Source of the DNA: an uncultured bacterium | Lineage (GTDB): Bacteria; Lernaellota; Lernaellaia; Lernaellales; Lernaellaceae | Length of the DNA stretch: 64,000 nt | Direction of reading: 5' to 3' | NCBI GenBank assembly: GCA_964534375.1 | Contig: CAZHPN010000006.1 | Location: 2,787 to 66,786 of the forward strand | Part shown: positions 1 to 64,000 of the stretch, piece by piece | Layout of the letters: each line of letters begins with the position of its first letter | Position numbering within the stretch: position 1 is the first letter of the stretch | The notes under the pieces: model-generated | The model's database searches: none | Told to the model about the DNA's origin: nothing | Seen by the model: the letters and a program-made list of their open reading frames with translations, nothing else | Translations under genes and position numbers: made by a program

Positions 1-851
1 CCGTAAAATGTGTAGCCCGAGAAAATGCCCATCGCCATCGTCAGCTTGGCGATGTCGGCCAAGTGATCGCTGCGGATCGCGTCGCCCAGGCCGAAGCGCC
101 GCCGCGACCAGATCACTCCCAGCAGCAGCGCCGCGAGCGAGATGTAAAAGGAACACGCGAAGTAGTAGCCGCCGATCAAGGTGGAGATCCAGTGCGGCTT
201 AAGCGACATGATGAAGTCGACGGCGGTGATCGTCAGCAGGCAGGCGAACGCCACCGCGTAAAGCGGCGACAAAATCAGCAGGCGCCGGCGGGCGATCGCG
301 GTTTCGGCGGCGGCGCCGCGCCAACTGCGCGTGAGCCAGCGGTGCAGCGGCCCGACGAACGCGCCGCCCTGCTCGTTGCGGCGGCCGATGTCGGTCCGCA
401 AGGAGGTGTAAAGAACCGACAGGCCGAGAACATTCAGAACGACCTGCACGAGGACGCCCCGGCCGATCAGCAGCGGCAGGGTGTTCCACCACGTGGGGCC
501 GTAGGGCGTTTTCGCCCACGGCATCAGGTGCCGCAGACCCGGGATCATGATCAGGAAGAGCACGAACGACGCCGGCAGAAACGCGCCCAGACCCTCGGCG
601 ACGCGTTTGACCGGTTTGCCCCAGCGCCCCGACGCCAGGTTCAGCGCACACGAGAAAACCACGCCGCCCGAGCCGAGGCCGAGGAAAAAGAGATAATTGA
701 CCAGATACGCCTGCCAGGCGCGGACCGGGTCGCTGGCGAGGCTGACTGCCAGGCCGACGACGCCCACGCCGATCAGCGCGGCCAACCCGCCCCAGAGCGC
801 GCCCGACATTTCCGCCGGCCGGTTTGCGGTGATGGCGGCGTTACTGTTCAT
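1..851 (-). CDS. NrfD/PsrC-family polytopic membrane subunit (ActF-like); the 3' end runs off the window
   Basis: Minus-strand ATG at 851-849. Hand translation gives MNSNAAITANRPAEMSGALWGGLAALIGVGVVGLAVSLASDPVRAWQAYLVNYLFFLGLGSGGVVFSC..., multi-TM NrfD-like. It overlaps the upstream ActD-like gene by 11 nt. It is not in the ORF track because the frame stays open to the window edge. Confidence 0.55.
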   Translation of the reverse strand, partial: MNSNAAITANRPAEMSGALWGGLAALIGVGVVGLAVSLASDPVRAWQAYLVNYLFFLGLGSGGVVFSCALNLASGRWGKPVKRVAEGLGAFLPASFVLFLIMIPGLRHLMPWAKTPYGPTWWNTLPLLIGRGVLVQVVLNVLGLSVLYTSLRTDIGRRNEQGGAFVGPLHRWLTRSWRGAAAETAIARRRLLILSPLYAVAFACLLTITAVDFIMSLKPHWISTLIGGYYFACSFYISLAALLLGVIWSRRRFGLGDAIRSDHLADIAKLTMAMGIFSGYTFY

Positions 852-1353
852 GGACCTCCGCCGCGCCGTGCTCGCGCAGCAGCGACATGACTTGTTCGCG
901 TTCAACGCCTTCGCAAGGCACGAAGATGCCGTATTTGTCGTCGGAAAACCGCGGGTCGTAGCCGGGCGTCGTGCGCCGGCGCGGCAGTCCGCTCAAAGCC
1001 AACATCCCAATAAAATTGGAGAGGCAGCCGAAGAGAATCGTAAATTCGAAGTCGATGACGACCCACGGGATCCACGAGAGGAACGGCTTGCCCATGACGA
1101 CGATTTTGTAGCTCGCCGCCGCGTAGCTCGTCAGGCCGATCGCGCTGAGAAAGCCGGTGAGGGCGCCCGCCAACGTGATCAACCCGAGCGGGCTGACTTT
1201 TTGCCCGATCGCCGCGACGACGCGGTGGTCGGCAATCGGCGAATAAACGTGGAATTTCGTGCGCCCGGCCTGCTTAACGGCGCGCACGGCGTCCGCGCAG
1301 ATCCCGCCGTGCGGGAACACGGCCAGCACGCCCGGCGTGTCACACGTGGCCAT
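841..1353 (-). CDS. ActD-like small membrane subunit (DUF3341-like) of an alternative complex III-type module
   Basis: 170-aa ORF with two predicted TM segments (KIVVMGKPFLSWIPWVVIDFEFTILFGCLSNFIGMLALSGL). It lies between two NrfD-like genes, as actD does in actBCDF clusters, and overlaps both neighbours. Confidence 0.55.
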   Translation of the reverse strand: MATCDTPGVLAVFPHGGICADAVRAVKQAGRTKFHVYSPIADHRVVAAIGQKVSPLGLITLAGALTGFLSAIGLTSYAAASYKIVVMGKPFLSWIPWVVIDFEFTILFGCLSNFIGMLALSGLPRRRTTPGYDPRFSDDKYGIFVPCEGVEREQVMSLLREHGAAEVHEQ

Positions 1354-2710
1354 GCTGCGCCTCCGTCGCGGCGTGCGGGATTTCTTCTTTGATGTCCACG
1401 ATGGAGATGGTCGGCATGAAGCGCATGAACAACCACACCCACATGCCGAACCAGCAGAAGGCGCCGACGGTCAGGCCGATTTCGTTGGCCGACGGGAAAT
1501 AATCGCCCCACGAAAACGGCACGTAGGTCTGGCGCTGCGTGATGATGATCAAATAGCGCTCGTACCACATGCCGATGTTCACCAGCACGCCGACCAAAAA
1601 CAGCCACGGCACGCTGCGCCGCGCGCGTTTCCAGAAAAAGATCACCGGCGCGAGGCAGTTGCACAGGGCCGTCGTCCAGAAAGACACGGCGGCGAAGCCG
1701 GACAGGCGCTTGAGGAACGCCGCCATTTCAAACGTATTCTGCGAGAACATGCCGACGAAGATTTCGAAACCGTACGAATAGGCGAGGATCAGGCCCGTGA
1801 AGATCATGAATTTCGCCATTTTTTCGAGCACGTCCATGGTGATGATGTTTTTCACCTTCTGGAAATGGCGCATCGGCAGCAGCAGCACGAGCACCATGGC
1901 GAAACCGGAGTGGATCGCGCCGGCGACGAAATACGGCGGGTAAATCGTGCTGTGCCAGCCGGGCACGATCGACAGCGCGAAGTCCCAGGAAACGACCGAG
2001 TGCACGGAGATGACCAGCGGCGTCGCGAGCGCGGCGAAGAAGAGGTAGCTGCGTGCGTAATGCCGCCAGTTGCGCTGGTTGTTGCTCCAGCCGAGCGATA
2101 GCACGCGGTAGACCTTGCTGCGCCAGCCGGGCACGTGGTCGCGCGCCGCCGCGAGGTCGGGAATCAGGCCGGTGAACCAGAACAATAGGCTGACCGTGAA
2201 GTAGGTCGAAATGGCGACGAAATCGAACATCAGCGGCGAGATGAAGTTCGGCCACAATTCGCGTTGGTTGGGGTACGGCGCCAGCCAGTAGAAGACCCAC
2301 ACGCGCCCCAGGTGAATCACCGGGAAAAGGCCGGCGGTCATCACGGCGAACACGGTCATCGCCTCGGCGCTGCGCGCGATCGCCGTGCGGAATTTCGCGC
2401 GGAACAAATACAAAATCGCCGAAATCAGCGTGCCGGCGTGGCCGATGCCGACCCAGAAGACGAAGTTGACGAGCATCGTGCCCCAGAAGGTGGGGTTGTT
2501 CATGCCGTCGACGCCGATGCCGTGGAAGAATTGGTTCATCTCGCACGACAAAAACATCCCGACGCCGGCGATGAGAATGCCCAGAACGATCCACCATTGC
2601 CGCGTGGTGACCTTGATGTTGCCGAGAATCTGCCGGTTGACGGAGGCGAAATCGCGCACGCCCTCTTCGGGAATATCGCCGATCGCGGTCGGGGCCAGCG
2701 TCTCGTTCAT
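1340..2710 (-). CDS. NrfD/PsrC family quinol-interacting membrane subunit (ActC-like)
   Basis: 456 aa, about 10 TM helices with NrfD-like motifs (WWIVLGILIAGVGMFLS...FWVGIGHAGTLISAIL). The start overlaps the stop of the upstream Mo/FeS gene by 4 nt. Confidence 0.8.
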   Translation of the reverse strand: MNETLAPTAIGDIPEEGVRDFASVNRQILGNIKVTTRQWWIVLGILIAGVGMFLSCEMNQFFHGIGVDGMNNPTFWGTMLVNFVFWVGIGHAGTLISAILYLFRAKFRTAIARSAEAMTVFAVMTAGLFPVIHLGRVWVFYWLAPYPNQRELWPNFISPLMFDFVAISTYFTVSLLFWFTGLIPDLAAARDHVPGWRSKVYRVLSLGWSNNQRNWRHYARSYLFFAALATPLVISVHSVVSWDFALSIVPGWHSTIYPPYFVAGAIHSGFAMVLVLLLPMRHFQKVKNIITMDVLEKMAKFMIFTGLILAYSYGFEIFVGMFSQNTFEMAAFLKRLSGFAAVSFWTTALCNCLAPVIFFWKRARRSVPWLFLVGVLVNIGMWYERYLIIITQRQTYVPFSWGDYFPSANEIGLTVGAFCWFGMWVWLFMRFMPTISIVDIKEEIPHAATEAQHGHV

Positions 2711-5550
2711 GCCTTCCCCAATTTGTCGTCGCGCACGATTTTCTTCAGGTAGATCACGCCCGGCCGCGTGTTGAGTTCATCGAGCACCTGGTAGGCGCGC
2801 GGGTCTTTCGCCAGGCGCGAGACCTTGCTGGCCGGATCGAGAAACGTGCCGAACGACAACGCGCCCGTCGGGCAGGTCTGCACGCACGCCGGCTGCACCT
2901 CGCCGTCGCGGATTTCGCGTTCTTCGACGTTAGCGGTCTGGCGCGCCTGCTTGATGCGTTGCACGCAGAAGCTGCACTTTTCCATCACGCCCATTTCGCG
3001 CGCCGTGACGTCCGGGTTGAGTTGCAGGTTCAGCGGCGGCGTGCGCGTGTACTTGAAGAAGTTGAAGCGGCGCACTTTGTACGGGCAGTTCTGGCCGCAA
3101 TATCGCGTGCCGATGCAGCGGTTGTAAATCTGGACGTTCAGGCCTTCGCTGTCGTGGTGCGGCGCATACACGGGGCAGACCGCCTCGCACGGCGCGTTGT
3201 TGCAATGCTGGCACAGCATCGGCAGGAAGCGCACGCCGGGATTTTCGCCGTCTTCAAAATAGCGCTGGATGAAAATCCAGTGCATGATCCGGTTTTCCAA
3301 GACGCGCTCTTTGCCGACGATCGCCACGTTGTTCTCGGCGTAACAAGCGGCGGCGCAGGCGCTGCAGCCCGAGCACTTGTCGAGGTCGACGACCATGCCC
3401 CACCGGTACATCGAATGCTCGACCGGCGGGTAGATGTCGACTTTGTCGTCGTGGTTGGCGGCGATCGGCACGCGCACCGGATATTTCAAATGCACCGCCT
3501 CGGTTTCCGGCCGTTCCGGCGGCGCGACCTCATAAATCGCGCGCGCAATCTCGCGGCCGAATTGCTGGGAACTGCCGTCCGTATGCGCGAGGCGAATCTT
3601 GCGCCCCGTCAGCCGCACCTTGGCGTCGCCGGCGCTGGCCCGGCCCCGTGTCAGCGCCAGCGGATTGACGCCCGAGCCGCGCGTGTAGCGGCCGGCGGAA
3701 CGGCCCATGCCCATGGGGATCGCCAGCGTCTGCGGATGGACGCCGCGGTACAAGAAGACGGCGGCTTCGCCCTTGCCGTGCCGCGTCTCGACCTCGACGA
3801 CGTCGCCTTGCGCGACGCCGAGTTTCGCCGCCGTGTCGGGGTGCATTTCAACCCAGCCGTCCCACGTCATGCAGGTCAGCGGATCGGGAATTTCCTGCAA
3901 CCAATTTTTGTTGGCGTCGCGGCCGTCGTACCAGCGCAGGCTCGGATAACCGTGCACCGTCAGGCTTTCGCGCGGCGCGATGGCGGTGAACTGGTAGCCG
4001 GTCAATTTCAGTTCCGGCGCCGTCGCCGCCCCGCTCGCCGGCGTCGCGAAGCCGCGCGCCACGAGTCCGCGGAAATCGCCGGCGTGCGGATCGCCGGCCA
4101 GGCCCAGCGGCGCGCCGCCGAGCCGCGCGAAATGTTGCTCGACGGGCTCCGGATTTCCGCCCGCCGGGGCCAATATCTGCTGCAGGTGCGCCGCCGGGTG
4201 CAGCGCGCCCATCGTCGGCTGGATGATCCCGACGACGCCGCGGCGGGGCTCGTAGGTTCCCCAGGTTTCGTAGGGCGTGTGGACCGGCAGCACCAGGTGC
4301 GCCTTCGCCGTCGTCTCCGTTTCCACCGAATCGATCACGGCGAGAAACGGGACCTTCGCGATCGCTTCCGCGAAGCCCGGCCAGGCATAGATCGGGTTGG
4401 CGCGAAACACCAACAACGCCTGGATCGCGCCGGATTCGAGATCTTTGCGAAATTGCTCAAGTTCCGCGCGGCGGGCCAGGCGCGAATAGGCTAGCGGCCG
4501 AGAAAAATCAGCGACCGCGCGAACGCCGCCGGTCAGATGATTCAGCAGATTGGCCGCGATCGCCGCGTCGGCCGAGCCGGCCGTGAGCACATACGGTTGA
4601 CTGGCTTCTTTGACCATCCGCCGGGCGACGGCGCGAATGAGCTGCTCGTCGACGCCGCACCGCCGCGCCAAATCTTCCGTTTTCGCCCCGCCGAGCGCCG
4701 CCCGGGCGCACAGGAGGTCGTCCGCGGACGCCGACACGCCGGCGTCGATCGCCGCCGCAAGGAGGGCGAATGCGAAATGGGCCTCGGCGCCGGCTTGAAT
4801 CGGGAGCCAGCGATCGGCGACGGCTGCCGTCGCCGACATCCGCGGGCCGGCGTAGACGAATCCAGTCTTGCGCACATCGCGCTCGCGCGCCGCGGTGAAT
4901 TGCGCGGAAAACTCCACTGGCGAGAGCCAGGTCTCCAGGAAATCCGCGCCGATCGACACCAGCAGGTCGCTTCGGGAAAGATCCAAGGCCGGCACGTCGT
5001 CCGTGCCGTAGACGGCCAGGTTTGCTTCGCGCAACTCGTCGTAGGAAATCGGCTCGAACATCGTCGCGCGCGTGCCGCCGCAACCGCCCAGCCAGCCGTT
5101 CAGCAGCGCCGCGTCGTAGCCAGTTTCCAAACCGCTCAGCACGGCGACCTTGCCGCCGGCCGCCGCCGCTTGGGCGTGCAGCATCGCGCGGGCTTGCGGC
5201 CACGTCAGGCGCGATTCGCCGCCGCTGCGCGACACCGGGTCGATCAAGCGGTCCGGATGATAAATGTCTTCCAACGCCGCTTGACCACGGGCGCACAGCT
5301 TGCCGCGATTGATCGGGTGCTCGGGCGCGCCTTCGAATTTGATGATTCGCGCTTCCCGATTTTTCGCCCAGACGCCGCAACCGGCCGGACACTGGCGGCA
5401 CGTCGTCGCGTACCAAGTCGGGATGCCGGGGATGATGTTTTCCGGCGGATTAAGGAAAGGAATCAGTTTCTGATTGGTGGGAAATCCGCAGCCGGCCGCG
5501 GTCAACGCGGTCGAGACGCCGGCAATCTTCAGAAAGTCGCGTCGTTTCAC
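2707..5550 (-). CDS. TAT-exported molybdopterin-oxidoreductase-like protein fused to a 4Fe-4S ferredoxin domain (ActB-like, PsrA/PsrB fusion)
   Basis: 947 aa. Twin-arginine signal [22 protein letters not shown]-terminal CxxCxxxC Mo-bisPGD-type fold. C-terminal part carries four Cys clusters ([45 protein letters not shown]...CVQTCP) typical of PsrB/ActB2. The stop codon is TGA. Confidence 0.85.
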
Positions 5551-5830
5551 GGGTGCAATTCGCCTTCGACGGTCCGGAGCGACGTGGCGCTCATGCGGCC
5601 GTCAGTTTTTGCACGAGTACGCGCTGTTGCATTAATCCCGTTAACAAAATATCTAAAACAAAACCACCGTAAATTTTACCGGAAAAAAGTTAAGAATCGT
5701 TCCTGCCCCGGTCAAGAAGATTGCCGAAATATTGCTTTTTACATCATCAAGATTAAGTTCGAGTTGTGTTCGACGGCCGCGCTGACGCTTGGCGGCCAAG
5801 CGGCCGATTACGCATGAGGAACAAAAAATA

Positions 5831-7576
5831 ATGCTCACGGGCGGCGAGACGATCGCGAACGTCCTCCACAACCAGAATGTCCGTTTCTTGTTTACGCTCT
5901 GCGGCGGCCACATCTCGCCGATCCTCGTCGCCGCCAAACGGCGCGGGTTGCGGGTCATCGACGTGCGCGACGAAAAGAACGCGGTGTTCGCCGCCGATGC
6001 GGTCGCGCGCATCACCGGCGTACCCGGGGTCGCGGCGGTCACGGCCGGCCCCGGCGTCGTCAACGCACTCACCGCCCTGAAAAACGCGCAGTTGGCGCAG
6101 TCGCCGCTGGTCCTGCTCGGCGGCGCGACGGCGACCTTCCTGCGCGGGCGCGGCGCCCTGCAGGATATCGACCAGCTCGCGGCCGTCGGGCCCCACGTCA
6201 AATGGGCGACCGCGGTCAAAACGCGGCGCGATCTGGCGCCCGCCTTGGAAGACGCCTTCGCCGCGGCGATCGAGGGCGTGCCGGGCCCTGTTTTCGTCGA
6301 AACCCCGGTGGATTTGCTTTATGACGAGAACGTCGTGCGGACGTGGTACGCGCAGGGCAAGCCGAAAGGCGCGACGCTGTTCGACCGCGGTGTCAATCTG
6401 TATCTCGACTACCACGTCAATCGTCTGTTTCACGGCGCCGACGAGCATCCGCCGGCCCCGGCGGCCGTGCGGCCCCGGCGCGAGCCGCCCACGAGCGTGG
6501 TGCGGCAAGCGGCGTTGCTGCTCGCCAAGGCCGAGCGCCCGGTGCTGTTGATGGGCGGCCAGGCGATGCTTTGCGCCTGCGAGGCGCAGGCGATGGACGC
6601 CGCGGTCGCCGTGTTGGACATCCCGACGTATCTGGCCGGCACCGCGCGCGGGCTGCTCGGCCGCGAGCACCGGCTGCAGTTGTTTCACAACCGCAAAGAG
6701 ACGTTGCGCGAAGCCGACGTGGTCATCCTCGCCGGGGTGCCGTGCGATTTCCGCCTCGACTACGGCCGGCAGATCAACTCGCGCGCCAAGGTCATCGCCG
6801 CCAATTTCAGCGAGCCGGAGATGAACAAGAACCGCCGGCCGACGCTGGGCGTTGTCGCCGATCCGGGGTTGTTCCTTAATGCGCTGGCCGCCGAGTTGTC
6901 GGGCACGCGGCACGATCACGCCCGCGATTGGGCTGGCTGGACCGACAAACTGCGCCGCCGCGACGACGAGCGGCAAGCGGAAATCGAGCGCCGCGCGTCC
7001 GAGCCGACCGACGGCATCCATCCGCTGCGCCTTGCGCTCGAAATCGAGCAGGCGATGGACGACGACAGCGTGATCGTCGTCGACGGCGGCGATTTTGTCG
7101 CGACCTCGTCCTACGTCGTGCGGCCGCGCGGGCCGTTTCGCTGGCTCGATCCGGGGGTCTTCGGCACGCTGGGCGTCGGCGCGGGCTTTGCCCTGGGCGC
7201 GAAACTGGCGCGGCCGACCGCGGAGGTCTGGCTGCTCTACGGCGATGGCGCGGCAGCCTACAGCCTGGCCGAATTCGACACGCTGGCCCGGCACGGCGCG
7301 CCGGTTATCGCCGTCGTCGGCAACGACGGCGCCTGGTCGCAGATCGCCCGCGAACAGGTCGAGATGCTCGGCGACGACGTGGGCACGGTGCTCGAACGCC
7401 GCGCGTACCACCAGGTCGCCGCGGGCTATGGCGGCCAGGGCCTGCTGCTGACCGACGCCGCCGACATCCGGGCGACGCTGCGCGAAGCCAAACGGCTCGC
7501 CGCCGCCGGCCATCCCACGCTGGTCAACGCACACATCGGCCGCACCGATTTTCGCAAGGGCTCGGTGTCGATGTAG
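5831..7576 (+). CDS. Thiamine-diphosphate-dependent enzyme (acetolactate synthase large subunit / oxalyl-CoA decarboxylase-like)
   Basis: The 581-aa ORF has the N-terminal ThDP pyrimidine-binding domain (GGHISPIL...[18 protein letters not shown]) and the C-terminal ThDP-binding motif [32 protein letters not shown]. The start is probably the ATG at 5831 (GAGGAA SD upstream) rather than the track's 5789. Confidence 0.8.
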
Positions 7577-7699
7577 CGGCCGCGACCAAAACGCATTGCG
7601 GCGCCTTTCGCTATCTGTTATAAATTCGCGAGTTTTTACTTTTTTTCGCCCGCCTTCGGCGACGAATGCGCCGCGAACGGTTATTGACGGAGGGAAACC

Positions 7700-8293
7700 T
7701 TGAAATTCATCGGCATCCTCGCCATCGTGACGCTCGTTTTCGCCGCTTGCCAACCTACTGCGCCGGCGCCCACGCCGCTGCCTGCCGACCAGGCGGGGCC
7801 GCTGATCGACCAAGTTCAGAACTTCCAGTTGGGCAACGGCGTATCGATCAAGATCAATATCGACAATGCGGTCAAAGGTCTCGCCGCCCGCGGGCAGCAA
7901 ATGACCGATCCCGCGTGGAATGCGTATCCCGGGCCGGCGAATTGCCAGGGCTGCAACCTGGTGGTGTTTACAGCGGCGATCAATCAAGCCAAGGAGCGCT
8001 ATGAGTTTCTGACGCGCAACGGCGGCAAGGTCGTCGAGGGCTATAATGACGGCGCGAAGATGATGTTCCGCTTGAAGCCGATCGCCAACAAGCCGGCCGC
8101 CCCAACAACGACGCCCGCGGGGCTCGGTCAGGCGCCAGCCGCGCCCGGTCAGGCGCCGGCTGCGGCGCCCGCGCAAGCGGCGAAACCCGGCGATAAGGCC
8201 CCGGCAGCGCCTCCGGCGGCCCCGGCGCCGGCCGCACCGGCTGCCCCGGCCGCCAACGCCAAACCGGCTGCGCCGCCGGCCGCCGGCAAGTAG
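7700..8293 (+). CDS. Lipoprotein with a Pro/Ala-rich C-terminal tail
   Basis: TTG start preceded by GGAGGG. Signal peptide plus lipobox LVFAAC. The C-terminal 70 aa are low complexity, (A/P/K)n. Confidence 0.5.
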   Translation: MKFIGILAIVTLVFAACQPTAPAPTPLPADQAGPLIDQVQNFQLGNGVSIKINIDNAVKGLAARGQQMTDPAWNAYPGPANCQGCNLVVFTAAINQAKERYEFLTRNGGKVVEGYNDGAKMMFRLKPIANKPAAPTTTPAGLGQAPAAPGQAPAAAPAQAAKPGDKAPAAPPAAPAPAAPAAPAANAKPAAPPAAGK

Positions 8294-8462
8294 AACCGTT
8301 CCGCCCAAGAACGCGTGCGCGTTCTTCTAGAGAACGCCACGGCGAACTTTTCAGTTCGAGCCCGTGCATATTCGCCCTTTCTTGACGCCTTTTCGGCCGC
8401 CGTGCTAAACCGCTCAGCGACTCGCAAACGTAGTGTGCGCCGGCAGGCGAAGGAGGCGTTCC

Positions 8463-9602
8463 ATGTTCGATCCGCGTGTGGCCGAACTGGCCCGGGTGTT
8501 CGTCGATTACTCCACCCGCGTCAAAAAGGGCGATGTCGTGCTGCTCAATTTCTACGAGGCCTCGACCTATCCGATCATGAAGGAAATTCACAAGCTCTGC
8601 CTCCTGCGCGGCGCGAAATACGTGCAGTGCGATCTCGATTTCGCCGAGCTGCAGCGCGATCTGTTCGACTACGGCTCGGACGAGCAGGTTTCGTATTTCC
8701 CGCAACACAAGCTCGATTTCATGAAGCAGTGCACCGTTTTCATCGGCATCCGCGCCGAGGAAAACGACATGGTGCTGGCCCACGCGAACCACGCGCACGT
8801 CAATCTGTGGCAGAAAATGATGCGCCCGATTCTCGACCAGCGCGTCAGCCACACCCGCTGGTGCATCACCCGCTGGCCGACCAACGCCATGGCGCAAAAA
8901 GTGAAGATGAGCCTCGAAGAATTCACCGACTTCTATTTCCGCTGCGCGAACTACGATTACGCCGCGCTGAAAAAGCGCCAGGCCAAACTGACCCGCATGA
9001 TGACCCGCGCCGACCGCGTGCACATCCACGCCTCGGACACTGATCTGCGCTTCTCAATCAAGGGCCTGCCCGCGATCAGTTGCCACGGCACGATGAACAT
9101 CCCCGACGGCGAAGTGTTCACCGCGCCGGTGCGCGACAGCATCGAGGGCTATCTCACGTACAACACGCCGAGCGTTTATATGGGCAAGGAATACGGCGGC
9201 GTGCGGCTGGAATTCGAAAAGGGCAAAATCGTCAAGGCGAGCTGTGCGAGCGGCGACGACAAAGCGCTCAACGCGATCTTCGACACCGACGAGGGCGCGC
9301 GGTACGTCGGCGAATTCGCCATCGGCACGAACACGGAAATCACCCAGCCGATGCGCAATATCCTCTTCGACGAAAAGATTTACGGCTCGTTCCATTTCAC
9401 GCCGGGCATGTGCTACGACGAGTGCAACAACGGCAACAAGAGCGCCATCCATTGGGACCTGGTGAAGCTGCTGCACGGCGACGGCGAAATTGCCTTCGAC
9501 GGCAAGCCGATCATGCGCGACGGCGTGTTCGTGCACAAAGATTTGCTCGACTTGAACCCGCCGAGAGAAGGAAAAAAGAAAAAGGAAAAAGGAAAAAAGT
9601 AA
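8463..9602 (+). CDS. Aminopeptidase, M29 (AmpS/PepS thermophilic aminopeptidase) family
   Basis: Diagnostic M29 motifs (HFTPGMCYDE...HWDLV, EGARYVGEFAIGTN). Probable start is ATG 8463 (MFDPRVAEL). Unusual Lys-rich tail GKKKKEKGKK encoded by (GAAAAA)n. Confidence 0.8.
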   Translation: MFDPRVAELARVFVDYSTRVKKGDVVLLNFYEASTYPIMKEIHKLCLLRGAKYVQCDLDFAELQRDLFDYGSDEQVSYFPQHKLDFMKQCTVFIGIRAEENDMVLAHANHAHVNLWQKMMRPILDQRVSHTRWCITRWPTNAMAQKVKMSLEEFTDFYFRCANYDYAALKKRQAKLTRMMTRADRVHIHASDTDLRFSIKGLPAISCHGTMNIPDGEVFTAPVRDSIEGYLTYNTPSVYMGKEYGGVRLEFEKGKIVKASCASGDDKALNAIFDTDEGARYVGEFAIGTNTEITQPMRNILFDEKIYGSFHFTPGMCYDECNNGNKSAIHWDLVKLLHGDGEIAFDGKPIMRDGVFVHKDLLDLNPPREGKKKKEKGKK

Positions 9603-9659
9603 CCGCGGGGCGACCACGCGATCTCCAGACCGGGCGCGCGATGGCAGGCCCGTTTTTTG

Positions 9660-10985
9660 TTATTTTTTCGTGAAAGGATGAGTTCTCTTGACAGGATCAA
9701 CGGGATCAATTTCACCGGAACCTTGCCGTGCAAACGGCGGCGACGCTTCGTAAACCTCGCCGCCCAACACAACATAGCGCAGGTCGTTCATCGCCATGTG
9801 ATACGGGATCGCCGACAGGTCGGGCGCCGCGAAGAGCGCCACGTCGGCGCGATAGCCGGGCAGCAGCGCGCCGAGGCGGTCGTGGGCGAGCAGCGAACGC
9901 GCCGCGTTGTACGTGACGCCGGTCAGCGCCTCCGCCGGCGACATCTTCAGTTGCGCGCAGGCCAGCGTCAGGACAAGTTGCAGATTCTCGGTGTAACTCG
10001 AGCCGGGGTTGAGATCCGTCGCCAGCGCCACGCGGACGCCGCCATCCAGCAGCCGCCGCGCCGGCGCATAGCCCGTTTGGCCGAGGAACAGCGTCGTCGC
10101 CGGCAGAAGCACGGCGGACACGCCGGCGCGCGCCAGGGCGGCGATGCCGGCGTCGTCGACCGCCATCAGATGATCGGCGCTGGTCGCGCTGAGTTCGGCC
10201 GCCAACCGGGCGCCGCCGCAGGGCGAGAACTCGTCGGCGTGCACGCGCAATCTCATCCCGAGGTCGGCCGCTTTCGTCAAGATCCGCCGGCCCTGCGTTG
10301 CCGTGAAGTAGCCGTCTTCGACGAAGACGTCGCAAAAATCGGCGAGTTTTTCGGCGGCGACGGCCGGCAGCATTTCATTGACGAGGAGATCCACGTAGCG
10401 GTCGACGGCGCCGGCGAACTCCGGCGGCACGGCGTGCGCGCCCAAAAAGGTCGCAAACACGGTTTGCCCGGTCGCCGCCGCCGCGCGGCGAATCGCGCGC
10501 AGCATCCGCAACTCGCCGGCGGTTTCCAGCGCATAGCCGCTTTTTGCTTCGACGCCCGTGACGCCGAGCGCCAGCATGCGCCGCAACCGCGTGGTCGCGC
10601 CCGCCGCGAGTTCATCTTCCTCCGCGCGCCGCGTGGCGTTGACCGTCGCGCGAATGCCGCCGCCGGCGCGGGCGATCTCGGCATAGGTTGCCCCGGCCGC
10701 ACGCATGGCGAACTCGGCGTGCCGCGAGCCGGCCCAGCACGGATGCGTATGCGGGTCGATCAGGCCCGGCAGCGCGACCAACTCGGAGGCGTCGAGCCGC
10801 CGGTCGCCCGGCGCCGGCGCCGGCGCTTCGGTCGCTGGCCCGGCGAATACGATGCGGCGGTCGTCGATCACGAGCGCGCCATTCTCGACGACGCCGAGGT
10901 CGTCCCAGTTCACGCCGACGCCGTCTTTCGCCGCGACGCCGCGCATCGTCGCCATTTGCCGAATGGGGGAAATCAGCAGCCGCAT
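9660..10985 (-). CDS. hutI: Imidazolonepropionase-like amidohydrolase
   Basis: Amidohydrolase-superfamily metal-binding motifs (GLIDPHTHP ... HADE ... ATDLNPGSS). Probable start is the ATG giving MRLLISPIR. The 3' end (DPVDPVK...) is encoded by a short repeat that is also found in the intergenic region at 14.4 kb. Confidence 0.65.
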   Translation of the reverse strand: MRLLISPIRQMATMRGVAAKDGVGVNWDDLGVVENGALVIDDRRIVFAGPATEAPAPAPGDRRLDASELVALPGLIDPHTHPCWAGSRHAEFAMRAAGATYAEIARAGGGIRATVNATRRAEEDELAAGATTRLRRMLALGVTGVEAKSGYALETAGELRMLRAIRRAAAATGQTVFATFLGAHAVPPEFAGAVDRYVDLLVNEMLPAVAAEKLADFCDVFVEDGYFTATQGRRILTKAADLGMRLRVHADEFSPCGGARLAAELSATSADHLMAVDDAGIAALARAGVSAVLLPATTLFLGQTGYAPARRLLDGGVRVALATDLNPGSSYTENLQLVLTLACAQLKMSPAEALTGVTYNAARSLLAHDRLGALLPGYRADVALFAAPDLSAIPYHMAMNDLRYVVLGGEVYEASPPFARQGSGEIDPVDPVKRTHPFTKK

Positions 10986-11074
10986 GTCGCCTCCCGAGGT
11001 CGCCGGCCACGCTATCATCGCCGCCCGCGCCGCTCAAGTTGCGCCGGGGCGCCGGCTCGGGATAGGATTCGCCC

Positions 11075-12841
11075 ATGTCCTACAGCCGCGCGAAAGCTTT
11101 GGGCGGGTTGCTGGTCCTGCTCCTGATCGGCCTCGCCGTTTATTATCCGGCGCTGCACCGCTCGTTCGTCTACGACGACATCCTCACCGTGCGCGACAAC
11201 GACTTCATCGCGCGTCCGGGCAACTTGCTCCACTTGTGGGGCATGGAGTATCTGCGCGGCGCCGGCGAGCAATCGTACCGGCCCGTGCTGACCGGCAGCT
11301 ACATCATCGACTGCGCGATCTGGGGCAAGGCGCCGTTCGGCTTCTCGCTGACCAATCTGTTGATCCACATCGCCGGAGCCTGGCTGCTCGGGCTGCTGTT
11401 GTGGTTGTGGTTTCCGCACCGCGGGCTGTTCGCCGGCGCGGCGGCGCTGCTGTACCTGCTGGCCGCCGCGATCTCCGAGACCGTCATTTCGCCGGGGCAC
11501 CGCGAGCAGGTCTTGAGCGTGCTGCTGATGTTGGCCGGCGCGCACGCCTGGACGCAGGCCCGCGCGGGCCGCGCCTGGGTGCGCCCCGCGGCGCCGATTC
11601 TTTTTTTCGTGGCGTGCATGACGCTGGAATGGAGCGTCCTGGCGCCCTTCGCGCTCCTCGCGTGGGCCTGGGCGTCGGGCGACGACCGGCGCCAGGCGCT
11701 GCGGGCGACGTGGCCCGAACTCGCCGCCGTCGGCCTTTTCCTGGCCTTGTACGCGTTCGCGTTGCCGCGCGAGGACGTCGACGTCAAATGGATCGGCGGC
11801 GGGCATCTCGGCGGCCTCTGGAATTTCGGCCCGCTCGTCGCGCGCTACGTGCGTATCGCCCTGCTGCCGTTGAATTTGCGGCCGTACTATACGTTCCAAC
11901 CGACGCCGGTTCGGTGGGCCGCGGTCGCCAACGTCGCGTTGTGGGCCGTCGTACTGGCGGCGGGCTGGGCGCTTTACAAGCGGCGCGCCTGGGGCCTGGG
12001 CCCGCTGCTGTTCGTCGCCGCGCTGTTGCCGATGGGACACGTCACGGGGCCGTTTTGGATTCCGCTGGCCGAGCGCTATCTGGCGTTGCCGCTGCTCGGC
12101 GGGATCCCGCTGCTGGCCGCGGCGCTGACCGCGAACAAGCGGCGGTTGGCGATCGCGCCGGCCGTCGTCATCTTTTTCGCCTGGGCCGCGCTCGCCCGCG
12201 GGCACGCCATGGATTGGCGCGACGGGATCTACTTATGGGGCAAGGCGGTCGCGCTCGAGCCCGACGATCCGGTGAGCTGGACCAACTACGCGGCCAGCCT
12301 CGCCGCGCACGGCGAACGCGAGCCGGCCATCGAAGCCCACCGGCGGGCATGGGCCGCGGCGACCCGCGCCGGCGAGGAGAATGCGCAGCAGCCGATGAAC
12401 GTCGCGCAGGCGCTGGCCGCCGCCGGGCGTCCGGCCGAGGCCTGCGACCTGCTGGCCGAACAGGCGCCGCGCTTCCGCCTCGAGCGCGAGTGGCTGCTGG
12501 ACCTCGGCCGCCTGTGCGCCGGCCGCCGGCAAAAAATGGCCGTCGACGCGCTGGCGCAGGTGGTGTCGCGGAACCTGAACGACGGCGAGGCCTGGGCCGA
12601 TTTTTGCGCCGTCGATCCGTCGCGCGCCCAATCCTGCGTGCGCGAAGCGTTGCAGCACTGCCCGGACGACGGCCGGCTGTGGCTGCACGTCGCGGCGATC
12701 AACGAGGCGCTCGGCGATGCCGCCAAGGCGGCGCAGGCCGTCGGCGTCGCCCTGCGGAGCCCGCAAGGCGAATCGCTGCGCGATCCGGCGCTGGCGTTGC
12801 TGCAGCGGCTGAAAGCGCGCGAACGCGGGGCCGCGCCTTGA
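11075..12841 (+). CDS. Polytopic membrane protein with C-terminal TPR repeats (TMTC/PMT-like glycosyltransferase-C fold candidate)
   Basis: 588 aa. About 10 N-terminal TM helices, then TPR-like repeats (WTNYAASLAAHGEREPAIEAHRRA...). The overlapping ORF 10705..12897 is Arg/Gly-rich nonsense and was rejected. Confidence 0.55.
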   Translation: MSYSRAKALGGLLVLLLIGLAVYYPALHRSFVYDDILTVRDNDFIARPGNLLHLWGMEYLRGAGEQSYRPVLTGSYIIDCAIWGKAPFGFSLTNLLIHIAGAWLLGLLLWLWFPHRGLFAGAAALLYLLAAAISETVISPGHREQVLSVLLMLAGAHAWTQARAGRAWVRPAAPILFFVACMTLEWSVLAPFALLAWAWASGDDRRQALRATWPELAAVGLFLALYAFALPREDVDVKWIGGGHLGGLWNFGPLVARYVRIALLPLNLRPYYTFQPTPVRWAAVANVALWAVVLAAGWALYKRRAWGLGPLLFVAALLPMGHVTGPFWIPLAERYLALPLLGGIPLLAAALTANKRRLAIAPAVVIFFAWAALARGHAMDWRDGIYLWGKAVALEPDDPVSWTNYAASLAAHGEREPAIEAHRRAWAAATRAGEENAQQPMNVAQALAAAGRPAEACDLLAEQAPRFRLEREWLLDLGRLCAGRRQKMAVDALAQVVSRNLNDGEAWADFCAVDPSRAQSCVREALQHCPDDGRLWLHVAAINEALGDAAKAAQAVGVALRSPQGESLRDPALALLQRLKARERGAAP

Positions 12842-12893
12842 CAATGGCGGCCGCGGCAACTATGTTCGGTCGGATATATATTGGTTTTGCAAT

Positions 12894-13193
12894 ATGAAAG
12901 AAAATTTCAGCGATCAGGCGAAAACGTTGCGGCTGCTGGGCAACCCGACGCGCCTGCGCATCGTCCGCGAATTGGCGGCCGGCAGTTGCTGCGTCAAAAC
13001 ACTATGCGAGAACTTGCAGTTGCCGCAGGCGACGGTCAGCCAGCACCTGGCGCGGCTGCGGCGCAGCGAGATCGTGGCGGCGGCGCGGCAGGGCGCGCAA
13101 GTTTGTTATTCGTTGACGGATCCGCGCGCGGCGCGCATTCTGGCCGCGCTTCACATCTCCGGGAACGGCAGGAGGAAAAATGAACGAAGTTAA
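12894..13193 (+). CDS. ArsR/SmtB family transcriptional regulator
   Basis: 99 aa. ArsR wHTH (LGNPTRLRIVRELAAGSCCVKTLCENLQLPQATVSQHLARL). Overlaps the downstream trxA by 14 nt. Confidence 0.75.
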   Translation: MKENFSDQAKTLRLLGNPTRLRIVRELAAGSCCVKTLCENLQLPQATVSQHLARLRRSEIVAAARQGAQVCYSLTDPRAARILAALHISGNGRRKNERS

Positions 13194-13494
13194 TGACGGC
13201 AATTTCGAGACTGAGATTTTGAAGAGCGAGATTCCGGCGCTGGTGGATTTTTGGGCGCCCTGGTGCGGGCCGTGCAAACTGATCGCGCCGGTGATCGAGC
13301 AGCTCGCGACGCAGTACGCCGGCAAGGTGAAGATCGTCAAAATGAACGTGGACGAGGCCCCGGCGACGCCGGCGAAATACAACGTCCGCGGCATTCCGAC
13401 GGTCATCATGTTCAAGAACGGCGAGGAAGCGGACAAGATCGTCGGCGCCGTGACGCGCGCCAAATTCGAGGAAATGATCAACAAGCACTTGTAG
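13180..13494 (+). CDS. trxA: Thioredoxin
   Basis: 104 aa with the canonical WCGPC active site and thioredoxin-fold conservation. Confidence 0.9.
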   Translation: MNEVNDGNFETEILKSEIPALVDFWAPWCGPCKLIAPVIEQLATQYAGKVKIVKMNVDEAPATPAKYNVRGIPTVIMFKNGEEADKIVGAVTRAKFEEMINKHL

Positions 13495-13512
13495 GCCGCG
13501 CCCGCCGGCCGG

Positions 13513-14214
13513 CTACGACTGCCGTTCCACGAACGCCGCTAGCCACTGGTGCAGCGGCAGCACCGCCTTGTAGTGGCGAATGCAAAAATCGAGCAGTTTG
13601 GCCGAATAGAACTCGGGCGGGATCTTGCCGCCCCACCCCGCGTACATCCCCGCGTACAGCAACAACGCCGCGTTCGGGTGCTGCGGATCGAAGCCGCGGG
13701 GCACGCGTTTGTAATGCTGCCCGCCGACCTCGTATCCCTTTTTTTCGAGCGCGCGCACCGCGTCCGCGAGCGCCGCCCCGTGCACCGGATGCACTACGTC
13801 CTGCCGAAAAGCCGGCAGCAGTTCGTCCGGAAAATGGTACATCCCGACGCCCAAATAAATCTCCGGCGGCTCGAGATGGAAATAGAATCCGGAGTTTTCC
13901 ATCCGCGCCCGCGGACCTTCCCACAACCACAGCCCGAGGTGCGTCTTGTACGGCGACTTGTCGGTGGTGAAACGCGCGTCGCGGTTGATGCGGAACAGCG
14001 ACCGGTTGGCGCGCGGGTCGGCGATCACGCCCGGCGCCAATTTTTGCAAACGCTCGCCGAGTGCGAGCACAAACGCCCGCGTCGGCGCCAGCACGTCCGC
14101 TTCGTATTCCGTCCGATGCGCCTCGAACCAGCCCTTGTTGTTGTTCTTCGCGAGTTGCCGAAAGAACGTCGCGGCTTTTGGCGTGAATCCGCTGAACGTC
14201 GCCGTCTCGGTCAT
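13513..14214 (-). CDS. DUF2461 (TIGR02453) family protein
   Basis: 233 aa with characteristic motifs (NNNKGWFEAHRTEYE...RINRDARF...LYAGMYAGWGGKIPPEF). Confidence 0.6.
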   Translation of the reverse strand: MTETATFSGFTPKAATFFRQLAKNNNKGWFEAHRTEYEADVLAPTRAFVLALGERLQKLAPGVIADPRANRSLFRINRDARFTTDKSPYKTHLGLWLWEGPRARMENSGFYFHLEPPEIYLGVGMYHFPDELLPAFRQDVVHPVHGAALADAVRALEKKGYEVGGQHYKRVPRGFDPQHPNAALLLYAGMYAGWGGKIPPEFYSAKLLDFCIRHYKAVLPLHQWLAAFVERQS

Positions 14215-14500
14215 GCGTTTTTCTCCTTGCGCGCGTTATCAGGGCTTAAGTGTAAGTGCCGCGCGCCTCGCCGGCAAGCCGACCGGCAACCTATCTGAGT
14301 CGCTGGCTCAAGTTTTTTGACAGGATCATTCAACAGTGAACAGTGAGGACAGTCGTTCGCGATGATCCAACCCAACGCCAGAAGAGGGGTAAATAATCCC
14401 GTTGATCCTGTTGATCTTGTTGATCCTGTCAAAAAAAACAAACGAAAACCTGATCCCGTCGACCTGTCCACGTATTTTTGCGAAAATTGCCGGCGGCGTT

Positions 14501-15243
14501 TCAATTGATGTCGAAATCGCCTTGTTTGCCTTCGAGGAACGCGCGGACGAACGGATGCGCGGACGCGCGAATGTCGTCCGGCCCGCCTTCGAGCAAAATC
14601 CGACCCTTGAACAGCACGGCGATCTTGTCGGCGGTGCGCAGGGCGGCCTGCACGTCGTGGCTGATGATGAAATTGGTCAAATGGAAGCGGCGCTGCGTGT
14701 CGACGATCAGGCGGTTGATGTTGTCGGTCATCAGCGGGTCGAGGCCGCTGGTCGGTTCGTCGTAGAGGATGACGTCCGGGTTGCGGATGATCGCACGCGC
14801 CAGGCCGACCCGTTTGCGCATGCCGCCGGAAAGCTCCGACGGCATCTTTTCTTCGACGCGTTCGAGTCCGACGGCCGCCAGCGCGCGCTCGACCTGCTCG
14901 CGGATTTCCGCCGCCTTCAGCTTCGTGTGCTCGATCAGCGGAAAGGCGATGTTTTCGAAAACATTCAGCGAATCGAACAGCGCGCCGTCCTGAAATAGGA
15001 CGCCAAAGCGCGAACGCACGCGGTTGATCGCCCGGTCGTCGAGCTGCGTGATGTCCTCGCCGTCGATCAGCACCTGGCCCCGATCGGGCTTGATCAGGCC
15101 GATGATGTGTTTGAGGGTGACGGACTTGCCGCTGCCGCTGCGCCCGAGCAGGCAGGTGATTTTTCCGTCGGGGATGTCCAAATCCAGGCCGTCGAGCACC
15201 TGCTGGGCGCCGAACGATTTCGCGACATCGACCAGCCGGATCA
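14501..15243 (-). CDS. ABC transporter ATP-binding protein (MlaF/Ttg2A-like)
   Basis: Walker A GRSGSGKS, signature LSGGMRKRVGLARA, Walker B ILYDEPTSGLD. True start MIRLVDV at 15243, not the track's 15475. No permease gene follows. Confidence 0.8.
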
Positions 15244-15252
15244 TCGCCCCTC

Positions 15253-16359
15253 TCAGATGCAGCGTGCGAGCACGTCGACGACGTCCAGGATGTCCAATTT
15301 TTCGTCGGCCTTTTGGAACGTGCGCAGACACGTCGGGCAGGCGGTCACCAGCGCCTTCTTTTCGCCGTCGTAAACCTCGCGTAGCCGCTCGGTGGCGATC
15401 TCGCGCACCATCGGCGGGTTGGTCGTCGCCAGGCCGCCGCCGGCGCCGCAGCAATAGGCGTGGCGCTGGTTCCAACTGAATTCGGCCAGCGGCTCGCGGC
15501 AGACCTCGTTAAGCAGCTTGCGCGGCTGGTCGTAGACGCCGAGGTAGCGGCCCAGATAGCAGGGGTCGTGATAGATCAATTTGCGCGAAAACGGCCGGCG
15601 GATCGGCAGTTTGCCCTCTTCGAGCAGCGGGGCCAGGAATTCGGTGATGTGGTAGATCCGCTCGGTCAGTTGCACGCCGACCTCGGGCAGGCGCACCTTC
15701 AGCGACCATGCGCAACTCGGGCAGCCGGTGATGATGACCTTCGCCTTGGCGAGCGACACGGCCAGACGGTCGGCGTTTTGCTTGAATTCGGCCATGTAGC
15801 CCAGATCGTAGAGCGGCACGCCGCAGCAGGGGACATCGGCGGCATAGCAGGCGACGTAGTTGACGTCCATCGCTTCGAAGAGCCGGAACGTGTTCTTGAT
15901 GGTCTGTGCGAAGTTGTACATGTTCGCGCAGCCGGGGAAGTACACGACCTGCGCTTCCGGGTTGAACGACGAGGAGGGCAGGATGGTCCGCAGCCGCGCC
16001 GCCAGATCGTCGCCGTAGGGGTTGCGCTGCTCTTTGAAGAAATTGAGAAACTCAACCGCTTCCTGCGGCTGAATCTTCTGCTTCGTCGCCTCGGTCCGGG
16101 CGGCGAGCATCACCGGCGGCACTTCGATCTCGTGGTCGCAATACTCCCGGCACAGCATGCAGGTCGTGCATTTGTACACGGCGTTGGCGACTTCGCGATC
16201 CCAGGCGACCGTGCCTTCGTTCACCATGTGCAGCAGCGTCTGACGGCCCCACGGGGTGTAGGTCTCGTTGCCGCTGGCGTTGCCGACGGGGCAGGAAAAC
16301 CGGCACAGTTTCGGGCAGTAGGTGCAGTACTCGATTTCCTTGTGAAAATGCTTCAGCAT
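15253..16359 (-). CDS. (Fe-S)-binding CCG-domain subunit (GlcF/LutA/HdrD-like)
   Basis: Two ferredoxin-type Cys clusters (YCTYCPKLCRFSCP, CTTCMLCREYC) followed by two CCG domains (CYLGR, YCCGAGGG). Start at 16359 overlaps the upstream oxidase stop by 7 nt. Confidence 0.75.
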   Translation of the reverse strand: MLKHFHKEIEYCTYCPKLCRFSCPVGNASGNETYTPWGRQTLLHMVNEGTVAWDREVANAVYKCTTCMLCREYCDHEIEVPPVMLAARTEATKQKIQPQEAVEFLNFFKEQRNPYGDDLAARLRTILPSSSFNPEAQVVYFPGCANMYNFAQTIKNTFRLFEAMDVNYVACYAADVPCCGVPLYDLGYMAEFKQNADRLAVSLAKAKVIITGCPSCAWSLKVRLPEVGVQLTERIYHITEFLAPLLEEGKLPIRRPFSRKLIYHDPCYLGRYLGVYDQPRKLLNEVCREPLAEFSWNQRHAYCCGAGGGLATTNPPMVREIATERLREVYDGEKKALVTACPTCLRTFQKADEKLDILDVVDVLARCI

Positions 16360-17786
16360 GGTTTCTCCGGATCGACAGCGAAGGCGCCGGGATTGAGGAT
16401 CTGGTTCGGATCCAGCCGTTTCTTGACGCCCAGCAAGATCTCGCGGGCGGGGTCCGCCGCCGTTTTCCCGCGGCCCTTCGCCGCGCCGTGGCTGCGGCTG
16501 ACCACCGCGCCGGCGCCGCGCGCCGCGGCGAGCGCCGCGTTCCGCGTTTTTTCGACGAACGCCGCCGCATCGCCGTTGTCCGCTTTGCCGACCATCGTGA
16601 AGAGGAAACCGCAACCTTCAGGATACGCGTGCGGCACGTTCGCCAGCAGTTCGACGTCGCCCGGCGTCGCCTCGCGCACCGCGCGATGAACCGCCGCCGC
16701 GTCCCGCCAGACGGCCGCCGCCTCGAGGTGTTCGAGCACGCCGCCGGCTTCTTCGAACACCGGGCTCTGCCGATAAAACTCGGCGTAGCGGTGTTCGCAC
16801 CAGACCCGCGCCGGCTCTTCGCCGTGGTCGCGCCCGCCGTTTTGCCGGCAGATTTCCAGCGCTTTGCGGCCGTAGAGGTCGACCTGCGTCGGCCGGCCGT
16901 CGAAGACCAGCGCCAGCAGGCAACCGCTGACGTTGACGCCCAGCGCCTTCAGGTTCGTCGCGACATCTGCTTCGTCGGCCAGGCGCAGGAACGACGGTTT
17001 CATCCCCGCGCGCAGGATCAAGCGCAACGCCGTCAGGCCTTCTTCGAGCGTCTTGAAGGCCAGGCCGCGGAAATAGCGCGCCTCGGGCAGCAGGTGAATG
17101 CGCATGTGGGCGCGCGTAATCACCCCCAGGGCGCCTTCGGAGCCGATGAACAGATGGTTGAAATCCGGGCCGGTCGCGCGGCGGGGGGCCGTGCGCGTGT
17201 GCAGCACGGCGCCGTCGGCGAGCACCACCTGCAGGCTCACGACCATGTCCTCGATCTTGCCGTATGTCGTCGCGGCCATGCCCGCCCCGCGCGTCGACAG
17301 CCAGCCGCCGAGGGTCGAACTGCCCAGCGAACCCGGGAAGTGGCCCAAGGTATAGCCCTGCCGGTTCAGGTCGTGTTCGAGGTGCGCGCCGATGATGCCC
17401 GGCTGGCAAACGCCGATGCAACTCAATTCCGAGATGCGCTCCAAGCGGTTCATGCGCTTCATATCGAGCACGACGCCGCCGCAATCCGGGGCCGCGTCGC
17501 CGTCCAGGCCCGTCCCGCCGCCAAACGGCGTCACGGGCATCCGCACTTCGTTGCAGAGGCGCAGGATGCGGCTGACTTCCTCGGTGCTCTCGGGCCAGAC
17601 GACGAAGTCAGGCCGGCGGGCGACGTGGCCGTTGCGGGTTTCGAGGACGCTGGCCGTTTGCATGTCGCGGCTGTAGGCGACGCCTTCGAGTTCGCTGCGG
17701 CTGACGCGTTTGCCGCCCACGACGTCGCGCAGGCGGTTGAGCAACTCAACGTTGATGGCGCGCCGCGCCGCGGATTGGGTCGTCAT
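16353..17786 (-). CDS. FAD-linked oxidase (GlcD/GlcE, D-lactate dehydrogenase family), subunit 2
   Basis: FAD-binding PCMH domain (VVWPESTEEVSRILRLCNEVRMPVTPFGGGTGLDG) and C-terminal oxidase domain. True start MTTQSA at 17786 (4-nt overlap with the upstream paralog). Confidence 0.8.
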   Translation of the reverse strand: MTTQSAARRAINVELLNRLRDVVGGKRVSRSELEGVAYSRDMQTASVLETRNGHVARRPDFVVWPESTEEVSRILRLCNEVRMPVTPFGGGTGLDGDAAPDCGGVVLDMKRMNRLERISELSCIGVCQPGIIGAHLEHDLNRQGYTLGHFPGSLGSSTLGGWLSTRGAGMAATTYGKIEDMVVSLQVVLADGAVLHTRTAPRRATGPDFNHLFIGSEGALGVITRAHMRIHLLPEARYFRGLAFKTLEEGLTALRLILRAGMKPSFLRLADEADVATNLKALGVNVSGCLLALVFDGRPTQVDLYGRKALEICRQNGGRDHGEEPARVWCEHRYAEFYRQSPVFEEAGGVLEHLEAAAVWRDAAAVHRAVREATPGDVELLANVPHAYPEGCGFLFTMVGKADNGDAAAFVEKTRNAALAAARGAGAVVSRSHGAAKGRGKTAADPAREILLGVKKRLDPNQILNPGAFAVDPEKPC

Positions 17787-19357
17787 GCCAGACCCATCTT
17801 TCCCGGATTGAGAATCCCGTTCGGGTCCATTTCCTTCTTGAACGCCTGAAACAACTGCATCGCGGCGCCGTGCTCGTCCGGCATGAACCGCGCCTTGGTG
17901 AAGCCGATGCCGTGATGGTGGCTGAGCGTCGCGCCGACGCGGTGGCAGGCGCCGACGGCGGCGTCCCAGACGGCGCGGTGGGCGGCCTCGGTTTTGTCGA
18001 TGTTGGCGGCCGAGGTGATGAACGTGAAGTAGATCGAGCAGCCGTCGAGATAGGCGTGCGAAAAGTGCGCCATGATGAACGCCAACTCGCGCACGGAGTC
18101 GCGGACGGCGTGGTAGAGCTGCGCCACGCGGCGCCAGGTGCAGGCGAATTCGATCGTGTCGACGATCGCGCCGTGGTAAAACACCTTCGACTGCAAATAC
18201 GAAACGTGATAGCGGTTTTTCCACCAGCGCATCGCCGGATCGGGGCCTTTGTCGCGGCCGCCGACCTTTTCGCAGATCAGCGTCGCCATGTCGGCTTCTT
18301 CGCGCGTCAGTTCCTCGTCGCCCTCGAAGGTGAGCACCAGCAGGCAGCCCTTGGCGAAGCGGTCGAGCGTGTTGATCAGGTCGGCCCGCTGGCCGAGGAA
18401 CCGCCCGACGCGTTTGATCGCCGCCGGCAGCGCGCCGCCGGGCACGATGCTCGCCAGCAAATCGCCGAACTGCGAGAGCGGGATGAAATTCAGGATGCTT
18501 TCGCGGCTTTCGCCTTCCTTGCTGCTGTTGCCGACGATCGCCGTGTCCAGTTCGTCGTAAAGGCGCATGGCCGCCGGCCGCAGCTCGTGGCGCATCAGCA
18601 GCCGCATTGCCTCGACGCCGGTTTCGATGGTCGGAAACATGAACGACAGGAACCGGCGCGACTCCGGGTTCGGCCGGACGCGGCAGGTCGCCTCGGTGAT
18701 GATGCCGAGCACGCCCTCCGAGCCGACGAGAATCTGGTTCCAGTCGGGGCCGGGCGGCCGGCGCGGGGCCGATGGCGTGCGCAGCAATTCGCCCGTGCCG
18801 AGCACCGCCTCCAGGCCCATGACCATGTCTTCGATCTTGCCGTATTTCGCCGAAAGCTGGCCGGCGGACCGCGCCGCCAGGTAGCCGCCGAGCGTCGAAC
18901 TGTAGATCGAACTGGGAAAGTGCCCCATCGTATAGCCGCGGCGGTTGAGCTCCGACTCGAGCAACTGCCCGAGGATGCCCGCCCCGGCCGTGACCGTCAG
19001 CGATTCCTCGTCGAGGTCGACGATCTGTTTCATCCGCTTCATGTCGAGGATGATGCCGCCGCGCAACGGCGCCGCGCCGCCGCAGACGCCGCTGCCCGCG
19101 CCGTAGGGCACGATCGGCGTGCGCGTCTCGTTCGCGAGGCGGACGATCTGCACGACCGCCGCGACGTTCGCCGGCCAGACGATGACGTCCGGCAGCGGCC
19201 CGACGCGGCCCTCGTTGGCGGACAGATTCAAAATCGGCGCGTTGTCGTGGCTGTACGTCAGGCGGTCGAGATCCGACAGCGAAACGTTCGCCCCGCCGAC
19301 GATGCCGCGCAGCCGCTCGCGCGTTTCCGTGGTGGCCTGGCTGGGAGAAAGGGTCAT
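17783..19357 (-). CDS. FAD-linked oxidase (GlcD-like), subunit 1
   Basis: 524 aa with the same FAD-binding architecture (VIVWPANVAAVVQIVRLANETRTPIVPYGAGSGVCGG). First gene of the operon. Confidence 0.8.
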   Translation of the reverse strand: MTLSPSQATTETRERLRGIVGGANVSLSDLDRLTYSHDNAPILNLSANEGRVGPLPDVIVWPANVAAVVQIVRLANETRTPIVPYGAGSGVCGGAAPLRGGIILDMKRMKQIVDLDEESLTVTAGAGILGQLLESELNRRGYTMGHFPSSIYSSTLGGYLAARSAGQLSAKYGKIEDMVMGLEAVLGTGELLRTPSAPRRPPGPDWNQILVGSEGVLGIITEATCRVRPNPESRRFLSFMFPTIETGVEAMRLLMRHELRPAAMRLYDELDTAIVGNSSKEGESRESILNFIPLSQFGDLLASIVPGGALPAAIKRVGRFLGQRADLINTLDRFAKGCLLVLTFEGDEELTREEADMATLICEKVGGRDKGPDPAMRWWKNRYHVSYLQSKVFYHGAIVDTIEFACTWRRVAQLYHAVRDSVRELAFIMAHFSHAYLDGCSIYFTFITSAANIDKTEAAHRAVWDAAVGACHRVGATLSHHHGIGFTKARFMPDEHGAAMQLFQAFKKEMDPNGILNPGKMGLA

Positions 19358-19704
19358 CTTCGTCTTTTCACGAAAAGTTAGGGTTTTCTCGCGCCGCCAA
19401 TCGCGACACCTCAGGGTATTGCCGCGGTGCGTCGATCGTCAAGTGCTCCGGAGCGAACGCGGCGACGTCGTGCAGTCACACGAGACGAAGCCTGCGCCGG
19501 TCGGACGCATGCAGTTCGCGACCGAGCTGTTCAACGTTGGCGCGTCGCGCGGTGCGGCGATCAATGAGCGGTGAGGGCTGGACTCTCGCGCCAAGAAGTG
19601 GAACGGCGAGCACGGCGGCCGGCGATTCAGGGCGCCGCAGCCCGCTTGCCGCGCGGCGCGCATCCGGTTAAAACGGGGAACATCCCGCACTGAGTGGAGC
19701 CGCG

Positions 19705-20244
19705 ATGTCGCTGGAAAGAATTCGCGAGAAGTTCGCGCATCTCGACCGCGAAGGTTTGTTGAAGCTCATCTCCACGTACGCCCACAACTGGCTGGCGCAC
19801 GACGGCTGCTGGTTTCTCGCCTGCGAAGAGAAATACGGCCTGAACACGGCGATCGAAATCGACACGGCTTCCTGGCGGCGATTCACGGTCGCCGAAGCGA
19901 AGCGGATCGTGAAAGAATTTGCGATCCCGGCCGGCGGCGGGCTCGACGCGCTGGAAAAGGCGCTGGGCCTGCGCCTTTACGCGTGCGTCAACGAGCAGAC
20001 GATTCGGCGCGAGGGCGATGCACTGTTTTATGAAATGAAGGATTGCCGGGTGCAGGAAGCGCGCCGCCGCAAAGGCCTGCCCGATTTTCCGTGCAAGCCG
20101 GTGGGCCTTGTCGAGTACGCGGGCTTCGCCGAGACGATCGACCCGCGCCTCGCAACCGAGTGCCTGCGCTGCCCGCCGGACGACTGCGCCGGCGGTTATT
20201 GCAGGTGGCGGTTCACCTTGAAAAACGCAGGAGAATTTAAATGA
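19705..20244 (+). CDS. Hypothetical Cys-containing cytosolic protein
   Basis: 179 aa with a CxxC...C C-terminus (ECLRCPPDDCAGGYC). First gene of a three-gene operon. No family I can name with confidence. Confidence 0.45.
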   Translation: MSLERIREKFAHLDREGLLKLISTYAHNWLAHDGCWFLACEEKYGLNTAIEIDTASWRRFTVAEAKRIVKEFAIPAGGGLDALEKALGLRLYACVNEQTIRREGDALFYEMKDCRVQEARRRKGLPDFPCKPVGLVEYAGFAETIDPRLATECLRCPPDDCAGGYCRWRFTLKNAGEFK

Positions 20245-20690
20245 GAGCCACGGAAAGCCGTCGAACCCGCTTCATTGTCGGACGTTTGAATCGCGGCGAC
20301 CATTTGCCGGATGCGCTGCTGGCGGTCGCCGAAAAATTCGGCGTGAAAGCCGGGCAAGTCCACGCGATCGGCGGCGTCACGAACCTCGCCGTCACCGAAT
20401 ACGACCTCGCAACGAACAAGTACCGCGGGCCGCTGCGCCGCGCCGGCATGACCGAGGTGCTCTCGCTCGCCGGCAATCTGTCGCTGCGCGAGGGCAAGCT
20501 GTTCGGCCACCTGCACATCAGCGGCTGCTGGCACGAAGACGCGGCGACCAAGGCGATCGCCGGGCACCTGGTCGAGGCCGAGGTGTTCGTCTGCGAATTT
20601 CACATCGTCGCGTACGACGACGTTGAACTTACCCGCGAGCTCGATCCGCAAACCGGGCTCGCGCTGTGGAACCTGCCGGACAAGGAGTAA
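20241..20690 (+). CDS. PPC/DUF296 domain protein
   Basis: 149 aa. DUF296 signature (HLHISGCW..., EVFVCEFHI). ATGA overlap with the upstream gene. Confidence 0.55.
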   Translation: MRATESRRTRFIVGRLNRGDHLPDALLAVAEKFGVKAGQVHAIGGVTNLAVTEYDLATNKYRGPLRRAGMTEVLSLAGNLSLREGKLFGHLHISGCWHEDAATKAIAGHLVEAEVFVCEFHIVAYDDVELTRELDPQTGLALWNLPDKE

Positions 20691-20693
20691 CCC

Positions 20694-21923
20694 ATGTTCA
20701 CCGAATTGCTGTCGCCCGCCGAATTGGCCTTCCAGGAAAAAGCGCGCCGTTTCGCCAAGGAAAAAGTCTCGACCGAATTGCTGATGAAAATGGACCGCGA
20801 GGAGGTGCGCTTCCCGCGCGAGTACGTCAAGGCACTGGGCGACGAGCATTTGCTCGGCTGCCGCTTCGAGCCGAAGTACGGCGGCCAGGGCCTGGGTTGG
20901 ACGGCGGAGGTCGGCGCGCTGGAAGAGATCGGCGTGCTGGGCATGTCGCTCGGCTGCCTGTTCTCGATGCCGTCGATCGTCGGCGAGGCGATGCACGTTT
21001 TCGGCACGCCGGAACAAAAAGAAAAATACCTGCGGCCGCTGCTCAAGGGCGACATTTGCAGCGCCGAGGGCCTGACCGAACCGCGCGGCGGCTCCGACTT
21101 TTTCGGCGCCACGACCCGCGCGCGCAAGGACGGCGACAAATACATCCTCAACGGCCAGAAGCGCTTCGTGGTCGGCGCGGAAGGCGCGGACATTTTCCTG
21201 GTCTACGCCAAGACGGCGCCGGACGCGCACCCGCACAAATCGCTGTCGGCGTTCATCGTCGAGCGCGACAAGACCGTTGAGGTCGAGCACGTCTACGGTC
21301 TGATGGGCACGCGGGGCGGCGGCACCGGCCGCCTCGTCTTCCGCGACACCGTCGTGCCGGCGAAGAACCTGGTCGGGCCGGAAAACGCCGGCGGCGAGGT
21401 GTTCAACCGGATGATGATTCCGGAACGCATGACCAGCGCGGCCGGCGCGCTCGGCGGGGCCCGCGCGGCGCTGGAAGTGGCGTCGTATTACGCGACCAAG
21501 CGCAAGGCGTTCGGCCAGCCGATCGTCAAGTTCGAGGGCGTTTCGTTCCGCATCGCCGAGGCGGTTTCCAAGTTGGATGCGGCGCGCGCGCTGGTGTGGG
21601 CGGCGGCGAAACGGATCGACAGCGGCGCCGATTCGCGGCGGATCGTCTCCGAAGCGAAGAAATTCTCGACCGAAATGGCGTGGGAAGTCGTCAACCACTC
21701 GATGCAAATCATGGGCGGCATCGGCTACACCAACGTCTACCCGATCGAGCGGATGCTGCGCGACACGCGCCTGACGATGATCTGGACCGGCACCAGCGAA
21801 ATCATGAGCCTGCTGATCCAGCACGAATATCTCAAGGAAATGGCCGCCGAACGCGGCATCAAGCGCGACAGCGAAGCCGACGCCGAAAACGCCAACGCGG
21901 AAGGCGAAAAGATCTTCGAGTAG
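20694..21923 (+). CDS. Acyl-CoA dehydrogenase
   Basis: 409 aa with the ACAD N-terminal, middle and C-terminal domains ([16 protein letters not shown]...[30 protein letters not shown]). Confidence 0.85.
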
Positions 21924-21998
21924 ATTCGGTCAGGCGAATCCACCGTCCGAGGAGTCGTCAATAATCAGTTGGAGGGCGCGCCTGCTCGCGCGGAGAGA

Positions 21999-22370
21999 TT
22001 ATTCCGGGCGGCGCGCCAGGAGCGGTGCATGCCGCTGTTGAAGTTCGCGTGAGTCATCGCGCTTCATAAACGGTCTCCGCGCCCTTAAGGAGCTTTCGCG
22101 ACGAATCCAGTTTTCACTGCGTTCGATGGCGCGCCGGCTGACGAAATCCACTTTTCGCCCAAGAATGGCCGAAAGTTCGTCTTCCATGTCAACGTAATCG
22201 AACAGACTCCAGCCCGCGTCGGGCTGAAATGTCGCCAGGACGTCGACGTCGCTGCCGGGCCGGAAATCGTCGCGCAATACTGAGCCGGAGAGTTCCAGCG
22301 TGCGAATTGTTCAACGCCGGCAAAACTCTGCGACGCGTTCGTCCGGCCAGTCGATGTTACGCGGTTTCAT
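21999..22370 (-). pseudogene. Nucleotidyltransferase (MNT/HepT-antitoxin-type minimal NTase) interrupted by an in-frame TGA
   Basis: The reading frame [50 protein letters not shown]... has the conserved GS-x9-DxD NTase motif. TGA (22311-22313) is a genuine stop elsewhere in this window, for example at the end of actB. There is no hepT partner downstream. Confidence 0.5.
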
Positions 22371-22437
22371 GGCGAAATCCTCGCTGACAAGACGGCAAAC
22401 TTGCGAGGCTTTTGCAAAAGGCCCCGCCGGGGCGAAC

Positions 22438-25683
<3,246 letters not shown>

Positions 25684-25700
25684 GCTGAACTCCTTCAGGC

Positions 25701-25744
25701 GGTTCCGGGTTTCGGGTTCCGGGTTTCGGGTTCCGGGTTCCGGG
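25701..25744. repeat. Tandem heptamer array (GGTT[C/T]CG)x6, the inverted partner of 26207-26245
   Basis: ggttccg ggtttcg ggttccg ggtttcg ggttccg ggttccg. This is the reverse complement of the CCGGAAC array on the other side of the four-helix-bundle gene. Confidence 0.9.
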
Positions 25745-25822
25745 AAAGAAAATCAGAGATAGGGCGTTCGGTTCGCCAAATACCGTCACGGTCAAGACAT
25801 AGATGCTCGCCCAAGTAATACG

Positions 25823-26191
25823 TCATGACGATTGTGGCTCGCGAAGCGCCTGAACCAACTTGGTTAACAATTGGCCGCACCGCTTCGTTAGATCCCACGC
25901 GGCGCGGGTCTGTTCGTCATTAAGATAGCCGAGGCGCACCGCGATCAACATGTGAGTTTCTGTCTCGGTCAACGAACCATTCGCGATGGACAGAAACCGC
26001 AGATATTCGGCGCGATGAAACCGGCCGTAACCTTCGGCAATGTTCGCCGGAATCGAAACCGCCGACCTCCGAATCTGGCTGGTGAGCCCGAACCGTTCAT
26101 CGGCCGGCAGCGACTTCGTCAGTTGATAAATTTCCGTTACCAAGTCCATACTCACTTTCCACGCGTCTAATTCTCGGTAACTTGTGATCAC
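25823..26191 (-). CDS. Four-helix-bundle protein (TIGR02436 / 23S rRNA intervening-sequence protein family)
   Basis: 122 aa. Family-typical sequence (DLVTEIYQLTKSLPADERFGLTSQIRRSAVSIPANIAEGYGR...SLTETETHML). GTG start with GAAGGAAAG SD. GC content clearly lower than the flanking carA and carB. Confidence 0.8.
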   Translation of the reverse strand: MITSYRELDAWKVSMDLVTEIYQLTKSLPADERFGLTSQIRRSAVSIPANIAEGYGRFHRAEYLRFLSIANGSLTETETHMLIAVRLGYLNDEQTRAAWDLTKRCGQLLTKLVQALREPQSS

Positions 26192-26206
26192 GTCTTTCCT
26201 TCGCCA

Positions 26207-26245
26207 AACCCGTTACCCGGAACCCGGAACCCGAGACCCGGAACC
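26207..26245. repeat. Tandem heptamer array (CCGGAAC / CCGAGAC) x4-5, the inverted partner of 25701-25744
   Basis: cccggaacccggaacccgagacccggaacccgg. Complementary to the 25.7-kb array, so the transcript can form a roughly 35-40-bp stem enclosing the four-helix-bundle gene. Confidence 0.9.
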
Positions 26246-26255
26246 CGGCCTCCCT

Positions 26256-27392
<1,137 letters not shown>

Positions 27393-27402
27393 TCGCCGTC
27401 CT

Positions 27403-29304
27403 TTAACAAGGGCTGTTCGCCGCCGGCGGATTCTTGCGCCGATAGGCCGTCAGAATCAAGTCGCGGAACAGCGGCGCCGGCGCCTCCAATTTCGAGGTCA
27501 GTTCCGGATGGAACTGGCAGGCCATGAAGTACGGATGGCTCGGCAATTCGAGGATCTGCTTGATCTCGCCGCTCTTGTTGTGACCGGAGAAGACCAGGCC
27601 GGCCTGCGTCAATTGCGGCACGTATTCCGGATTGACCTCGTACCGGTGCCGGAAGCGTTCGCGGGTCAGGCTGGCGGCGTAAATCTGCTGCGCCCGCGTG
27701 CCGGCGTCGATGTACACGTCATGGCCGCCCAGGCGCATCGTGCCGCCCTTGTTGATGACGTTGATCTGCTCGGGCAGGATGCACACGACCGGGTGCGTGA
27801 TCTCCTTGCCTTCGTCCGCCGCCTCGGTCGTGTGGGCGCCCGCGAGCCCCAGAACATTGCGCGCGTATTCGACCACGGCGAGCTGCATGCCGTAGCACAG
27901 GCCGAGAAACGGGATGCCGTTTTCGCGGCAGTGCTGGATCACTTTGATCTTGCCCTCGATTCCGCGGGTGCCGAAGCCGCCCGGCACGATCACGGCGTCG
28001 ACGCCCTTGAGCATCTCGGACGCGTCGCTGCCGTTGCGCTCCAAAGCGGTGGTGTCCAGCCACTCAATCCGTGCCCGGCCGTCGATATGGGCGGCGCTGT
28101 GGCGGATCGCCTCGATGACGCTCGCGTACGAGTCGTGCAGGTCGGTGTACTTGCCGCAGATCGCTACGCGCAGCAGCGGTCCTTCCGAACCGCAGAGGCG
28201 ATCGACGAGGGTCCGCCATTCGGCGAGGTCGGGCGGCGAGTAAATGTTGAGCCGCTTGTGCAAGATTTCGGTGAGGCCCTCTTCTTCGAAGACCAGCGGG
28301 ATGCGATACACGGTGTCCACGTCGACGCCCGAGATGACGGCGTTCTCGTCAATGTTGCAGAAGAGCGAAATCTTCTTCTTGATTTTCTCCGTCAGCCGGC
28401 GCGGGCTGCGGCCGATGATGATGTCCGGTTGGATGCCGCGCTCGTTGAGCAGCTTGACGGCCTGCTGCGTCGGCTTCGATTTGTGCTCCTCGACGCCCGC
28501 CGGGATGGGCACGTAGGTCAGCAGCACGATCACCGTGTTGTCGCGCCCCACCTCCAACCGCAATTGCCGCACGGCTTCGATGTACAGCTCGTTTTCCATG
28601 TCGCCGATCGTGCCGCCGATCTCGATCAGGCCGACGTCGGCCTCCATGCGGCCGGGGATCTCGTAGAACCTTTCCTTGATGCAATCGGCAACGTGCGGAA
28701 TCAACTGCACCGTCTGGCCGAGGTAATCGCCGCGGCGCTCGCGCTCCATGATCGTTTTGTAGACCTTGCCCATCGTCAGGTTCCACAGGAAACGACACGT
28801 CACGCCGAGAAAGCGTTCGTAGTGGCCGAAGTCCATGTCCACTTCGCCGCCATCGTCGAGCACGAACACCTCGCCGTGCTCGATCGGATTCATCGTGCCC
28901 GGGTCGGTGTTGAGGTAGCCGTCGCATTTGATCGGCACGATGCGCAGCCGCGAGGCGAGCAGCTTGCCGATCGACGCCGCGGCGATGCCCTTGCCGAGGC
29001 CCGATAGAACGCCGCCGATCACAATGATGTACTTCGTGCGCTTGCGGCCCCACTCGATCGCTTCTTCCCATTCCCGATCGCGTTCCGGCATTTCATCGCC
29101 CAAAAGCACCTCGGATGTGATCTCGTGGCCGGCGAGAAAAACGTCGAGATCCTCCTGGGTTATCCGGTATTGGCCACGATTGCCTACCTTGATCGCCTTC
29201 AAATCTCCGGACTTTACCCATCGCCGTACAGTGCTGATGGAAATCTTCAAGCGATCCGCGATGTTCTCAAGCGTTAAGAACCGTTCTTGTTCTTTTGCAG
29301 GCAT
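27403..29304 (-). CDS. pyrG: CTP synthase carrying an N-terminal excisionase-family helix-turn-helix extension of about 88 aa
   Basis: Residues about 89-633 are canonical PyrG ([22 protein letters not shown]...GATase GLCYGMQ). Residues 1-88 ([49 protein letters not shown]) match the Xis/MerR-type HTH_17. No stop codon and no in-frame ATG, GTG or TTG separates the two parts. Confidence 0.85.
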
Positions 29305-29349
29305 AGGGCCTCCAGTGCTGGTCAGGAGTGGTCATCTGGTCGGAACAGA

Positions 29350-29385
29350 TTTATAAATCTTTTCTCTTGGCGGGTCAAGCCGGGC
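29350..29385 (-). promoter_or_regulatory. Sigma70-type promoter for the pyrG-carA-carB operon
   Basis: The minus strand reads cTTGACCcgccaagagaaaagattTATAAAtc: -35 TTGACC, 17-nt spacer, -10 TATAAA. Confidence 0.5.
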
Positions 29386-29400
29386 TACAATCGCCGTTTT

Positions 29401-30186
29401 CTAATAGCCAAGACCGTGTCGGAAAGTGATGCCGCGATCCGTCTGTTCCACCCATGGTTGCAAACAGGCCTGATCTTTGCGGATCAACGCGCTAAACGAG
29501 TTGCCCTGACCACGAAAAAGGGTATTCAAAATCCAGACGGCGATCCGCGCCAAGGCGCTCATCAATTTTTTTCCCAGCAGTTTGCCGAGCGGATGCTCCT
29601 TTAGGTAACTGTCGGCCAGACTCGCTGAAAAAAAGAATTCGGTCGCGAAATAAAGAGACGGAATGCGGGCGGGGTCCAGGGAGCGAATCGTCTTCTCGAA
29701 TTCCCGCCGCGTCCAACGATAAACATAATTGGGAATCGGCGAATTATTTACGCCCCCGACGAGTTCCTGGTTGTCGACCACCGCGCAGATTTCGTAGTCG
29801 AGCGCCAAACCAAGCCTGGCGAAAAGCCGGATCGTCCAGGAGTCATGCGCCTCGAAGACCGCAACGCATTTCCTGGCCACGCGGTGCATTTCGCACAGCG
29901 CCAAATGCGGCTGCGAGCAATGGTGGAGACCGGCATGCACCATCACAATGTCGAAACTACTGTCCGCGAAGCCGAGATGATGAGCGTCCTGAACGACGAA
30001 ATGCTTCAACGCGGCGTCGGCCTGCAAGGATGACAGCACGCAGTCCGCGAAACCCAGCGCTTCCATTACCTCTTGATCGAATTGGCCGCCGCACACAATC
30101 AACGTCCGGTCGCGCGGGGAAAGCCATCCCTTATCGATGAAGAATTTCAGCCGCCGATACATTACGCTGTCCGAAATCGCCGTCAT
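29401..30186 (-). CDS. Class I SAM-dependent methyltransferase
   Basis: Methyltransf_11-like motif (LIVCGGQFDQEVMEALGFADC). Probable start MTAISD at 30186. Confidence 0.65.
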   Translation of the reverse strand: MTAISDSVMYRRLKFFIDKGWLSPRDRTLIVCGGQFDQEVMEALGFADCVLSSLQADAALKHFVVQDAHHLGFADSSFDIVMVHAGLHHCSQPHLALCEMHRVARKCVAVFEAHDSWTIRLFARLGLALDYEICAVVDNQELVGGVNNSPIPNYVYRWTRREFEKTIRSLDPARIPSLYFATEFFFSASLADSYLKEHPLGKLLGKKLMSALARIAVWILNTLFRGQGNSFSALIRKDQACLQPWVEQTDRGITFRHGLGY

Positions 30187-30257
30187 TCTGCTGCGCTCCA
30201 ACCCCTGCGGCCGACTCGCCGGCATCGTAGGCGAGGTGTCGATGCGGTCGCAACCCC

Positions 30258-31358
30258 TTATTCTGCGCCGTCTTCCGATTTCGCGACCGACTCGAGCCGC
30301 TGAAGAAGCGCCGTCGCGTCGCCGGCGGGGAACAGCTCGGCGTCGGCCGCCATTTCGGGAATGCCGCCAACCCGCGACGCGACCACCCGAAGACCCATGG
30401 CGCGCGCCATCCCGATCACCGACGGCGCATTTTCATGGCAAAGCGAGGGTACGATCAGGCAATCGGATTCGCGAAATTGCTGCCCCAATTCGTCGTGCGG
30501 CAGATGGCCGAGCAGCACAAAACGACGGTCGCCGTCGATCAGCCGCGCCAACGTCTCGCGTTGCGAGCCGGCGCCGGCGAGGCGCAGCACAAACGGCGGA
30601 TCAGTTGTCGCCTTGAGCGCGTTGACCAAGAAGACGACGCCCTTGTGCATCTCGAATTGTCCGGCGTACAGCAGGCGCAAGGGTTCGCCGGCGCGTCGCG
30701 GAATCGAAGGCCCGGCGATCGCCGGCAAGGGGTTGGCCGCCGCCTCCCGCTGCGACCGCGGGAAAAAGCCGCGCGCCGCAAGTTGCTCCAGCAACCAGCG
30801 CGATCCGCACACGACGCGAGCCGGCGAGCCGACCAAGGCGCGGCAGACGGCCTGGTAGACGCGATGGAAATTGTCGTCGAGCCGCGCCTCGTCGCCGGCC
30901 ATGAGCAGGCCGGAAGGCTGGAGAAAAATGATATCGTGCATACGATGCTCGCAGCGGATGCCGAGCGAACGAATCGCCAGCCACGTCAGCCAACCGACGC
31001 CCTTCACATTGTGCGTCAACGCCGCGTCGGGCTTCTCACGGCGCAGAACGGCGCGAATGGTGAAAAAAGCATGGAGATTGAACATGTCCAGCGCGTGCCA
31101 GACCGCCCGCACCCAAAACGGTTGGGTGAAAATGCGCGGATAATGCAAGATGTTCAGCGGGAAAAAGCGGAAAATCCGGACGCCGTCGCGTTCCTCGACC
31201 GCTGGCCGCAAGCTGCGCAGGCCGCGGAATGGCGCGGAAGTGATGACGAAAACTTCGTCGCCGCGGTCGCGGATTTCTCTTACGTTGGCCGCGGCGACGA
31301 CCTCCGCGCCGCCGACCGCGTCCGGTTCGTACAGGCCCGTGATGACCGCCGCTTTCAT
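30258..31358 (-). CDS. Glycosyltransferase family 4 (GT-B, GT1 superfamily)
   Basis: Probable start MKAAVITGLYEP. GT4 C-terminal motif (ESDCLIVPSLCHENAPSVIGMARAMGLRVVASRVGGIPE). Confidence 0.75.
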   Translation of the reverse strand: MKAAVITGLYEPDAVGGAEVVAAANVREIRDRGDEVFVITSAPFRGLRSLRPAVEERDGVRIFRFFPLNILHYPRIFTQPFWVRAVWHALDMFNLHAFFTIRAVLRREKPDAALTHNVKGVGWLTWLAIRSLGIRCEHRMHDIIFLQPSGLLMAGDEARLDDNFHRVYQAVCRALVGSPARVVCGSRWLLEQLAARGFFPRSQREAAANPLPAIAGPSIPRRAGEPLRLLYAGQFEMHKGVVFLVNALKATTDPPFVLRLAGAGSQRETLARLIDGDRRFVLLGHLPHDELGQQFRESDCLIVPSLCHENAPSVIGMARAMGLRVVASRVGGIPEMAADAELFPAGDATALLQRLESVAKSEDGAE

Positions 31359-31447
31359 GACGTATGCCTCTGCACGGGCGCCGTCGCCGAAAAACAAAGT
31401 ACGAAAGGCCGGCGGCGCGCGGAACGCGTTGTCGCGCACATCGTCGA

Positions 31448-32509
31448 TCACCATTCCGCCAGCGGGTTGTCGCGCCATTGCGCGACGAACTCGCGGCGCT
31501 TCATGAGGCGCGCCGCCTGCCACAGGCGCCGGAACCCGACCGCCTGCGCGGCAAGACGCGCCAGCGCGAACGAACGCTCGCCCGTCAAACGGGCCAATTC
31601 CGCGAGACAGCGGAGCCCAACATCGTCGCGGCGCGCGCCAAACGCGACGTTCGCCTCGGAAACCCGGCGACGGAAAAGTTCGGTCGTCAGTCGCTCGGCG
31701 TCAAAATGATCGCCAAACGCCTGCCGCTCGCCCTCGATCGTTTCGCGCAACTCGTCCGCCCACCGCGATTCCGCTTTTTCCTCGGCGGGCAAAGTCGCCC
31801 ACCAGGCGCGGCGAATGCCGCGGTGGGCGTCGACTTGTTCTTGTCGATGGGTCGTGGTGATCGCCTGCGCGTGCACGCGGTAGCGCAGCAAGACCTCGGG
31901 CAAGTTGGCGAATCGCGTCCGAGCCGCGAGGCGCGTCCACAGGTCGTAGTCCTGCGCGTAACGAAATTCGGCGGCGTAACCGCCCGCGTTCCTCGCGAGG
32001 TCTCGGCGGAACATCGCGACGGGATGGGGAAGCGGCGAACCCAGGCGCAGCATCCGCCGGATTTCGCCGTCGCGACACGGGAACCAGCGTCGCCCCGCAG
32101 GTTGGTTGTCCTCGGCGATCAATTCGCACTGGGCGCCGACCACGCCGATGTCGCGATCGCCGTGCAGCAGTTCAACCTGCCGTTCGAGCCGCTCCGGGGC
32201 ATACAGGTCGTCAGCGTCGGCGCGGGCCACGAATTCCCCGCGCGACCAGGCGAGCAGACGCCGCAACGCCTCGGTGGCGCCGGTTCGCGATTGAGTGCGA
32301 ACTTGGATTCGCCGATCGCCAAACGACCGCGCGATATTGGGCGAATCGTCGGTCGAGCCGTCATCAAGAATGAGCAGTTCGAAATCGTCGAACGTTTGCG
32401 CCAGGAGGCAGCGGATGGTTTTCTCCAGATGCCGGCCGCCGTTGAACACCGGCAGAATGATCGAGATTCGCGGCGTCCGTTCCGTCGCCCCGCCCGCGTC
32501 GCGCGTCAT
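31448..32509 (-). CDS. Glycosyltransferase family 2
   Basis: ISIILPVFNGGRHLEKTIRCLLAQTFDDFELLILDDGSTD (GT2 DxD region). Probable start MTRDAGG. Confidence 0.75.
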   Translation of the reverse strand: MTRDAGGATERTPRISIILPVFNGGRHLEKTIRCLLAQTFDDFELLILDDGSTDDSPNIARSFGDRRIQVRTQSRTGATEALRRLLAWSRGEFVARADADDLYAPERLERQVELLHGDRDIGVVGAQCELIAEDNQPAGRRWFPCRDGEIRRMLRLGSPLPHPVAMFRRDLARNAGGYAAEFRYAQDYDLWTRLAARTRFANLPEVLLRYRVHAQAITTTHRQEQVDAHRGIRRAWWATLPAEEKAESRWADELRETIEGERQAFGDHFDAERLTTELFRRRVSEANVAFGARRDDVGLRCLAELARLTGERSFALARLAAQAVGFRRLWQAARLMKRREFVAQWRDNPLAEW

Positions 32510-34395
32510 GCCGAAATCTCCGGATAGGCGATCCGCCACAACGCCAGGCAGAGGAGTTGCCACACGCGATAGTTGTCGGTCCAGTTTCGTCCGGCGCCGC
32601 GGCGGTGAACGGCGCGCACTTGCTCCATGTCAAGCAGGCCGTGCAGGGGCGAATCGCCCGCCAACAGGAGTTCGCCGGTCAGGCGTTTCACCGTTGGATC
32701 GGCAAGCCAGACGGCGACCGGCGCGCCCAAGCCCTTTTTTTCCGTGCGGGAGCGAACCTCGGGCGCCAGCCAATCGCCGACTGCTTTCTTGAACAATCCT
32801 TTCAATTGCCCGTCCGGCAGGCGAACGGCCGACGGCATCGACAGCGCCAATTCCACCAATTCGTGATCGAGCAGCGGGCTCCGCAGTTCCAAACCGCACG
32901 CCATCGCCGCGATGTCCACTTTCACGAGCAGATCGTCCGGCAGATAGGCGCCCAGGTCGTAGGCGGCGCACCAATCGCCGTCGTCGAAACCGGCGCCGAG
33001 GCGATCGTACCGACCGAGCAACAGTCGTTCGTGCGGCGTTGGGTCATTGGGGCCCAGACCCCAGCCCAGCAGCCGCTTGCGCAAGCCGGCCCCGCAATAT
33101 GGTTGCCCGAAGATCGCCAGGTAGCGATTGGAAAAATCCACCGAGGGTCGACGTTCCTCGAATCGACGAAGCCGGCGAAACAGCGGCCAACGGCTCGCGC
33201 GCGCCGAGGCGCGCGCGAGCCGCCGCCGGAGGTCAAACGTCGTGTTCGCGGCCGGCTGCATCAGGGCCCGCGCGTCGAGATAGCGGCCGTAGCCGCCGAA
33301 AATCTCGTCGCCGCCGTCGCCGCCGAGCACGACTTTCACGTGACGCGACGCCTCGCGGCAGAGATCGAGCATCGGCACAGCAGCGGAATCGGCGAACGGT
33401 TCGTCGTAGATGCGCTGGAGCCGCGCCAGCGTCTCTTCCAGTTTCCAACCCGAATGCAATTCCGTGTGGTTGGCGCCGACGTGATTGGCCATCGCCCGCG
33501 CAAACGGCGTTTCGTCGTCGCGCTGCCCGAAGCCGATCGAAAACGTGCGCAATGGCGCGGACCCATGCCGCGCGGCCGCCGCGGCGACGGTCGAACTATC
33601 CCAGCCGCCGCTGAGAAACACGCCGAGCGGCACGTCCGCTTCCAACTGGCGACTGACCGCGCGGTCCGTCGCGGCGCGCACGAGCTCGACCCATTGTTCC
33701 GGCGTGCGATCTTCGTGCGCGCCGAGCGGCGGCCGCCAATAAGCGGCCGTTCGGACGGCGCCGTTTTCCAGCAGCAGCGTGTGGCCGGGCGCCAGGCGCG
33801 CGATTTCGCGGACGGCTGTGCGTTCGCCGACCGTGTGCAGCACGGCGAGATACGAATCGATCGCCTCGCGGTCGACCGTAAACGCCGCGCCGCCGAGCGC
33901 GAGGATCGCTTTGATCTCCGACGCGAAAACGAGACGGCCGCCGCTCACACTGTAGAAGAGAGGCTTTTCGCCGAGGCGGTCGCGCGCGCAAAACAGACGG
34001 CGACGGTTCGCATCCCAGATGGCGAAGGCGAACATCCCGCGCAGGCGTCCGACCATGGCGGCGCCCTCGTCCTCGTACAGGTGAATCAGCGCCTCGGTGT
34101 CGCTGCGAGTCTTGAATTGATGTCCTTTGCCGGCCAGTCGCTCGCGGATTTCGCGATGATTGTAGATTTCGCCATTGAAGGTGACGACGACGGAGCCGTC
34201 CTCATTGGCCATCGGCTGCGCGCCGCCTTGCAGGTCGATGATGGAAAGCCGGCGGTGTCCCAACGTGGCGCCGGCGTCGGTCCATATGCCCTCGCCGTCG
34301 GGACCGCGATGCGCCAGCGCCGACAGCATCGGGCGCAGTTCCTCACCGCGCCGCGGCGCGCCGTCGAGCGACACGATGCCGCAAATCCCGCACAT
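32506..34395 (-). CDS. asnB: Asparagine synthase (glutamine-hydrolysing) paralog of the type found in polysaccharide clusters
   Basis: N-terminal Ntn MCGICG start. GATase-II plus the synthetase domain (SGGWDSSTVAAAAA). 4-nt overlap with the downstream GT2. Confidence 0.85.
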   Translation of the reverse strand: MCGICGIVSLDGAPRRGEELRPMLSALAHRGPDGEGIWTDAGATLGHRRLSIIDLQGGAQPMANEDGSVVVTFNGEIYNHREIRERLAGKGHQFKTRSDTEALIHLYEDEGAAMVGRLRGMFAFAIWDANRRRLFCARDRLGEKPLFYSVSGGRLVFASEIKAILALGGAAFTVDREAIDSYLAVLHTVGERTAVREIARLAPGHTLLLENGAVRTAAYWRPPLGAHEDRTPEQWVELVRAATDRAVSRQLEADVPLGVFLSGGWDSSTVAAAAARHGSAPLRTFSIGFGQRDDETPFARAMANHVGANHTELHSGWKLEETLARLQRIYDEPFADSAAVPMLDLCREASRHVKVVLGGDGGDEIFGGYGRYLDARALMQPAANTTFDLRRRLARASARASRWPLFRRLRRFEERRPSVDFSNRYLAIFGQPYCGAGLRKRLLGWGLGPNDPTPHERLLLGRYDRLGAGFDDGDWCAAYDLGAYLPDDLLVKVDIAAMACGLELRSPLLDHELVELALSMPSAVRLPDGQLKGLFKKAVGDWLAPEVRSRTEKKGLGAPVAVWLADPTVKRLTGELLLAGDSPLHGLLDMEQVRAVHRRGAGRNWTDNYRVWQLLCLALWRIAYPEISA

Positions 34396-34446
34396 GATCT
34401 GCTTTCTCCGAACGCCGGGCGAACGCCGCCCGCCGTCCAAATTGCC

Positions 34447-35313
34447 TTACACCCGCAACCACGCGGTTGGCAACAAGTCGCCGGTTTGCGCGTCCCACCG
34501 CGGATCGTCAAACCAGCGCCGCGGCGCGACCACGATCTTGTCGGGATGACGGTTGAGCCACGCCGCCCACCAACTGAACGAACTGTTGGCGATGATCTGG
34601 CTTCGACAGCAACTCATCAGCGTCAGGTCCAGCCAACCGCGATCGGGGCCGTTGTGCTCGACATATTCGACGGGCGCTGCAACGCGCCAATTTTCACGGA
34701 CCCAGGCAACGTCGTCGGAAAAGACGAAAAAATGCGGGTTGGCGACCCGCGACCCGATCGCGTCGAGAGCGCGCTGATAGTATTCCAACGGGCGGGCGCC
34801 ATGCACGGCGGCGCTCGTCGGATGGGTGACATAGTCCCCGCGGCGAAAGTGCACGCCCACCGAATCCGTCGACCGCATCCGGGACGCAATTTCGTCGTTT
34901 TGCGCCGAGAACGGGGCCTGCAAACTAAATTCGTCGCGAATGAGACCGGCGATATCGAGGAAATATTTCTCGCTCTGCCAGTAGCCGACCAGGTAGGCGT
35001 CAGCCGGCGCTTGCATCACCGCCGGATCGAAGCCAAAGCCGCGCTCCCGCCAGATCCGGCGATCGGCGCGGCGGAAATACGGCAGCATGGCGCGCCACCG
35101 GCCTCCCGTGAAATCGCGCAACTCGTCATTGTCGATGAATTTCTCCTGGATTCGGAAGGGACTCAATTCGTATCGCCGCGGAACCGGCGATGGCTCGGCG
35201 TACCAGGACAAATCCAGCCGCAGTTCGGCCCGACGCGCGTGGGCTAGGCGCCGCGCGGCCGCGTATTGAAATAGTTGATTACCCAGGCCGCCCATTAGCC
35301 GGACGACGATCAT
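34447..35313 (-). CDS. Alpha-1,2-fucosyltransferase (GT11)
   Basis: GT11 motifs MIVVRLMGGLGNQLFQYA, HFRRGDY and a C-terminal SSFSWWAAWL. Confidence 0.75.
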   Translation of the reverse strand: MIVVRLMGGLGNQLFQYAAARRLAHARRAELRLDLSWYAEPSPVPRRYELSPFRIQEKFIDNDELRDFTGGRWRAMLPYFRRADRRIWRERGFGFDPAVMQAPADAYLVGYWQSEKYFLDIAGLIRDEFSLQAPFSAQNDEIASRMRSTDSVGVHFRRGDYVTHPTSAAVHGARPLEYYQRALDAIGSRVANPHFFVFSDDVAWVRENWRVAAPVEYVEHNGPDRGWLDLTLMSCCRSQIIANSSFSWWAAWLNRHPDKIVVAPRRWFDDPRWDAQTGDLLPTAWLRV

Positions 35314-35506
35314 TTTGTTTGTTCCGCCGAGACTGTTCGCGTCAACATCGTGAATCCCGTGGTATGGCCGCACTCTGCGCGCCCGCCGCGCGGCAATCAG
35401 CCGACCCGATAGTACCGGATTTCGCCGCCCTGCGACAAGTTTGTTCGCCGCGTGAACTTCTTCTTGACAGCGGCGACCGTTTTGTTCATTCTGTGAACAT
35501 CAGGGT

Positions 35507-36145
35507 TTGGGCATGATTCAGAATGAAAATCTCGAACTGAAGATTCTCGAAGAAATCGAGCAGCGCGGCACGTTCACCCAGCGCGATCTGTCGCGGAAGT
35601 TGCGCATCGCGCTGGGTCTATCGAACGCGTACATCCGGCGGCTCGTGGAAAAAGGCTACGTGATGGTGACGACCATGCCGCGCCATCGCGTCTTCTACAA
35701 CCTCACGCCCAAAGGCATCCTGGAGAAGAGCCGCCTGACGCTGCTGTACATGCGCGACTCGCTTCACTATTACCGCGATTTGCGCGAGCGGATCGGCAGG
35801 ACGTTGCAGGCGCTCCACGAGCGAAACGCGCGCCGGGTGGTCATCCTCGGCACGGGCGAAATCGCGGAGATCGTCTACATCATGCTGCGCCAAACCGGCA
35901 TGGAGCCAGTCGCGGTCGTCGAGATCGCCCCGAAAAAGGCCCATTTTCTGGGCCTGGAAGTCTTTGGCGTCGAACGTCTCCGAGGGGCCGATTTCGATGC
36001 ACTGGTCGTGGCCGAAGACCCGTGGGAAAACCCCGCCGCGCTCGAAAAACTGATCGCCGATCGACGTTTGCCGGTCGAAAAGATGACGTTCTTCACCGGC
36101 GAGCCGGTCGTCGCGCCGCCGGCCGCGGCGGGAGACGCGCCATGA
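35507..36145 (+). CDS. Winged-helix transcriptional regulator with a C-terminal Rossmann/CoA-binding-like domain (EPS-cluster regulator candidate)
   Basis: N-terminal wHTH (LKILEEIEQRGTFTQRDLSRKLRIALGLSNAYIRRLVEKGYV) and C-terminal VVILGTGEIAEIV nucleotide-binding-like segment. Divergent from the GT genes, first gene of the plus-strand operon. Confidence 0.5.
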   Translation: MGMIQNENLELKILEEIEQRGTFTQRDLSRKLRIALGLSNAYIRRLVEKGYVMVTTMPRHRVFYNLTPKGILEKSRLTLLYMRDSLHYYRDLRERIGRTLQALHERNARRVVILGTGEIAEIVYIMLRQTGMEPVAVVEIAPKKAHFLGLEVFGVERLRGADFDALVVAEDPWENPAALEKLIADRRLPVEKMTFFTGEPVVAPPAAAGDAP

Positions 36146-36990
36146 GCGCTGACGCTAATGCGCGACCGGACAGGGTCACCGTCATCCAGCCGCAAACCGG
36201 TTGGCTGCCGATCGATTTTGCCGAATTGTGGTCCCATCGCGGACTGCTCGGCTTTCTGGTCTTGCGCGACCTCAAGGTGAAATACAAGCAAACGGCGCTC
36301 GGCGTGGCGTGGGCGTTCCTGCAGCCGCTCGTCAAAATGGCGATCTTCACACTCTTCTTCGGCCGCTTGGCGAAAGTGCCGTCGGAGGGCGTGCCCTACG
36401 CCGTGTTCTCGTTTGCGGCGCTGCTGCCCTGGACATATTTCGATACGGCGCTCTCGTTTTCGAGCACGAGCCTCGTGGCCAACGCGCCGTTGCTGTCGAA
36501 GGTCTATCTGCCACGCCTGATGTTGCCGACCGCGGCGGCGATCGCGCCGCTGGCCGACTTCGCGATCAGCCTGCTGCTGCTCTTCGTCTTGCTGCCGCTG
36601 TATCACGTGCCGCTGACGTGGCGGCTCGTTTGGGCGCTGCCGTTCATCGCGTTGACCGCCGTCACGGCGCTAGGCTGCGGCCTGTGGTTGTCCGCCATCA
36701 ACGTCAAGTACCGCGACGTGCAATACACCGTGCCGTTCCTGATGCAAATCTGGCTGTTCTTGACGCCCGTCGTTTATCCGTCGGGCCTGGTGCCGCCGGC
36801 CTACCGCGTGTTGTACGGCCTGAATCCGATGGTGGCGGCCGTCGAAGGCTTTCGCTGGGCGGCGCTGCCCGGCACGGCGTTTCCGTCGGCGCCGATGATG
36901 GCCGTTTCGCTCGTCGTCAGCCTGTCGCTGCTGATCGGCGGCGCGCATTTCTTCACGCGGCTGGAACGCGAATTCGCGGACGTGGTGTAA
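36142..36990 (+). CDS. wzm: ABC-2 type polysaccharide export permease (Wzm/KpsM family)
   Basis: Six TM helices, ABC2_membrane signature (LRDLKVKYKQTALGVAWAFLQPL). ATGA overlaps with both neighbours. Confidence 0.8.
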   Translation: MSADANARPDRVTVIQPQTGWLPIDFAELWSHRGLLGFLVLRDLKVKYKQTALGVAWAFLQPLVKMAIFTLFFGRLAKVPSEGVPYAVFSFAALLPWTYFDTALSFSSTSLVANAPLLSKVYLPRLMLPTAAAIAPLADFAISLLLLFVLLPLYHVPLTWRLVWALPFIALTAVTALGCGLWLSAINVKYRDVQYTVPFLMQIWLFLTPVVYPSGLVPPAYRVLYGLNPMVAAVEGFRWAALPGTAFPSAPMMAVSLVVSLSLLIGGAHFFTRLEREFADVV

Positions 36991-38291
36991 TGAACGGCGA
37001 CGTCGTCATCGCTGTTTCCGGCTTGTCCAAGCGGTACGTCTTGAACTCGGCCCGCGCGTCGTACGGCTCGATGCGCGATTCCTTCGGCGCGTTGCTCGGC
37101 CGGCTGGCGCGACCCGGCGAACGTCAGCCGGCGCCGGAGCCTTTTTGGGCGTTGAAGGACGTTTCGTTCGAAGTAAGACGCGGCGAGGTGCTGGGCGTGA
37201 TCGGCCGCAACGGCGCCGGCAAGAGCACGCTGCTGAAAATTCTCTCGCGCATCACGCCGCCGACCGAGGGCCGCATCGAAATCCGTGGTCGTGTCGGCAC
37301 CTTGCTCGAGGTGGGCACCGGTTTCCACCCCGAACTGAGCGGCCGCGAGAACATCTACATGAACGGCGCCATCCTGGGCATGACCCGCGCCGAGATCACC
37401 CGCAAATTCGATGAAATCGTCACGTTCGCCGAAATCGAACGATTTCTCGACACGCCCGTCAAACGCTATTCCAGCGGCATGTATGTGCGCCTGGCGTTCG
37501 CGGTGGCGGCGCATCTCGAGGCCGAGATTCTGCTTTCCGACGAGGTGCTTGCCGTCGGCGACCTCGAATTTCAAAAGAAGTGCATGGGGAAAATGAGCGC
37601 CGTCGCCAAGGCCGGACGAACGGTGCTGTTCGTCAGCCATAATATGGGCGTCGTCAGCCGCCTCTGTCCCAAGGCGATTCTGCTGCACGGAGGTCGGCTC
37701 GAGAAATACGGCGCGGTCGAAGATGTCGTCTGCGCGTATCTTGCCGCCACATCGTCGGCGAAAGAAGGCGAACGGACGTGGAGTGAAAACGACGCTCCCG
37801 GCGACGAGACCGTGCGACTTCGCGCCGTCCGCATCACGGATGAAGCCGGCGTCCCCGCCGGCGTTTTCGACATTCGCAAACCGGTGTTCGTCGAGATCGA
37901 GTACGAAGTGCGACGGCCGACGAATCATCTGCGGATGGCCTACCGCCTGGCCGGCGGCGACGGTACGTTGATCTTCACGGCGGCCGACACCAATAACCCG
38001 GAATGGAATGGCAAGCTGCGCGCCCCGGGCATGTACGTGAGTCGTTGCGCCATCCCCGCAAATTTTCTCAACGAAGGCGAGTACGGCCTCCAATCGGTCG
38101 CCGCGGACTTCCCTTTTCAAAAAATTGCGTTTTTCGAAGAAAACGTGATGCGGTTTCATGTCGCGCAAACGGGTGGCCTGAGCGGGCAATACCCGGAAAA
38201 ATGGCCCGGTGTGATTTGTCCGTCGTTGCCGTGGACGGTTCGCCGCGCGCCCGATGGCGAGCGGGATCGAACCCAAGAGGGAAGCGCATGA
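36990..38291 (+). CDS. wzt: Polysaccharide ABC exporter ATP-binding protein with a C-terminal carbohydrate-binding extension (Wzt)
   Basis: Walker A GRNGAGKST, signature YSSGMYVRLAFA, Walker B LLSDEVLAVGD. An extra C-terminal beta-rich domain of about 180 aa, as in Wzt of the O8/O9a type. Confidence 0.85.
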   Translation: MNGDVVIAVSGLSKRYVLNSARASYGSMRDSFGALLGRLARPGERQPAPEPFWALKDVSFEVRRGEVLGVIGRNGAGKSTLLKILSRITPPTEGRIEIRGRVGTLLEVGTGFHPELSGRENIYMNGAILGMTRAEITRKFDEIVTFAEIERFLDTPVKRYSSGMYVRLAFAVAAHLEAEILLSDEVLAVGDLEFQKKCMGKMSAVAKAGRTVLFVSHNMGVVSRLCPKAILLHGGRLEKYGAVEDVVCAYLAATSSAKEGERTWSENDAPGDETVRLRAVRITDEAGVPAGVFDIRKPVFVEIEYEVRRPTNHLRMAYRLAGGDGTLIFTAADTNNPEWNGKLRAPGMYVSRCAIPANFLNEGEYGLQSVAADFPFQKIAFFEENVMRFHVAQTGGLSGQYPEKWPGVICPSLPWTVRRAPDGERDRTQEGSA

Positions 38292-39097
38292 ACGAACCCT
38301 GGATCGACGCGGCGCCCAAACGGCTCGGGGACTCGCCGTTGCTGCCGGCGCTGGCGCACGATTATCCGCTGGCGCCCTCGATCGTCCTGGTGCGAACCGC
38401 CGAAGCGGAGCTGCTGCGTGCGGCCCCGATCGTTCCGCCCGTTCTCGACCTCTGCTGCGGCGATGGGTTGTTCGCTTCCCTGATCCGCCCAGCCGGTTTC
38501 GACGCCGGCTGCGATCTTTCCGAGTATTCCCTGGACCTCGCCGCCAAGCGCGGCATTCACCGGTCGCTGGCGCACGCGGACGTTTCCCAACGTCTCCCTT
38601 ACAGCGATGGAACTTTCGCCACCATCGTCAGCAACAGTTCGCTGGAGCACGTCCAGGACGTCGACGCCGCCTTGGCCGAGGCGGCGCGGGTCCTGCAGCA
38701 CGGCGGGCGGCTCTATGTAACGTTCAACTCCAACTTCGCCTACGAATGGTGGCCGTGCGGAAGACGAGCGATGGCGCGGTACCTCTGGCATCAACCGGTC
38801 TATCATCACGACGACGTGGAAACGTGGACGGCGCGCGCGCAGACGGCCGGATTGCAGATGCGCGGCCACGTGTATTATCTCGGGCGGCGGGCGACGGAAG
38901 CGCTGATGTTTCTGGACTATCACTTCAGCCGCGTGTATCTCACCGAGGACAGGACCGTCGCGCGCTATCTCATCCAATTCATGCGGCGCCTGCCCGAGTC
39001 GCTGTGGGCCTGGCTCTGGCGAAAGTTGTTCGCCCGAATCCGGATTTTGCCGCCAGGACCCGGCGGCGGCGTTTTGCTCGTCATGGAGAAACCGTGA
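38288..39097 (+). CDS. Class I SAM-dependent methyltransferase
   Basis: VLDLCCGDGLF...LQHGGRLYVTFN (Methyltransf_11/25). ATG at 38288 overlaps the wzt stop. Confidence 0.7.
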   Translation: MNEPWIDAAPKRLGDSPLLPALAHDYPLAPSIVLVRTAEAELLRAAPIVPPVLDLCCGDGLFASLIRPAGFDAGCDLSEYSLDLAAKRGIHRSLAHADVSQRLPYSDGTFATIVSNSSLEHVQDVDAALAEAARVLQHGGRLYVTFNSNFAYEWWPCGRRAMARYLWHQPVYHHDDVETWTARAQTAGLQMRGHVYYLGRRATEALMFLDYHFSRVYLTEDRTVARYLIQFMRRLPESLWAWLWRKLFARIRILPPGPGGGVLLVMEKP

Positions 39098-39166
39098 CGC
39101 CGACGCGAATTCGCATCGTCCGCTTCCGCGCGCCGGCGATGGGGGCGTCACCGAGGGATTTGCAAC

Positions 39167-40249
39167 ATGCACGCTAGACCGCGGATCACAGCGTACTGTC
39201 TGGAGTGGCACGCGAGCCGCAGCCGCGCCTTTTATGACATGCTGGTCGAGCCGGTGTCGGAACACGTTGAGGTTGCGCTCGTCGCCTGGGACGGCCAATC
39301 GCCGCTCCCGCCCGCGGTCGGCGACGCCGGAACGCCCCTGGTCTTCTGCCAATTGCCGCCGCCCGCCTCCGTGTTCGAGCGCGCCGGCGCCCGCGTGGTG
39401 TGGCTGCCCATGTTCGATCAAGCAGACGGATACGGGACCGATTGGTGGAACGGTCTCGACAAGCGGCTGCGGGTCGTCTCGTTCAGCCGCGCCTTGACGC
39501 GGCGGGCGCAAGCCGTCGGCCTGAAGGTTTTGCCGCTGCAGCTTTTCAAGAATCCGCGAGACTTCGCGCCGGCGAACTGGTCGGAAGGCCTCGTCGGTTT
39601 TTACTGGAATCGTACGGGCCTCGCGAGTCCGCGCTTTCTGGAACGCTTTTGTGCAACGCTCCAGCTCAAGAAACTGCTGTTTCTGCCGACGCTCGATCCG
39701 CACATTCCGACTGGAGTCGCGTATTCTCTGCCGCCCAGGCTGGGCGGCGCCGTTGTGCAACAGGTCGGCGCGGATTGGGATCGCGCGGCGTTCCTCAAGT
39801 CCATTGAGAAGGCGAATGTTTTTCTGGCGCCTCGCGCGCGGGAAGGCGTCGGCATGCTCATGCTCGAGCTGATGGCGCGCGGTTGCGCCGTGTTTGCGTA
39901 CGACGGTCCGACGATGAGCGAGTATGTGGCGCATGGGGAAAACGGCTACCTGTTTCCGCGCGCCGTCCCGCGCAACCCGGTCGTCAACTTGACGCGCAGG
40001 CTCGGGCACGCCGCCAAGCGGCGAATGGGCGTCCCGGCGCCTGCCTTCGGGCTCGACGATCGGCAAAACTGGCCGGCGTTGGCGGCCGTGAGCCCGCGTC
40101 GCATCGGCGATTGCGCGCGCCAGCGCAGCGAGGCTGGTTTCGCCGCCTGGGTTTTACGGCACGATGAATATGCTTCATTCTTGCTGGATTGGGGCGACGG
40201 GAATCGAGGGGCGCGCGAGACGCTCACGGAGGACCATCGAGAATCATGA
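39167..40249 (+). CDS. Glycosyltransferase (GT-B, GT4-like C-terminal domain)
   Basis: The C-terminal segment EGVGMLMLELMARGCAVFAYDGPTMSEYVAHGENGYLF matches the GT4 nucleotide-sugar-binding region. Confidence 0.55.
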   Translation: MHARPRITAYCLEWHASRSRAFYDMLVEPVSEHVEVALVAWDGQSPLPPAVGDAGTPLVFCQLPPPASVFERAGARVVWLPMFDQADGYGTDWWNGLDKRLRVVSFSRALTRRAQAVGLKVLPLQLFKNPRDFAPANWSEGLVGFYWNRTGLASPRFLERFCATLQLKKLLFLPTLDPHIPTGVAYSLPPRLGGAVVQQVGADWDRAAFLKSIEKANVFLAPRAREGVGMLMLELMARGCAVFAYDGPTMSEYVAHGENGYLFPRAVPRNPVVNLTRRLGHAAKRRMGVPAPAFGLDDRQNWPALAAVSPRRIGDCARQRSEAGFAAWVLRHDEYASFLLDWGDGNRGARETLTEDHRES

Positions 40250-41112
40250 GCAACGAACCGGCGCTCTCCGTCGTCCTCGGGGCCTACAATCGCAAGCCGT
40301 TTCTCAAGGCGACCATGGAGAGTTTGCGGCGCGAGATCGACGGCCTCGCCGCCGAGATGATCGTCGTCGATGGCGGCTCCACCGACGGGTCGCTGCGCTG
40401 GCTGGCCCGGCAGAAGGACATCCTGACCATCGTCCAACACAACCGGGGACTGTGGCGGGGCCGGCCGATCGCGCGGCGGTCGTGGGGCTATTTCATGAAC
40501 CTGGCGTTCAAATGCGCCCAGGGAAAGTACATCTTGATGGTCAGCGACGATTGCCTGCTCGTTCCCGGCGCGGTCCGGGCCGGATTGCAACTATTCGAGG
40601 AGCGCTTGGCCAAAGGAGACCGGCTTGGCGCGGTGGCGTTTTACTGGCGGAATTGGCCGGAGCAGAAGGAGTATTGGGTCGGGCTGACATTCGAACGGAT
40701 GTTCGTCAACCACGGTCTTTTCCTGCGCAGCGCCCTGTCGCATATCGGCTGGATCGACGAGGATTCCTTTTTCTTTTATCACGCCGACAGCGATCTGGCC
40801 CTGCGCCTGTGGGACGCGGGTTATCAGGTGATCGACTGTCCGGGGGCCTTCGTCGAGCATTTCACCCACGCGACCGTCGCCGTGCGAGAAACCAATCTGG
40901 AGCGGCAGCAGAAGGATTGGGGCGCTTACCTCGCGCGGTGGCGCCAAGTGTACAAAACGGAAGCAGACGGACGATGGCTGACGCGCGCGTACGACGACCC
41001 GGAGCGGACCTATCGGCGGTTTCCCCGCCTGCAGGTTGGCCGGAGCCGTCTGAACCAGGAAATCGCCCGCCTCGCCGGGTTCCTCGCGCGCGTGCGTTCT
41101 CGCCTGGCATAG
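40246..41112 (+). CDS. Glycosyltransferase family 2
   Basis: LSVVLGAYNRKPFLKATMESL...MIVVDGGSTDGS. Start ATG at 40246 overlaps the upstream stop. Confidence 0.75.
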   Translation: MSNEPALSVVLGAYNRKPFLKATMESLRREIDGLAAEMIVVDGGSTDGSLRWLARQKDILTIVQHNRGLWRGRPIARRSWGYFMNLAFKCAQGKYILMVSDDCLLVPGAVRAGLQLFEERLAKGDRLGAVAFYWRNWPEQKEYWVGLTFERMFVNHGLFLRSALSHIGWIDEDSFFFYHADSDLALRLWDAGYQVIDCPGAFVEHFTHATVAVRETNLERQQKDWGAYLARWRQVYKTEADGRWLTRAYDDPERTYRRFPRLQVGRSRLNQEIARLAGFLARVRSRLA

Positions 41113-41152
41113 CGCCATCGGGGCGCGGAGATGGTTGATGAGGATCTGACCG

Positions 41153-42115
41153 ATGAAACAGCTTCTTTCCCAATGGAAACGCCGGCTCGCCGATTCCAGC
41201 TTCGCCGCCGTCGACCGCCTGCGGTTCCAATTTCTCTCCGACCGCGAGAAACAACTGGTTTACGACTTGCGTGCGGACGTCGCCCGCCTGGCCCCGTTGC
41301 CCGCTTCCGCAACGACTCCCGAATCTCAGTTTTGGGGACATTTTTCCGAGTTGATCGGAACGCATATCGCGAACGCAAACCCCGATCGGTTTTTGACGTG
41401 GCAGCCGATTATCAACACGATGTTCGTCTGGAATGAGAACTACATCGCGACTGAATACGCTTACTTGCAGAATCGTCCCGACTGGCTTTCCCGCTGGCGG
41501 CCGGCCATTCGCGAGAACCCATTCGGCAGGCCGCGACCCTATCCGGCCGATCCCACGACCAGTGAAAATTTGATTCACCATGCCCACCATTTGGCCGCTT
41601 TCGAGGAAATCATCGGCGTTCCGGTGGACGCCCTCGAATTCGTCTGCGAATTCGGCGGCGGCTACGGCAGCATGTGCCGGCTTTTTCATAATCTGAATTT
41701 CAAAGGCAAATACGTCATCTTCGACTTGCCGATTCTCTCGTGTTTGCAACGATATTATTTGAAGGCGATCGGGTTGCGCGCCGCGGCGGACGCCGCGTTC
41801 GGCGCGAGCGACGACATTGCCTGCATTCACGACGCAGCCGCATGGAACAGTGCGCTCACTCCGGCGGCCTCAAACGCAAAATCATTGTTCATCTCGACCT
41901 GGGCGATTAGCGAAACGCCGATCGATTACCGACCGACGGTTCTGAAAAATCTCGGCGCCTTCAACCAGTTTCTCTTTGCCTTCCAGGAAAAATTTCAGAG
42001 CGCCGACAATCTCGAATATTTTTCGGCGTTGATGAAATCGATGTCCGATGTGCAGTGGACGATGGTCCCCATTCGACACCTGCCGGGACACCGCTACCTG
42101 TTCGGGCGGCGATGA
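41153..42115 (+). CDS. Putative sugar O-methyltransferase (SAM-dependent)
   Basis: Glycine-rich SAM-binding loop EFGGGYGSMCRLF. Sits in the glycan cluster. Confidence 0.5.
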   Translation: MKQLLSQWKRRLADSSFAAVDRLRFQFLSDREKQLVYDLRADVARLAPLPASATTPESQFWGHFSELIGTHIANANPDRFLTWQPIINTMFVWNENYIATEYAYLQNRPDWLSRWRPAIRENPFGRPRPYPADPTTSENLIHHAHHLAAFEEIIGVPVDALEFVCEFGGGYGSMCRLFHNLNFKGKYVIFDLPILSCLQRYYLKAIGLRAAADAAFGASDDIACIHDAAAWNSALTPAASNAKSLFISTWAISETPIDYRPTVLKNLGAFNQFLFAFQEKFQSADNLEYFSALMKSMSDVQWTMVPIRHLPGHRYLFGRR

Positions 42116-43005
42116 CCCGACGAGGGGAATGGGCGGAAACGATGCCGACAGAGTGCGCACAAGACGGACCGCTCGTGAGCGTCGTCATTCCGACGTTCAA
42201 TCGCGCCGACTTGCTGCGCCGGGCGCTCCGAAGCGTCGCGGCGCAAACCTACCGCAACCTGGAAGTCCTCGTCGCCGACGACGGTTCGACGGAAGACATC
42301 GCAGCCGTCGTCGCGCAGATCGGCGACGAACGCGTGCGCCATGTTCGCCTGCCGCACGCGGGCAGCGCCGGCGGCGCGCGCAATGGCGTGATGCCGCTCG
42401 TCCGCGGCGAATATTGCGCGTTTCTCGATTCCGACGACGAATGGGAACCGGAGAAAATCGCGCGGCAGACGGCGGTGCTGCGACAGAAGCCCGACGTGGT
42501 ATTGGCGTGGACCAACGCCAAACTGGCGATTGGCGACGCGCCCAGCCACCGGCTGTATTTCAGCGCGCCGATTCGATTGCCCGACGATCCGATCCCGCTC
42601 CTGCTGAAACTCAATCCGGTGATCATTTCCATGTCGATCGGCAAAACCGAGACGCTACGCCGGGCCGGGCCGTTCAGCGAAACCTTGCGCGTGATGGCCG
42701 ACTACGACATGTGGATGCGGGTGTTGAGCGCCGGCCGGGGATACTACGACCCCTGGCCCGGCGGAACCTACCACCGTTATCCCGGAAATTTGAGCGACGT
42801 CGACCTGCTCAGCGACGCCAAGGAGCGGCTGGCGGTCCTGAAGAATTTCGCACGTTGGACGAACAACGCCGGCCACCGGCGACCGGCCGAACGCTATATT
42901 CTCGCGGAGACGGCGCGGCTGCTCTTTCACGCGGTGCGCGGCCGCCGATGGGACGTGGCGCGAAAGGCGTTGTTCCAGACCGACGAGGACGCTTTAAATT
43001 GGTGA
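42112..43005 (+). CDS. Glycosyltransferase family 2
   Basis: VSVVIPTFNRADLLRRALRSVAAQTYRNLEVLVADDGSTED...FLDSDDEWEPEK (GT2 DxD/DSDD). Confidence 0.75.
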   Translation: MTRRGEWAETMPTECAQDGPLVSVVIPTFNRADLLRRALRSVAAQTYRNLEVLVADDGSTEDIAAVVAQIGDERVRHVRLPHAGSAGGARNGVMPLVRGEYCAFLDSDDEWEPEKIARQTAVLRQKPDVVLAWTNAKLAIGDAPSHRLYFSAPIRLPDDPIPLLLKLNPVIISMSIGKTETLRRAGPFSETLRVMADYDMWMRVLSAGRGYYDPWPGGTYHRYPGNLSDVDLLSDAKERLAVLKNFARWTNNAGHRRPAERYILAETARLLFHAVRGRRWDVARKALFQTDEDALNW

Positions 43006-43037
43006 CGATCGGCCGCCGCGCGTCGATTTGAGGCCTG

Positions 43038-44198
43038 ATGCGGATTCTGCACACCGTCGAATTTTATCCTCCGTGCACCGGCGGCGCCCAAGAGGTCGTC
43101 CGCCAGATTTCCGAGCGGCTGGCGCGGCGCGGGCACGAGGTGACGGTCGCCACATCCACATCGCCCGACCGGAACGCGGGGGCTATCGACGGCGTGCGCA
43201 TCGTCGAGTTCGCCGTGTCCGGCAACGCCGTGCGCGGTTTTCGCGGCGAGGTCGGCCGATATCAGGATTTCCTGCGGGACGGTTCGTTCGACGTGGTGTT
43301 GAACTACGCGGCGCAACAGTGGGCCACGGATTTGGCGTTTCCGATCCTCGAGCAGATCGCCGCCGCGAAAGTTCTGGTTCCGTGCGGGTTCTCGGGCTTG
43401 TACGAACCGCGGTACGCGCGTTACTTCGCCGCGATGCCGGATGCGCTGCGGCGCTACAATTTGCTGGTGTTTCACGCCAATTCCTACCGCGATGCCGATT
43501 TCGCCCGGCAACAGGGGATCGCGCACGTGCGCGTGATTCCCAATGGCGCCGCGCACGACGAATTCGCGCCCGTCGACGCCACATTTCGCGACCGCTACGG
43601 CATCGCGGCCGATGCGCCGCTGTTTCTCACCGTCGGCAACCACACCGGCGTCAAGGGCCACGCCGAAGTTCTCGCCGCGTTTCGTCAACTGTGCGTCGAC
43701 AAAGCCGTGCTGCTGATTATCGGCAGCCGGTCGGGGCGCGACGGATGCTCGGGCGCGTGCCGGCGCACCGCGTGGCTGCGTAATCTTTTTTCCCGCGACG
43801 GCAAGAGAATCCTGCTGCTCGATCCGCCGCGGCCCGATGTGGTCGCCGCGTTTCACGCCGCGGACCTGTTCCTGTTCGCCTCCAACGTCGAATACTCGCC
43901 GCTCGTGCTGTTCGAGGCGATGGCGTCGCGGACGCCGTTTCTGTCTGCGCCGTGCGGCAATGCCGAAGAAATCGTCGCGTGGGGCGGCGGCGGCGTGATT
44001 TTGCCGGCGACGCGGCGGCGCGACGGCACGGTTCATGTGGCGGCCGAGACTCTGGCGCGTGCGGCCGAGCAGCTTTTTCACGATGCGGATCGTCGGCGCG
44101 CGTTGGCGGCGCAAGGCCACGCGGCCTGGCTTGGCCGTTTCACCTGGGAAAAACTCGCGCGGGATTACGAGGCGGCGTACGCTTCGCTGCTCGGTTGA
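43038..44198 (+). CDS. Glycosyltransferase family 4
   Basis: GT-B fold. N-terminal MRILHTVEFYPPCTGGAQEV and C-terminal EYSPLVLFEAMASRTPFLSAPCGNAEEIV. Confidence 0.8.
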   Translation: MRILHTVEFYPPCTGGAQEVVRQISERLARRGHEVTVATSTSPDRNAGAIDGVRIVEFAVSGNAVRGFRGEVGRYQDFLRDGSFDVVLNYAAQQWATDLAFPILEQIAAAKVLVPCGFSGLYEPRYARYFAAMPDALRRYNLLVFHANSYRDADFARQQGIAHVRVIPNGAAHDEFAPVDATFRDRYGIAADAPLFLTVGNHTGVKGHAEVLAAFRQLCVDKAVLLIIGSRSGRDGCSGACRRTAWLRNLFSRDGKRILLLDPPRPDVVAAFHAADLFLFASNVEYSPLVLFEAMASRTPFLSAPCGNAEEIVAWGGGGVILPATRRRDGTVHVAAETLARAAEQLFHDADRRRALAAQGHAAWLGRFTWEKLARDYEAAYASLLG

Positions 44199-44216
44199 GC
44201 CCGCCTGGCGCCGCGG

Positions 44217-45209
<993 letters not shown>

Positions 45210-45277
45210 TCAACGGTAACACAGCGCCGAAGGCGGCTGCAACTAATCGACCGGCGGCCATTGCCTCCGGCTCGCGG

Positions 45278-46243
45278 TCAGTTGACGAATCCGGAGCCGA
45301 TGAGTTGATAGTGGAAGGCAGCCGCGATCCGCAGTTCTTTGTCGGGCCACTCCGCCGGAATCGGATTGAAATTCGCTTCGCGCACAGCTTTGACCGCGTA
45401 TTCGTCCAGCAGCCGGTACCCGCTCGAATGGATAACCGTCGCTTCGCTGACCTCACCGCTCCGTTGAATGGTGAAGTGAAGCTGGACGACGCCCTGTTGG
45501 CCGCCGCGTTGCGCCTCCTGTGGGTACACCCACGCCAAATAAATCTTGTCGCGGATATGGGAGAAATAGCCCATATACCGCATCTCTTTGGTGGAGATCT
45601 GGATCGATTTGCCCGGATCGCCGACGTTCGGATTGTACGGGTTGACGCCGTCCTCGCCCCCGCCGCCGCCCGGCAGCGGCGCCATGCCGGTGCGCGAGAG
45701 CATCTGGTCGACGCTGCGATTCAATACGTCCTTCGACGGTGAACTCTTGCTCGGCGCAAGTTCCCCCTTGTCGGAAGGTTCGCCGACGCCCTCGCCAATG
45801 GCCGGCATCGGCGGCAGATGGCTGCCGCGGGCCGCGCCGGGTTCATGGCTCGACCCCGGGTTCGGCCCTTGCGCCGGTCCGTGCCGGCCGATTTCGCGCT
45901 GGCTTTCGTTGAGCGGCTTGTTTTCCAGATGCGTCGGATGGCCGCCCTCGTGATCCACGAAGCCCAGCGCGTCCGCTTTCTCGGGCGGTCTGCCGGTGGG
46001 CGGCAGGCGATTGAAGTTCATGCGATCCGGCTGGTTTTTCGCCATTTCGTCGAGGGTCTTCGCATCGAGGTTGGACAAGTCGAAGTCGACCGTTTTCGGT
46101 TTCGGCGGCACGGCGAATCCGAGGAAGCCCGAATAAAACAAAATGACGAGCGCGATATGGACCAGCACGGACAGAACGATTGCGACGCCGATGATCCAGC
46201 GATCGCGATAGTCCCGCAGTTGTTCGCGCCAGCCCGTAGGCAT
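45278..46243 (-). CDS. TonB family energy-transducer protein
   Basis: N-terminal TM anchor, Pro-rich central region, C-terminal TonB_C-like domain (VVQLHFTIQRSGEVSEATVIHSSGYRLLDEYAVKAVREANFNP). Confidence 0.65.
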   Translation of the reverse strand: MPTGWREQLRDYRDRWIIGVAIVLSVLVHIALVILFYSGFLGFAVPPKPKTVDFDLSNLDAKTLDEMAKNQPDRMNFNRLPPTGRPPEKADALGFVDHEGGHPTHLENKPLNESQREIGRHGPAQGPNPGSSHEPGAARGSHLPPMPAIGEGVGEPSDKGELAPSKSSPSKDVLNRSVDQMLSRTGMAPLPGGGGGEDGVNPYNPNVGDPGKSIQISTKEMRYMGYFSHIRDKIYLAWVYPQEAQRGGQQGVVQLHFTIQRSGEVSEATVIHSSGYRLLDEYAVKAVREANFNPIPAEWPDKELRIAAAFHYQLIGSGFVN

Positions 46244-46483
46244 ACTTCACCTCGCGAAAGGTCAAACTTTCTCGTGAATTCTATAAGACAAGATCGTGCG
46301 GTTCGCAACGGGGCATCGGATCATTGGACGCCGAGGGCCTCAACCGGGTTCAAGCAAATTTAACGAAAAACGCGCCCGGCGCAACTGCGTCGACGACAGC
46401 GCGCCGCCCGGCGCCCGCCTTCCGGCCGGAGCGCCCGCGGCGCCAAGTCGGCCTTGGTTTGTCAGGATCGTGGAACGGCGGCT

Positions 46484-47443
46484 TCAACCGCCGCAACCGC
46501 CGCCGCGGGAATTGCCGTTGCGGTGTGCGGCCGGCGCCGCATCGTCATCGGCCGCGTCGTCGTTGTCGTCGTTGTCGTCGTCATTATCGTCATTATCGTC
46601 ATTATCGTCGTCGTCGTCGTTATCATCATCGTTGTCGTCGTCATTGTCGTCATCGTCGTCGTCGTCATTGTCGTCATCATCGTCGTCCAACGTATCGATC
46701 CCTTCCAGCCGGAAGGCGACCGCCGTTTCGGAAATGCCATAAACCGTGGAAATGTCGGCCCATTGGGCCGGAATCGCCGGCGACGCGCCGCCGCCCGGGT
46801 TCGCCACCATGCCATGATCGTAGTGCGAGGTCTCGGACACCCAAATGCCGACGACGCCGTCCGCCAGAGTCGTAACCGGATAGCAGGAAAGCCAATAATG
46901 ACCTGGCGAGAAGACGGGGGGCGAGACTGGCATTGCCCAGAAATCCGCCTCGTAGACGCTATCGGACAACGTGACGCGCGGATCGGTCGGGGTCCACGAT
47001 TCCGACCACAACGCCGGCGCCTCGTCGTAGATCGGCATGCCGCTCGGTTTCCCGCCCTCGTCGGGAAAGACAAAACAAGTGAGGGCCGAGGCGCTTTGAA
47101 GCCCCTGCCAACCGGCGCCGGGTTCGCCGCACCATTCGATCTGCTGCACGGTCCAGACATGGCCGGCGGGCACGACGAAGTCGTCCGCCGCGAACGTGTC
47201 CAGGGCGCTGTGGGCGGCGTCGAAAACCTGCCCGGCGTACGGTTTGTAATTGATCTGGCTGCCATCTTGCTCGATCAGGCTGGGGAAATACGGCGGCGCG
47301 GCCGGACTCGAGGCCGCCGAAGCGCGCGTCAACAAACCAACGCCTGCCCACCCGCCCGCGACTGCCACTATCGCGGCAATCGCGAGCGCCGCGAATCGTT
47401 CCTTCCGATCGGACACTTTTGCCGCTCCTTCCGCTGAAGCCAC
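46484..47443 (-). CDS. Secreted hypothetical protein with a C-terminal poly-Asp/Asn tract and a terminal ...GGGCGG
   Basis: Signal-peptide-like N-terminus (AALAIAAIVAVAGGWAGVGLLTRASAAS). A beta-rich domain of unknown family. The last 60 aa are (D/N)n followed by AAPAAHRNGNSRGGGCGG-stop. Confidence 0.5.
   Translation of the reverse strand: MASAEGAAKVSDRKERFAALAIAAIVAVAGGWAGVGLLTRASAASSPAAPPYFPSLIEQDGSQINYKPYAGQVFDAAHSALDTFAADDFVVPAGHVWTVQQIEWCGEPGAGWQGLQSASALTCFVFPDEGGKPSGMPIYDEAPALWSESWTPTDPRVTLSDSVYEADFWAMPVSPPVFSPGHYWLSCYPVTTLADGVVGIWVSETSHYDHGMVANPGGGASPAIPAQWADISTVYGISETAVAFRLEGIDTLDDDDDDNDDDDDDDNDDDNDDDNDDDDDNDDNDDNDDDNDDNDDAADDDAAPAAHRNGNSRGGGCGG
46541..46688. repeat. Imperfect (GAC/GAT/AAC)n trinucleotide tract encoding poly-Asp/Asn
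   Basis: About 150 bp of gtcgtc/gttgtc/attatc units on the plus strand, inside the 46484..47443 gene. Confidence 0.9.
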
Positions 47444-47567
47444 AATCCTTCGGGCCGCCCCTCTCGCCCAGCGGCCGCCCCATGGCGAACGTAATCACGG
47501 CGCGCCGCGCACGCTATCGGCCGGCCCCTGAGCCGGCGCGCTGGCGGCGAAGCGATCGGCGATGCGG

Positions 47568-49049
47568 CTACGTCGAGCCGGCGAGCGCGGGGCAGCCCCC
47601 GAACCGATAGATGCGGTAGCGGCCCACGCGCGCGGTCTCGCGGAAGCGCTCCGGGTGGCGGGCGATTAACCGGGTCAAAGCCTGGGCGTGGTCGTCGTCC
47701 TCGCCGGACCATACGCCGCGCCCGTCGATGGCGAATTTGACGCTGTCGCGACAAAAGAGTTCCAATTCCGATTCCTTGCCGGCCACCGCAAACGACAACG
47801 ACCGGCGGCGGCTGAACAAGGCCAGCGCGCGCGCGCGGTAGAACACGAGCGTGTCGCGCGGGGCCGCGTTGGCGCTCGCCCACGCGAACAATTGCTGGGT
47901 GTCGGGCGTGTCGATGCCGTCGCGCACCGGGCCGTAGTTCGCCGTGGCGAAAAAGACGCCGTCGCTGACGATGGCCGCGACCGCCAGCAGGGCGACGGCG
48001 CGGGCCGGCGTCAGCGCCTTGAGCCGCACGGCCATCTCGTTGAGCCCCAGCAGCAAGTAAAACAAGTAGAGCGGCAGCAACGGCAGCAGCAGCCGCAGCC
48101 CTTGGAAGGAGGGCCAAAGCAAGACGATCGCCAGATAGCCGGCGAAGAAGGTCTCGAGAACCGACCGCTTGCGCCAGAGGCGGGCGGCGAAGCCGATCGC
48201 CGCCGCCAGCATCGTCGCGATGCTGAGCGCCTGCCCGATCCGATGCGGGAACCCGGCAAAAAGCACTTCTTTAATGAAGGGCGGATAATTGCGCAGGTTC
48301 TCGAAAATGCACTGCGGATAGTGGTGCAGCTGGTCGCCGTAGCCCGGGCCGCCGCTGAGCAGCGCCGATTCGGCGGCGTACAAACCGTACGCGACGACCG
48401 TCGCCGCCACGGCGAATAGCGAAATCCGGCGCAGGCGTAGGACGTCGGCCGCCAACAGGCTCAGCGGCAGGACGACGCCGATCGTCCGCGTCGCCACGGC
48501 GGCGAACATCAACAGACCGGCGGCGGCGCCGTAAAGCAGATCGCGCCGCCGCGATCCAACCGCGGCCTGGCCCGCGACCACCGCCGCCAAGGCAAGCCCC
48601 GTCCACAACAAGAATGGAATGTCGGACCGAATCGGATTCCCTTCGTCGAACCACACCGGGCTGAAGCCGAGCAGCGCGAGCCACGTCAGCCGCTGCCAGA
48701 GCGGCAACTCGTCCCGCGACAAGCGAAAAAACGCGGCCAAGGCGCCAATCAGCAGCAGATTGACGAAGATTTGCATCGCGCGAAAATTCAAGCCGAAAAG
48801 TGCGATCACCGGGGCGAGCAGCGCCGGGAATCCGGGCGGATACGCCGACGGCCCCATCTCCGGAAAACCCGGATTGTAAACGTAACCGGTGTCCGTGGTG
48901 GGCCGATGTTCGGCGAGCGCCCGGGCCTGCGCAATGTACTGCGCAAAGTCGTCGTCCCACGTCAAACCCGGCCGCAAACACAGCAAACGGAACGCAAAAG
49001 TAGCGCCAAGCGCGGCGAGAAAAATCGTCCGGCGATTCCGCGAAAGCAA
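47568..49049 (-). CDS. Polytopic membrane glycosyltransferase-like protein (GT-C fold, ArnT/PMT/DUF2142-like)
   Basis: 493 aa. About 11 TM helices, with a cytoplasm-exposed DxD-like segment near the N-terminus (TWDDDFAQY). No closer assignment is possible by eye. Confidence 0.45.
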   Translation of the reverse strand: MLSRNRRTIFLAALGATFAFRLLCLRPGLTWDDDFAQYIAQARALAEHRPTTDTGYVYNPGFPEMGPSAYPPGFPALLAPVIALFGLNFRAMQIFVNLLLIGALAAFFRLSRDELPLWQRLTWLALLGFSPVWFDEGNPIRSDIPFLLWTGLALAAVVAGQAAVGSRRRDLLYGAAAGLLMFAAVATRTIGVVLPLSLLAADVLRLRRISLFAVAATVVAYGLYAAESALLSGGPGYGDQLHHYPQCIFENLRNYPPFIKEVLFAGFPHRIGQALSIATMLAAAIGFAARLWRKRSVLETFFAGYLAIVLLWPSFQGLRLLLPLLPLYLFYLLLGLNEMAVRLKALTPARAVALLAVAAIVSDGVFFATANYGPVRDGIDTPDTQQLFAWASANAAPRDTLVFYRARALALFSRRRSLSFAVAGKESELELFCRDSVKFAIDGRGVWSGEDDDHAQALTRLIARHPERFRETARVGRYRIYRFGGCPALAGST

Positions 49050-49295
49050 ACTTCCCTCCGGGTTGCAAGATCGAATACATAATAATCAGACGACGCCCGA
49101 GGGAAAGCGCCAAATGCCAAAATTTCCGCCGCTGGCCGCCGGAAAAAAAGACGAAAGCCAGTCCGTCGCCGCATGGTCGCGCACGGCAAAGCCTTCCTTG
49201 ACTTTTGACCGGCGGCAACCTTATGATAACATCGGTTGGACGGTGGATGCACGGTCGTTCGCGGCGGGCGGCGTAGAAAGAGAAAGGAGTTTGAG

Positions 49296-50579
<1,284 letters not shown>

Positions 50580-50604
50580 GCCAATCCGTTCGCCAGCGAA
50601 CAAA

Positions 50605-50633
50605 GGCGCCCCGCTCTTCGGGGCGCTTTTTTT
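50605..50633 (+). terminator. Rho-independent terminator
   Basis: GGCGCCCCG-ctctt-CGGGGCGC followed by TTTTTTT, immediately after the stop of the FGE-domain gene. Confidence 0.8.
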
Positions 50634-50725
50634 GTGCGGCGTCGGGCGCAGGCGCGCGACGCGATTGGACAAAGTCGCGGTTTTTTGCGAAGCTGGCGCC
50701 GAACGATTTTTCGAAGGAGCGCATC

Positions 50726-53116
50726 ATGGGCTTCGGTCGGCTGTGGGTTTTGGCGGTGGCGTTGGCGCTCGCGGTTGCCTTCTTGCCGGCTTGCGGCGGC
50801 AAAAGCAGCGACGACGATTCCACCGCGGACGACGACAACGATGCGTCGCCGCTCGACGACGACGACAATGATAACGACAACGACGATCTGTCGCCTGACG
50901 ACGACGCCTCGCCCGTCGATGACGACTCCTCGCCCGTCGGCATTCTGGATTACGTCAACCCGTTCATCGGCTCGGGCGGCATCGGCTACCAGTACGCGGC
51001 GGCGTATCCGGGGGCCAAGTATCCGCACGGCATGATCACAATGAACCCGAACACGACCCGGAACGGCTTCAATTGGGATAAACAGGAATTTTGCGGCTAC
51101 AATTGGGGAGATCCGCAAATCCGCGGTTTCGTCCACACCGAACTTTACGGCACGGGGGCGGCCGGCGAAGGCAGCCTGTTGATCATGCCGATGAAAAGCA
51201 AACCCAACGGCCTGATCGAGGAACCGACCTTCCGCAGCAGCTTCGACAAGAGCACCGAGACCGCGACGCCCGGCTACTACTCGGCCTACCTCGAAGACGC
51301 GCAGACGTTGGTTGAGTTGGCCGCCGCGCCGGCGAGCGGCATCGAACGCTTCACGTTCGCCGCGGGCGCATCGCCGTACATTATCGTTTGGCCGTCGTAC
51401 TCCCAGGACTCCGGCTGGATCACCGATTCGGAAGTCGACATCGGCCCTGGTCAAACGATTTCGGGCTGGATCAATTACGGCGGCCCCATGAGGGGCCGTT
51501 CGACCCGCGGTTCCGCCTCCGGCTACACCGTTTACTATTACCTCGTTTTCTCGCAGCCCTTCACGGATACGGAAGTCTGGACGTACGGCGGAGAGGGAGA
51601 GCCGGGCACTTCGATGCACGCGGCGGACGCCGGCGCCTTCGTCGGCTTCGCCCCGAGCGCGGAACCGTTGGTCATGCAAGTCGGCATCAGTTCGCAGAGC
51701 GTGGCGCAAGCGCAGGCCAACCTCGCCGCGCAGATCCCGGTCGCCGATTTCGACACAGTGCACGCCGCGACCCGCGCCGCGTGGGAAAACGCCTTGAGCG
51801 AAATCGAAGTGGTCGGCGGCACGGACACGCTCCGGCGCGAGTTCTACACGGCGCTCTATCACCAGCACATGATGCCCACCGACTGGACCGAGGCCAACAA
51901 CCAGTATTTCGGCTTCGACCGGCAGGCGCATGACGCGGGCGCGCGTCGCTATTACACCGACATGTCGCTGTGGGACATCTTCCGCACGCAGTTTCCGTTT
52001 TACGTGCTGCTCGAACCGGTGCGCGCCGCCGACATCGCGCAATCGCTGACCGACATGTACAACCAGGTCGGTTACCTGCCGCGCTGGCCGGCGGCGTGCT
52101 ATGACACGGGCTCGATGATCGAAACGCCGACCGACATCATCTTCAGCGACGCGTACCTCAAAGGCGTGCAGAATTTCGATTACCAGACCGCCTATCAGGC
52201 CTGCTATGCGCACGCCACCGGAAATACGCCCGGCCCCGGCCGTGAATGCCTGACCCAGTACATGACGCTGCATTACCTGCCCGAGGACCAATGCGGCGCG
52301 GGCGTCAGCCACATCACCGAAGCGTGCCGCGAAGACGCCGCCCTCTCGCATTGGGCCGCTGCCATGGGCAACACGACCGACGCGGCGATGTTCCTGGCGC
52401 GCAGCACTTACTATCAGAACCACTTCGACGCTTCGACCGGCTTCTTGCGCGCCAAGGATTCGGACGGTTCGTGGGTCGCTCCGTTTCTGCCGGCGTACCC
52501 GTTCGACAACAACTACGTCGAGGGCGACGCCTGGCAATACACTTTCTGCGCCGAGCACGACGCCGACGGCCTGACGGCGCTGTTCGGCTCGCCAGCGGCG
52601 GCGGCCTCCAAGTTGGAGCAGGACTTCCAGGAATCCGTCGACAACCCGCCGGGATTAGTGCTGCCGTCCGGCTACTACTGGGCCGGCAACGAACCGGACA
52701 TTTTCTACGCGTTCTTCTTCGATCTGATGGGCCGCCCCGATTTGACACAGAAATGGACGCGCTGGATCGTCGCCACGAAATACGGCGACGGACCCGCCGG
52801 CCTGCCGGGCAACGACGATGGGGGCACGATTTCGGCGTGGCTGCTTTGGGCCGCGATTGGCTTTTACCCGGTGAACGGGAGCGACGTCTACCTGCTCGGC
52901 AGCCCGCTCTTCGATCAGGTAACAATGCACCTGCCGGGCGGCGATCTGATCGTGATCGCGCACAACAACACCCCGGAAAACAAGTACGTCCAATCGGCCA
53001 CGCTGAACGGCGCGCCGCTCACCGCCCCCCAGTTCACGCACGCGCAGATCGTCAACGGCGCGACGATCGAGATGGTAATGGGGCCGCAACCCGCGGCGGG
53101 GTCGTTTGCAAAATAA
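50726..53116 (+). CDS. Lipoprotein glycoside hydrolase family 92 (alpha-mannosidase-like) with an N-terminal poly-Asp/Asn linker
   Basis: Lipobox FLPACGG, then SSDDDSTADDDNDASPLDDDDNDNDNDD... GH92-like catalytic region including NYVEGDAWQYTF and WAGNEPDIFYAFFF. 796 aa. Confidence 0.75.
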   Translation: MGFGRLWVLAVALALAVAFLPACGGKSSDDDSTADDDNDASPLDDDDNDNDNDDLSPDDDASPVDDDSSPVGILDYVNPFIGSGGIGYQYAAAYPGAKYPHGMITMNPNTTRNGFNWDKQEFCGYNWGDPQIRGFVHTELYGTGAAGEGSLLIMPMKSKPNGLIEEPTFRSSFDKSTETATPGYYSAYLEDAQTLVELAAAPASGIERFTFAAGASPYIIVWPSYSQDSGWITDSEVDIGPGQTISGWINYGGPMRGRSTRGSASGYTVYYYLVFSQPFTDTEVWTYGGEGEPGTSMHAADAGAFVGFAPSAEPLVMQVGISSQSVAQAQANLAAQIPVADFDTVHAATRAAWENALSEIEVVGGTDTLRREFYTALYHQHMMPTDWTEANNQYFGFDRQAHDAGARRYYTDMSLWDIFRTQFPFYVLLEPVRAADIAQSLTDMYNQVGYLPRWPAACYDTGSMIETPTDIIFSDAYLKGVQNFDYQTAYQACYAHATGNTPGPGRECLTQYMTLHYLPEDQCGAGVSHITEACREDAALSHWAAAMGNTTDAAMFLARSTYYQNHFDASTGFLRAKDSDGSWVAPFLPAYPFDNNYVEGDAWQYTFCAEHDADGLTALFGSPAAAASKLEQDFQESVDNPPGLVLPSGYYWAGNEPDIFYAFFFDLMGRPDLTQKWTRWIVATKYGDGPAGLPGNDDGGTISAWLLWAAIGFYPVNGSDVYLLGSPLFDQVTMHLPGGDLIVIAHNNTPENKYVQSATLNGAPLTAPQFTHAQIVNGATIEMVMGPQPAAGSFAK

Positions 53117-53349
53117 CTTTGAGTTGGTCGACGCCGCGTCCGAAAGATCTGGTATCTAAAACGCTTTTTTCGAACGCTCAAGATTGGGGCTTGCTTTCTT
53201 CAAGAAATTGGCGTAGAGAGATTGCGTTGCGCTTCCGGCGAACCGCCGTTTTCGCCGGGCGAGCGACGTGGATTAACGTGTTTTGACAGGGGGAAGGAAT
53301 GTTATTTGGACGCCGCAGGGAGCGACGAACGGGTCAAAAGCCGGCGAAG

Positions 53350-53547
53350 ATGATGGCGTGCCCGGTCTGCAAAGGCGGCAGCGTCGTGCGCATGACGCCG
53401 ACGGAAGCCACCACGTGGAACGAGCGCATCGGCGAGAAGAACGTCGCCGCCATCGAATCGGTGACGCGGCCGTGCTGGGCTTGCGATGGCCACGGCCAGA
53501 TGCCGATCGAGCGACGCCGGGCTGAGATCGGTCACTTCGATCGCTGA
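53350..53547 (+). CDS. Small zinc-ribbon protein (CPxC...CxxC)
   Basis: MMACPVCKGGSVV...RPCWACDGHG. Short and weakly supported. Confidence 0.3.
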   Translation: MMACPVCKGGSVVRMTPTEATTWNERIGEKNVAAIESVTRPCWACDGHGQMPIERRRAEIGHFDR

Positions 53548-53588
53548 AAAAAATTTCGCTTCCGCCAAGATAGTTCGCCGCCGCCGGA

Positions 53589-54482
53589 TTAATGCGCAGG
53601 GTGTTTGCGCAAGAACTCGAGCATATACTCGTTGACCTGTTCGGGTTGCTCTTGTTGCACCCAGTGCGAGCAATCGGCGATCCGCCGCAATTCGAACGGG
53701 GCGTCGATCTCCTGCTCCAAGCCGTCGCAAAGTTCTGGGCCGAGGGCGCGGTCCTTCTCCGCCCAGATCACCTGCGTCGGAACCTTAATCTTCGGGAAAC
53801 CTGCGGCTTCGTTCGACGTCGCCAGCCGGCGCAGCGAAGCGCGATAGTAGTTGATGGCGGCTGTCAACGCCCCCGGCGCCAGCATGGGTTCGCGAAAGCC
53901 GGCGATGACGTCGTCCGAAAACATTTCTTTCCGGAACGCCCACCCGCGAAACATTCGGTCGAATTGATTTTTCGCATCTCGCAAAATATGACGCTCCGGC
54001 AACCAGGGAAGCTGAAAATAAAACATGTACCACGAACGACGCAGTTGGCGGAGATTGCCGAACAAGTGGCGCCGGAAGATTTTCGGATGCGGGGCGTTGA
54101 GAATCGTCAGCGAGAGCAGGTCCTGGGGCCGCCGGGCCGCGTAGAACCAGGCGATCGCGCCTCCCCAGTCGTGGGCGATCAGATGCACCGGCCCGCCGCC
54201 GAGCGCCGCGATCAGTCCTTGCACATCGCCGGCAAGCCGATGCATGCGGTAATCGACAACCCGCGCCGGCCGGTCGGTGAGGTTGTAGCCGCGCAGGTCC
54301 GGGGCCGCCGCGCGAAAGCCGGCCGCCGCCAACGCCGGCAATTGATGCCGCCACGATCGCCAGTTTTCCGGAAAGCCGTGCAGCAACAACGCCACCGGTC
54401 CCGAACCCTGCGTCGCGACGTGAAACCGCAAACCGTTGGCGAAAAGAAACTCCTCGGTCAAGCCGGGCTGCGCATCCGACAT
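53589..54482 (-). CDS. Alpha/beta hydrolase (epoxide hydrolase / haloalkane dehalogenase-like)
   Basis: HGFPENWRSWRHQ, nucleophile elbow AHDWGG, C-terminal catalytic His (CSHWVQQEQP). Confidence 0.8.
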   Translation of the reverse strand: MSDAQPGLTEEFLFANGLRFHVATQGSGPVALLLHGFPENWRSWRHQLPALAAAGFRAAAPDLRGYNLTDRPARVVDYRMHRLAGDVQGLIAALGGGPVHLIAHDWGGAIAWFYAARRPQDLLSLTILNAPHPKIFRRHLFGNLRQLRRSWYMFYFQLPWLPERHILRDAKNQFDRMFRGWAFRKEMFSDDVIAGFREPMLAPGALTAAINYYRASLRRLATSNEAAGFPKIKVPTQVIWAEKDRALGPELCDGLEQEIDAPFELRRIADCSHWVQQEQPEQVNEYMLEFLRKHPAH

Positions 54483-54558
54483 GGCGTCCTCCCGACGTTG
54501 AAGGCGCGATGCTGTTTCTTCGAATGTAGCGATCGATGCGGACGCGGAACAGATGCGG

Positions 54559-55116
54559 CTAAAACTTCGCCCCGATGCAGGCCATCATGCCTTTGTGCGG
54601 CGTCGGAACGAGGCGGAGTATCGGCGCAACCTTATATTTCTGGATGACGTACTGCTCGTAGTCTTTTTCCGCCTGGCTTTTGGCGCCGGTGAAATAAATC
54701 CCCACGCCCACCAGCGGCAGGCCGCCGGCGACGCCGGCGACCAACAGAATGTCGCCGACTTTCTGGTTGTACAAACCGATCGCGGTCTGGAATAGACCCC
54801 CGATGAAACCGACGGCGACCATCACCGCGCCCGGGATAAACGTGGCCATCCCGATCGCCTTGCGCCGATTCCGTGCGGCCATCGCGAGGTTGTACATCCG
54901 CCACAGTTCCATGTCGTTGTCCATCGCCTGACGCGTTTCATCGTCGTATTGCCAAATAACCGGACCCTTGTGTTGGGCCAGCAACGTCCCCAGCGTGGCG
55001 CTGTCCACCGCGGGCGCGGCTCCGTCATCCGTCGTCGGCTCGGCGGCCGACGCCGACGCCGCAAAGCACAGCAAACAGCCCGCGAGCACCCAAAGAATGA
55101 CGCTACGTAAACTCAT
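54559..55116 (-). CDS. Hypothetical signal-peptide / membrane protein
   Basis: N-terminal signal (ILWVLAGCLLCFAASASA), two central hydrophobic helices. No recognisable family. Confidence 0.4.
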   Translation of the reverse strand: MSLRSVILWVLAGCLLCFAASASAAEPTTDDGAAPAVDSATLGTLLAQHKGPVIWQYDDETRQAMDNDMELWRMYNLAMAARNRRKAIGMATFIPGAVMVAVGFIGGLFQTAIGLYNQKVGDILLVAGVAGGLPLVGVGIYFTGAKSQAEKDYEQYVIQKYKVAPILRLVPTPHKGMMACIGAKF

Positions 55117-55151
55117 CTTGCTCTCCCTATCCGGGGCCGCGGCCGCCGGCT

Positions 55152-57278
55152 TTACGCGATGGTGAAATTATACACGTTTTCGAAACGGTCGCCCGGCGAT
55201 TCCATCGTCAGCCGGGCCGAGTACAGCCCCGGCCGCTCCGGCGATTCGTCGATCGACAGGCAATGCGCCGCCCGGCAATCGGGTTCGAGTCGTACGGCGG
55301 CCCGGTGCTCGCCGATGATGCCATTTTCGGCGTCAAGGATCGTCAGCGTCAGCGTCGCGACGCCGAGATCGTCGGGCGTGTCGTTGACCGCAAAGGCGTC
55401 GATGCGGATCGGTCGGCCGCCACGGGTCCGCCGGTCGGCGCTCAGCGTGAGGAACGCGTACACCGGGCGAAACGCGTCGCGCAAGGCGAAGTAGCTTCGC
55501 TTCGGGACTCGCCAGTAATCGAGCACAGACCATTGGATCGCGGGGTTCGGATCGGTGAACATGAACTGGACGACGCCGCCGTTGGGCGCGTATTTGGCGC
55601 GGCGGGCGCGGTCGATGTAGAAGCGATTCATCTCGCTCTGGTACGCTTGGCTCTTTTCAACGAGCGTCGCCAGATCGGGCTGCGCCGTCCCGACCCAGTG
55701 ATCCATCAGTTCTTTTTGCAGGCTGTGCCGCGCGGTCAATCGGGGCCAGTCGATTTGGCGGATGTCTTCGGCCATGAATTTGGCGCAGCTAACCAGATTG
55801 GGGAAACTCTGCGCGCCGAATTCGGTGATGAACCGCAGGTTTTTCGGAAAGAGCCGGCAGACCTTGTCGAAGAGGAACATCGACTTGCCCTGCACGCGGT
55901 ACCACCCGAAATAGAAGTGCGTGTCCGTGCCTTCCTGCCAGGGCGCCGCCGGTTCGCCGCTGCATTTGTTGACAAAACGCGACGAATCGACGGCCTCGGC
56001 CGCGCGCTTCAGGGCCGCATCGAGCACGACGCGATTCCAGTTCCAAACGAAAATCGTGAACATCGTCTTGGCGTTTTCGAGCGCGGTTTCGTCGGCCGTA
56101 TCGACAAGATGGATCGGTTCGTTGTGGCACGTCCAGTAGGCGATCGACGGATGATTGAACAGCAGCAGGACCATCCCTTGCATCATCCGCTCGGCCGCGG
56201 GCAAGACCTCCCGGCGGTAGCTCCATTGCATCGGAAAATCCTGCGCCAGCAGCAGGCCGGCGCGATCCGCGGCGCGATACAGGGCCGGATGATCGACATG
56301 CGCATGAACGCGCAGGATGTTCATGTTGGCCTCGATTGCGAGGCGCACGTCGCGCTCGGCGTCGGCATCGGTCACGGTTGCAATCCGCGTGTCCGTCGGC
56401 GGTTGGTTGCTGCCGCGCAGGTACAGCCGGCGGCCGTTGAGCCGGCAGATCCAATCTTCAAAGCGGATCGTTCGCACGCCGACGAGATCCTCGAATGCGT
56501 CGCTGACCTTCTTGCCTTCCCGCAGCGTCGCCGTGAAGCGATAGAGGTTCGGCTGGCCGCGATCGTGCGTCCACCACAGCGCCGGCCGCACCAGGTGATG
56601 GGAAAAGGCGAGCTTGTTGCGCCCTTCGTCGAGTTCGACGTCGCGCGAAAATTCGTACGCCTCGCCCGTAAAGTTTTCGGGCGCCAGCGCGATCTCGCAC
56701 CGCACGCGGCCGGCGCGGCGGGCGATGATCTCCAGCCGGACGGTGATCGAGGCGTCGTCGCCTTCGAGTTCGTCGGTCTGAAAAAGGCAGGCGTCGAGCT
56801 GAAACGCGCCGGTCGTGTGAATCTCCGGCGCGAGCCAGATGCCGCCGGGGTTGGTGGTCGGGTCCAGGCAGTCCCAGTGCGAGAACACGCCGGTGATCAT
56901 GCGTTTGGCGTTGCGCTCTTTTTCATTGGGGCAATTGACCTCGATCGCCAACTCGTTCTCCGGCTCCAGCAGGTCGGTCACGTCGTAACGTTGCGGCGTG
57001 AAATAACCTTCGTGGTCGCCGAGTCGGCGGCCATTCAAGACGACGGTGGAATAATAGAATATCCCCGGAAAAACGAGATGGGTCCGTTCGCCCTTTTCCG
57101 GTTTGAACGAAAATCGCCGGCGGTAGTGAACGACGCCCGCGTGATCCCGCAGCGCCGGGTGCTGCTGCCAATGGCTGGGAATTTCCATCTCCAGCCAATT
57201 TTCCACGGCCTCGGGACGCACGTCGCCCGTGGCAACCGCCGCCAACTCCCACGTCCCCCCTAGTTCCGCGGCTTTCAT
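55152..57278 (-). CDS. Glycoside hydrolase family 2 (beta-mannosidase / beta-galactosidase-like), cytoplasmic
   Basis: 708 aa. GH2 sugar-binding, Ig-like and TIM-barrel order, catalytic-region WTCHNEP and FITEFG. No signal peptide. Confidence 0.7.
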   Translation of the reverse strand: MKAAELGGTWELAAVATGDVRPEAVENWLEMEIPSHWQQHPALRDHAGVVHYRRRFSFKPEKGERTHLVFPGIFYYSTVVLNGRRLGDHEGYFTPQRYDVTDLLEPENELAIEVNCPNEKERNAKRMITGVFSHWDCLDPTTNPGGIWLAPEIHTTGAFQLDACLFQTDELEGDDASITVRLEIIARRAGRVRCEIALAPENFTGEAYEFSRDVELDEGRNKLAFSHHLVRPALWWTHDRGQPNLYRFTATLREGKKVSDAFEDLVGVRTIRFEDWICRLNGRRLYLRGSNQPPTDTRIATVTDADAERDVRLAIEANMNILRVHAHVDHPALYRAADRAGLLLAQDFPMQWSYRREVLPAAERMMQGMVLLLFNHPSIAYWTCHNEPIHLVDTADETALENAKTMFTIFVWNWNRVVLDAALKRAAEAVDSSRFVNKCSGEPAAPWQEGTDTHFYFGWYRVQGKSMFLFDKVCRLFPKNLRFITEFGAQSFPNLVSCAKFMAEDIRQIDWPRLTARHSLQKELMDHWVGTAQPDLATLVEKSQAYQSEMNRFYIDRARRAKYAPNGGVVQFMFTDPNPAIQWSVLDYWRVPKRSYFALRDAFRPVYAFLTLSADRRTRGGRPIRIDAFAVNDTPDDLGVATLTLTILDAENGIIGEHRAAVRLEPDCRAAHCLSIDESPERPGLYSARLTMESPGDRFENVYNFTIA

Positions 57279-57397
57279 GAGGCTCCTCGTCGGGCAATTG
57301 TTTTGGCGCGCCCAGGAGACTAAACAGGCCGCGGCCGGGTGTCAACGCCGCGCCGTCCCCGACACGCGGCGCGCGCTCCCGAAAGCAGCGAAAATCA

Positions 57398-57427
57398 TTG
57401 ACATTTGCCTCTCGTTCGTATTATAAA
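57398..57427 (+). promoter_or_regulatory. Near-consensus sigma70 promoter (TTGACA ... TATTAT/TATAAA)
   Basis: TTGACAtttgcctctcgttcgTATTATAAA. The ORF track reads this promoter as the start of a fake ORF (MTFASRSYYK). Confidence 0.55.
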
Positions 57428-57550
57428 CCCGGGCGGCGATCCGGGGGTGCGGGCGCCGAGAGGCAACGGTATGCGTTCGTGGTAAGTTGGCGCCGCAGGC
57501 GAATTCGAGGGAGTTGGCGACTCGATCGCCCCTCCACGAGGCAAACAGGT

Positions 57551-58066
57551 TTGAGTCACCGCTGGCCGATCGCCGCCCTTGTCGCGCTGCTGCTGTCTGC
57601 GCCGCTGGTTGCGTACGCCGGCTGCAAATGGGATCTGCCGTCGGAAGTTTTCGAATACTTCCACGAAACGTCCGCCAAGGCCGATTGCAACAACTACGAA
57701 TACAAATTCGCCGATCTCAAGGGCGAAAAACCGTATGCCATCATTGTGTCCCAGTACGAACGCTCGTGCGACAACCGGTACTGCGACACCGAAATTTTCG
57801 AAAAACGCGGCTCGACCTGGGTCCATATCGCGACGGTCCCCGGCCGCGTCAAAGTTGTCGAGACGAAAACGAACGGCTACCACGACATCCTGACCCTGCT
57901 GCTAGGCCGGCTTTACCTCTATGTCTGGGATGGAACTACGTATCTCGACATGATCGGCCTCGCCGCGGCCAGCGAACAAATGCTGCTGCTGCAGGGCCCG
58001 AACGCTGCGACGCCTCAGCCGGTCCAGCCGGAACAATCGCCCACACCTAGACCGAACAAGAAATAG
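57551..58066 (+). CDS. Small lipoprotein (hypothetical)
   Basis: TTG start with GAGG SD. Signal plus lipobox PLVAYAGC. A Cys-rich mature part (CKWD...CNNYEY...CDNRYCDTE). Follows a structured leader of about 120 nt. Confidence 0.45.
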   Translation: MSHRWPIAALVALLLSAPLVAYAGCKWDLPSEVFEYFHETSAKADCNNYEYKFADLKGEKPYAIIVSQYERSCDNRYCDTEIFEKRGSTWVHIATVPGRVKVVETKTNGYHDILTLLLGRLYLYVWDGTTYLDMIGLAAASEQMLLLQGPNAATPQPVQPEQSPTPRPNKK

Positions 58067-58089
58067 CCGCCCCGTCGCCCGCGCCGCCG

Positions 58090-59580
58090 TCAGCCCCCGC
58101 AACCGTGGTGGGCCGGCTTGCGGCCTCCGCTCGCATGCGGGGTCAAATCGTCATCGGCGCCGGCGGCGTCGCTATCGTCGTCATTGGCGTTGTTGTCGTC
58201 GTCATCGGGGACGTTGCCCGGGCCGCCGTAATAGAAATTAACGAGCCAGGCGGGATCGCCGGAGTTGTCGTTGATTGCGCCAATGTTCCAGAGGGTGGGG
58301 ATCGTGGCGTCGCCGACCAGCCCGGTATCGTCATTCCAGTTCAGATTTGCGTCGCGATACTTGATCTGGCTCACGAACGCCGCGTACTGATAGCCCGCGT
58401 TTGGAAAACGTCCGCTGCCCATCTGCGTGCTGGTGTGGATCCCGCCGGTCTGATCGTCCACCAGTTCGCCGCCGAATTGCGGGCTGGAGGCTCCGTCGGC
58501 GAGTCCGACCGGGCTGAACAAGCTGTTCGGATAATAGCCGACCGCCTTCCCGCCGACGTACAGCCACCAGTCGCCGGTTCCCGCATCGCGCACCATGCCC
58601 AACGTGACGGCGTATTGCGTTCCGCCGAACGAACTGTAATTGGGCAAGGGGCCGCCGATGACGACGCTGCTGTCCTGCTGGACAAAAATGCCGCCGTCGA
58701 GATTGTAATACCCGGTGTTGTAACCATCTTGCGTCGAAAAAATGAAAAGGTTCGTGTTGTCGTTGCCGTAAATAAGATAACAGTGCTGCAATCCGGTTTC
58801 GGCGCTTTGCAGGTTGCTGCCGGCGCCGTTGACGGCCCACAATTGCACCAGGGTAAACTCGTTGTGCTCCTCCACGTACTGATGCCACAAATTGAAGGTC
58901 GCCTGCAGTCCCGTGTGCACGGTGTTGTAATCCGCGGCGACCGTGTATTGGTGCGGCGGACCGCTCGACTCCGGCGCCAGATCGTCAGGGCGCTTCTTGA
59001 ATATGTCTTGCAACGTCCGGAAACGATAGTAGGTCTCCACCGGACGGATCAACTTCGGAAATGAGCCCGCCGGGCACTCCCGCACGGCGCCGTCTTCATC
59101 AAGCGAAGAATCCAAGCCCGAGTCGCGCACCGGAATCGGCCCGTTGCCGCCGCCGATTGCCGTGTCGGGGGCGGCTTCTGGCGGCGGCGGTAGGACGTTC
59201 GGATCCCCGCCGGCAACGACCAACGCGCGCTGGCTGTTGACGGCGACGCAAACAATCTGCTCGCCATCGCGCAATTTGAATCTGTGCACGGCCTCGCCGT
59301 CGGCGACGAACGCGCGGCGCCAAGCGTTGATTTTGATGAATTCCTCGACTGACTGTACGGCAAAATCGGGCATCGTTGCGCGGGCGGCCTCGTAACGTTG
59401 ACGCCACTCGTCGCGGTCCGCCGTGGTCAAGGCGGCGGCGACATCGCCGGCGTAAAGGCCCTGCGCCCAGGCGGCGCTCGCCGCGGCGACGATGAAGATC
59501 GCGATGGCGCCCATGGCGCCGTTTCGCAACTGACGGCCGAACTTCGCCACGATGCCTCCGAACCACCGGAAAATAGTCAT
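58090..59580 (-). CDS. Neprosin / DUF239-family (glutamic peptidase G3-like) secreted protein with a C-terminal poly-Asp/Asn tract ending ...HHGCGG
   Basis: Signal peptide (MGAIAIFIVAAASAAWA). Neprosin-domain conservation (QYTVAADYNTVHTGLQATFNLW, LVQLWAVNGAGSNLQSAETGLQHCYLIYGNDNTNLFIFSTQDGYNTG, WWLYVGGKAVGYYP). C-terminus PDDDDNNANDDDSDAAGADDDLTPHASGGRKPAHHGCGG-stop. Only 4 nt after the stop of the Cys-rich repeat gene. Confidence 0.7.
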   Translation of the reverse strand: MTIFRWFGGIVAKFGRQLRNGAMGAIAIFIVAAASAAWAQGLYAGDVAAALTTADRDEWRQRYEAARATMPDFAVQSVEEFIKINAWRRAFVADGEAVHRFKLRDGEQIVCVAVNSQRALVVAGGDPNVLPPPPEAAPDTAIGGGNGPIPVRDSGLDSSLDEDGAVRECPAGSFPKLIRPVETYYRFRTLQDIFKKRPDDLAPESSGPPHQYTVAADYNTVHTGLQATFNLWHQYVEEHNEFTLVQLWAVNGAGSNLQSAETGLQHCYLIYGNDNTNLFIFSTQDGYNTGYYNLDGGIFVQQDSSVVIGGPLPNYSSFGGTQYAVTLGMVRDAGTGDWWLYVGGKAVGYYPNSLFSPVGLADGASSPQFGGELVDDQTGGIHTSTQMGSGRFPNAGYQYAAFVSQIKYRDANLNWNDDTGLVGDATIPTLWNIGAINDNSGDPAWLVNFYYGGPGNVPDDDDNNANDDDSDAAGADDDLTPHASGGRKPAHHGCGG

Positions 59581-59591
59581 CGGCGTCCGGC

Positions 59592-61871
59592 CTAGCAACC
59601 GCAGCCCGTCCTGCCGTCGCTGCCACTGACGGAGCGCGGGTGGGGCGGCGAGACGTCGTCATCGGCCTGCGACGTGTCGTCATCGTCGTTGTCATCGTCA
59701 TCGTCGGTCGTGTCGTTGTCGTCATCGTCATCGTCGTCGGTCGTGTCGTTGTCGTCATCGTCATCGTCATCGTCGTCGTCGGTCGTGTCGTTGTCGTTGT
59801 CGTTGTCGTTGTCGTCATCGTCATCGTCGTTGTCGTTGTCGTTGTCGTCGTCGTTGTCGTTGTCGTCGTCGTTGTCATCGTCGTCGTCGTTGTCATCGTC
59901 ATTGTCGTTGTTGTCGTTGTCGTCGTCGTTATCGTCGTCGTCAACGCCGGGCACGCATTGGCCGCCTTGGCAGTGGTCGCCCGAGACGCAGGCGCTGCAT
60001 TCGCCCCCGCCCGAGCCGCAGTTGTCATCGGCGTTGCCGCCCCAACATTGATTGCTGGCGCAGCAGCCGTTCGGGCAGGCCTGCGGATTGCAAACGCAGG
60101 CGCCGCTCAGGCACTCGGTCCCCGCGGCGCAAGTCACGCATGCCGCCCCGTTGGCGCCGCACGCGGCGACCGTGTCGCCTGCGACACACTGCGTGCCGCT
60201 GCAGCAGCCGGTTTGGCAGTCGGTGGAATCGCAATACCCAACACACTCCCCGCCGACGCAATGATTGCCCGCGCTGCAGGCGGTGCATGCGCCGCCGGCC
60301 GTGCCGCACGCGCTGTCGGCGTCGCCGGTGGCGCATTGATTGGTTTGGCAGCAGCCGCTCGGGCAGGCTTGCGGATCGCAAGTGCACTGGTTGTTGACGC
60401 ATTCGGTTCCGGTGGCGCATGGCGCGCACGCCGCTCCCCCTGCGCCGCACGCGTCGTTCGCGGTTCCCCCGAGGCAGGTCGCGCCGCCGCAGCAGCCGTT
60501 CGAGCAGTCGGTCGAATCGCAATACGGCGTGCACTGATTCGCGGTGCAATGATTGCCGGCGACGCACGCGACGCACACGACGCCGCCCGTGCCGCACGCG
60601 CCGTCGACGTCGCCGGCCTGGCACTGGTTGTTGGCGCAGCAGCCGGCCGTGCACGAACCGGCATCGCAAACGCAAGCGCCGTTGACGCACTCCGTTCCCG
60701 CAGCGCACGTCGCGCAGGCTGCGCCGTCGACGCCGCACGCGCCGTTGTCGTTGCCCCCGAGGCATTGCGCACCGCTGCAGCAGCCGGTCTGGCAATCGGT
60801 GGAATCGCAATACGCGACGCATTGTCCATTCGTGCATTGCGTGCCCGCCGTGCAAGCGACGCACGACTCGCCGGAACCGCCGCACGCCGCTTCGGAGGCG
60901 CCGTCTTGGCAGGTGTCCGAGCCGTCGCAGCAGCCCGACGGACAGGTGAGCGGATCGCAGGCCGGCAGGCACGCGCCGGCTGCGCATTGCTGATATTGGT
61001 CGCACGCGACGCACGCCGCGCCGCCGGCGCCGCAGTAAGCGCTCGTGTTGCCGGTCATGCAGGACGTGCCGTTGCAGCAGCCGGAGGCGCAATCCTGGGC
61101 GTTGCAGTACGCGGCGCATTGGCCTCCCTGACAGTGCGTGCCGGCGCGGCAGGCGATGCAGGCTGCGCCCGACGCGCCGCAAGCGCCGTCGGCCGTTCCC
61201 GTCAAACATTCCGTGCCGCTGCAGCAGCCGGTTTGGCAATCGGTGGCGTCGCAATAGGCCACGCAGGCTTGGTTCAGGCACTTGTAGCCCGTCCCGCAAA
61301 CGGCGCAGGCCGCCCCGCCCGTCCCGCACGCGTTGTTTGCGGTTCCCGCCTCGCACGCCGTGCCGCTGCAGCAGCCGGTCGCACAATCCTGGGAACTGCA
61401 GTACGGCGCGCATTGCTGGTTGACGCAAATCTGTCCGTTCGCGGCGCAATTCTGGCAGGTCTGGCCGCCGGCGCCGCACTGCGAATCGCCCGTTCCCGGC
61501 GAGCATTCGTTGCCGACCGTGCAGCAGCCAGTGGTGCAATAATCGATGCATTCTTCGCCGCCGCTGCACTCCCCGCCGACGCAGGTTTCGCCGTAGTCGA
61601 GGCAGTTCTCGCAGTAGCCGCCGCCCATGCCGCAGGCGGTGTCGGAATTCCCGGGCATGCACGTGCTGCCGCTGCAACAGCCGTAGCACGTGCCGCAGCT
61701 TCTCGTCCCGTCCGCGTCGTAGTCGAGCGCGCGGTCTGGCGCGGAGATTGCCGGCGCGGACGAGCGGCCGGCGCTTCGCTTCGCGGGCTCGCTAAAACAG
61801 GAAATCCATAGCGCGGGGAGCAACACGACAACGATCATCAGCCAGGATGCGGCGGGCGGACTTTTCTTCAC
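59592..61871 (-). CDS. Secreted Cys-rich tandem-repeat protein (about 15 repeats of roughly 38 aa) with a poly-Asp/Asn C-terminal tract of about 100 aa ending ...TGCGC
   Basis: Signal peptide MKKSPPAASWLMIVVVLLPALWIS. Repeat unit similar to C-x2-YCx3-DC-x2-GCC-x-G-x2-C-x2-G-x4-ACG-x2-G-x2-C-x2-C-x2-G-x2-C-x2-G-x-C. Then VDDDDNDDDNDNNDND...DDDVSPPHPRSVSGSDGRTGCGC-stop (TAG). Confidence 0.7.
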   Translation of the reverse strand: MKKSPPAASWLMIVVVLLPALWISCFSEPAKRSAGRSSAPAISAPDRALDYDADGTRSCGTCYGCCSGSTCMPGNSDTACGMGGGYCENCLDYGETCVGGECSGGEECIDYCTTGCCTVGNECSPGTGDSQCGAGGQTCQNCAANGQICVNQQCAPYCSSQDCATGCCSGTACEAGTANNACGTGGAACAVCGTGYKCLNQACVAYCDATDCQTGCCSGTECLTGTADGACGASGAACIACRAGTHCQGGQCAAYCNAQDCASGCCNGTSCMTGNTSAYCGAGGAACVACDQYQQCAAGACLPACDPLTCPSGCCDGSDTCQDGASEAACGGSGESCVACTAGTQCTNGQCVAYCDSTDCQTGCCSGAQCLGGNDNGACGVDGAACATCAAGTECVNGACVCDAGSCTAGCCANNQCQAGDVDGACGTGGVVCVACVAGNHCTANQCTPYCDSTDCSNGCCGGATCLGGTANDACGAGGAACAPCATGTECVNNQCTCDPQACPSGCCQTNQCATGDADSACGTAGGACTACSAGNHCVGGECVGYCDSTDCQTGCCSGTQCVAGDTVAACGANGAACVTCAAGTECLSGACVCNPQACPNGCCASNQCWGGNADDNCGSGGGECSACVSGDHCQGGQCVPGVDDDDNDDDNDNNDNDDDNDDDDDNDDDNDNDDDNDNDNDDDDDDNDNDNDNDTTDDDDDDDDDDNDTTDDDDDDDNDTTDDDDDNDDDDTSQADDDVSPPHPRSVSGSDGRTGCGC
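59650..59945. repeat. Long imperfect (GAC/AAC/GAT)n trinucleotide tract (about 300 bp) encoding poly-Asp/Asn
   Basis: Plus strand gtcgtcatcgtc/gttgtcgtt... units throughout. Similar tracts at 49403-49722, 50806-50940 and 58141-58210. Confidence 0.9.
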
Positions 61872-61902
61872 GTCGTTCGACCTCTAGGTTCGAAGATAAT
61901 CG

Positions 61903-62210
61903 TCATGTTGCCGGCGGCTTCCCCACGCTCTTCAGGGCGCGATTCAGATAGGCGAGTTTTTGCGCGTCGTCGGCGGCGTCAAATTGGCCTTTGCAAACGG
62001 GGCACATAAAACCGATGCGCCAACCTCTGAAATCGGAAAAAAACGTCGGCGCTTCCGGCTTGCCGGCGACGGGTTTGCCGGAGACCGGGCAAATGGAATT
62101 GGCGACCAACGCCGGCTTTGACTCGTCGCCGGCGGCGATCGACGACGTAATCGCCGACGCGCCAAAGAGAATAGCGCCGGCGACCAGCAGGCAGACAAAC
62201 CGCGTGAACA
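61903..62210 (-). CDS. Small secreted YHS/TRASH-like metal-binding domain protein
   Basis: Real start MFTRFVCLLVAGAILFGASA (signal). ICPVSGKPV...FMCPVCKGQFD resembles YHS-domain CxxC motifs. The track ORF is over-extended upstream. Confidence 0.45.
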
Positions 62211-62219
62211 TTGCATCCC

Positions 62220-63008
62220 CTACCAGAACATGATGGCGAAGCCGCGCTCGGCCAAGCGAAAACCGACGCTGGCGTGGCCGATCCAATTGTTCGCCGCCGC
62301 GGCGATCAACGCAAGCCAGCAGCCGGAAAATACAATCAAGCATGAGAGAATTCGCTCGCGCCACGGCGCGGGACGCGCCGGCGCGAACGTCGGCGCCATG
62401 CCGAACGGGTAGATGACCGCGCTGGTCATCCAGACCTGCAACACCATCAACAAGGCGCCGTGCATCGGGCTTTGCGTGCTGGCGGCGAGCGAAAGCGTCC
62501 AAAGTGTGATCATGCAAGGCATCAGCCCCATCGCCATGCCGAGGAAAAACTTTTGGCGGTAGCCCGGCGTATTTTGCAAACGGTTGGCCAGCCCGCCTAA
62601 CATGCGCCCCCACCAGGGATTCCCGGCGCCCTCGGCCAGTCGCGCGAGGCCCGACAGACGCAACGCGCCATAGGTGATGAGGAACGCGGCGACCAGCAAG
62701 CCGGTGATTTTGACGATCTGCGCGAGGACCGACTGCAGCGCCGCGCCGCCCAGGCCGGCCAATGCGCCCAGGACGGCGTACGTCAGCGAGCGGCCAAGCT
62801 GGTAGCACGTCACAAGCAGCGCCGAACCGAACAGGCGTTTTCGTCGCGGCGTGTTCGAGTTCAAACGTTCGCGAAGGCCGCCGCCGATGTCCAGGCCGAC
62901 CACAATCGGGCCGCACATGCCGGAGCAATGCAAACTGATCCAGACGACGCCGACGCCGAGAAGCTGGGCGTATTGCGGATGCTCGCCGAGGGTGAAGACG
63001 TCATTCAT
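62220..63008 (-). CDS. DsbD_2 / UreH-like (HCxxMCGP) polytopic membrane protein, putative metal transporter
   Basis: 262 aa. Six to seven TM helices with the family-typical HCSGMCGPIV motif in TM1 and a second Cys/Met-rich helix (GLMPCMITLW). Confidence 0.55.
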   Translation of the reverse strand: MNDVFTLGEHPQYAQLLGVGVVWISLHCSGMCGPIVVGLDIGGGLRERLNSNTPRRKRLFGSALLVTCYQLGRSLTYAVLGALAGLGGAALQSVLAQIVKITGLLVAAFLITYGALRLSGLARLAEGAGNPWWGRMLGGLANRLQNTPGYRQKFFLGMAMGLMPCMITLWTLSLAASTQSPMHGALLMVLQVWMTSAVIYPFGMAPTFAPARPAPWRERILSCLIVFSGCWLALIAAAANNWIGHASVGFRLAERGFAIMFW

Positions 63009-63496
63009 ATGTATTTAAGGAATGGCCCCTTGTGGCCGCATTCGTTGTCGGACGACGGATCTTTTGTCTTATTTTGACCACGACGCGATTGAAAAACAAG
63101 CGAGAAATCAAACACTATTGCCCGCCAGAGCGATTCCGCGCGAGGCCGGCAACCCGGAGGTGTTCGAGGCGTTTCTCCTATTAATCAGAACGCTTACAGA
63201 TGACTGTAAGTAAAATATACACCGGTGTTGATTAAATAATCACTACGAAAATTCTCAATTATTACAGAATGTTACACTGATTATGGCGCAACTTGGCGCA
63301 CCCGTACTAGTGAAAAAATTTACACATCGTCTTTCTGATGTGTAACTCACCAACAACAGTGAATGAATCGCCATTCACCGTAAGTTGTTGAAATATATGA
63401 ATATACGGAGTTTATTTACGACGTGATTCGGCGGTGCCCGAGTTGGCACGCTTCTTGGAGAGTAGCTAGGTCGGCAGCTTGAAGGAGGGTACGAAG

Positions 63497-63589
63497 ATGG
63501 TGGCAGTCTTGATGGCAATCACGGTGGCGGTGGCGGTTGTCGCCGGAATTTACAACGAACAGAAAGGGGGTTCGCCATGCCGTTCGCAA
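63497..63589 (+). CDS. Candidate 31-aa hydrophobic small peptide (leader / small membrane protein)
   Basis: Strong SD GAAGGAGGG 7 nt upstream of the ATG. MVAVLMAITVAVAVVAGIYNEQKGGSPCRSQ-stop. Overlaps the start of the next gene in another frame. Confidence 0.25.
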
Positions 63590-64000
63590 TAATCATCGTA
63601 GGGTTCCTCGTGGCGGTTGCGGTTGACGCGCTGATCATTAAACAGCTGGCCGGTAAAAAAGCCAAGGTCCTCGCCAAGCAGGAAGCGATCGACCATTACA
63701 TCGCGCCGAAGGTCGAAGAATCGCAGGACCTGCTGTTCCACCAGGGACACACCTGGGTGCGCGTCGTCCGGGCGGTGGTGGAAGTCGGCCTCGACGATTT
63801 CACGCGGCGTTTGGTCGGCCCGGTCACCAAGATCGACGTTCCGGAAGTGGGAACCAAACTGGTGAAGGGCAAGACGGCGTGGACGATCCATTTCGGCGAT
63901 CGCACCCTGACGCAATTGGCGCCGATTACCGGTCGCGTGATCGAACGAAATCGCGAAGTGTTGGATTCACCAGCCAAGCTGGGGGGGTCCGTTTACAAAG
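63577..64000 (+). CDS. Membrane-anchored glycine-cleavage-H-like (lipoyl/biotinyl-fold) protein, 3'-truncated by the window
   Basis: MPFAIIIVGFLVAVAVDALI (TM) then HTWVRVV...VEVGLDDF...GPVTKIDVPEVGTKLVKGKTAWTIHF, resembling the GcvH fold. The frame is open to the window end, so it is absent from the ORF track. Confidence 0.4.
   Translation, partial: MPFAIIIVGFLVAVAVDALIIKQLAGKKAKVLAKQEAIDHYIAPKVEESQDLLFHQGHTWVRVVRAVVEVGLDDFTRRLVGPVTKIDVPEVGTKLVKGKTAWTIHFGDRTLTQLAPITGRVIERNREVLDSPAKLGGSVYK

Follow-up and report, generated by a model that had tools for sequence, protein, structure and literature searches.

In a 64-kb stretch of DNA from an uncultured bacterium (the window, here meaning the whole of that stretch), three unrelated exported proteins pass through a run of Asp and Asn and end just after a short Cys motif. 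The question that arises is whether such an end is a signal in its own right, a remnant of the longer MYXO-CTERM signal or an accident of the assembly. The comparisons reported here indicate that the C-terminal tag on the three ORFs is genuine and conserved, and that it is typical of the candidate phylum Lernaellota (FEN-1099). No published description of this tail was found in the searchable literature.

Architecture of the tail proteins

Protein 1 (319 aa; 46484..47443, reverse strand, with the same coordinates in the JGI gene call) is translated as a signal peptide or signal-anchor, an uncharacterised domain, a D/N tether and a C-terminal GCGG tag. The tether, at 46541..46696 on the reverse strand, is 52 aa long and holds 39 Asp and 9 Asn. 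It is followed on the same strand by the terminal spacer and Cys motif AAPAAHRNGNSRGGGCGG (46487..46540, with GCGG at 46487-46498), and the protein ends in ...HRNGNSRGGGCGG before a TGA stop (46484-46486).

Protein 2 (496 aa; 58090..59580, reverse strand) consists of a signal peptide (…AAWA/QG), a neprosin-family peptidase domain, a short D/N tether and GCGG. Its naming as neprosin-like in the preliminary description is borne out by Pfam Neprosin PF03080 (E 2.3e-46, 158.3 bits against a cut-off of 22, profile 2-214 of 214). The acidic tether DDDDNNANDDDSDAAGADDD, about 20 aa with bounds taken from the translation, lies at 58147..58206, and the terminal spacer and Cys motif LTPHASGGRKPAHHGCGG at 58093..58146, both on the reverse strand; the end is ...KPAHHGCGG and a TGA stop (58090-58092).

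Protein 3 (759 aa from a GTG start; 59592..61871, reverse strand) is given a start at 61838, and thus 748 aa, in the JGI gene call. Behind its signal peptide stand 12 tandem Cys-rich repeats of 47-51 aa with 10 Cys apiece (123 Cys in the whole protein), an 89-aa D/N tether of 64 Asp and 19 Asn (59676..59942, reverse strand) and a GCGC tag. The terminal spacer and Cys motif TSQADDDVSPPHPRSVSGSDGRTGCGC occupies 59595..59675 on the same strand, and ...SDGRTGCGC is followed by a TAG stop (59592-59594). Pfam gave no match for proteins 1 and 3, and NCBIfam none for protein 3.

The translations of all three are exactly as first described, with a D/N spacer and a terminal GCGG, GCGG or GCGC. Their tails have in common a weak motif, A-D-D-D-x-x-P-x(1-3)-H...G-C-G-x, and represent an atypical variant, in which a spacer of ~18-25 residues with Pro, His and Arg/Lys separates the acidic run from GCG[GC]; in the commoner form of the lineage, (D)n directly abuts GCGC. 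A Cys is found within the last four residues of ~3 of the 37 other coding-like ORFs of the window as against three of the three D-run tails, and the terminal Cys is therefore not ascribed to chance.

Only two other ORFs of the 64-kb window have D/N runs, and both encode lipoproteins on the forward strand. The first, with a Pfam FGE-sulfatase domain (49296..50579), has a signal peptide, a lipobox-like VFGC and a 93-aa D/N tether at 49449-49727; the second, a Pfam GH92 protein (50726..53116), has a signal peptide, a lipobox-like LPAC and a D/N tether at 50810-50905. The sequences read ...LLLAVFGC/GSK and ...AVAFLPAC/GGKSSDDD, respectively, each a signal peptide followed by Cys at +1. The Pro at -2 in the GH92 protein is non-canonical, yet it recurs in the lineage (...LSPAC in L038). 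The two were said to carry the linker directly after the Cys; the linker is indeed there, but 'directly' was generous, as the run begins 14 residues (FGE) and 6 residues (GH92) later.

Conservation across Lernaellota

The window belongs with Lernaellota by its CarB, which shares 79% identity with the Ca. Lernaella stagnicola protein and no more than 67% with CarB of other phyla, and by a shared PyrG-CarA-CarB synteny. A 23-kb sample of Ca. Lernaella stagnicola, not selected for the tag, holds both a protein with a signal peptide that ends in ...DDGDDGCGG and a lipoprotein with CGDDDNDD. When 185,579 species genomes were scanned for the pattern (D)n-G-C-(C)-G-C-stop, at least 120 matches were obtained; among the matches listed, there are 39 in-frame tag ORFs, all from 8 MAGs. 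Two of the tag-rich MAGs bear FEN-1099 or FEN in their labels ('FR-FEN-1099-1' and 'HK-STAS-FEN-2'), and the phylum of six of the eight was deduced from shared orthologues.

Within the lineage, the homologues of protein 2 (42-57% identity) retain the acidic run and the terminal Cys motif, with ends such as ...SGCGV, ...EGCCGC, ...DECCG and ...DSGCGC. Across the related genomes, 51 C-terminal D-run ORFs have a terminal Cys, against one real exception; two further Cys-less D-run ORFs, in L040 and L088, are probable alternative-frame artefacts. The exception, P0001, is the single homologue of protein 1 among 5.8 billion proteins. It ends in ...NADH, without Cys, 22 nt from the end of its contig, and D-rich codons continue in frame past its TGA.

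The consensus of the 51 tails is G-C-G-C. The Cys is at -3 in 48 of them, and the residue preceding the first terminal Cys is Gly in 48, Ala in two and Ser in one. At the DNA level, there are 50 distinct versions, which use all three stop codons and stop 0-3 residues past the Cys. Such fixed positions, written in so many different ways, suggest that selection acts on the tail at the protein level. Among the tails that were not selected by the scan pattern, roughly half have a single Cys (GCGG, GCGV, GCGR, GCA, GGCAI, SSCGD), and a CXC arrangement is thus not required.

Two layouts for one tether

Poly-Asp runs occur at only two sites in these genomes: after an N-terminal lipobox Cys or before the terminal G-C motif. 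Out of 18 N-terminal D-runs, 17 begin right after the lipobox Cys, while the C-terminal D-run ORFs of Lernaellota-like loci all end in the G-C motif among the matches listed. No protein combines the two layouts. Where the N-terminus of a tagged protein could be identified, it shows an AxA-type signal peptide and lacks a canonical lipobox, LWISC of protein 3 being ambiguous. It was also observed that a lipoprotein (L049:4222-5847) is homologous over ~440 aa (E 7e-50) to two C-tagged proteins, L110:4522-6138 and L067:964-2553; homologous cargo thus uses either layout.

The cargo includes papain C1, a trypsin-like protein, BNR/PKD, M14+PKD, gingipain-like C25, Kelch, FG-GAP, SBBP, fn3 and DUF2334 domains. 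A single tagged protein fits two M36 peptidase models, 'myxosortase-dependent' and 'rhombosortase-dependent', and four match a Leptospira SBBP lipoprotein model. Such families are the usual cargo of the C-terminal sorting systems already known.

Possible roles of the tail

The reading that we favour, at somewhat better than even confidence, is that the tail would serve as a C-terminal anchoring or sorting signal for the cell surface, lacking a TM helix and mirroring the N-terminus of a lipoprotein. The layout runs from an ordinary Sec signal peptide through any functional domain to a disordered tether of poly-Asp, mixed with Asn or Thr, and on to a small residue, the Cys and the stop. The thiol of the terminal Cys would be the point of covalent attachment, most likely through S-lipidation, and the 0-2 residues past it might be removed, as happens in the processing of CaaX or MYXO-CTERM proteins. 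The role of the poly-Asp may be that of an extended spacer, or of a determinant of surface export comparable to the negatively charged signal by which Bacteroidota export lipoproteins. An alternative anchoring or sorting tag was one of the options raised in the preliminary description, and lineage enrichment, the exclusivity of tag and lipobox, the swapping of cargo between layouts and the cargo families all point to it at the level of sequence.

Certain observations speak against anchoring. With no TM helix, it is not obvious how a membrane enzyme (Lgt, for example) would meet the Cys, and anionic membranes are expected to repel a poly-Asp tail. In addition, the only homologue of protein 1 is Cys-less at its end, and both it and protein 1 may stay anchored by an uncleaved N-terminus, in which case a second anchor would be redundant. 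No CPBP/Rce1-like, rhomboid or sortase-like genes were seen adjoining tagged genes, and the 10 multi-TM neighbours that were checked all fall outside the CPBP family. As housekeeping enzymes of sorting commonly lie apart from the genes of their many substrates (Haft), linkage of a myxosortase to the tagged genes is not expected.

The tail may instead be functional without being an anchor, in binding metals, minerals or particles, as a redox-active CXC tail, or in disulfide cross-linking to proteins or matrix. We consider this unlikely, even though many tails end in CGC or CCGC, motifs able to chelate metals or form small disulfide rings, and poly-Asp binds Ca and Fe minerals and could act here as a mineral binder. 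Some of the cargo is very rich in Cys, such as protein 3 with its 123 residues, and a DsbD_2-family gene adjoins protein 3. The habitat of the lineage, which includes anoxic lake water, and its predicted role as a polymer degrader would suit such functions as well. Of the tails found other than by the scan pattern, about half have a single Cys, which weakens this account; it also leaves unexplained the lipobox exclusivity, the cargo swapping, and the strict G-C and -3 positioning.

C-terminus-binding domains recognise a free short motif after a flexible linker. The form of the tail would fit such recognition, and it may thus be a signal for secretion or targeting only, its free C-terminus being read by a component of outer-membrane translocation (for example, a PDZ-type domain) and possibly clipped, with release of the protein. 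The cargo is that of a typical secretome, with hydrolases and adhesin-like beta-propellers, and MYXO-CTERM and GlyGly-CTERM proteins are T2SS-dependent and partly released to the medium. Nevertheless, we hold this reading to be rather improbable: neither the requirement for Cys nor the equivalence to lipoprotein N-termini with the same tether is explained by it, and the sampled loci have no linked secretion-system genes.

Relation to MYXO-CTERM

In the literature, the MYXO-CTERM signature is GCGC beside a disordered region, which makes the comparison an apt one. The published model has the Cys lipidated, the chain cleaved distal to it by the Rce1-like MrtX and the protein exported by T2SS. The resemblance is extensive: in both, a Cys signature (generically GCGC; GCGG, GCGG and GCGC in the window) closes the C-terminus of surface proteins exported by Sec, behind a disordered region, dozens of substrates per genome have unrelated domains, and the cargo overlaps (M36 peptidase, Cys-rich-repeat proteins). 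Moreover, the Lernaellota ORFs directly encode the end that the published model gives to the mature MYXO-CTERM protein, at or near the lipidated Cys. The Lernaellota tail, however, lacks two of the three defining parts: no TM helix follows the motif, the stop coming 0-2 residues past it, and there is no Arg-rich cytoplasmic cluster at the extreme C-terminus. The linker also differs in being extreme poly-Asp, and the host is a member of Lernaellota rather than Myxococcota.

The missing helix and Arg tail are not hidden downstream, in agreement with the first inspection, as none is encoded in any frame beyond proteins 1-3. A terminator-like hairpin with a T-run and then a TonB gene lie 3' of protein 1, a convergent gene terminates 24 nt beyond the stop of protein 2, and the stop of protein 3 abuts the start of protein 2. 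An independent ENA assembly reproduces the sequence with 2 differences in 15,860 nt, and the exact C-terminus of protein 2 recurs in ENA and Logan assemblies (P0002). The comparison of orthologues and the HMM run proposed earlier gave concordant answers: the neprosin homologues keep their terminal Cys motif, no TM+Arg version of the tail was found in 355 kb of related DNA, and TIGR03901.2 / TIGR03382 is matched by none of the window proteins, isolated tails or 42 tagged proteins. These negatives are meaningful, since a PKD+GCGC control with a synthetic TM+RRRR was detected at 26.7 bits against a cut-off of 20.

The suspicion that the tails are decayed or truncated MYXO-CTERM, or that assembly or frameshift artefacts hide a normal TM+Arg tail, had some grounds in the terminal GCGC/GCGG, in related MAGs named 'Deltaproteobacteria' or 'Myxococcales' at NCBI and in low-complexity GAC repeats that are difficult to assemble, but this highly improbable reading is contradicted by the downstream frames, by the concordance of the JGI, ENA and Logan assemblies, by 50 DNA endings in 51 tails with three stop codons, all 0-3 residues past the Cys, by the 355 kb and the HMM control, and by a tail that is kept at 42-57% identity and borne by over 50 proteins, from unrelated families, in nine or more genomes. 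By its motif and setting, the Lernaellota tag is best read as a TM-less relative or analogue of the MYXO-CTERM GCGC signature.

Comparison with known anchoring signals

Eukaryotic prenylation motifs (CaaX, and CC, CXC and CCXX of Rab) are handled in the cytosol by soluble prenyltransferases, with trimming by Rce1. The Lernaellota tail may be likened to them: its Cys stands 1-4 residues before a free C-terminus, behind a linker that is long, flexible and hypervariable, no TM segment is present, and its CXC and CC variants (GCGC, GCCGC, ECCG) are reminiscent of Rab. Unlike CaaX proteins, the tagged ones are Sec-exported. CaaX calls for Cys at -4 with two aliphatics; here, the Cys is typically at -3 (48 of 51), followed by G/C/A and then by C/G or another residue, with no aliphatic 'aa'. 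One protease superfamily is known to handle both long (MYXO-CTERM) and short (CAAX) signals (Haft).

The GlyGly-CTERM/rhombosortase, PEP-CTERM/exosortase, PGF-CTERM/archaeosortase, JDVT-, Synerg- and CGP-CTERM systems are similar in that a short C-terminal tag is borne by many unrelated exported proteins of one lineage, and several of them have an invariant Cys. All of them, in contrast to the Lernaellota tag, have a TM helix and a basic cluster, and none of the NCBIfam models for tripartite C-terminal sorting signals was matched. The 2026 NCBIfam model NF058595, 'lipo-invert putative C-terminal anchoring domain', has a name that suggests an inverted-lipoprotein anchor, and no paper describing it was found. 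Only one of 42 tagged proteins matches it, at best at 15-21 bits against a cut-off of 37 and through a PKD-like core only (profile 71-98); with the GCGC tail either added or removed, neither the length nor the score of the match increased. Membership in this family was rejected, the score being below the cut-off and the tail contributing nothing to it.

The N-terminal lipoproteins have a small residue just before the key Cys and an acidic stretch beside it, and the G, A and S found before the tail Cys are the same small residues that are allowed at lipobox -1. In Lernaellota, the likeness extends to the same poly-Asp tether and to alternative layouts for homologous cargo. The tag differs in its mirrored placement at the other terminus and in the lack of a hydrophobic signal-peptide h-region for membrane insertion, so canonical recognition by Lgt is not expected.

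Possible implications for envelope biology

It is possible, though doubtful, that Lernaellota have a pathway in which the terminal Cys thiol of a Sec-exported soluble protein with a poly-Asp-G-C-G-C end is attached by an extracytoplasmic enzyme without any membrane-spanning signal. The attachment could be S-lipidation (for example, diacylglyceryl or polyprenyl) or linkage to an envelope component. Such a pathway, if true, would be the counterpart, in a bacterial periplasm, of CaaX/CXC lipidation, and its product would deserve the name of 'inverted lipoprotein'; it would also mean that Cys can be modified without the TM helix that MYXO-CTERM-type signals possess.

Tail architecture in the window

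Translation bears out three minus-strand ORFs in which an Asp/Asn (D/N) run is followed by a terminal Cys motif. Protein 1 (46484-47443, minus strand) ends in ...AAPAAHRNGNSRGGGCGG before a TGA stop, the neprosin-like protein 2 (58090-59580, minus strand) in ...LTPHASGGRKPAHHGCGG, also before TGA, and protein 3, built of Cys-rich repeats (59592-61871, minus strand), in ...PPHPRSVSGSDGRTGCGC before TAG. The D/N region spans 52 residues in protein 1 (39 D and 9 N), about 20 in protein 2 and 89 in protein 3 (64 D and 19 N). A six-frame scan of the 64 kb finds exactly five ORFs with such runs, the other two being lipoproteins with an FGE-sulfatase domain (49296-50579, plus strand) and a GH92 domain (50726-53116, plus strand). 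The preliminary description had placed the acidic spacer directly after the lipobox Cys of these two; the same run is indeed present, but it sets in 14 (FGE) and 6 (GH92) residues after the lipobox-like Cys. D-x-N-x-S/T N-glycosylation sequons occur twice in the linker of protein 3 and twice in that of the FGE lipoprotein, and are absent from the other three. The contig also encodes a third poly-D/N lipoprotein of this genome, some 6 kb ahead of the window (L127:17469-18770; ...VVLAGCSGANAS...DDDDNDDDNDNDTT...), whose domain has no Pfam match.

The neprosin, FGE-sulfatase and GH92 domains were confirmed by Pfam, and proteins 1 and 3 have no match in Pfam or NCBIfam. An AlphaFold2 model of the protein 1 domain, resting on a 2-sequence alignment, was unusable (mean pLDDT 32). 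Protein 3 carries 12 tandem repeats of 47-51 aa (aa ~56-647) with 10 Cys each, and 123 Cys in total. In its order of signal peptide, Cys-rich repeats, linker and GCGC, the protein is reminiscent of the stalk of the myxobacterial protein TraA.

The absence of a TM helix and an Arg tail 3' of the three stops holds in every frame, as neither a hydrophobic helix nor an Arg cluster is encoded in the DNA past them. Past protein 1 there is a hairpin, GC-rich and with a T-run, ahead of the TonB gene; the end of a convergent gene lies 24 nt beyond the protein 2 stop, and the protein 3 stop abuts the protein 2 start. The GAC/GAT/AAC repeats, when read in reverse complement or shifted, yield long open frames (46454-47437, plus; 49338-49925, minus; 59640-61811, plus) of poly-Val/Ile, poly-Ser or poly-Thr. 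Such frames look like TM helices or low-complexity proteins, and gene callers as well as TM predictors could be led astray by them.

Conservation and distribution

The terminal Cys motif is retained by the neprosin-like homologues of the lineage at 42-57% identity, their C-termini being ...AAKSGCGV (57%), ...DDDDDDEGCCGC (48%), ...EEKDECCG (47%) and ...DDDGDSGCGC (42%). A Terriglobales homologue (37%, annotated as partial) lacks both the acidic run and the Cys. The contigs of two neprosin homologues hold more tagged genes, whose products belong to unrelated families and end in ...DDDDDDDSGCGC (papain-family peptidase), ...DDDDDNGSCGC (BNR/PKD protein), ...DDDEESSSCGD (trypsin-like protein) and ...ADDKSGGCAI (protein of 270 aa). 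One protein-3-type Cys-rich unit is seen in the protein P0006, flanked by its neprosin domain and its acidic run. A Cys-rich module of ~70 aa (29-31% identity) is common to L005:8853-10592, L004:10001-11698 and L004:17293-18483, which are two neprosin homologues and an unrelated trypsin-like protein; it sits after the first poly-Asp run and before the final short acidic run and Cys tail.

For protein 1, a single homologue was found among 5.8 billion proteins (P0001). It ends in ...GNGNRHNADH, with no Cys (L003:1770-1814); D-rich codons carry on in frame past its TGA stop, which is 22 nt short of the end of the contig. P0001 could be a genuine exception, a pseudogene or the result of a truncated assembly. 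A metagenome scan confirmed no relatives of protein 3. When a profile of seven tails was run against 1.84 billion representative proteins, P0003, a close relative of the window organism, alone passed, the profile being short, of low complexity and of no power on distribution.

A scan of 185,579 species, each represented by one genome, used the pattern GACGAYGAYGAY-N(0-30)-TGYGGNTGYTRR and returned at least 120 loci. Enrichment in the lineage is seen here: among the matches listed, 39 close an ORF in frame as (D)n-[GSA]-(G)-C-(C)-G-C-stop, and all 39 come from 8 MAGs. 'Deltaproteobacteria bacterium FR_14 FR-FEN-1099-1' has 6 of those listed, 'HK-STAS-FEN-2' has 5 (three within one 8-kb locus), and six other MAGs have up to 8 each. 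The remaining ~80 of the matches listed, from Actinomycetes, Proteobacteria and other groups, are either not in frame or chance matches. For the window-type tail, the metagenome DNA pattern GCCGATGACGAY...CCG...GGTTGC was too unspecific, with no real tag among the matches listed (at least 119).

The relatives of the window's CarB form a tight group (76-91% identity; 79% for Ca. Lernaella stagnicola), against at most 67% in other phyla. FEN-1099 corresponds to Ca. Lernaellota, named by Williams et al. (2022, PMC9324843), who predicted a saccharolytic and proteolytic lifestyle and made no mention of such tails. The 23 kb that surround CarB in the genome of L. stagnicola itself served as a control sample not picked for tags. 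Its HTH_17-PyrG / CarA / CarB synteny matches the window at 22-29 kb, and it contains both a signal-peptide protein ending in ...DDGMPQGSADGDDGDDGCGG and a melibiase lipoprotein with the N-terminus ...LVLACASCGDDDNDDNNDNDD. The CTP synthase of the window (27403-29304, minus strand) has an N-terminal HTH_17 domain in a single ORF; this fusion is kept in L. stagnicola (L247:6931-8829), together with the PyrG-CarA-CarB gene order.

Anatomy of the tag and its cargo

In about 355 kb of Lernaellota-like loci, poly-Asp runs are bimodal in position, being either N-terminal or C-terminal. Of the N-terminal runs, 17 of 18 start directly past a signal peptide and lipobox Cys (e.g., LVASCGGDDDD, LVISCDDDDDDDDD, FSTACGGGDDDDDD), and every C-terminal run listed is followed by G-C and a stop within a few residues. 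Across 51 tails, Cys occupies position -3 in 48 and position -1 in 43, and the residue preceding the first terminal Cys is G (48), A (2) or S (1). Some tails lie beyond the reach of the scan pattern, namely those ending in GCGR, GCA (three cases), GCGG, GCGV, GGCAI, SSCGD and ECCG. In the common lineage form, (D)n abuts GCGC, whereas the window organism and P0003 have a spacer-bearing tail, in which about 18-25 residues with Pro, His and Arg/Lys separate the acidic run from GCG[GC/V]. One protein (L092:6790-7650) is 'cargo-less': its signal peptide leads into a poly-Asp stretch of about 200 residues and then ...SGGGCGC, with essentially nothing else.

Tagged proteins with an identifiable N-terminus have an AxA-type signal peptide and no canonical lipobox, protein 3 (...LWISC) alone being ambiguous; in the 355 kb, lipoproteins with an N-terminal run are free of the C-terminal tag. 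The tag is exclusive of the N-terminal lipid anchor that uses the same tether, and homologous cargo employs either of them: the N-terminal-tether lipoprotein L049:4222-5847 is homologous to two C-tagged proteins over about 440 residues (E 7e-50). The tag is a conserved, lineage-specific C-terminal module on Sec-exported proteins.

The tagged cargo comprises M14+PKD, C25 (gingipain- or PorU-like), C1, neprosin, trypsin-like, Kelch, FG-GAP, SBBP, fn3 and DUF2334 proteins. None of 42 tagged proteins matches a C-terminal sorting model of NCBIfam. One of the 42 matches M36 peptidase models there, 'myxosortase-dependent' (2.8e-22) and 'rhombosortase-dependent'; four match a Leptospira SBBP lipoprotein model, and others match 'choice-of-anchor' or LPXTG-anchored families. 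Judged by these predicted domains, the tagged set is the cargo spectrum typical of known surface-anchoring systems.

Relation to known sorting signals

To our knowledge, the well-characterised prokaryotic C-terminal sorting signals (LPXTG, PEP-CTERM, PGF-CTERM, GlyGly-CTERM and MYXO-CTERM) are all tripartite, with a motif, a TM helix and a basic cluster. The helix is thought to keep the motif at the membrane for processing. At a free C-terminus behind a flexible linker, the eukaryotic CaaX/CXC motifs also bear a likeness to the Lernaellota tail.

MYXO-CTERM consists of an invariant-Cys signature, generically 'GCGC', with a disordered region beside it and, further on, a TM helix and an Arg cluster (Haft, bioRxiv 10.1101/2023.06.07.544157; Guo, Haft and Wall, mBio 2025, PMC11980579). 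In the model proposed there, the Cys is lipidated by a putative, possibly Lgt-like enzyme, the Rce1-like intramembrane protease MrtX then cuts distal to it, and the T2SS takes the protein to the surface. The Lernaellota tail shares the GCGC signature and the disordered region but lacks the TM helix and the Arg cluster. The tails fail the TIGR03901.2 and TIGR03382 models, and since a control construct with a synthetic TM+RRRR added passes the MYXO-CTERM HMM (26.7 bits vs a cut-off of 20), this failure is an effect of the absent parts. The tail lies outside MYXO-CTERM membership; its mode of action may be that of the pathway's end-product.

Further likenesses concern lipoproteins: a small residue precedes the Cys in the lipobox as in the tail, and the acidic run with its Cys resembles the negatively charged export signal that adjoins the lipidated Cys of Bacteroidota lipoproteins. 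One tagged protein hits NCBIfam NF058595 (2026), a 'lipo-invert putative C-terminal anchoring domain', below the cut-off and via its PKD core only; natural and synthetic tails likewise gave matches from the PKD core only. No paper on this model was found; to go by the name, an inverted-lipoprotein anchor may be in the course of being defined by curators. Full-text searches on Lernaellota/FEN-1099 and on C-terminal cysteine lipidation/sorting found no published description of the tag, which is probably a further variety of Cys-containing C-terminal sorting signal, undescribed in the searchable literature.

Genomic neighbours

No candidate enzyme was found among the neighbours of tagged genes that were checked (CreD-like, PMT_2-like GT-C, UbiA, MatE and MgtE), and the rest of the window holds housekeeping genes. 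A 493-aa multi-pass membrane protein (47568-49049, minus strand) is encoded on the strand of protein 1, 124 bp upstream of it. This membrane protein has an early 'TWDDDF' loop of GT-C-like appearance and no Pfam, NCBIfam or PDB match; as a conserved partner of protein 1 it was rejected, the gene upstream of P0001 being unrelated. Immediately upstream of protein 3, on the same strand, are a DsbD_2-family membrane protein and a 102-aa exported protein with CP..C/CPVC motifs (61903-63008, minus strand). In two MAGs, a CreD-like inner-membrane protein (463 aa) is conserved beside orthologous C-tagged M14 carboxypeptidases (L104:4632-6020, L017:2316-3704).

Near tagged genes of two other Lernaellota-like loci, weak PMT_2 (GT-C) matches and one UbiA prenyltransferase are seen (L067:6037-7662, L058:5892-8000, L067:4884-6110); together with the 493-aa protein, these could reflect glycosylation of the Thr/Asn-containing acidic linkers, or coincidence. 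FGE-sulfatase-domain proteins with weak GldK/PorK-like matches occur within a few kb of C-tagged genes at three loci (window 49296-50579, L005:10835-11938, L110:1653-2546), the window and L110 copies being poly-Asp lipoproteins. FGE enzymes act on Cys, and the tails are without a CxPxR motif; the proximity may simply mirror the abundance of the family.

Function of the terminal cysteine

The alternative C-terminal Cys tag of the preliminary description is supported as far as sequence evidence reaches. The terminal Cys would be a covalent attachment point, for which S-lipidation seems the most economical guess in view of the symmetry with lipoproteins and the MYXO-CTERM model. Residues past the Cys may be trimmed, and poly-Asp would act as a spacer or a surface-export determinant. 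Three points weigh against this anchor reading: the tail has no obvious element that would bring its Cys to a membrane enzyme, poly-Asp should shun anionic membranes, and the neighbours checked include no candidate enzyme. Alternatively, a thiol with a poly-Asp tail may serve metal or mineral binding, or cross-linking, which explains the exclusivity with the lipobox less well than anchoring does. The same exclusivity also fits less well with the tail as a pure secretion signal.

Decay or artefact is essentially excluded as the source of the tails. The window belongs to a 147,787-bp JGI metagenome contig, with which an independent ENA assembly agrees at all but 2 of 15,860 positions, and assemblies from ENA and Logan also contain the exact protein 2 sequence; frameshifts or other assembly artefacts are, therefore, not the source of the stops. 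The decayed MYXO-CTERM, the second reading put forward at the outset, was rejected, as the tail is kept in lineage homologues and no GC+TM+Arg tail occurs in the 355 kb sample. The last five codons and stop of the 51 tails exist in 50 distinct DNA versions, with both Cys codons, all four Gly codons and three stops (TGA 30, TAA 12, TAG 9), and the three window tails share DNA blocks of only 11 nt and 7 nt. Such diversity among the 51 tails points to selection at the peptide level: the synonymous variation dismisses a conserved DNA element, and recoding or selenocysteine at TGA is dismissed by the use of TAA and TAG and by in-frame read-through in the window, which gives nothing TM-like.

Significance

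A phylum-wide tag made of the Cys motif only, if true, would mean either that Cys anchoring can do without a helix, by way of an enzyme that is new or an old one put to another use, or that a Cys at the free C-terminus has a surface function so far unrecognised. It bears on the MYXO-CTERM question of which agent modifies the invariant Cys. D(n)-GCGC is also a very short tag and, as such, a candidate for surface display. The tag is missed by current HMM libraries and would alter the annotation of the secretomes of Lernaellota, the predicted polysaccharide and protein degraders of anoxic habitats.

What the first reader, a model, noticed from the sequence alone, without database searches (positions are those of the whole stretch)
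59592..61871. 759-aa secreted protein built from about 15 tandem 38-aa Cys-rich repeats (around 120 Cys, GCC cores)
The repeats are regular (…YC-x3-DC-x2-GCC-x-G-x2-C-…-ACG-x2-G-x2-C-x2-C-x2-G-x2-C…) and resemble furin-like, GCC2_GCC3 or VSP-type disulfide-rich modules more than any common bacterial fold. The protein is co-transcribed with a neprosin-like peptidase (stop and start 4 nt apart) and ends in the acidic tract plus GCGC tag. Possible roles are a metal-binding or protease-resistant surface scaffold, or an inhibitor or chaperone for the adjacent peptidase.
Basis: seen in the sequence. Interest (0 to 1): 0.6.

Follow-up and report, generated by a model that had tools for sequence, protein, structure and literature searches.

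The report
Cysteine-rich surface stalk protein, GCGC tail
This gene encodes an exported protein made of 12 copies of an uncatalogued, disulfide-rich 46-residue module, probably a rigid stalk on the cell surface, followed by a long acidic tether and a C-terminal GCGC that looks like the myxobacterial MYXO-CTERM sorting motif without its membrane helix.

Summary
The ORF (59592-61871, minus strand, 759 aa, 123 Cys) is real. Its motif, acidic tract, GCGC end and neprosin neighbour are confirmed. The repeat count is wrong: there are 12 modules of 46 aa (10 Cys each, period 47-51 aa), not 15 x 38 aa.

No Pfam, NCBIfam or PDB sequence model matches the module. A TIGR02232 positive control did score. 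The module defines an unannotated family of about 1,700 clusters at 50% identity, mostly Myxococcota lipoproteins. AlphaFold2 folds it confidently (pLDDT 95.6) into small beta-hairpins with no significant PDB neighbour.

In relatives the repeats almost always lie between the membrane anchor and a variable head domain. In one relative a single repeat is fused between a neprosin peptidase domain and the same acidic tether and GCGC end. This supports a stalk or spacer role rather than a peptidase inhibitor.

The tag (D/N tract, then GCGC or GCGG, then stop) recurs on three window proteins and on at least seven further distinct proteins elsewhere. Within the family it never co-occurs with a lipobox. 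It equals the MYXO-CTERM signature without the helix and Arg cluster.

Verdict: new variant of a known kind, moderately interesting. The function is inferred, not shown.

The parts
59592..61871 (-). Whole ORF: 759-aa exported Cys-rich repeat protein (GTG start; TAG stop at 59592-59594)
   Evidence: The same ORF is called on independent metagenome contigs.
61881..61885 (-). Shine-Dalgarno-like AGAGG, 9 nt upstream of the GTG start
   Evidence: Read from the sequence.
61797..61871 (-). Signal peptide, aa 1-25 (MKKSPPAASWLMIVVVLLPALWIS|C). It ends in a lipobox-like LWIS-C, so this is a probable lipoprotein signal. Trp at position -3 is atypical.
   Evidence: It matches a PROSITE-style lipobox pattern. 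181 of 249 untagged relatives have a lipobox.
61698..61796 (-). N-terminal linker, aa 26-58, predicted disordered
   Evidence: pLDDT below 50 for aa 1-52.
61566..61697 (-). Repeat 1 (aa 59-102), divergent, 10 Cys
   Evidence: Lower pLDDT of 61-65.
61410..61550 (-). Repeat 2 (aa 108-154)
61263..61400 (-). Repeat 3 (aa 158-203)
61116..61253 (-). Repeat 4 (aa 207-252)
60969..61106 (-). Repeat 5 (aa 256-301)
60819..60959 (-). Repeat 6 (aa 305-351)
60672..60809 (-). Repeat 7 (aa 355-400), type A
   Evidence: In the two-repeat AF2 model, pLDDT 95.6.
60531..60668 (-). Repeat 8 (aa 402-447), type B
60384..60521 (-). Repeat 9 (aa 451-496), type A
60243..60380 (-). Repeat 10 (aa 498-543), type B
60096..60233 (-). 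Repeat 11 (aa 547-592), type A
59955..60092 (-). Repeat 12 (aa 594-639), type B
   Evidence: Repeats 7-12 form 2.8 copies of a 288-nt two-repeat super-unit.
59667..59945 (-). Poly-Asp/Asn acidic tract (aa 643-735), predicted disordered tether
   Evidence: TRF period 6, 44.5 copies. pLDDT below 50.
59595..59666 (-). C-terminal tail (aa 736-759: ...DDDVSPPHPRSVSGSDGRTGCGC). The GCGC tag is at 59595-59606, directly before the stop.
   Evidence: The same tail type occurs on other proteins.
58090..59598 (-). Co-oriented downstream gene: neprosin-family (glutamic peptidase G3) protein. It has a type-I signal peptide, both catalytic Glu conserved, its own D/N tract and a ...HHGCGG end. The alternative ATG start is at 59580.
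   Evidence: PF03080 E 2e-46. PDB neprosin 7zu8/9qr8 E 3e-39 with E in SAETGLQ and GGELVD. Tail.
61903..62211 (-). Upstream co-oriented 102-aa secreted protein with CPVSGKP...FMCPVCKGQF. It looks YHS/TRASH-like by eye only. The gap to the Cys-rich gene is 31 nt.
   Evidence: No Pfam or NCBIfam hit.
62220..63008 (-). First gene of the co-oriented block: DsbD_2-family membrane protein with an HCSGMCGP motif
   Evidence: PF13386 E 3e-26. Weak ArsG-like NCBIfam hit.
46484..47494 (-). Third protein in the window with a D/N tract plus a ...GGGCGG end (same tag class). It is not part of the operon.
   Evidence: No family hit.

Best explanation
The gene encodes a Sec-exported protein of the cell envelope or surface. 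Its body is a chain of 12 rigid, disulfide-stapled beta-hairpin modules. Each module is 46 aa with 10 invariant Cys, presumably forming 5 disulfides.

The module belongs to an uncatalogued family. In Myxococcota lipoproteins that family serves as the stalk between the lipid anchor and a variable head domain. Here the stalk has no head. It is followed by a disordered poly-Asp/Asn tether of about 95 aa and a C-terminal GCGC.

I infer that the tether plus GCGC is an anchoring or sorting device. It reproduces the GCGC signature and preceding disordered region of MYXO-CTERM, whose Cys is proposed to be lipidated. It lacks the transmembrane helix and Arg cluster that myxosortase removes. The protein may also carry an N-terminal lipid at Cys25.

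The gene is probably co-transcribed with a DsbD_2 membrane protein, a small Cys-containing secreted protein, and a neprosin-type acid glutamic peptidase that bears the same tether and tag. The stalk protein and the peptidase would therefore be delivered to the same surface compartment.

Shown: the anatomy, the family, the fold confidence, the architecture statistics and the recurrence of the tag. Inferred: the disulfides, surface location, anchoring by the tag and co-transcription.
For: - Anatomy: 12 modules with 10 Cys in register, alternating A and B types.
- Family: 350 word-index hits, mostly Myxococcota MAGs. The exhaustive profile search gives 1,720 clusters at E<=1e-3 and 837 at E<=1e-10. 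There are 3-12 copies per protein.
- Fold: the two-repeat AF2 model has pLDDT 95.6 and is all small hairpins. In the full-length model most repeats score 82-94, the ends are disordered and pTM is 0.33, which suggests an elongated, non-globular chain.
- Disulfides: Cys residues are lost in pairs, C1+C4 25 times and C9+C10 19 times.
- Stalk position: among lipobox members with an extra domain of at least 150 aa, 66 have that domain at the C-terminal side, so the repeats are next to the N-terminal anchor, against 5 with the domain N-terminal. All 6 tag-bearing sequences with an extra domain (3 distinct proteins) carry it N-terminally, so the repeats are next to the C-terminal tether.
- Heads: C2 in 11 of 87 relatives, plus clostripain, a PD40/DPPIV-type propeller, phosphoesterase and ZU5. 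P0141 is lipobox + 10 repeats + Peptidase_C11.
- Fusion: L093 encodes a neprosin domain + one complete repeat (HMM E 1e-14) + D-rich tether + GGCGC in a single ORF.
- Tag: it occurs on 3 window ORFs and on at least 7 further distinct proteins. It always accompanies a D/N tract (12 of 12, against 1 of 249 untagged members). It never accompanies a lipobox (0 of 12, against 181 of 249; p = 4e-7). The 12 sequences represent about 7 independent clusters.
- Literature: MYXO-CTERM has a 'generic GCGC motif' after a disordered region. The Cys is needed for MrtX cleavage and lipidation is proposed (PMC11980579, 10.1101/2023.06.07.544157). TraA's Cys-rich repeats were proposed to act as a rigid stalk (PMC3325183).
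Against: - There is no experimental evidence for any step.
- The window protein has no head domain, so a 'stalk' with nothing on it needs a further explanation. It could be a structural spacer or the repeats themselves could bind something.
- It matches both a permissive lipobox pattern and the tag, whereas these are mutually exclusive in the relatives.
- The tag lacks the helix that in MYXO-CTERM holds the Cys at the membrane for modification. How a free C-terminal GCGC would be recognised is unknown.
- No CPBP or myxosortase-like gene was seen in the window by a crude motif scan.
- Two of the three window tags end in GCGG, with a single Cys.
- The organism appears to carry anaerobic respiration genes (Mo-oxidoreductase in the window; NrfD and cytochrome c3 on the flanking metagenome contig), so extracytoplasmic disulfide formation is assumed rather than shown.
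Confidence: 0.5

Rival explanations
1. Thiol or metal sink. The 123 Cys stay reduced in an anoxic, acidic peat habitat and bind soft metals (Cu, Zn, Cd, Hg, Fe) or metal sulfides, as an extracellular metallothionein-like buffer. The poly-Asp tract would add hard-cation binding.
For: - Cys makes up 16% of residues and includes CxxC pairs.
- The upstream genes are a DsbD_2-family membrane protein with a weak ArsG-like hit and a small CPV...CPVC protein that looks YHS-like by eye.
- The organism carries anaerobic respiration genes (Mo-oxidoreductase in the window; NrfD and cytochrome c3 on the flanking metagenome contig).
Against: - AF2 gives a very confident fixed beta-hairpin fold without metal (pLDDT 95.6).
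- Invariant Gly residues sit at turn positions, and no His, Asp or Glu is conserved inside the module.
- Cys residues are lost in pairs, as expected for disulfide partners.
- Relatives use the module as a spacer next to the anchor in enzymes and C2 proteins.
- The DsbD_2 and 102-aa neighbours are absent from the seven distinct homologue loci inspected.
Confidence: 0.12
2. Partner of the adjacent peptidase: an inhibitor, zymogen chaperone or docking scaffold that binds the neprosin-like enzyme.
For: - The two genes are tightly linked, with a 7-nt overlap or an 11-nt gap, and both products carry the same tag.
- Repeat and neprosin domains are fused in L093, and a half-repeat-like segment is fused in L094.
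- A clostripain fusion exists (P0141).
Against: - In the fusions the repeat lies between the catalytic domain and the tether, which is the stalk position. It is not placed like a prodomain or inhibitor.
- Seven distinct Cys-repeat-family loci have no peptidase next to the Cys-repeat gene.
- Most family members carry non-protease heads or none.
- No inhibitor of G3 glutamic peptidases is known to me for comparison (own knowledge).
Confidence: 0.1
3. The repeats are themselves the functional part: a multivalent adhesin or binding array for polysaccharide, mineral or cell-surface ligands, like TNFR or EGF-type cysteine-rich ligand-binding modules.
For: - Headless, repeat-only architectures are common in the family. 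143 of 260 proteins have short ends on both sides of the repeat block.
- The nearest structural look-alikes, although not significant, are ligand-binding cysteine-rich domains of the TNFR family and IGF1R, and the mastigoneme protein.
- The neighbourhood includes GH2 and GH92 glycosidases.
Against: - No surface patch is conserved beyond Cys and Gly. The other positions are highly variable, which is typical of spacers.
- The Foldseek matches are not significant.
Confidence: 0.18

Closest known systems
TraA of Myxococcus xanthus (PA14-like head + TIGR04201 Cys-rich repeats + MYXO-CTERM)
   Same: Both are Sec-exported proteins with tandem Cys-rich repeats. In TraA these were proposed to act as a rigid stalk. 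In both, the repeats are followed by a disordered region and a Cys-containing C-terminal tag whose generic signature is GCGC (PMC3325183, PMC11980579).
   Different: - The repeat is a different family: 10 invariant Cys in 46 aa, against 3 invariant Cys in TIGR04201, and no NCBIfam hit.
- The window protein has no head domain.
- The tag stops at GCGC, with no TM helix or Arg cluster.
- A possible N-terminal lipobox is present as well.
MYXO-CTERM sorting signal (TIGR03901) and myxosortase MrtX
   Same: Both have a GCGC signature with a Cys essential for processing, preceded by an intrinsically disordered region, on many unrelated secreted proteins of one lineage.
   Different: The tripartite design is not present. 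The hydrophobic helix and Arg-rich tail are missing, no HMM hit was obtained, and no myxosortase could be looked for beyond 64 kb. Some copies end in GCGG.
Myxococcus cysteine-rich acidic repeat, TIGR02232 (Pfam DUF4215 by recollection)
   Same: It is also a tandem, Cys-rich, secreted repeat that is enriched in Myxococcota.
   Different: It has a different length (38 aa), Cys pattern and sequence. The window protein does not hit the model, while a synthetic consensus control does (E 1.7e-47).
Eukaryotic disulfide-ladder modules (TNFR cysteine-rich domains, furin-like region of IGF1R and insulin receptor, Chlamydomonas mastigoneme Mst1)
   Same: They are small beta-hairpin units stapled by several disulfides and strung into elongated rods. 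They are the top Foldseek hits.
   Different: E-values of 0.05 to 5 and TM scores up to 0.38 are not significant. The Cys spacing differs, there is no sequence-model match, and there is no evidence of common descent.
Neprosin (Nepenthes prolyl endopeptidase, MEROPS G3, PDB 7ZU8); applies to the neighbouring gene
   Same: The downstream protein aligns over the pro-domain end and the catalytic domain at E 3e-39. Both catalytic Glu residues are conserved (PMC9343461 was listed but not read).
   Different: The window protein is bacterial and has an added D/N tether and a GCGG end. Activity and specificity have not been tested.

Membership tests
TIGR02232 myxo_disulf_rpt | Match to the 38-aa repeat HMM above its cut-off (20.8 bits) | tested here: not met
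   There is no hit for the whole protein at E<=1, none for single or double repeats at E<=10, and none in 87 relatives. A synthetic consensus control scored 158.9 bits.
TIGR04201 (TraA-type Myxococcales Cys-rich repeat) | Match to the repeat HMM. The repeat has 3 invariant and 2 semi-conserved Cys. | tested here: not met
   No NCBIfam hit. The module has 10 invariant Cys. No positive control was run for this model.
GCC2_GCC3 (PF07699), furin-like and growth-factor-receptor Cys-rich Pfam models | Pfam HMM match | tested here: not met
   There are no Pfam families at E<=1 for the protein, none at E<=10 for single repeats, and no repeat model hit in 87 relatives.
TNFR or furin-like disulfide-ladder fold | Significant structural superposition on solved members | tested here: inconclusive
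MYXO-CTERM (TIGR03901) | Signature motif with an invariant Cys (generic GCGC) after a disordered region | tested here: met
   The protein ends ...GRTGCGC after a D/N tract of about 95 aa that is predicted disordered. The motif definition comes from the papers read.
MYXO-CTERM (TIGR03901) | Hydrophobic transmembrane helix following the motif | tested here: not met
   A stop codon follows GCGC directly. Read-through frames show no helix, and there are only 11-38 nt to the next gene in several loci.
MYXO-CTERM (TIGR03901) | Arg-rich cytoplasmic cluster at the extreme C-terminus | tested here: not met
   It is absent from the ORF.
MYXO-CTERM (TIGR03901) | Cognate myxosortase (CPBP family) in the genome | not testable with these tools
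   Only 64 kb is available. A crude motif and TM scan found no CPBP-like ORF.
Bacterial lipoprotein (SPII signal) | Positively charged n-region, hydrophobic h-region, lipobox [LVI][ASTVI][GAS]C | tested here: inconclusive
   MKK..., a hydrophobic core and LWIS-C fit the permissive PROSITE-style pattern, but Trp at -3 is atypical. No SignalP or LipoP was available.
Unannotated 10-Cys 46-aa repeat family (defined here) | C-x4-5-C-x2-3-GCC-x4-C-x8-9-CG-x2-G-x2-C-x2-C-x5-6-C-x4-C in tandem | tested here: met
   All 12 repeats fit. A profile of 73 two-repeat units retrieves 1,720 clusters. The consensus comes from 786 repeats.
Neprosin / peptidase family G3 (neighbouring gene) | PF03080 match and a conserved catalytic Glu dyad | tested here: met
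   PF03080 scores 158 bits against a cut-off of 22. The alignment to 9qr8/7zu8 keeps the E of IEAGWQ and of GGEI, spaced 109 residues apart. Equating these two Glu with the catalytic dyad E188/E297 rests on my recollection of the neprosin literature.

The most novel reading that the evidence does not exclude
The acidic tract plus terminal GCGC or GCGG is a new class of bacterial C-terminal anchoring signal. It would be a 'pre-trimmed' MYXO-CTERM whose terminal Cys is lipidated or otherwise covalently attached, without a membrane helix and without myxosortase cleavage.

The window protein, with a lipobox at one end and this tag at the other, would then be a doubly tethered rod of 12 modules. 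Such a rod could set a fixed distance in the envelope or build a surface layer on which the same-tagged acid peptidase is displayed.
Probability: 0.2. Interest if true: 0.75.

Novelty: new variant of a known kind. Interest (0 to 1): 0.5.

Why it matters
Three points would matter if they hold.

1. A sizeable protein module is missing from Pfam and NCBIfam. It covers about 1,700 clusters at 50% identity and is the body of hundreds of Myxococcota lipoproteins. It now has a confident predicted fold and a clear positional logic (anchor, stalk, head), so it could be turned into a family model at once.

2. The GCGC-stop tail links a poorly represented peat-bog lineage to the MYXO-CTERM system. It offers a natural experiment on what the GCGC motif does without its helix. 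The enzyme that modifies the MYXO-CTERM Cys is still unknown (PMC11980579).

3. A surface-tethered bacterial neprosin-type acid peptidase in an acidic habitat is a plausible extracellular protein-scavenging device. It is also a possible source of acid-stable prolyl endopeptidases.

Tried and rejected
- **Family scans.** Pfam and NCBIfam scans of the whole protein, of single and double repeats, and of 87 relatives found nothing for the repeat.
- **PDB sequence search.** It returned only poly-Asp noise.
- **Genome contigs with the neprosin protein.** No relatives were found.
- **Genome contigs with CarB.** The best identity was only 57-64% across many phyla, so the organism could not be placed.
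- **Cluster and contig look-ups.** No organism names came back, and the other copies of the locus are 100% identical. Repeat-number variation among true orthologues could therefore not be assessed.
- **Promoter and terminator scan of the operon.** There were no promoter-like sites, and terminator-like sites were at background level.
- **Read-through or recoding after GCGC.** This was rejected. The stops are 9 TGA and 1 TAG, and no helix plus Arg cluster appears in the read-through frames.
- **CPBP or myxosortase in the window.** None was found by motif scan.
- **Long ORFs on other frames and the opposite strand** (59640-61811 +, 60025-61689 -). These are high-GC artefacts. Only the Cys-rich frame has homologues.
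- **Rfam and tRNA scans of the window.** Both were empty.
Full report
**1. The observation**

- The ORF at 59592-61871 on the minus strand exists and encodes 759 aa from a GTG start. AGAGG lies 9 nt upstream of the start.
- It contains 123 Cys, which is 16% of residues.
- The repeat arithmetic is wrong. There are 12 GCC cores spaced 47-51 residues apart.
- Delimiting units from the first to the tenth Cys gives 12 modules of 44-47 aa (46 in most). Each has exactly 10 Cys. Linkers are 1-5 residues.
- The 123 Cys are fully accounted for: 120 in the repeats, Cys25 in the signal peptide and two in the terminal GCGC.
- Repeats 7, 9 and 11 (59-74% identical to each other) alternate with repeats 8, 10 and 12 (52-61%). 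This explains the 288-nt period with 2.8 copies and score 764 found by TRF.
- After the repeats comes a poly-Asp/Asn tract of about 95 aa, then ...SPPHPRSVSGSDGRTGCGC and a TAG stop.
- The next gene on the same strand (58090-59598) is a neprosin-family protein (PF03080, E 2e-46). Its TTG start overlaps the stop by 7 nt. The ATG that JGI calls as the start lies 11 nt downstream, so the spacing is not 4 nt.

**2. Not a catalogued domain**

- Pfam and NCBIfam give no hit for the whole protein at E<=1 and none for isolated single or double repeats at E<=10.
- Scanning 87 diverse relatives one by one, no Pfam or NCBIfam model ever covers the repeat.
- A synthetic TIGR02232-like consensus scored E 1.7e-47 in the same NCBIfam library. 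The negative result is therefore not a filter artefact.
- PDB sequences give only poly-Asp noise.

**3. A real, sizeable family**

- The word-index search returned 350 proteins, with a best E of 4e-68 at 36-43% identity. All are annotated 'hypothetical'. Where they are named, they come from Myxococcota, Polyangiaceae, Archangium or Myxococcaceae MAGs.
- A profile of 73 two-repeat units, searched against 1.84 billion cluster representatives, found 1,720 proteins at E<=1e-3, 837 at E<=1e-10 and 136 at E<=1e-30.
- From 786 repeats the consensus is CgPsnCp.GCCd.nG.C..G....aCG.gGa.C..C..g..C..G.C. It has ten near-invariant Cys plus the Gly residues of GCC, CG and GG. Almost everything else varies.
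- Copy number per protein is 3-12 with a mode of 8, so the window protein is at the top of the range.
- When Cys residues are missing they tend to go in pairs: C1 with C4 25 times and C9 with C10 19 times. This is what disulfide partners would do.

**4. Structure**

- AlphaFold2 on repeats 7-8 with the 73-sequence alignment gave mean pLDDT 95.6 and pTM 0.72. The model consists only of short beta-hairpins.
- In the full-length model most repeats score 82-94. Repeat 1 scores 61-65 and repeat 8 scores 55-64.
- Residues 1-52 and 648-759 score below 50, and pTM is 0.33. This describes a string of well-defined modules with disordered ends and no global globule.
- Foldseek against PDB found nothing significant. 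The best E was 5.3 for two repeats and 0.05 for the whole chain.
- The top-ranked but non-significant look-alikes are the Chlamydomonas mastigoneme protein, TNFR-family cysteine-rich domains and the Cys-rich region of IGF1R and the insulin receptor.

**5. What the module does in relatives**

- A lipoprotein-type signal (a lipobox such as AACG or GGCS) matches in 181 of the 249 family proteins that lack the C-terminal tag.
- Among lipobox proteins with an additional region of at least 150 aa, 66 have it at the C-terminal end, with the repeats directly after the lipid anchor. Only 5 have it between the anchor and the repeats.
- The additional regions include C2 (11 of 87), clostripain Peptidase_C11, a PD40/DPPIV-type propeller, phosphoesterase and ZU5.
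- P0141 is lipobox + 10 repeats + Peptidase_C11.

**6. The tag**

- Three ORFs in the window end in a D/N-rich tract followed about 10-20 residues later by GCGC or GCGG and a stop. They are the Cys-rich protein, the neprosin-like protein (...HHGCGG) and 46484-47494 (...GGGCGG).
- The same tail occurs on family members P0077, P0091, P0100, P0101/P0129, P0173, P0203 and P0209.
- It also occurs on unrelated neighbours in L090 and L094 and on two neprosin homologues.
- In ten cases checked at the DNA level the stop follows the last Cys or Gly directly (9 TGA, 1 TAG). No hydrophobic helix plus Arg cluster appears in read-through frames. The next gene often starts within 11-38 nt.
- Within the family the tag always comes with a D/N tract (12 of 12, against 1 of 249) and never with a lipobox (0 of 12, against 181 of 249; Fisher p = 4e-7). 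The 12 sequences represent about 7 independent clusters.
- All 6 tag-bearing sequences that have an extra domain (3 distinct proteins) carry it N-terminally, so the repeats abut the tether.
- The literature supplies the link. [quoted passage not shown] In MYXO-CTERM it is followed by a TM helix and an Arg cluster. The Cys residues are required for cleavage by myxosortase MrtX, and lipidation of the Cys is proposed but unproven (PMC11980579; Haft 2023 preprint).
- The window tag is therefore the MYXO-CTERM signature without the part that myxosortase removes. It fails two of the three defining features of MYXO-CTERM, so I do not file it as a member. I infer an analogous anchoring role.
- The window protein is unusual in matching both the tag and a permissive lipobox pattern (LWIS-C, with Trp at -3). 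Dual tethering is possible but unproven.

**7. The neighbours**

- Four co-oriented genes have gaps of 8 nt and 31 nt, and then a 7-nt overlap or an 11-nt gap. They are DsbD_2 (PF13386, E 3e-26), a 102-aa secreted protein with CPVSGKP...FMCPVCKGQF (no family hit), the Cys-rich protein and the neprosin-like protein.
- The neprosin-like protein aligns to solved neprosin at E 3e-39. The two Glu residues that I take to be the catalytic dyad (E188/E297, by recollection of the neprosin literature) are conserved, in SAETGLQ and GGELVD, with a target spacing of 109 residues.
- Neprosin is reported to self-activate at gastric pH (abstract of PMC9343461, listed). At least part of the contigs appear to come from peatland metagenomes; this is my recognition of the JGI sample identifiers, not a tool result.
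- The pairing is not a general property of the family. Loci of seven other distinct family members (seen in L005/L006, L087, L088, L089, L090/L091 and L092) have no neprosin or DsbD_2 next to the Cys-repeat gene.
- A metagenome scan with the neprosin protein found two relatives. In L093 (46% identity) a single ORF encodes the neprosin domain, one complete Cys repeat (aa 481-527, HMM E 1e-14), a D-rich tether and GGCGC. L094 (44% identity) has a half-repeat-like segment and the same tail.
- That fusion ties the two window genes together functionally. It also places the repeat in the stalk position rather than where an inhibitor or prodomain would sit.

**8. Interpretation**

- The best-supported reading (confidence about 0.5) is an exported, disulfide-stapled modular rod of the cell surface or envelope.
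- It would be tethered through an acidic linker and a MYXO-CTERM-like GCGC end, and possibly also through an N-terminal lipid.
- It would be co-expressed with an acid glutamic peptidase that carries the same tether.
- The rivals are a thiol or metal sink (0.12), a peptidase partner or inhibitor (0.10), and an adhesin in which the repeats themselves bind ligands (0.18).
- None of these is excluded experimentally. The evidence for and against each is listed in the rival explanations.

**9. Provenance and limits**

- The same locus occurs at 100% identity in the three JGI metagenome contigs compared and on an ENA assembly contig carrying the identical protein. Repeat-number polymorphism among orthologues could not be tested.
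- CarB is at most 64% identical to any of the GTDB species representatives retrieved, and these are spread over many phyla. The lineage is unplaced.

**10. Novelty**

- Cys-rich tandem-repeat surface proteins with Cys-containing C-terminal tags are a known kind (TraA with MYXO-CTERM).
- This protein is a different, uncatalogued repeat family combined with a tail-less form of the tag, so I rate it a new variant of a known kind.
- Interest is moderate at 0.5. The tag is the part most likely to surprise a specialist.

Noticed in passing
window 46484-47494 (-) and 47568-49049 (-): A third protein carries the D/N tract and a ...GGGCGG end and has no family hit. Directly upstream on the same strand is a 493-aa protein with about 8 TM helices and no Pfam or NCBIfam hit. 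By eye it resembles GT-C/ArnT-type glycosyltransferases (YPPGFP motif).
   Followed up: partly
window 49236-50579 (+): An FGE-sulfatase-domain protein (PF03781, E 2e-33) has weak PvdO, GldK and EgtB-like NCBIfam hits. It also contains a 20-of-20 Asp/Asn stretch before the domain. The family includes Cys-modifying enzymes, so it may be worth checking against the Cys tag.
   Followed up: partly
L093:3-1790 and L094:7740-9836 (metagenome contigs Ga0315277_10072919 and Ga0181520_10005195): These neprosin homologues (46% and 44% identity) are fused to one full Cys repeat and to a half-repeat-like segment respectively. Both also have a D-rich tether and a GCGC end.
   Followed up: yes
L090:9929-13366 and L091 (same genes): Two adjacent tag-bearing genes (P0129 and a 480-aa protein) lie between a radical-SAM/SPASM + sulfatase cluster and a gas-vesicle gene cluster (GvpA, GvpL/F, GvpG).
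   Followed up: no
L005:3005-9103: Three consecutive lipoproteins, two of them with Lcl_C/DUF1566, carry the Asp-rich tract at the N-terminus, right after the lipobox Cys (SCGSSSSS...STDDD). In this lineage the acidic tether therefore accompanies either type of anchor.
   Followed up: partly
window 61903-62211 (-) and 62220-63008 (-): A small secreted protein with a CPVSGKP...FMCPVCKGQF motif (YHS/TRASH-like by eye, no model hit) is paired with a DsbD_2 membrane protein (HCSGMCGP motif, weak ArsG-like hit). It could be a thiol-redox or a metal-handling pair.
   Followed up: partly
window 59581-59591 and 58066-58089 (minus-strand read-through after the tags): In frame after the stops, the Cys-rich gene reads AGRR* and the neprosin gene reads RRRGRRGG.... 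This could be chance, or a remnant of an ancestral Arg cluster. The other eight tags show nothing similar.
   Followed up: no
window 22438-25683 (-): CarB is only 57-64% identical to the best GTDB species representatives, which are spread over Methylomirabilota, Syntrophia, Nitrospirota, Acidobacteriota and others. The organism appears poorly represented in reference genomes.
   Followed up: partly
window 1-64000: There are no tRNA genes and no Rfam family at gathering threshold in the entire 64 kb.
   Followed up: yes
L087 and L088 (Myxococcota homologue loci): In both loci a Ser/Thr protein kinase gene lies one to four genes upstream of the Cys-repeat gene, and an FHA-sigma54 activator is nearby. 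In L089 an FHA-GGDEF gene overlaps the 3' end of the Cys-repeat gene by 4 nt. This may be a regulatory association or just typical myxobacterial gene content.
   Followed up: no
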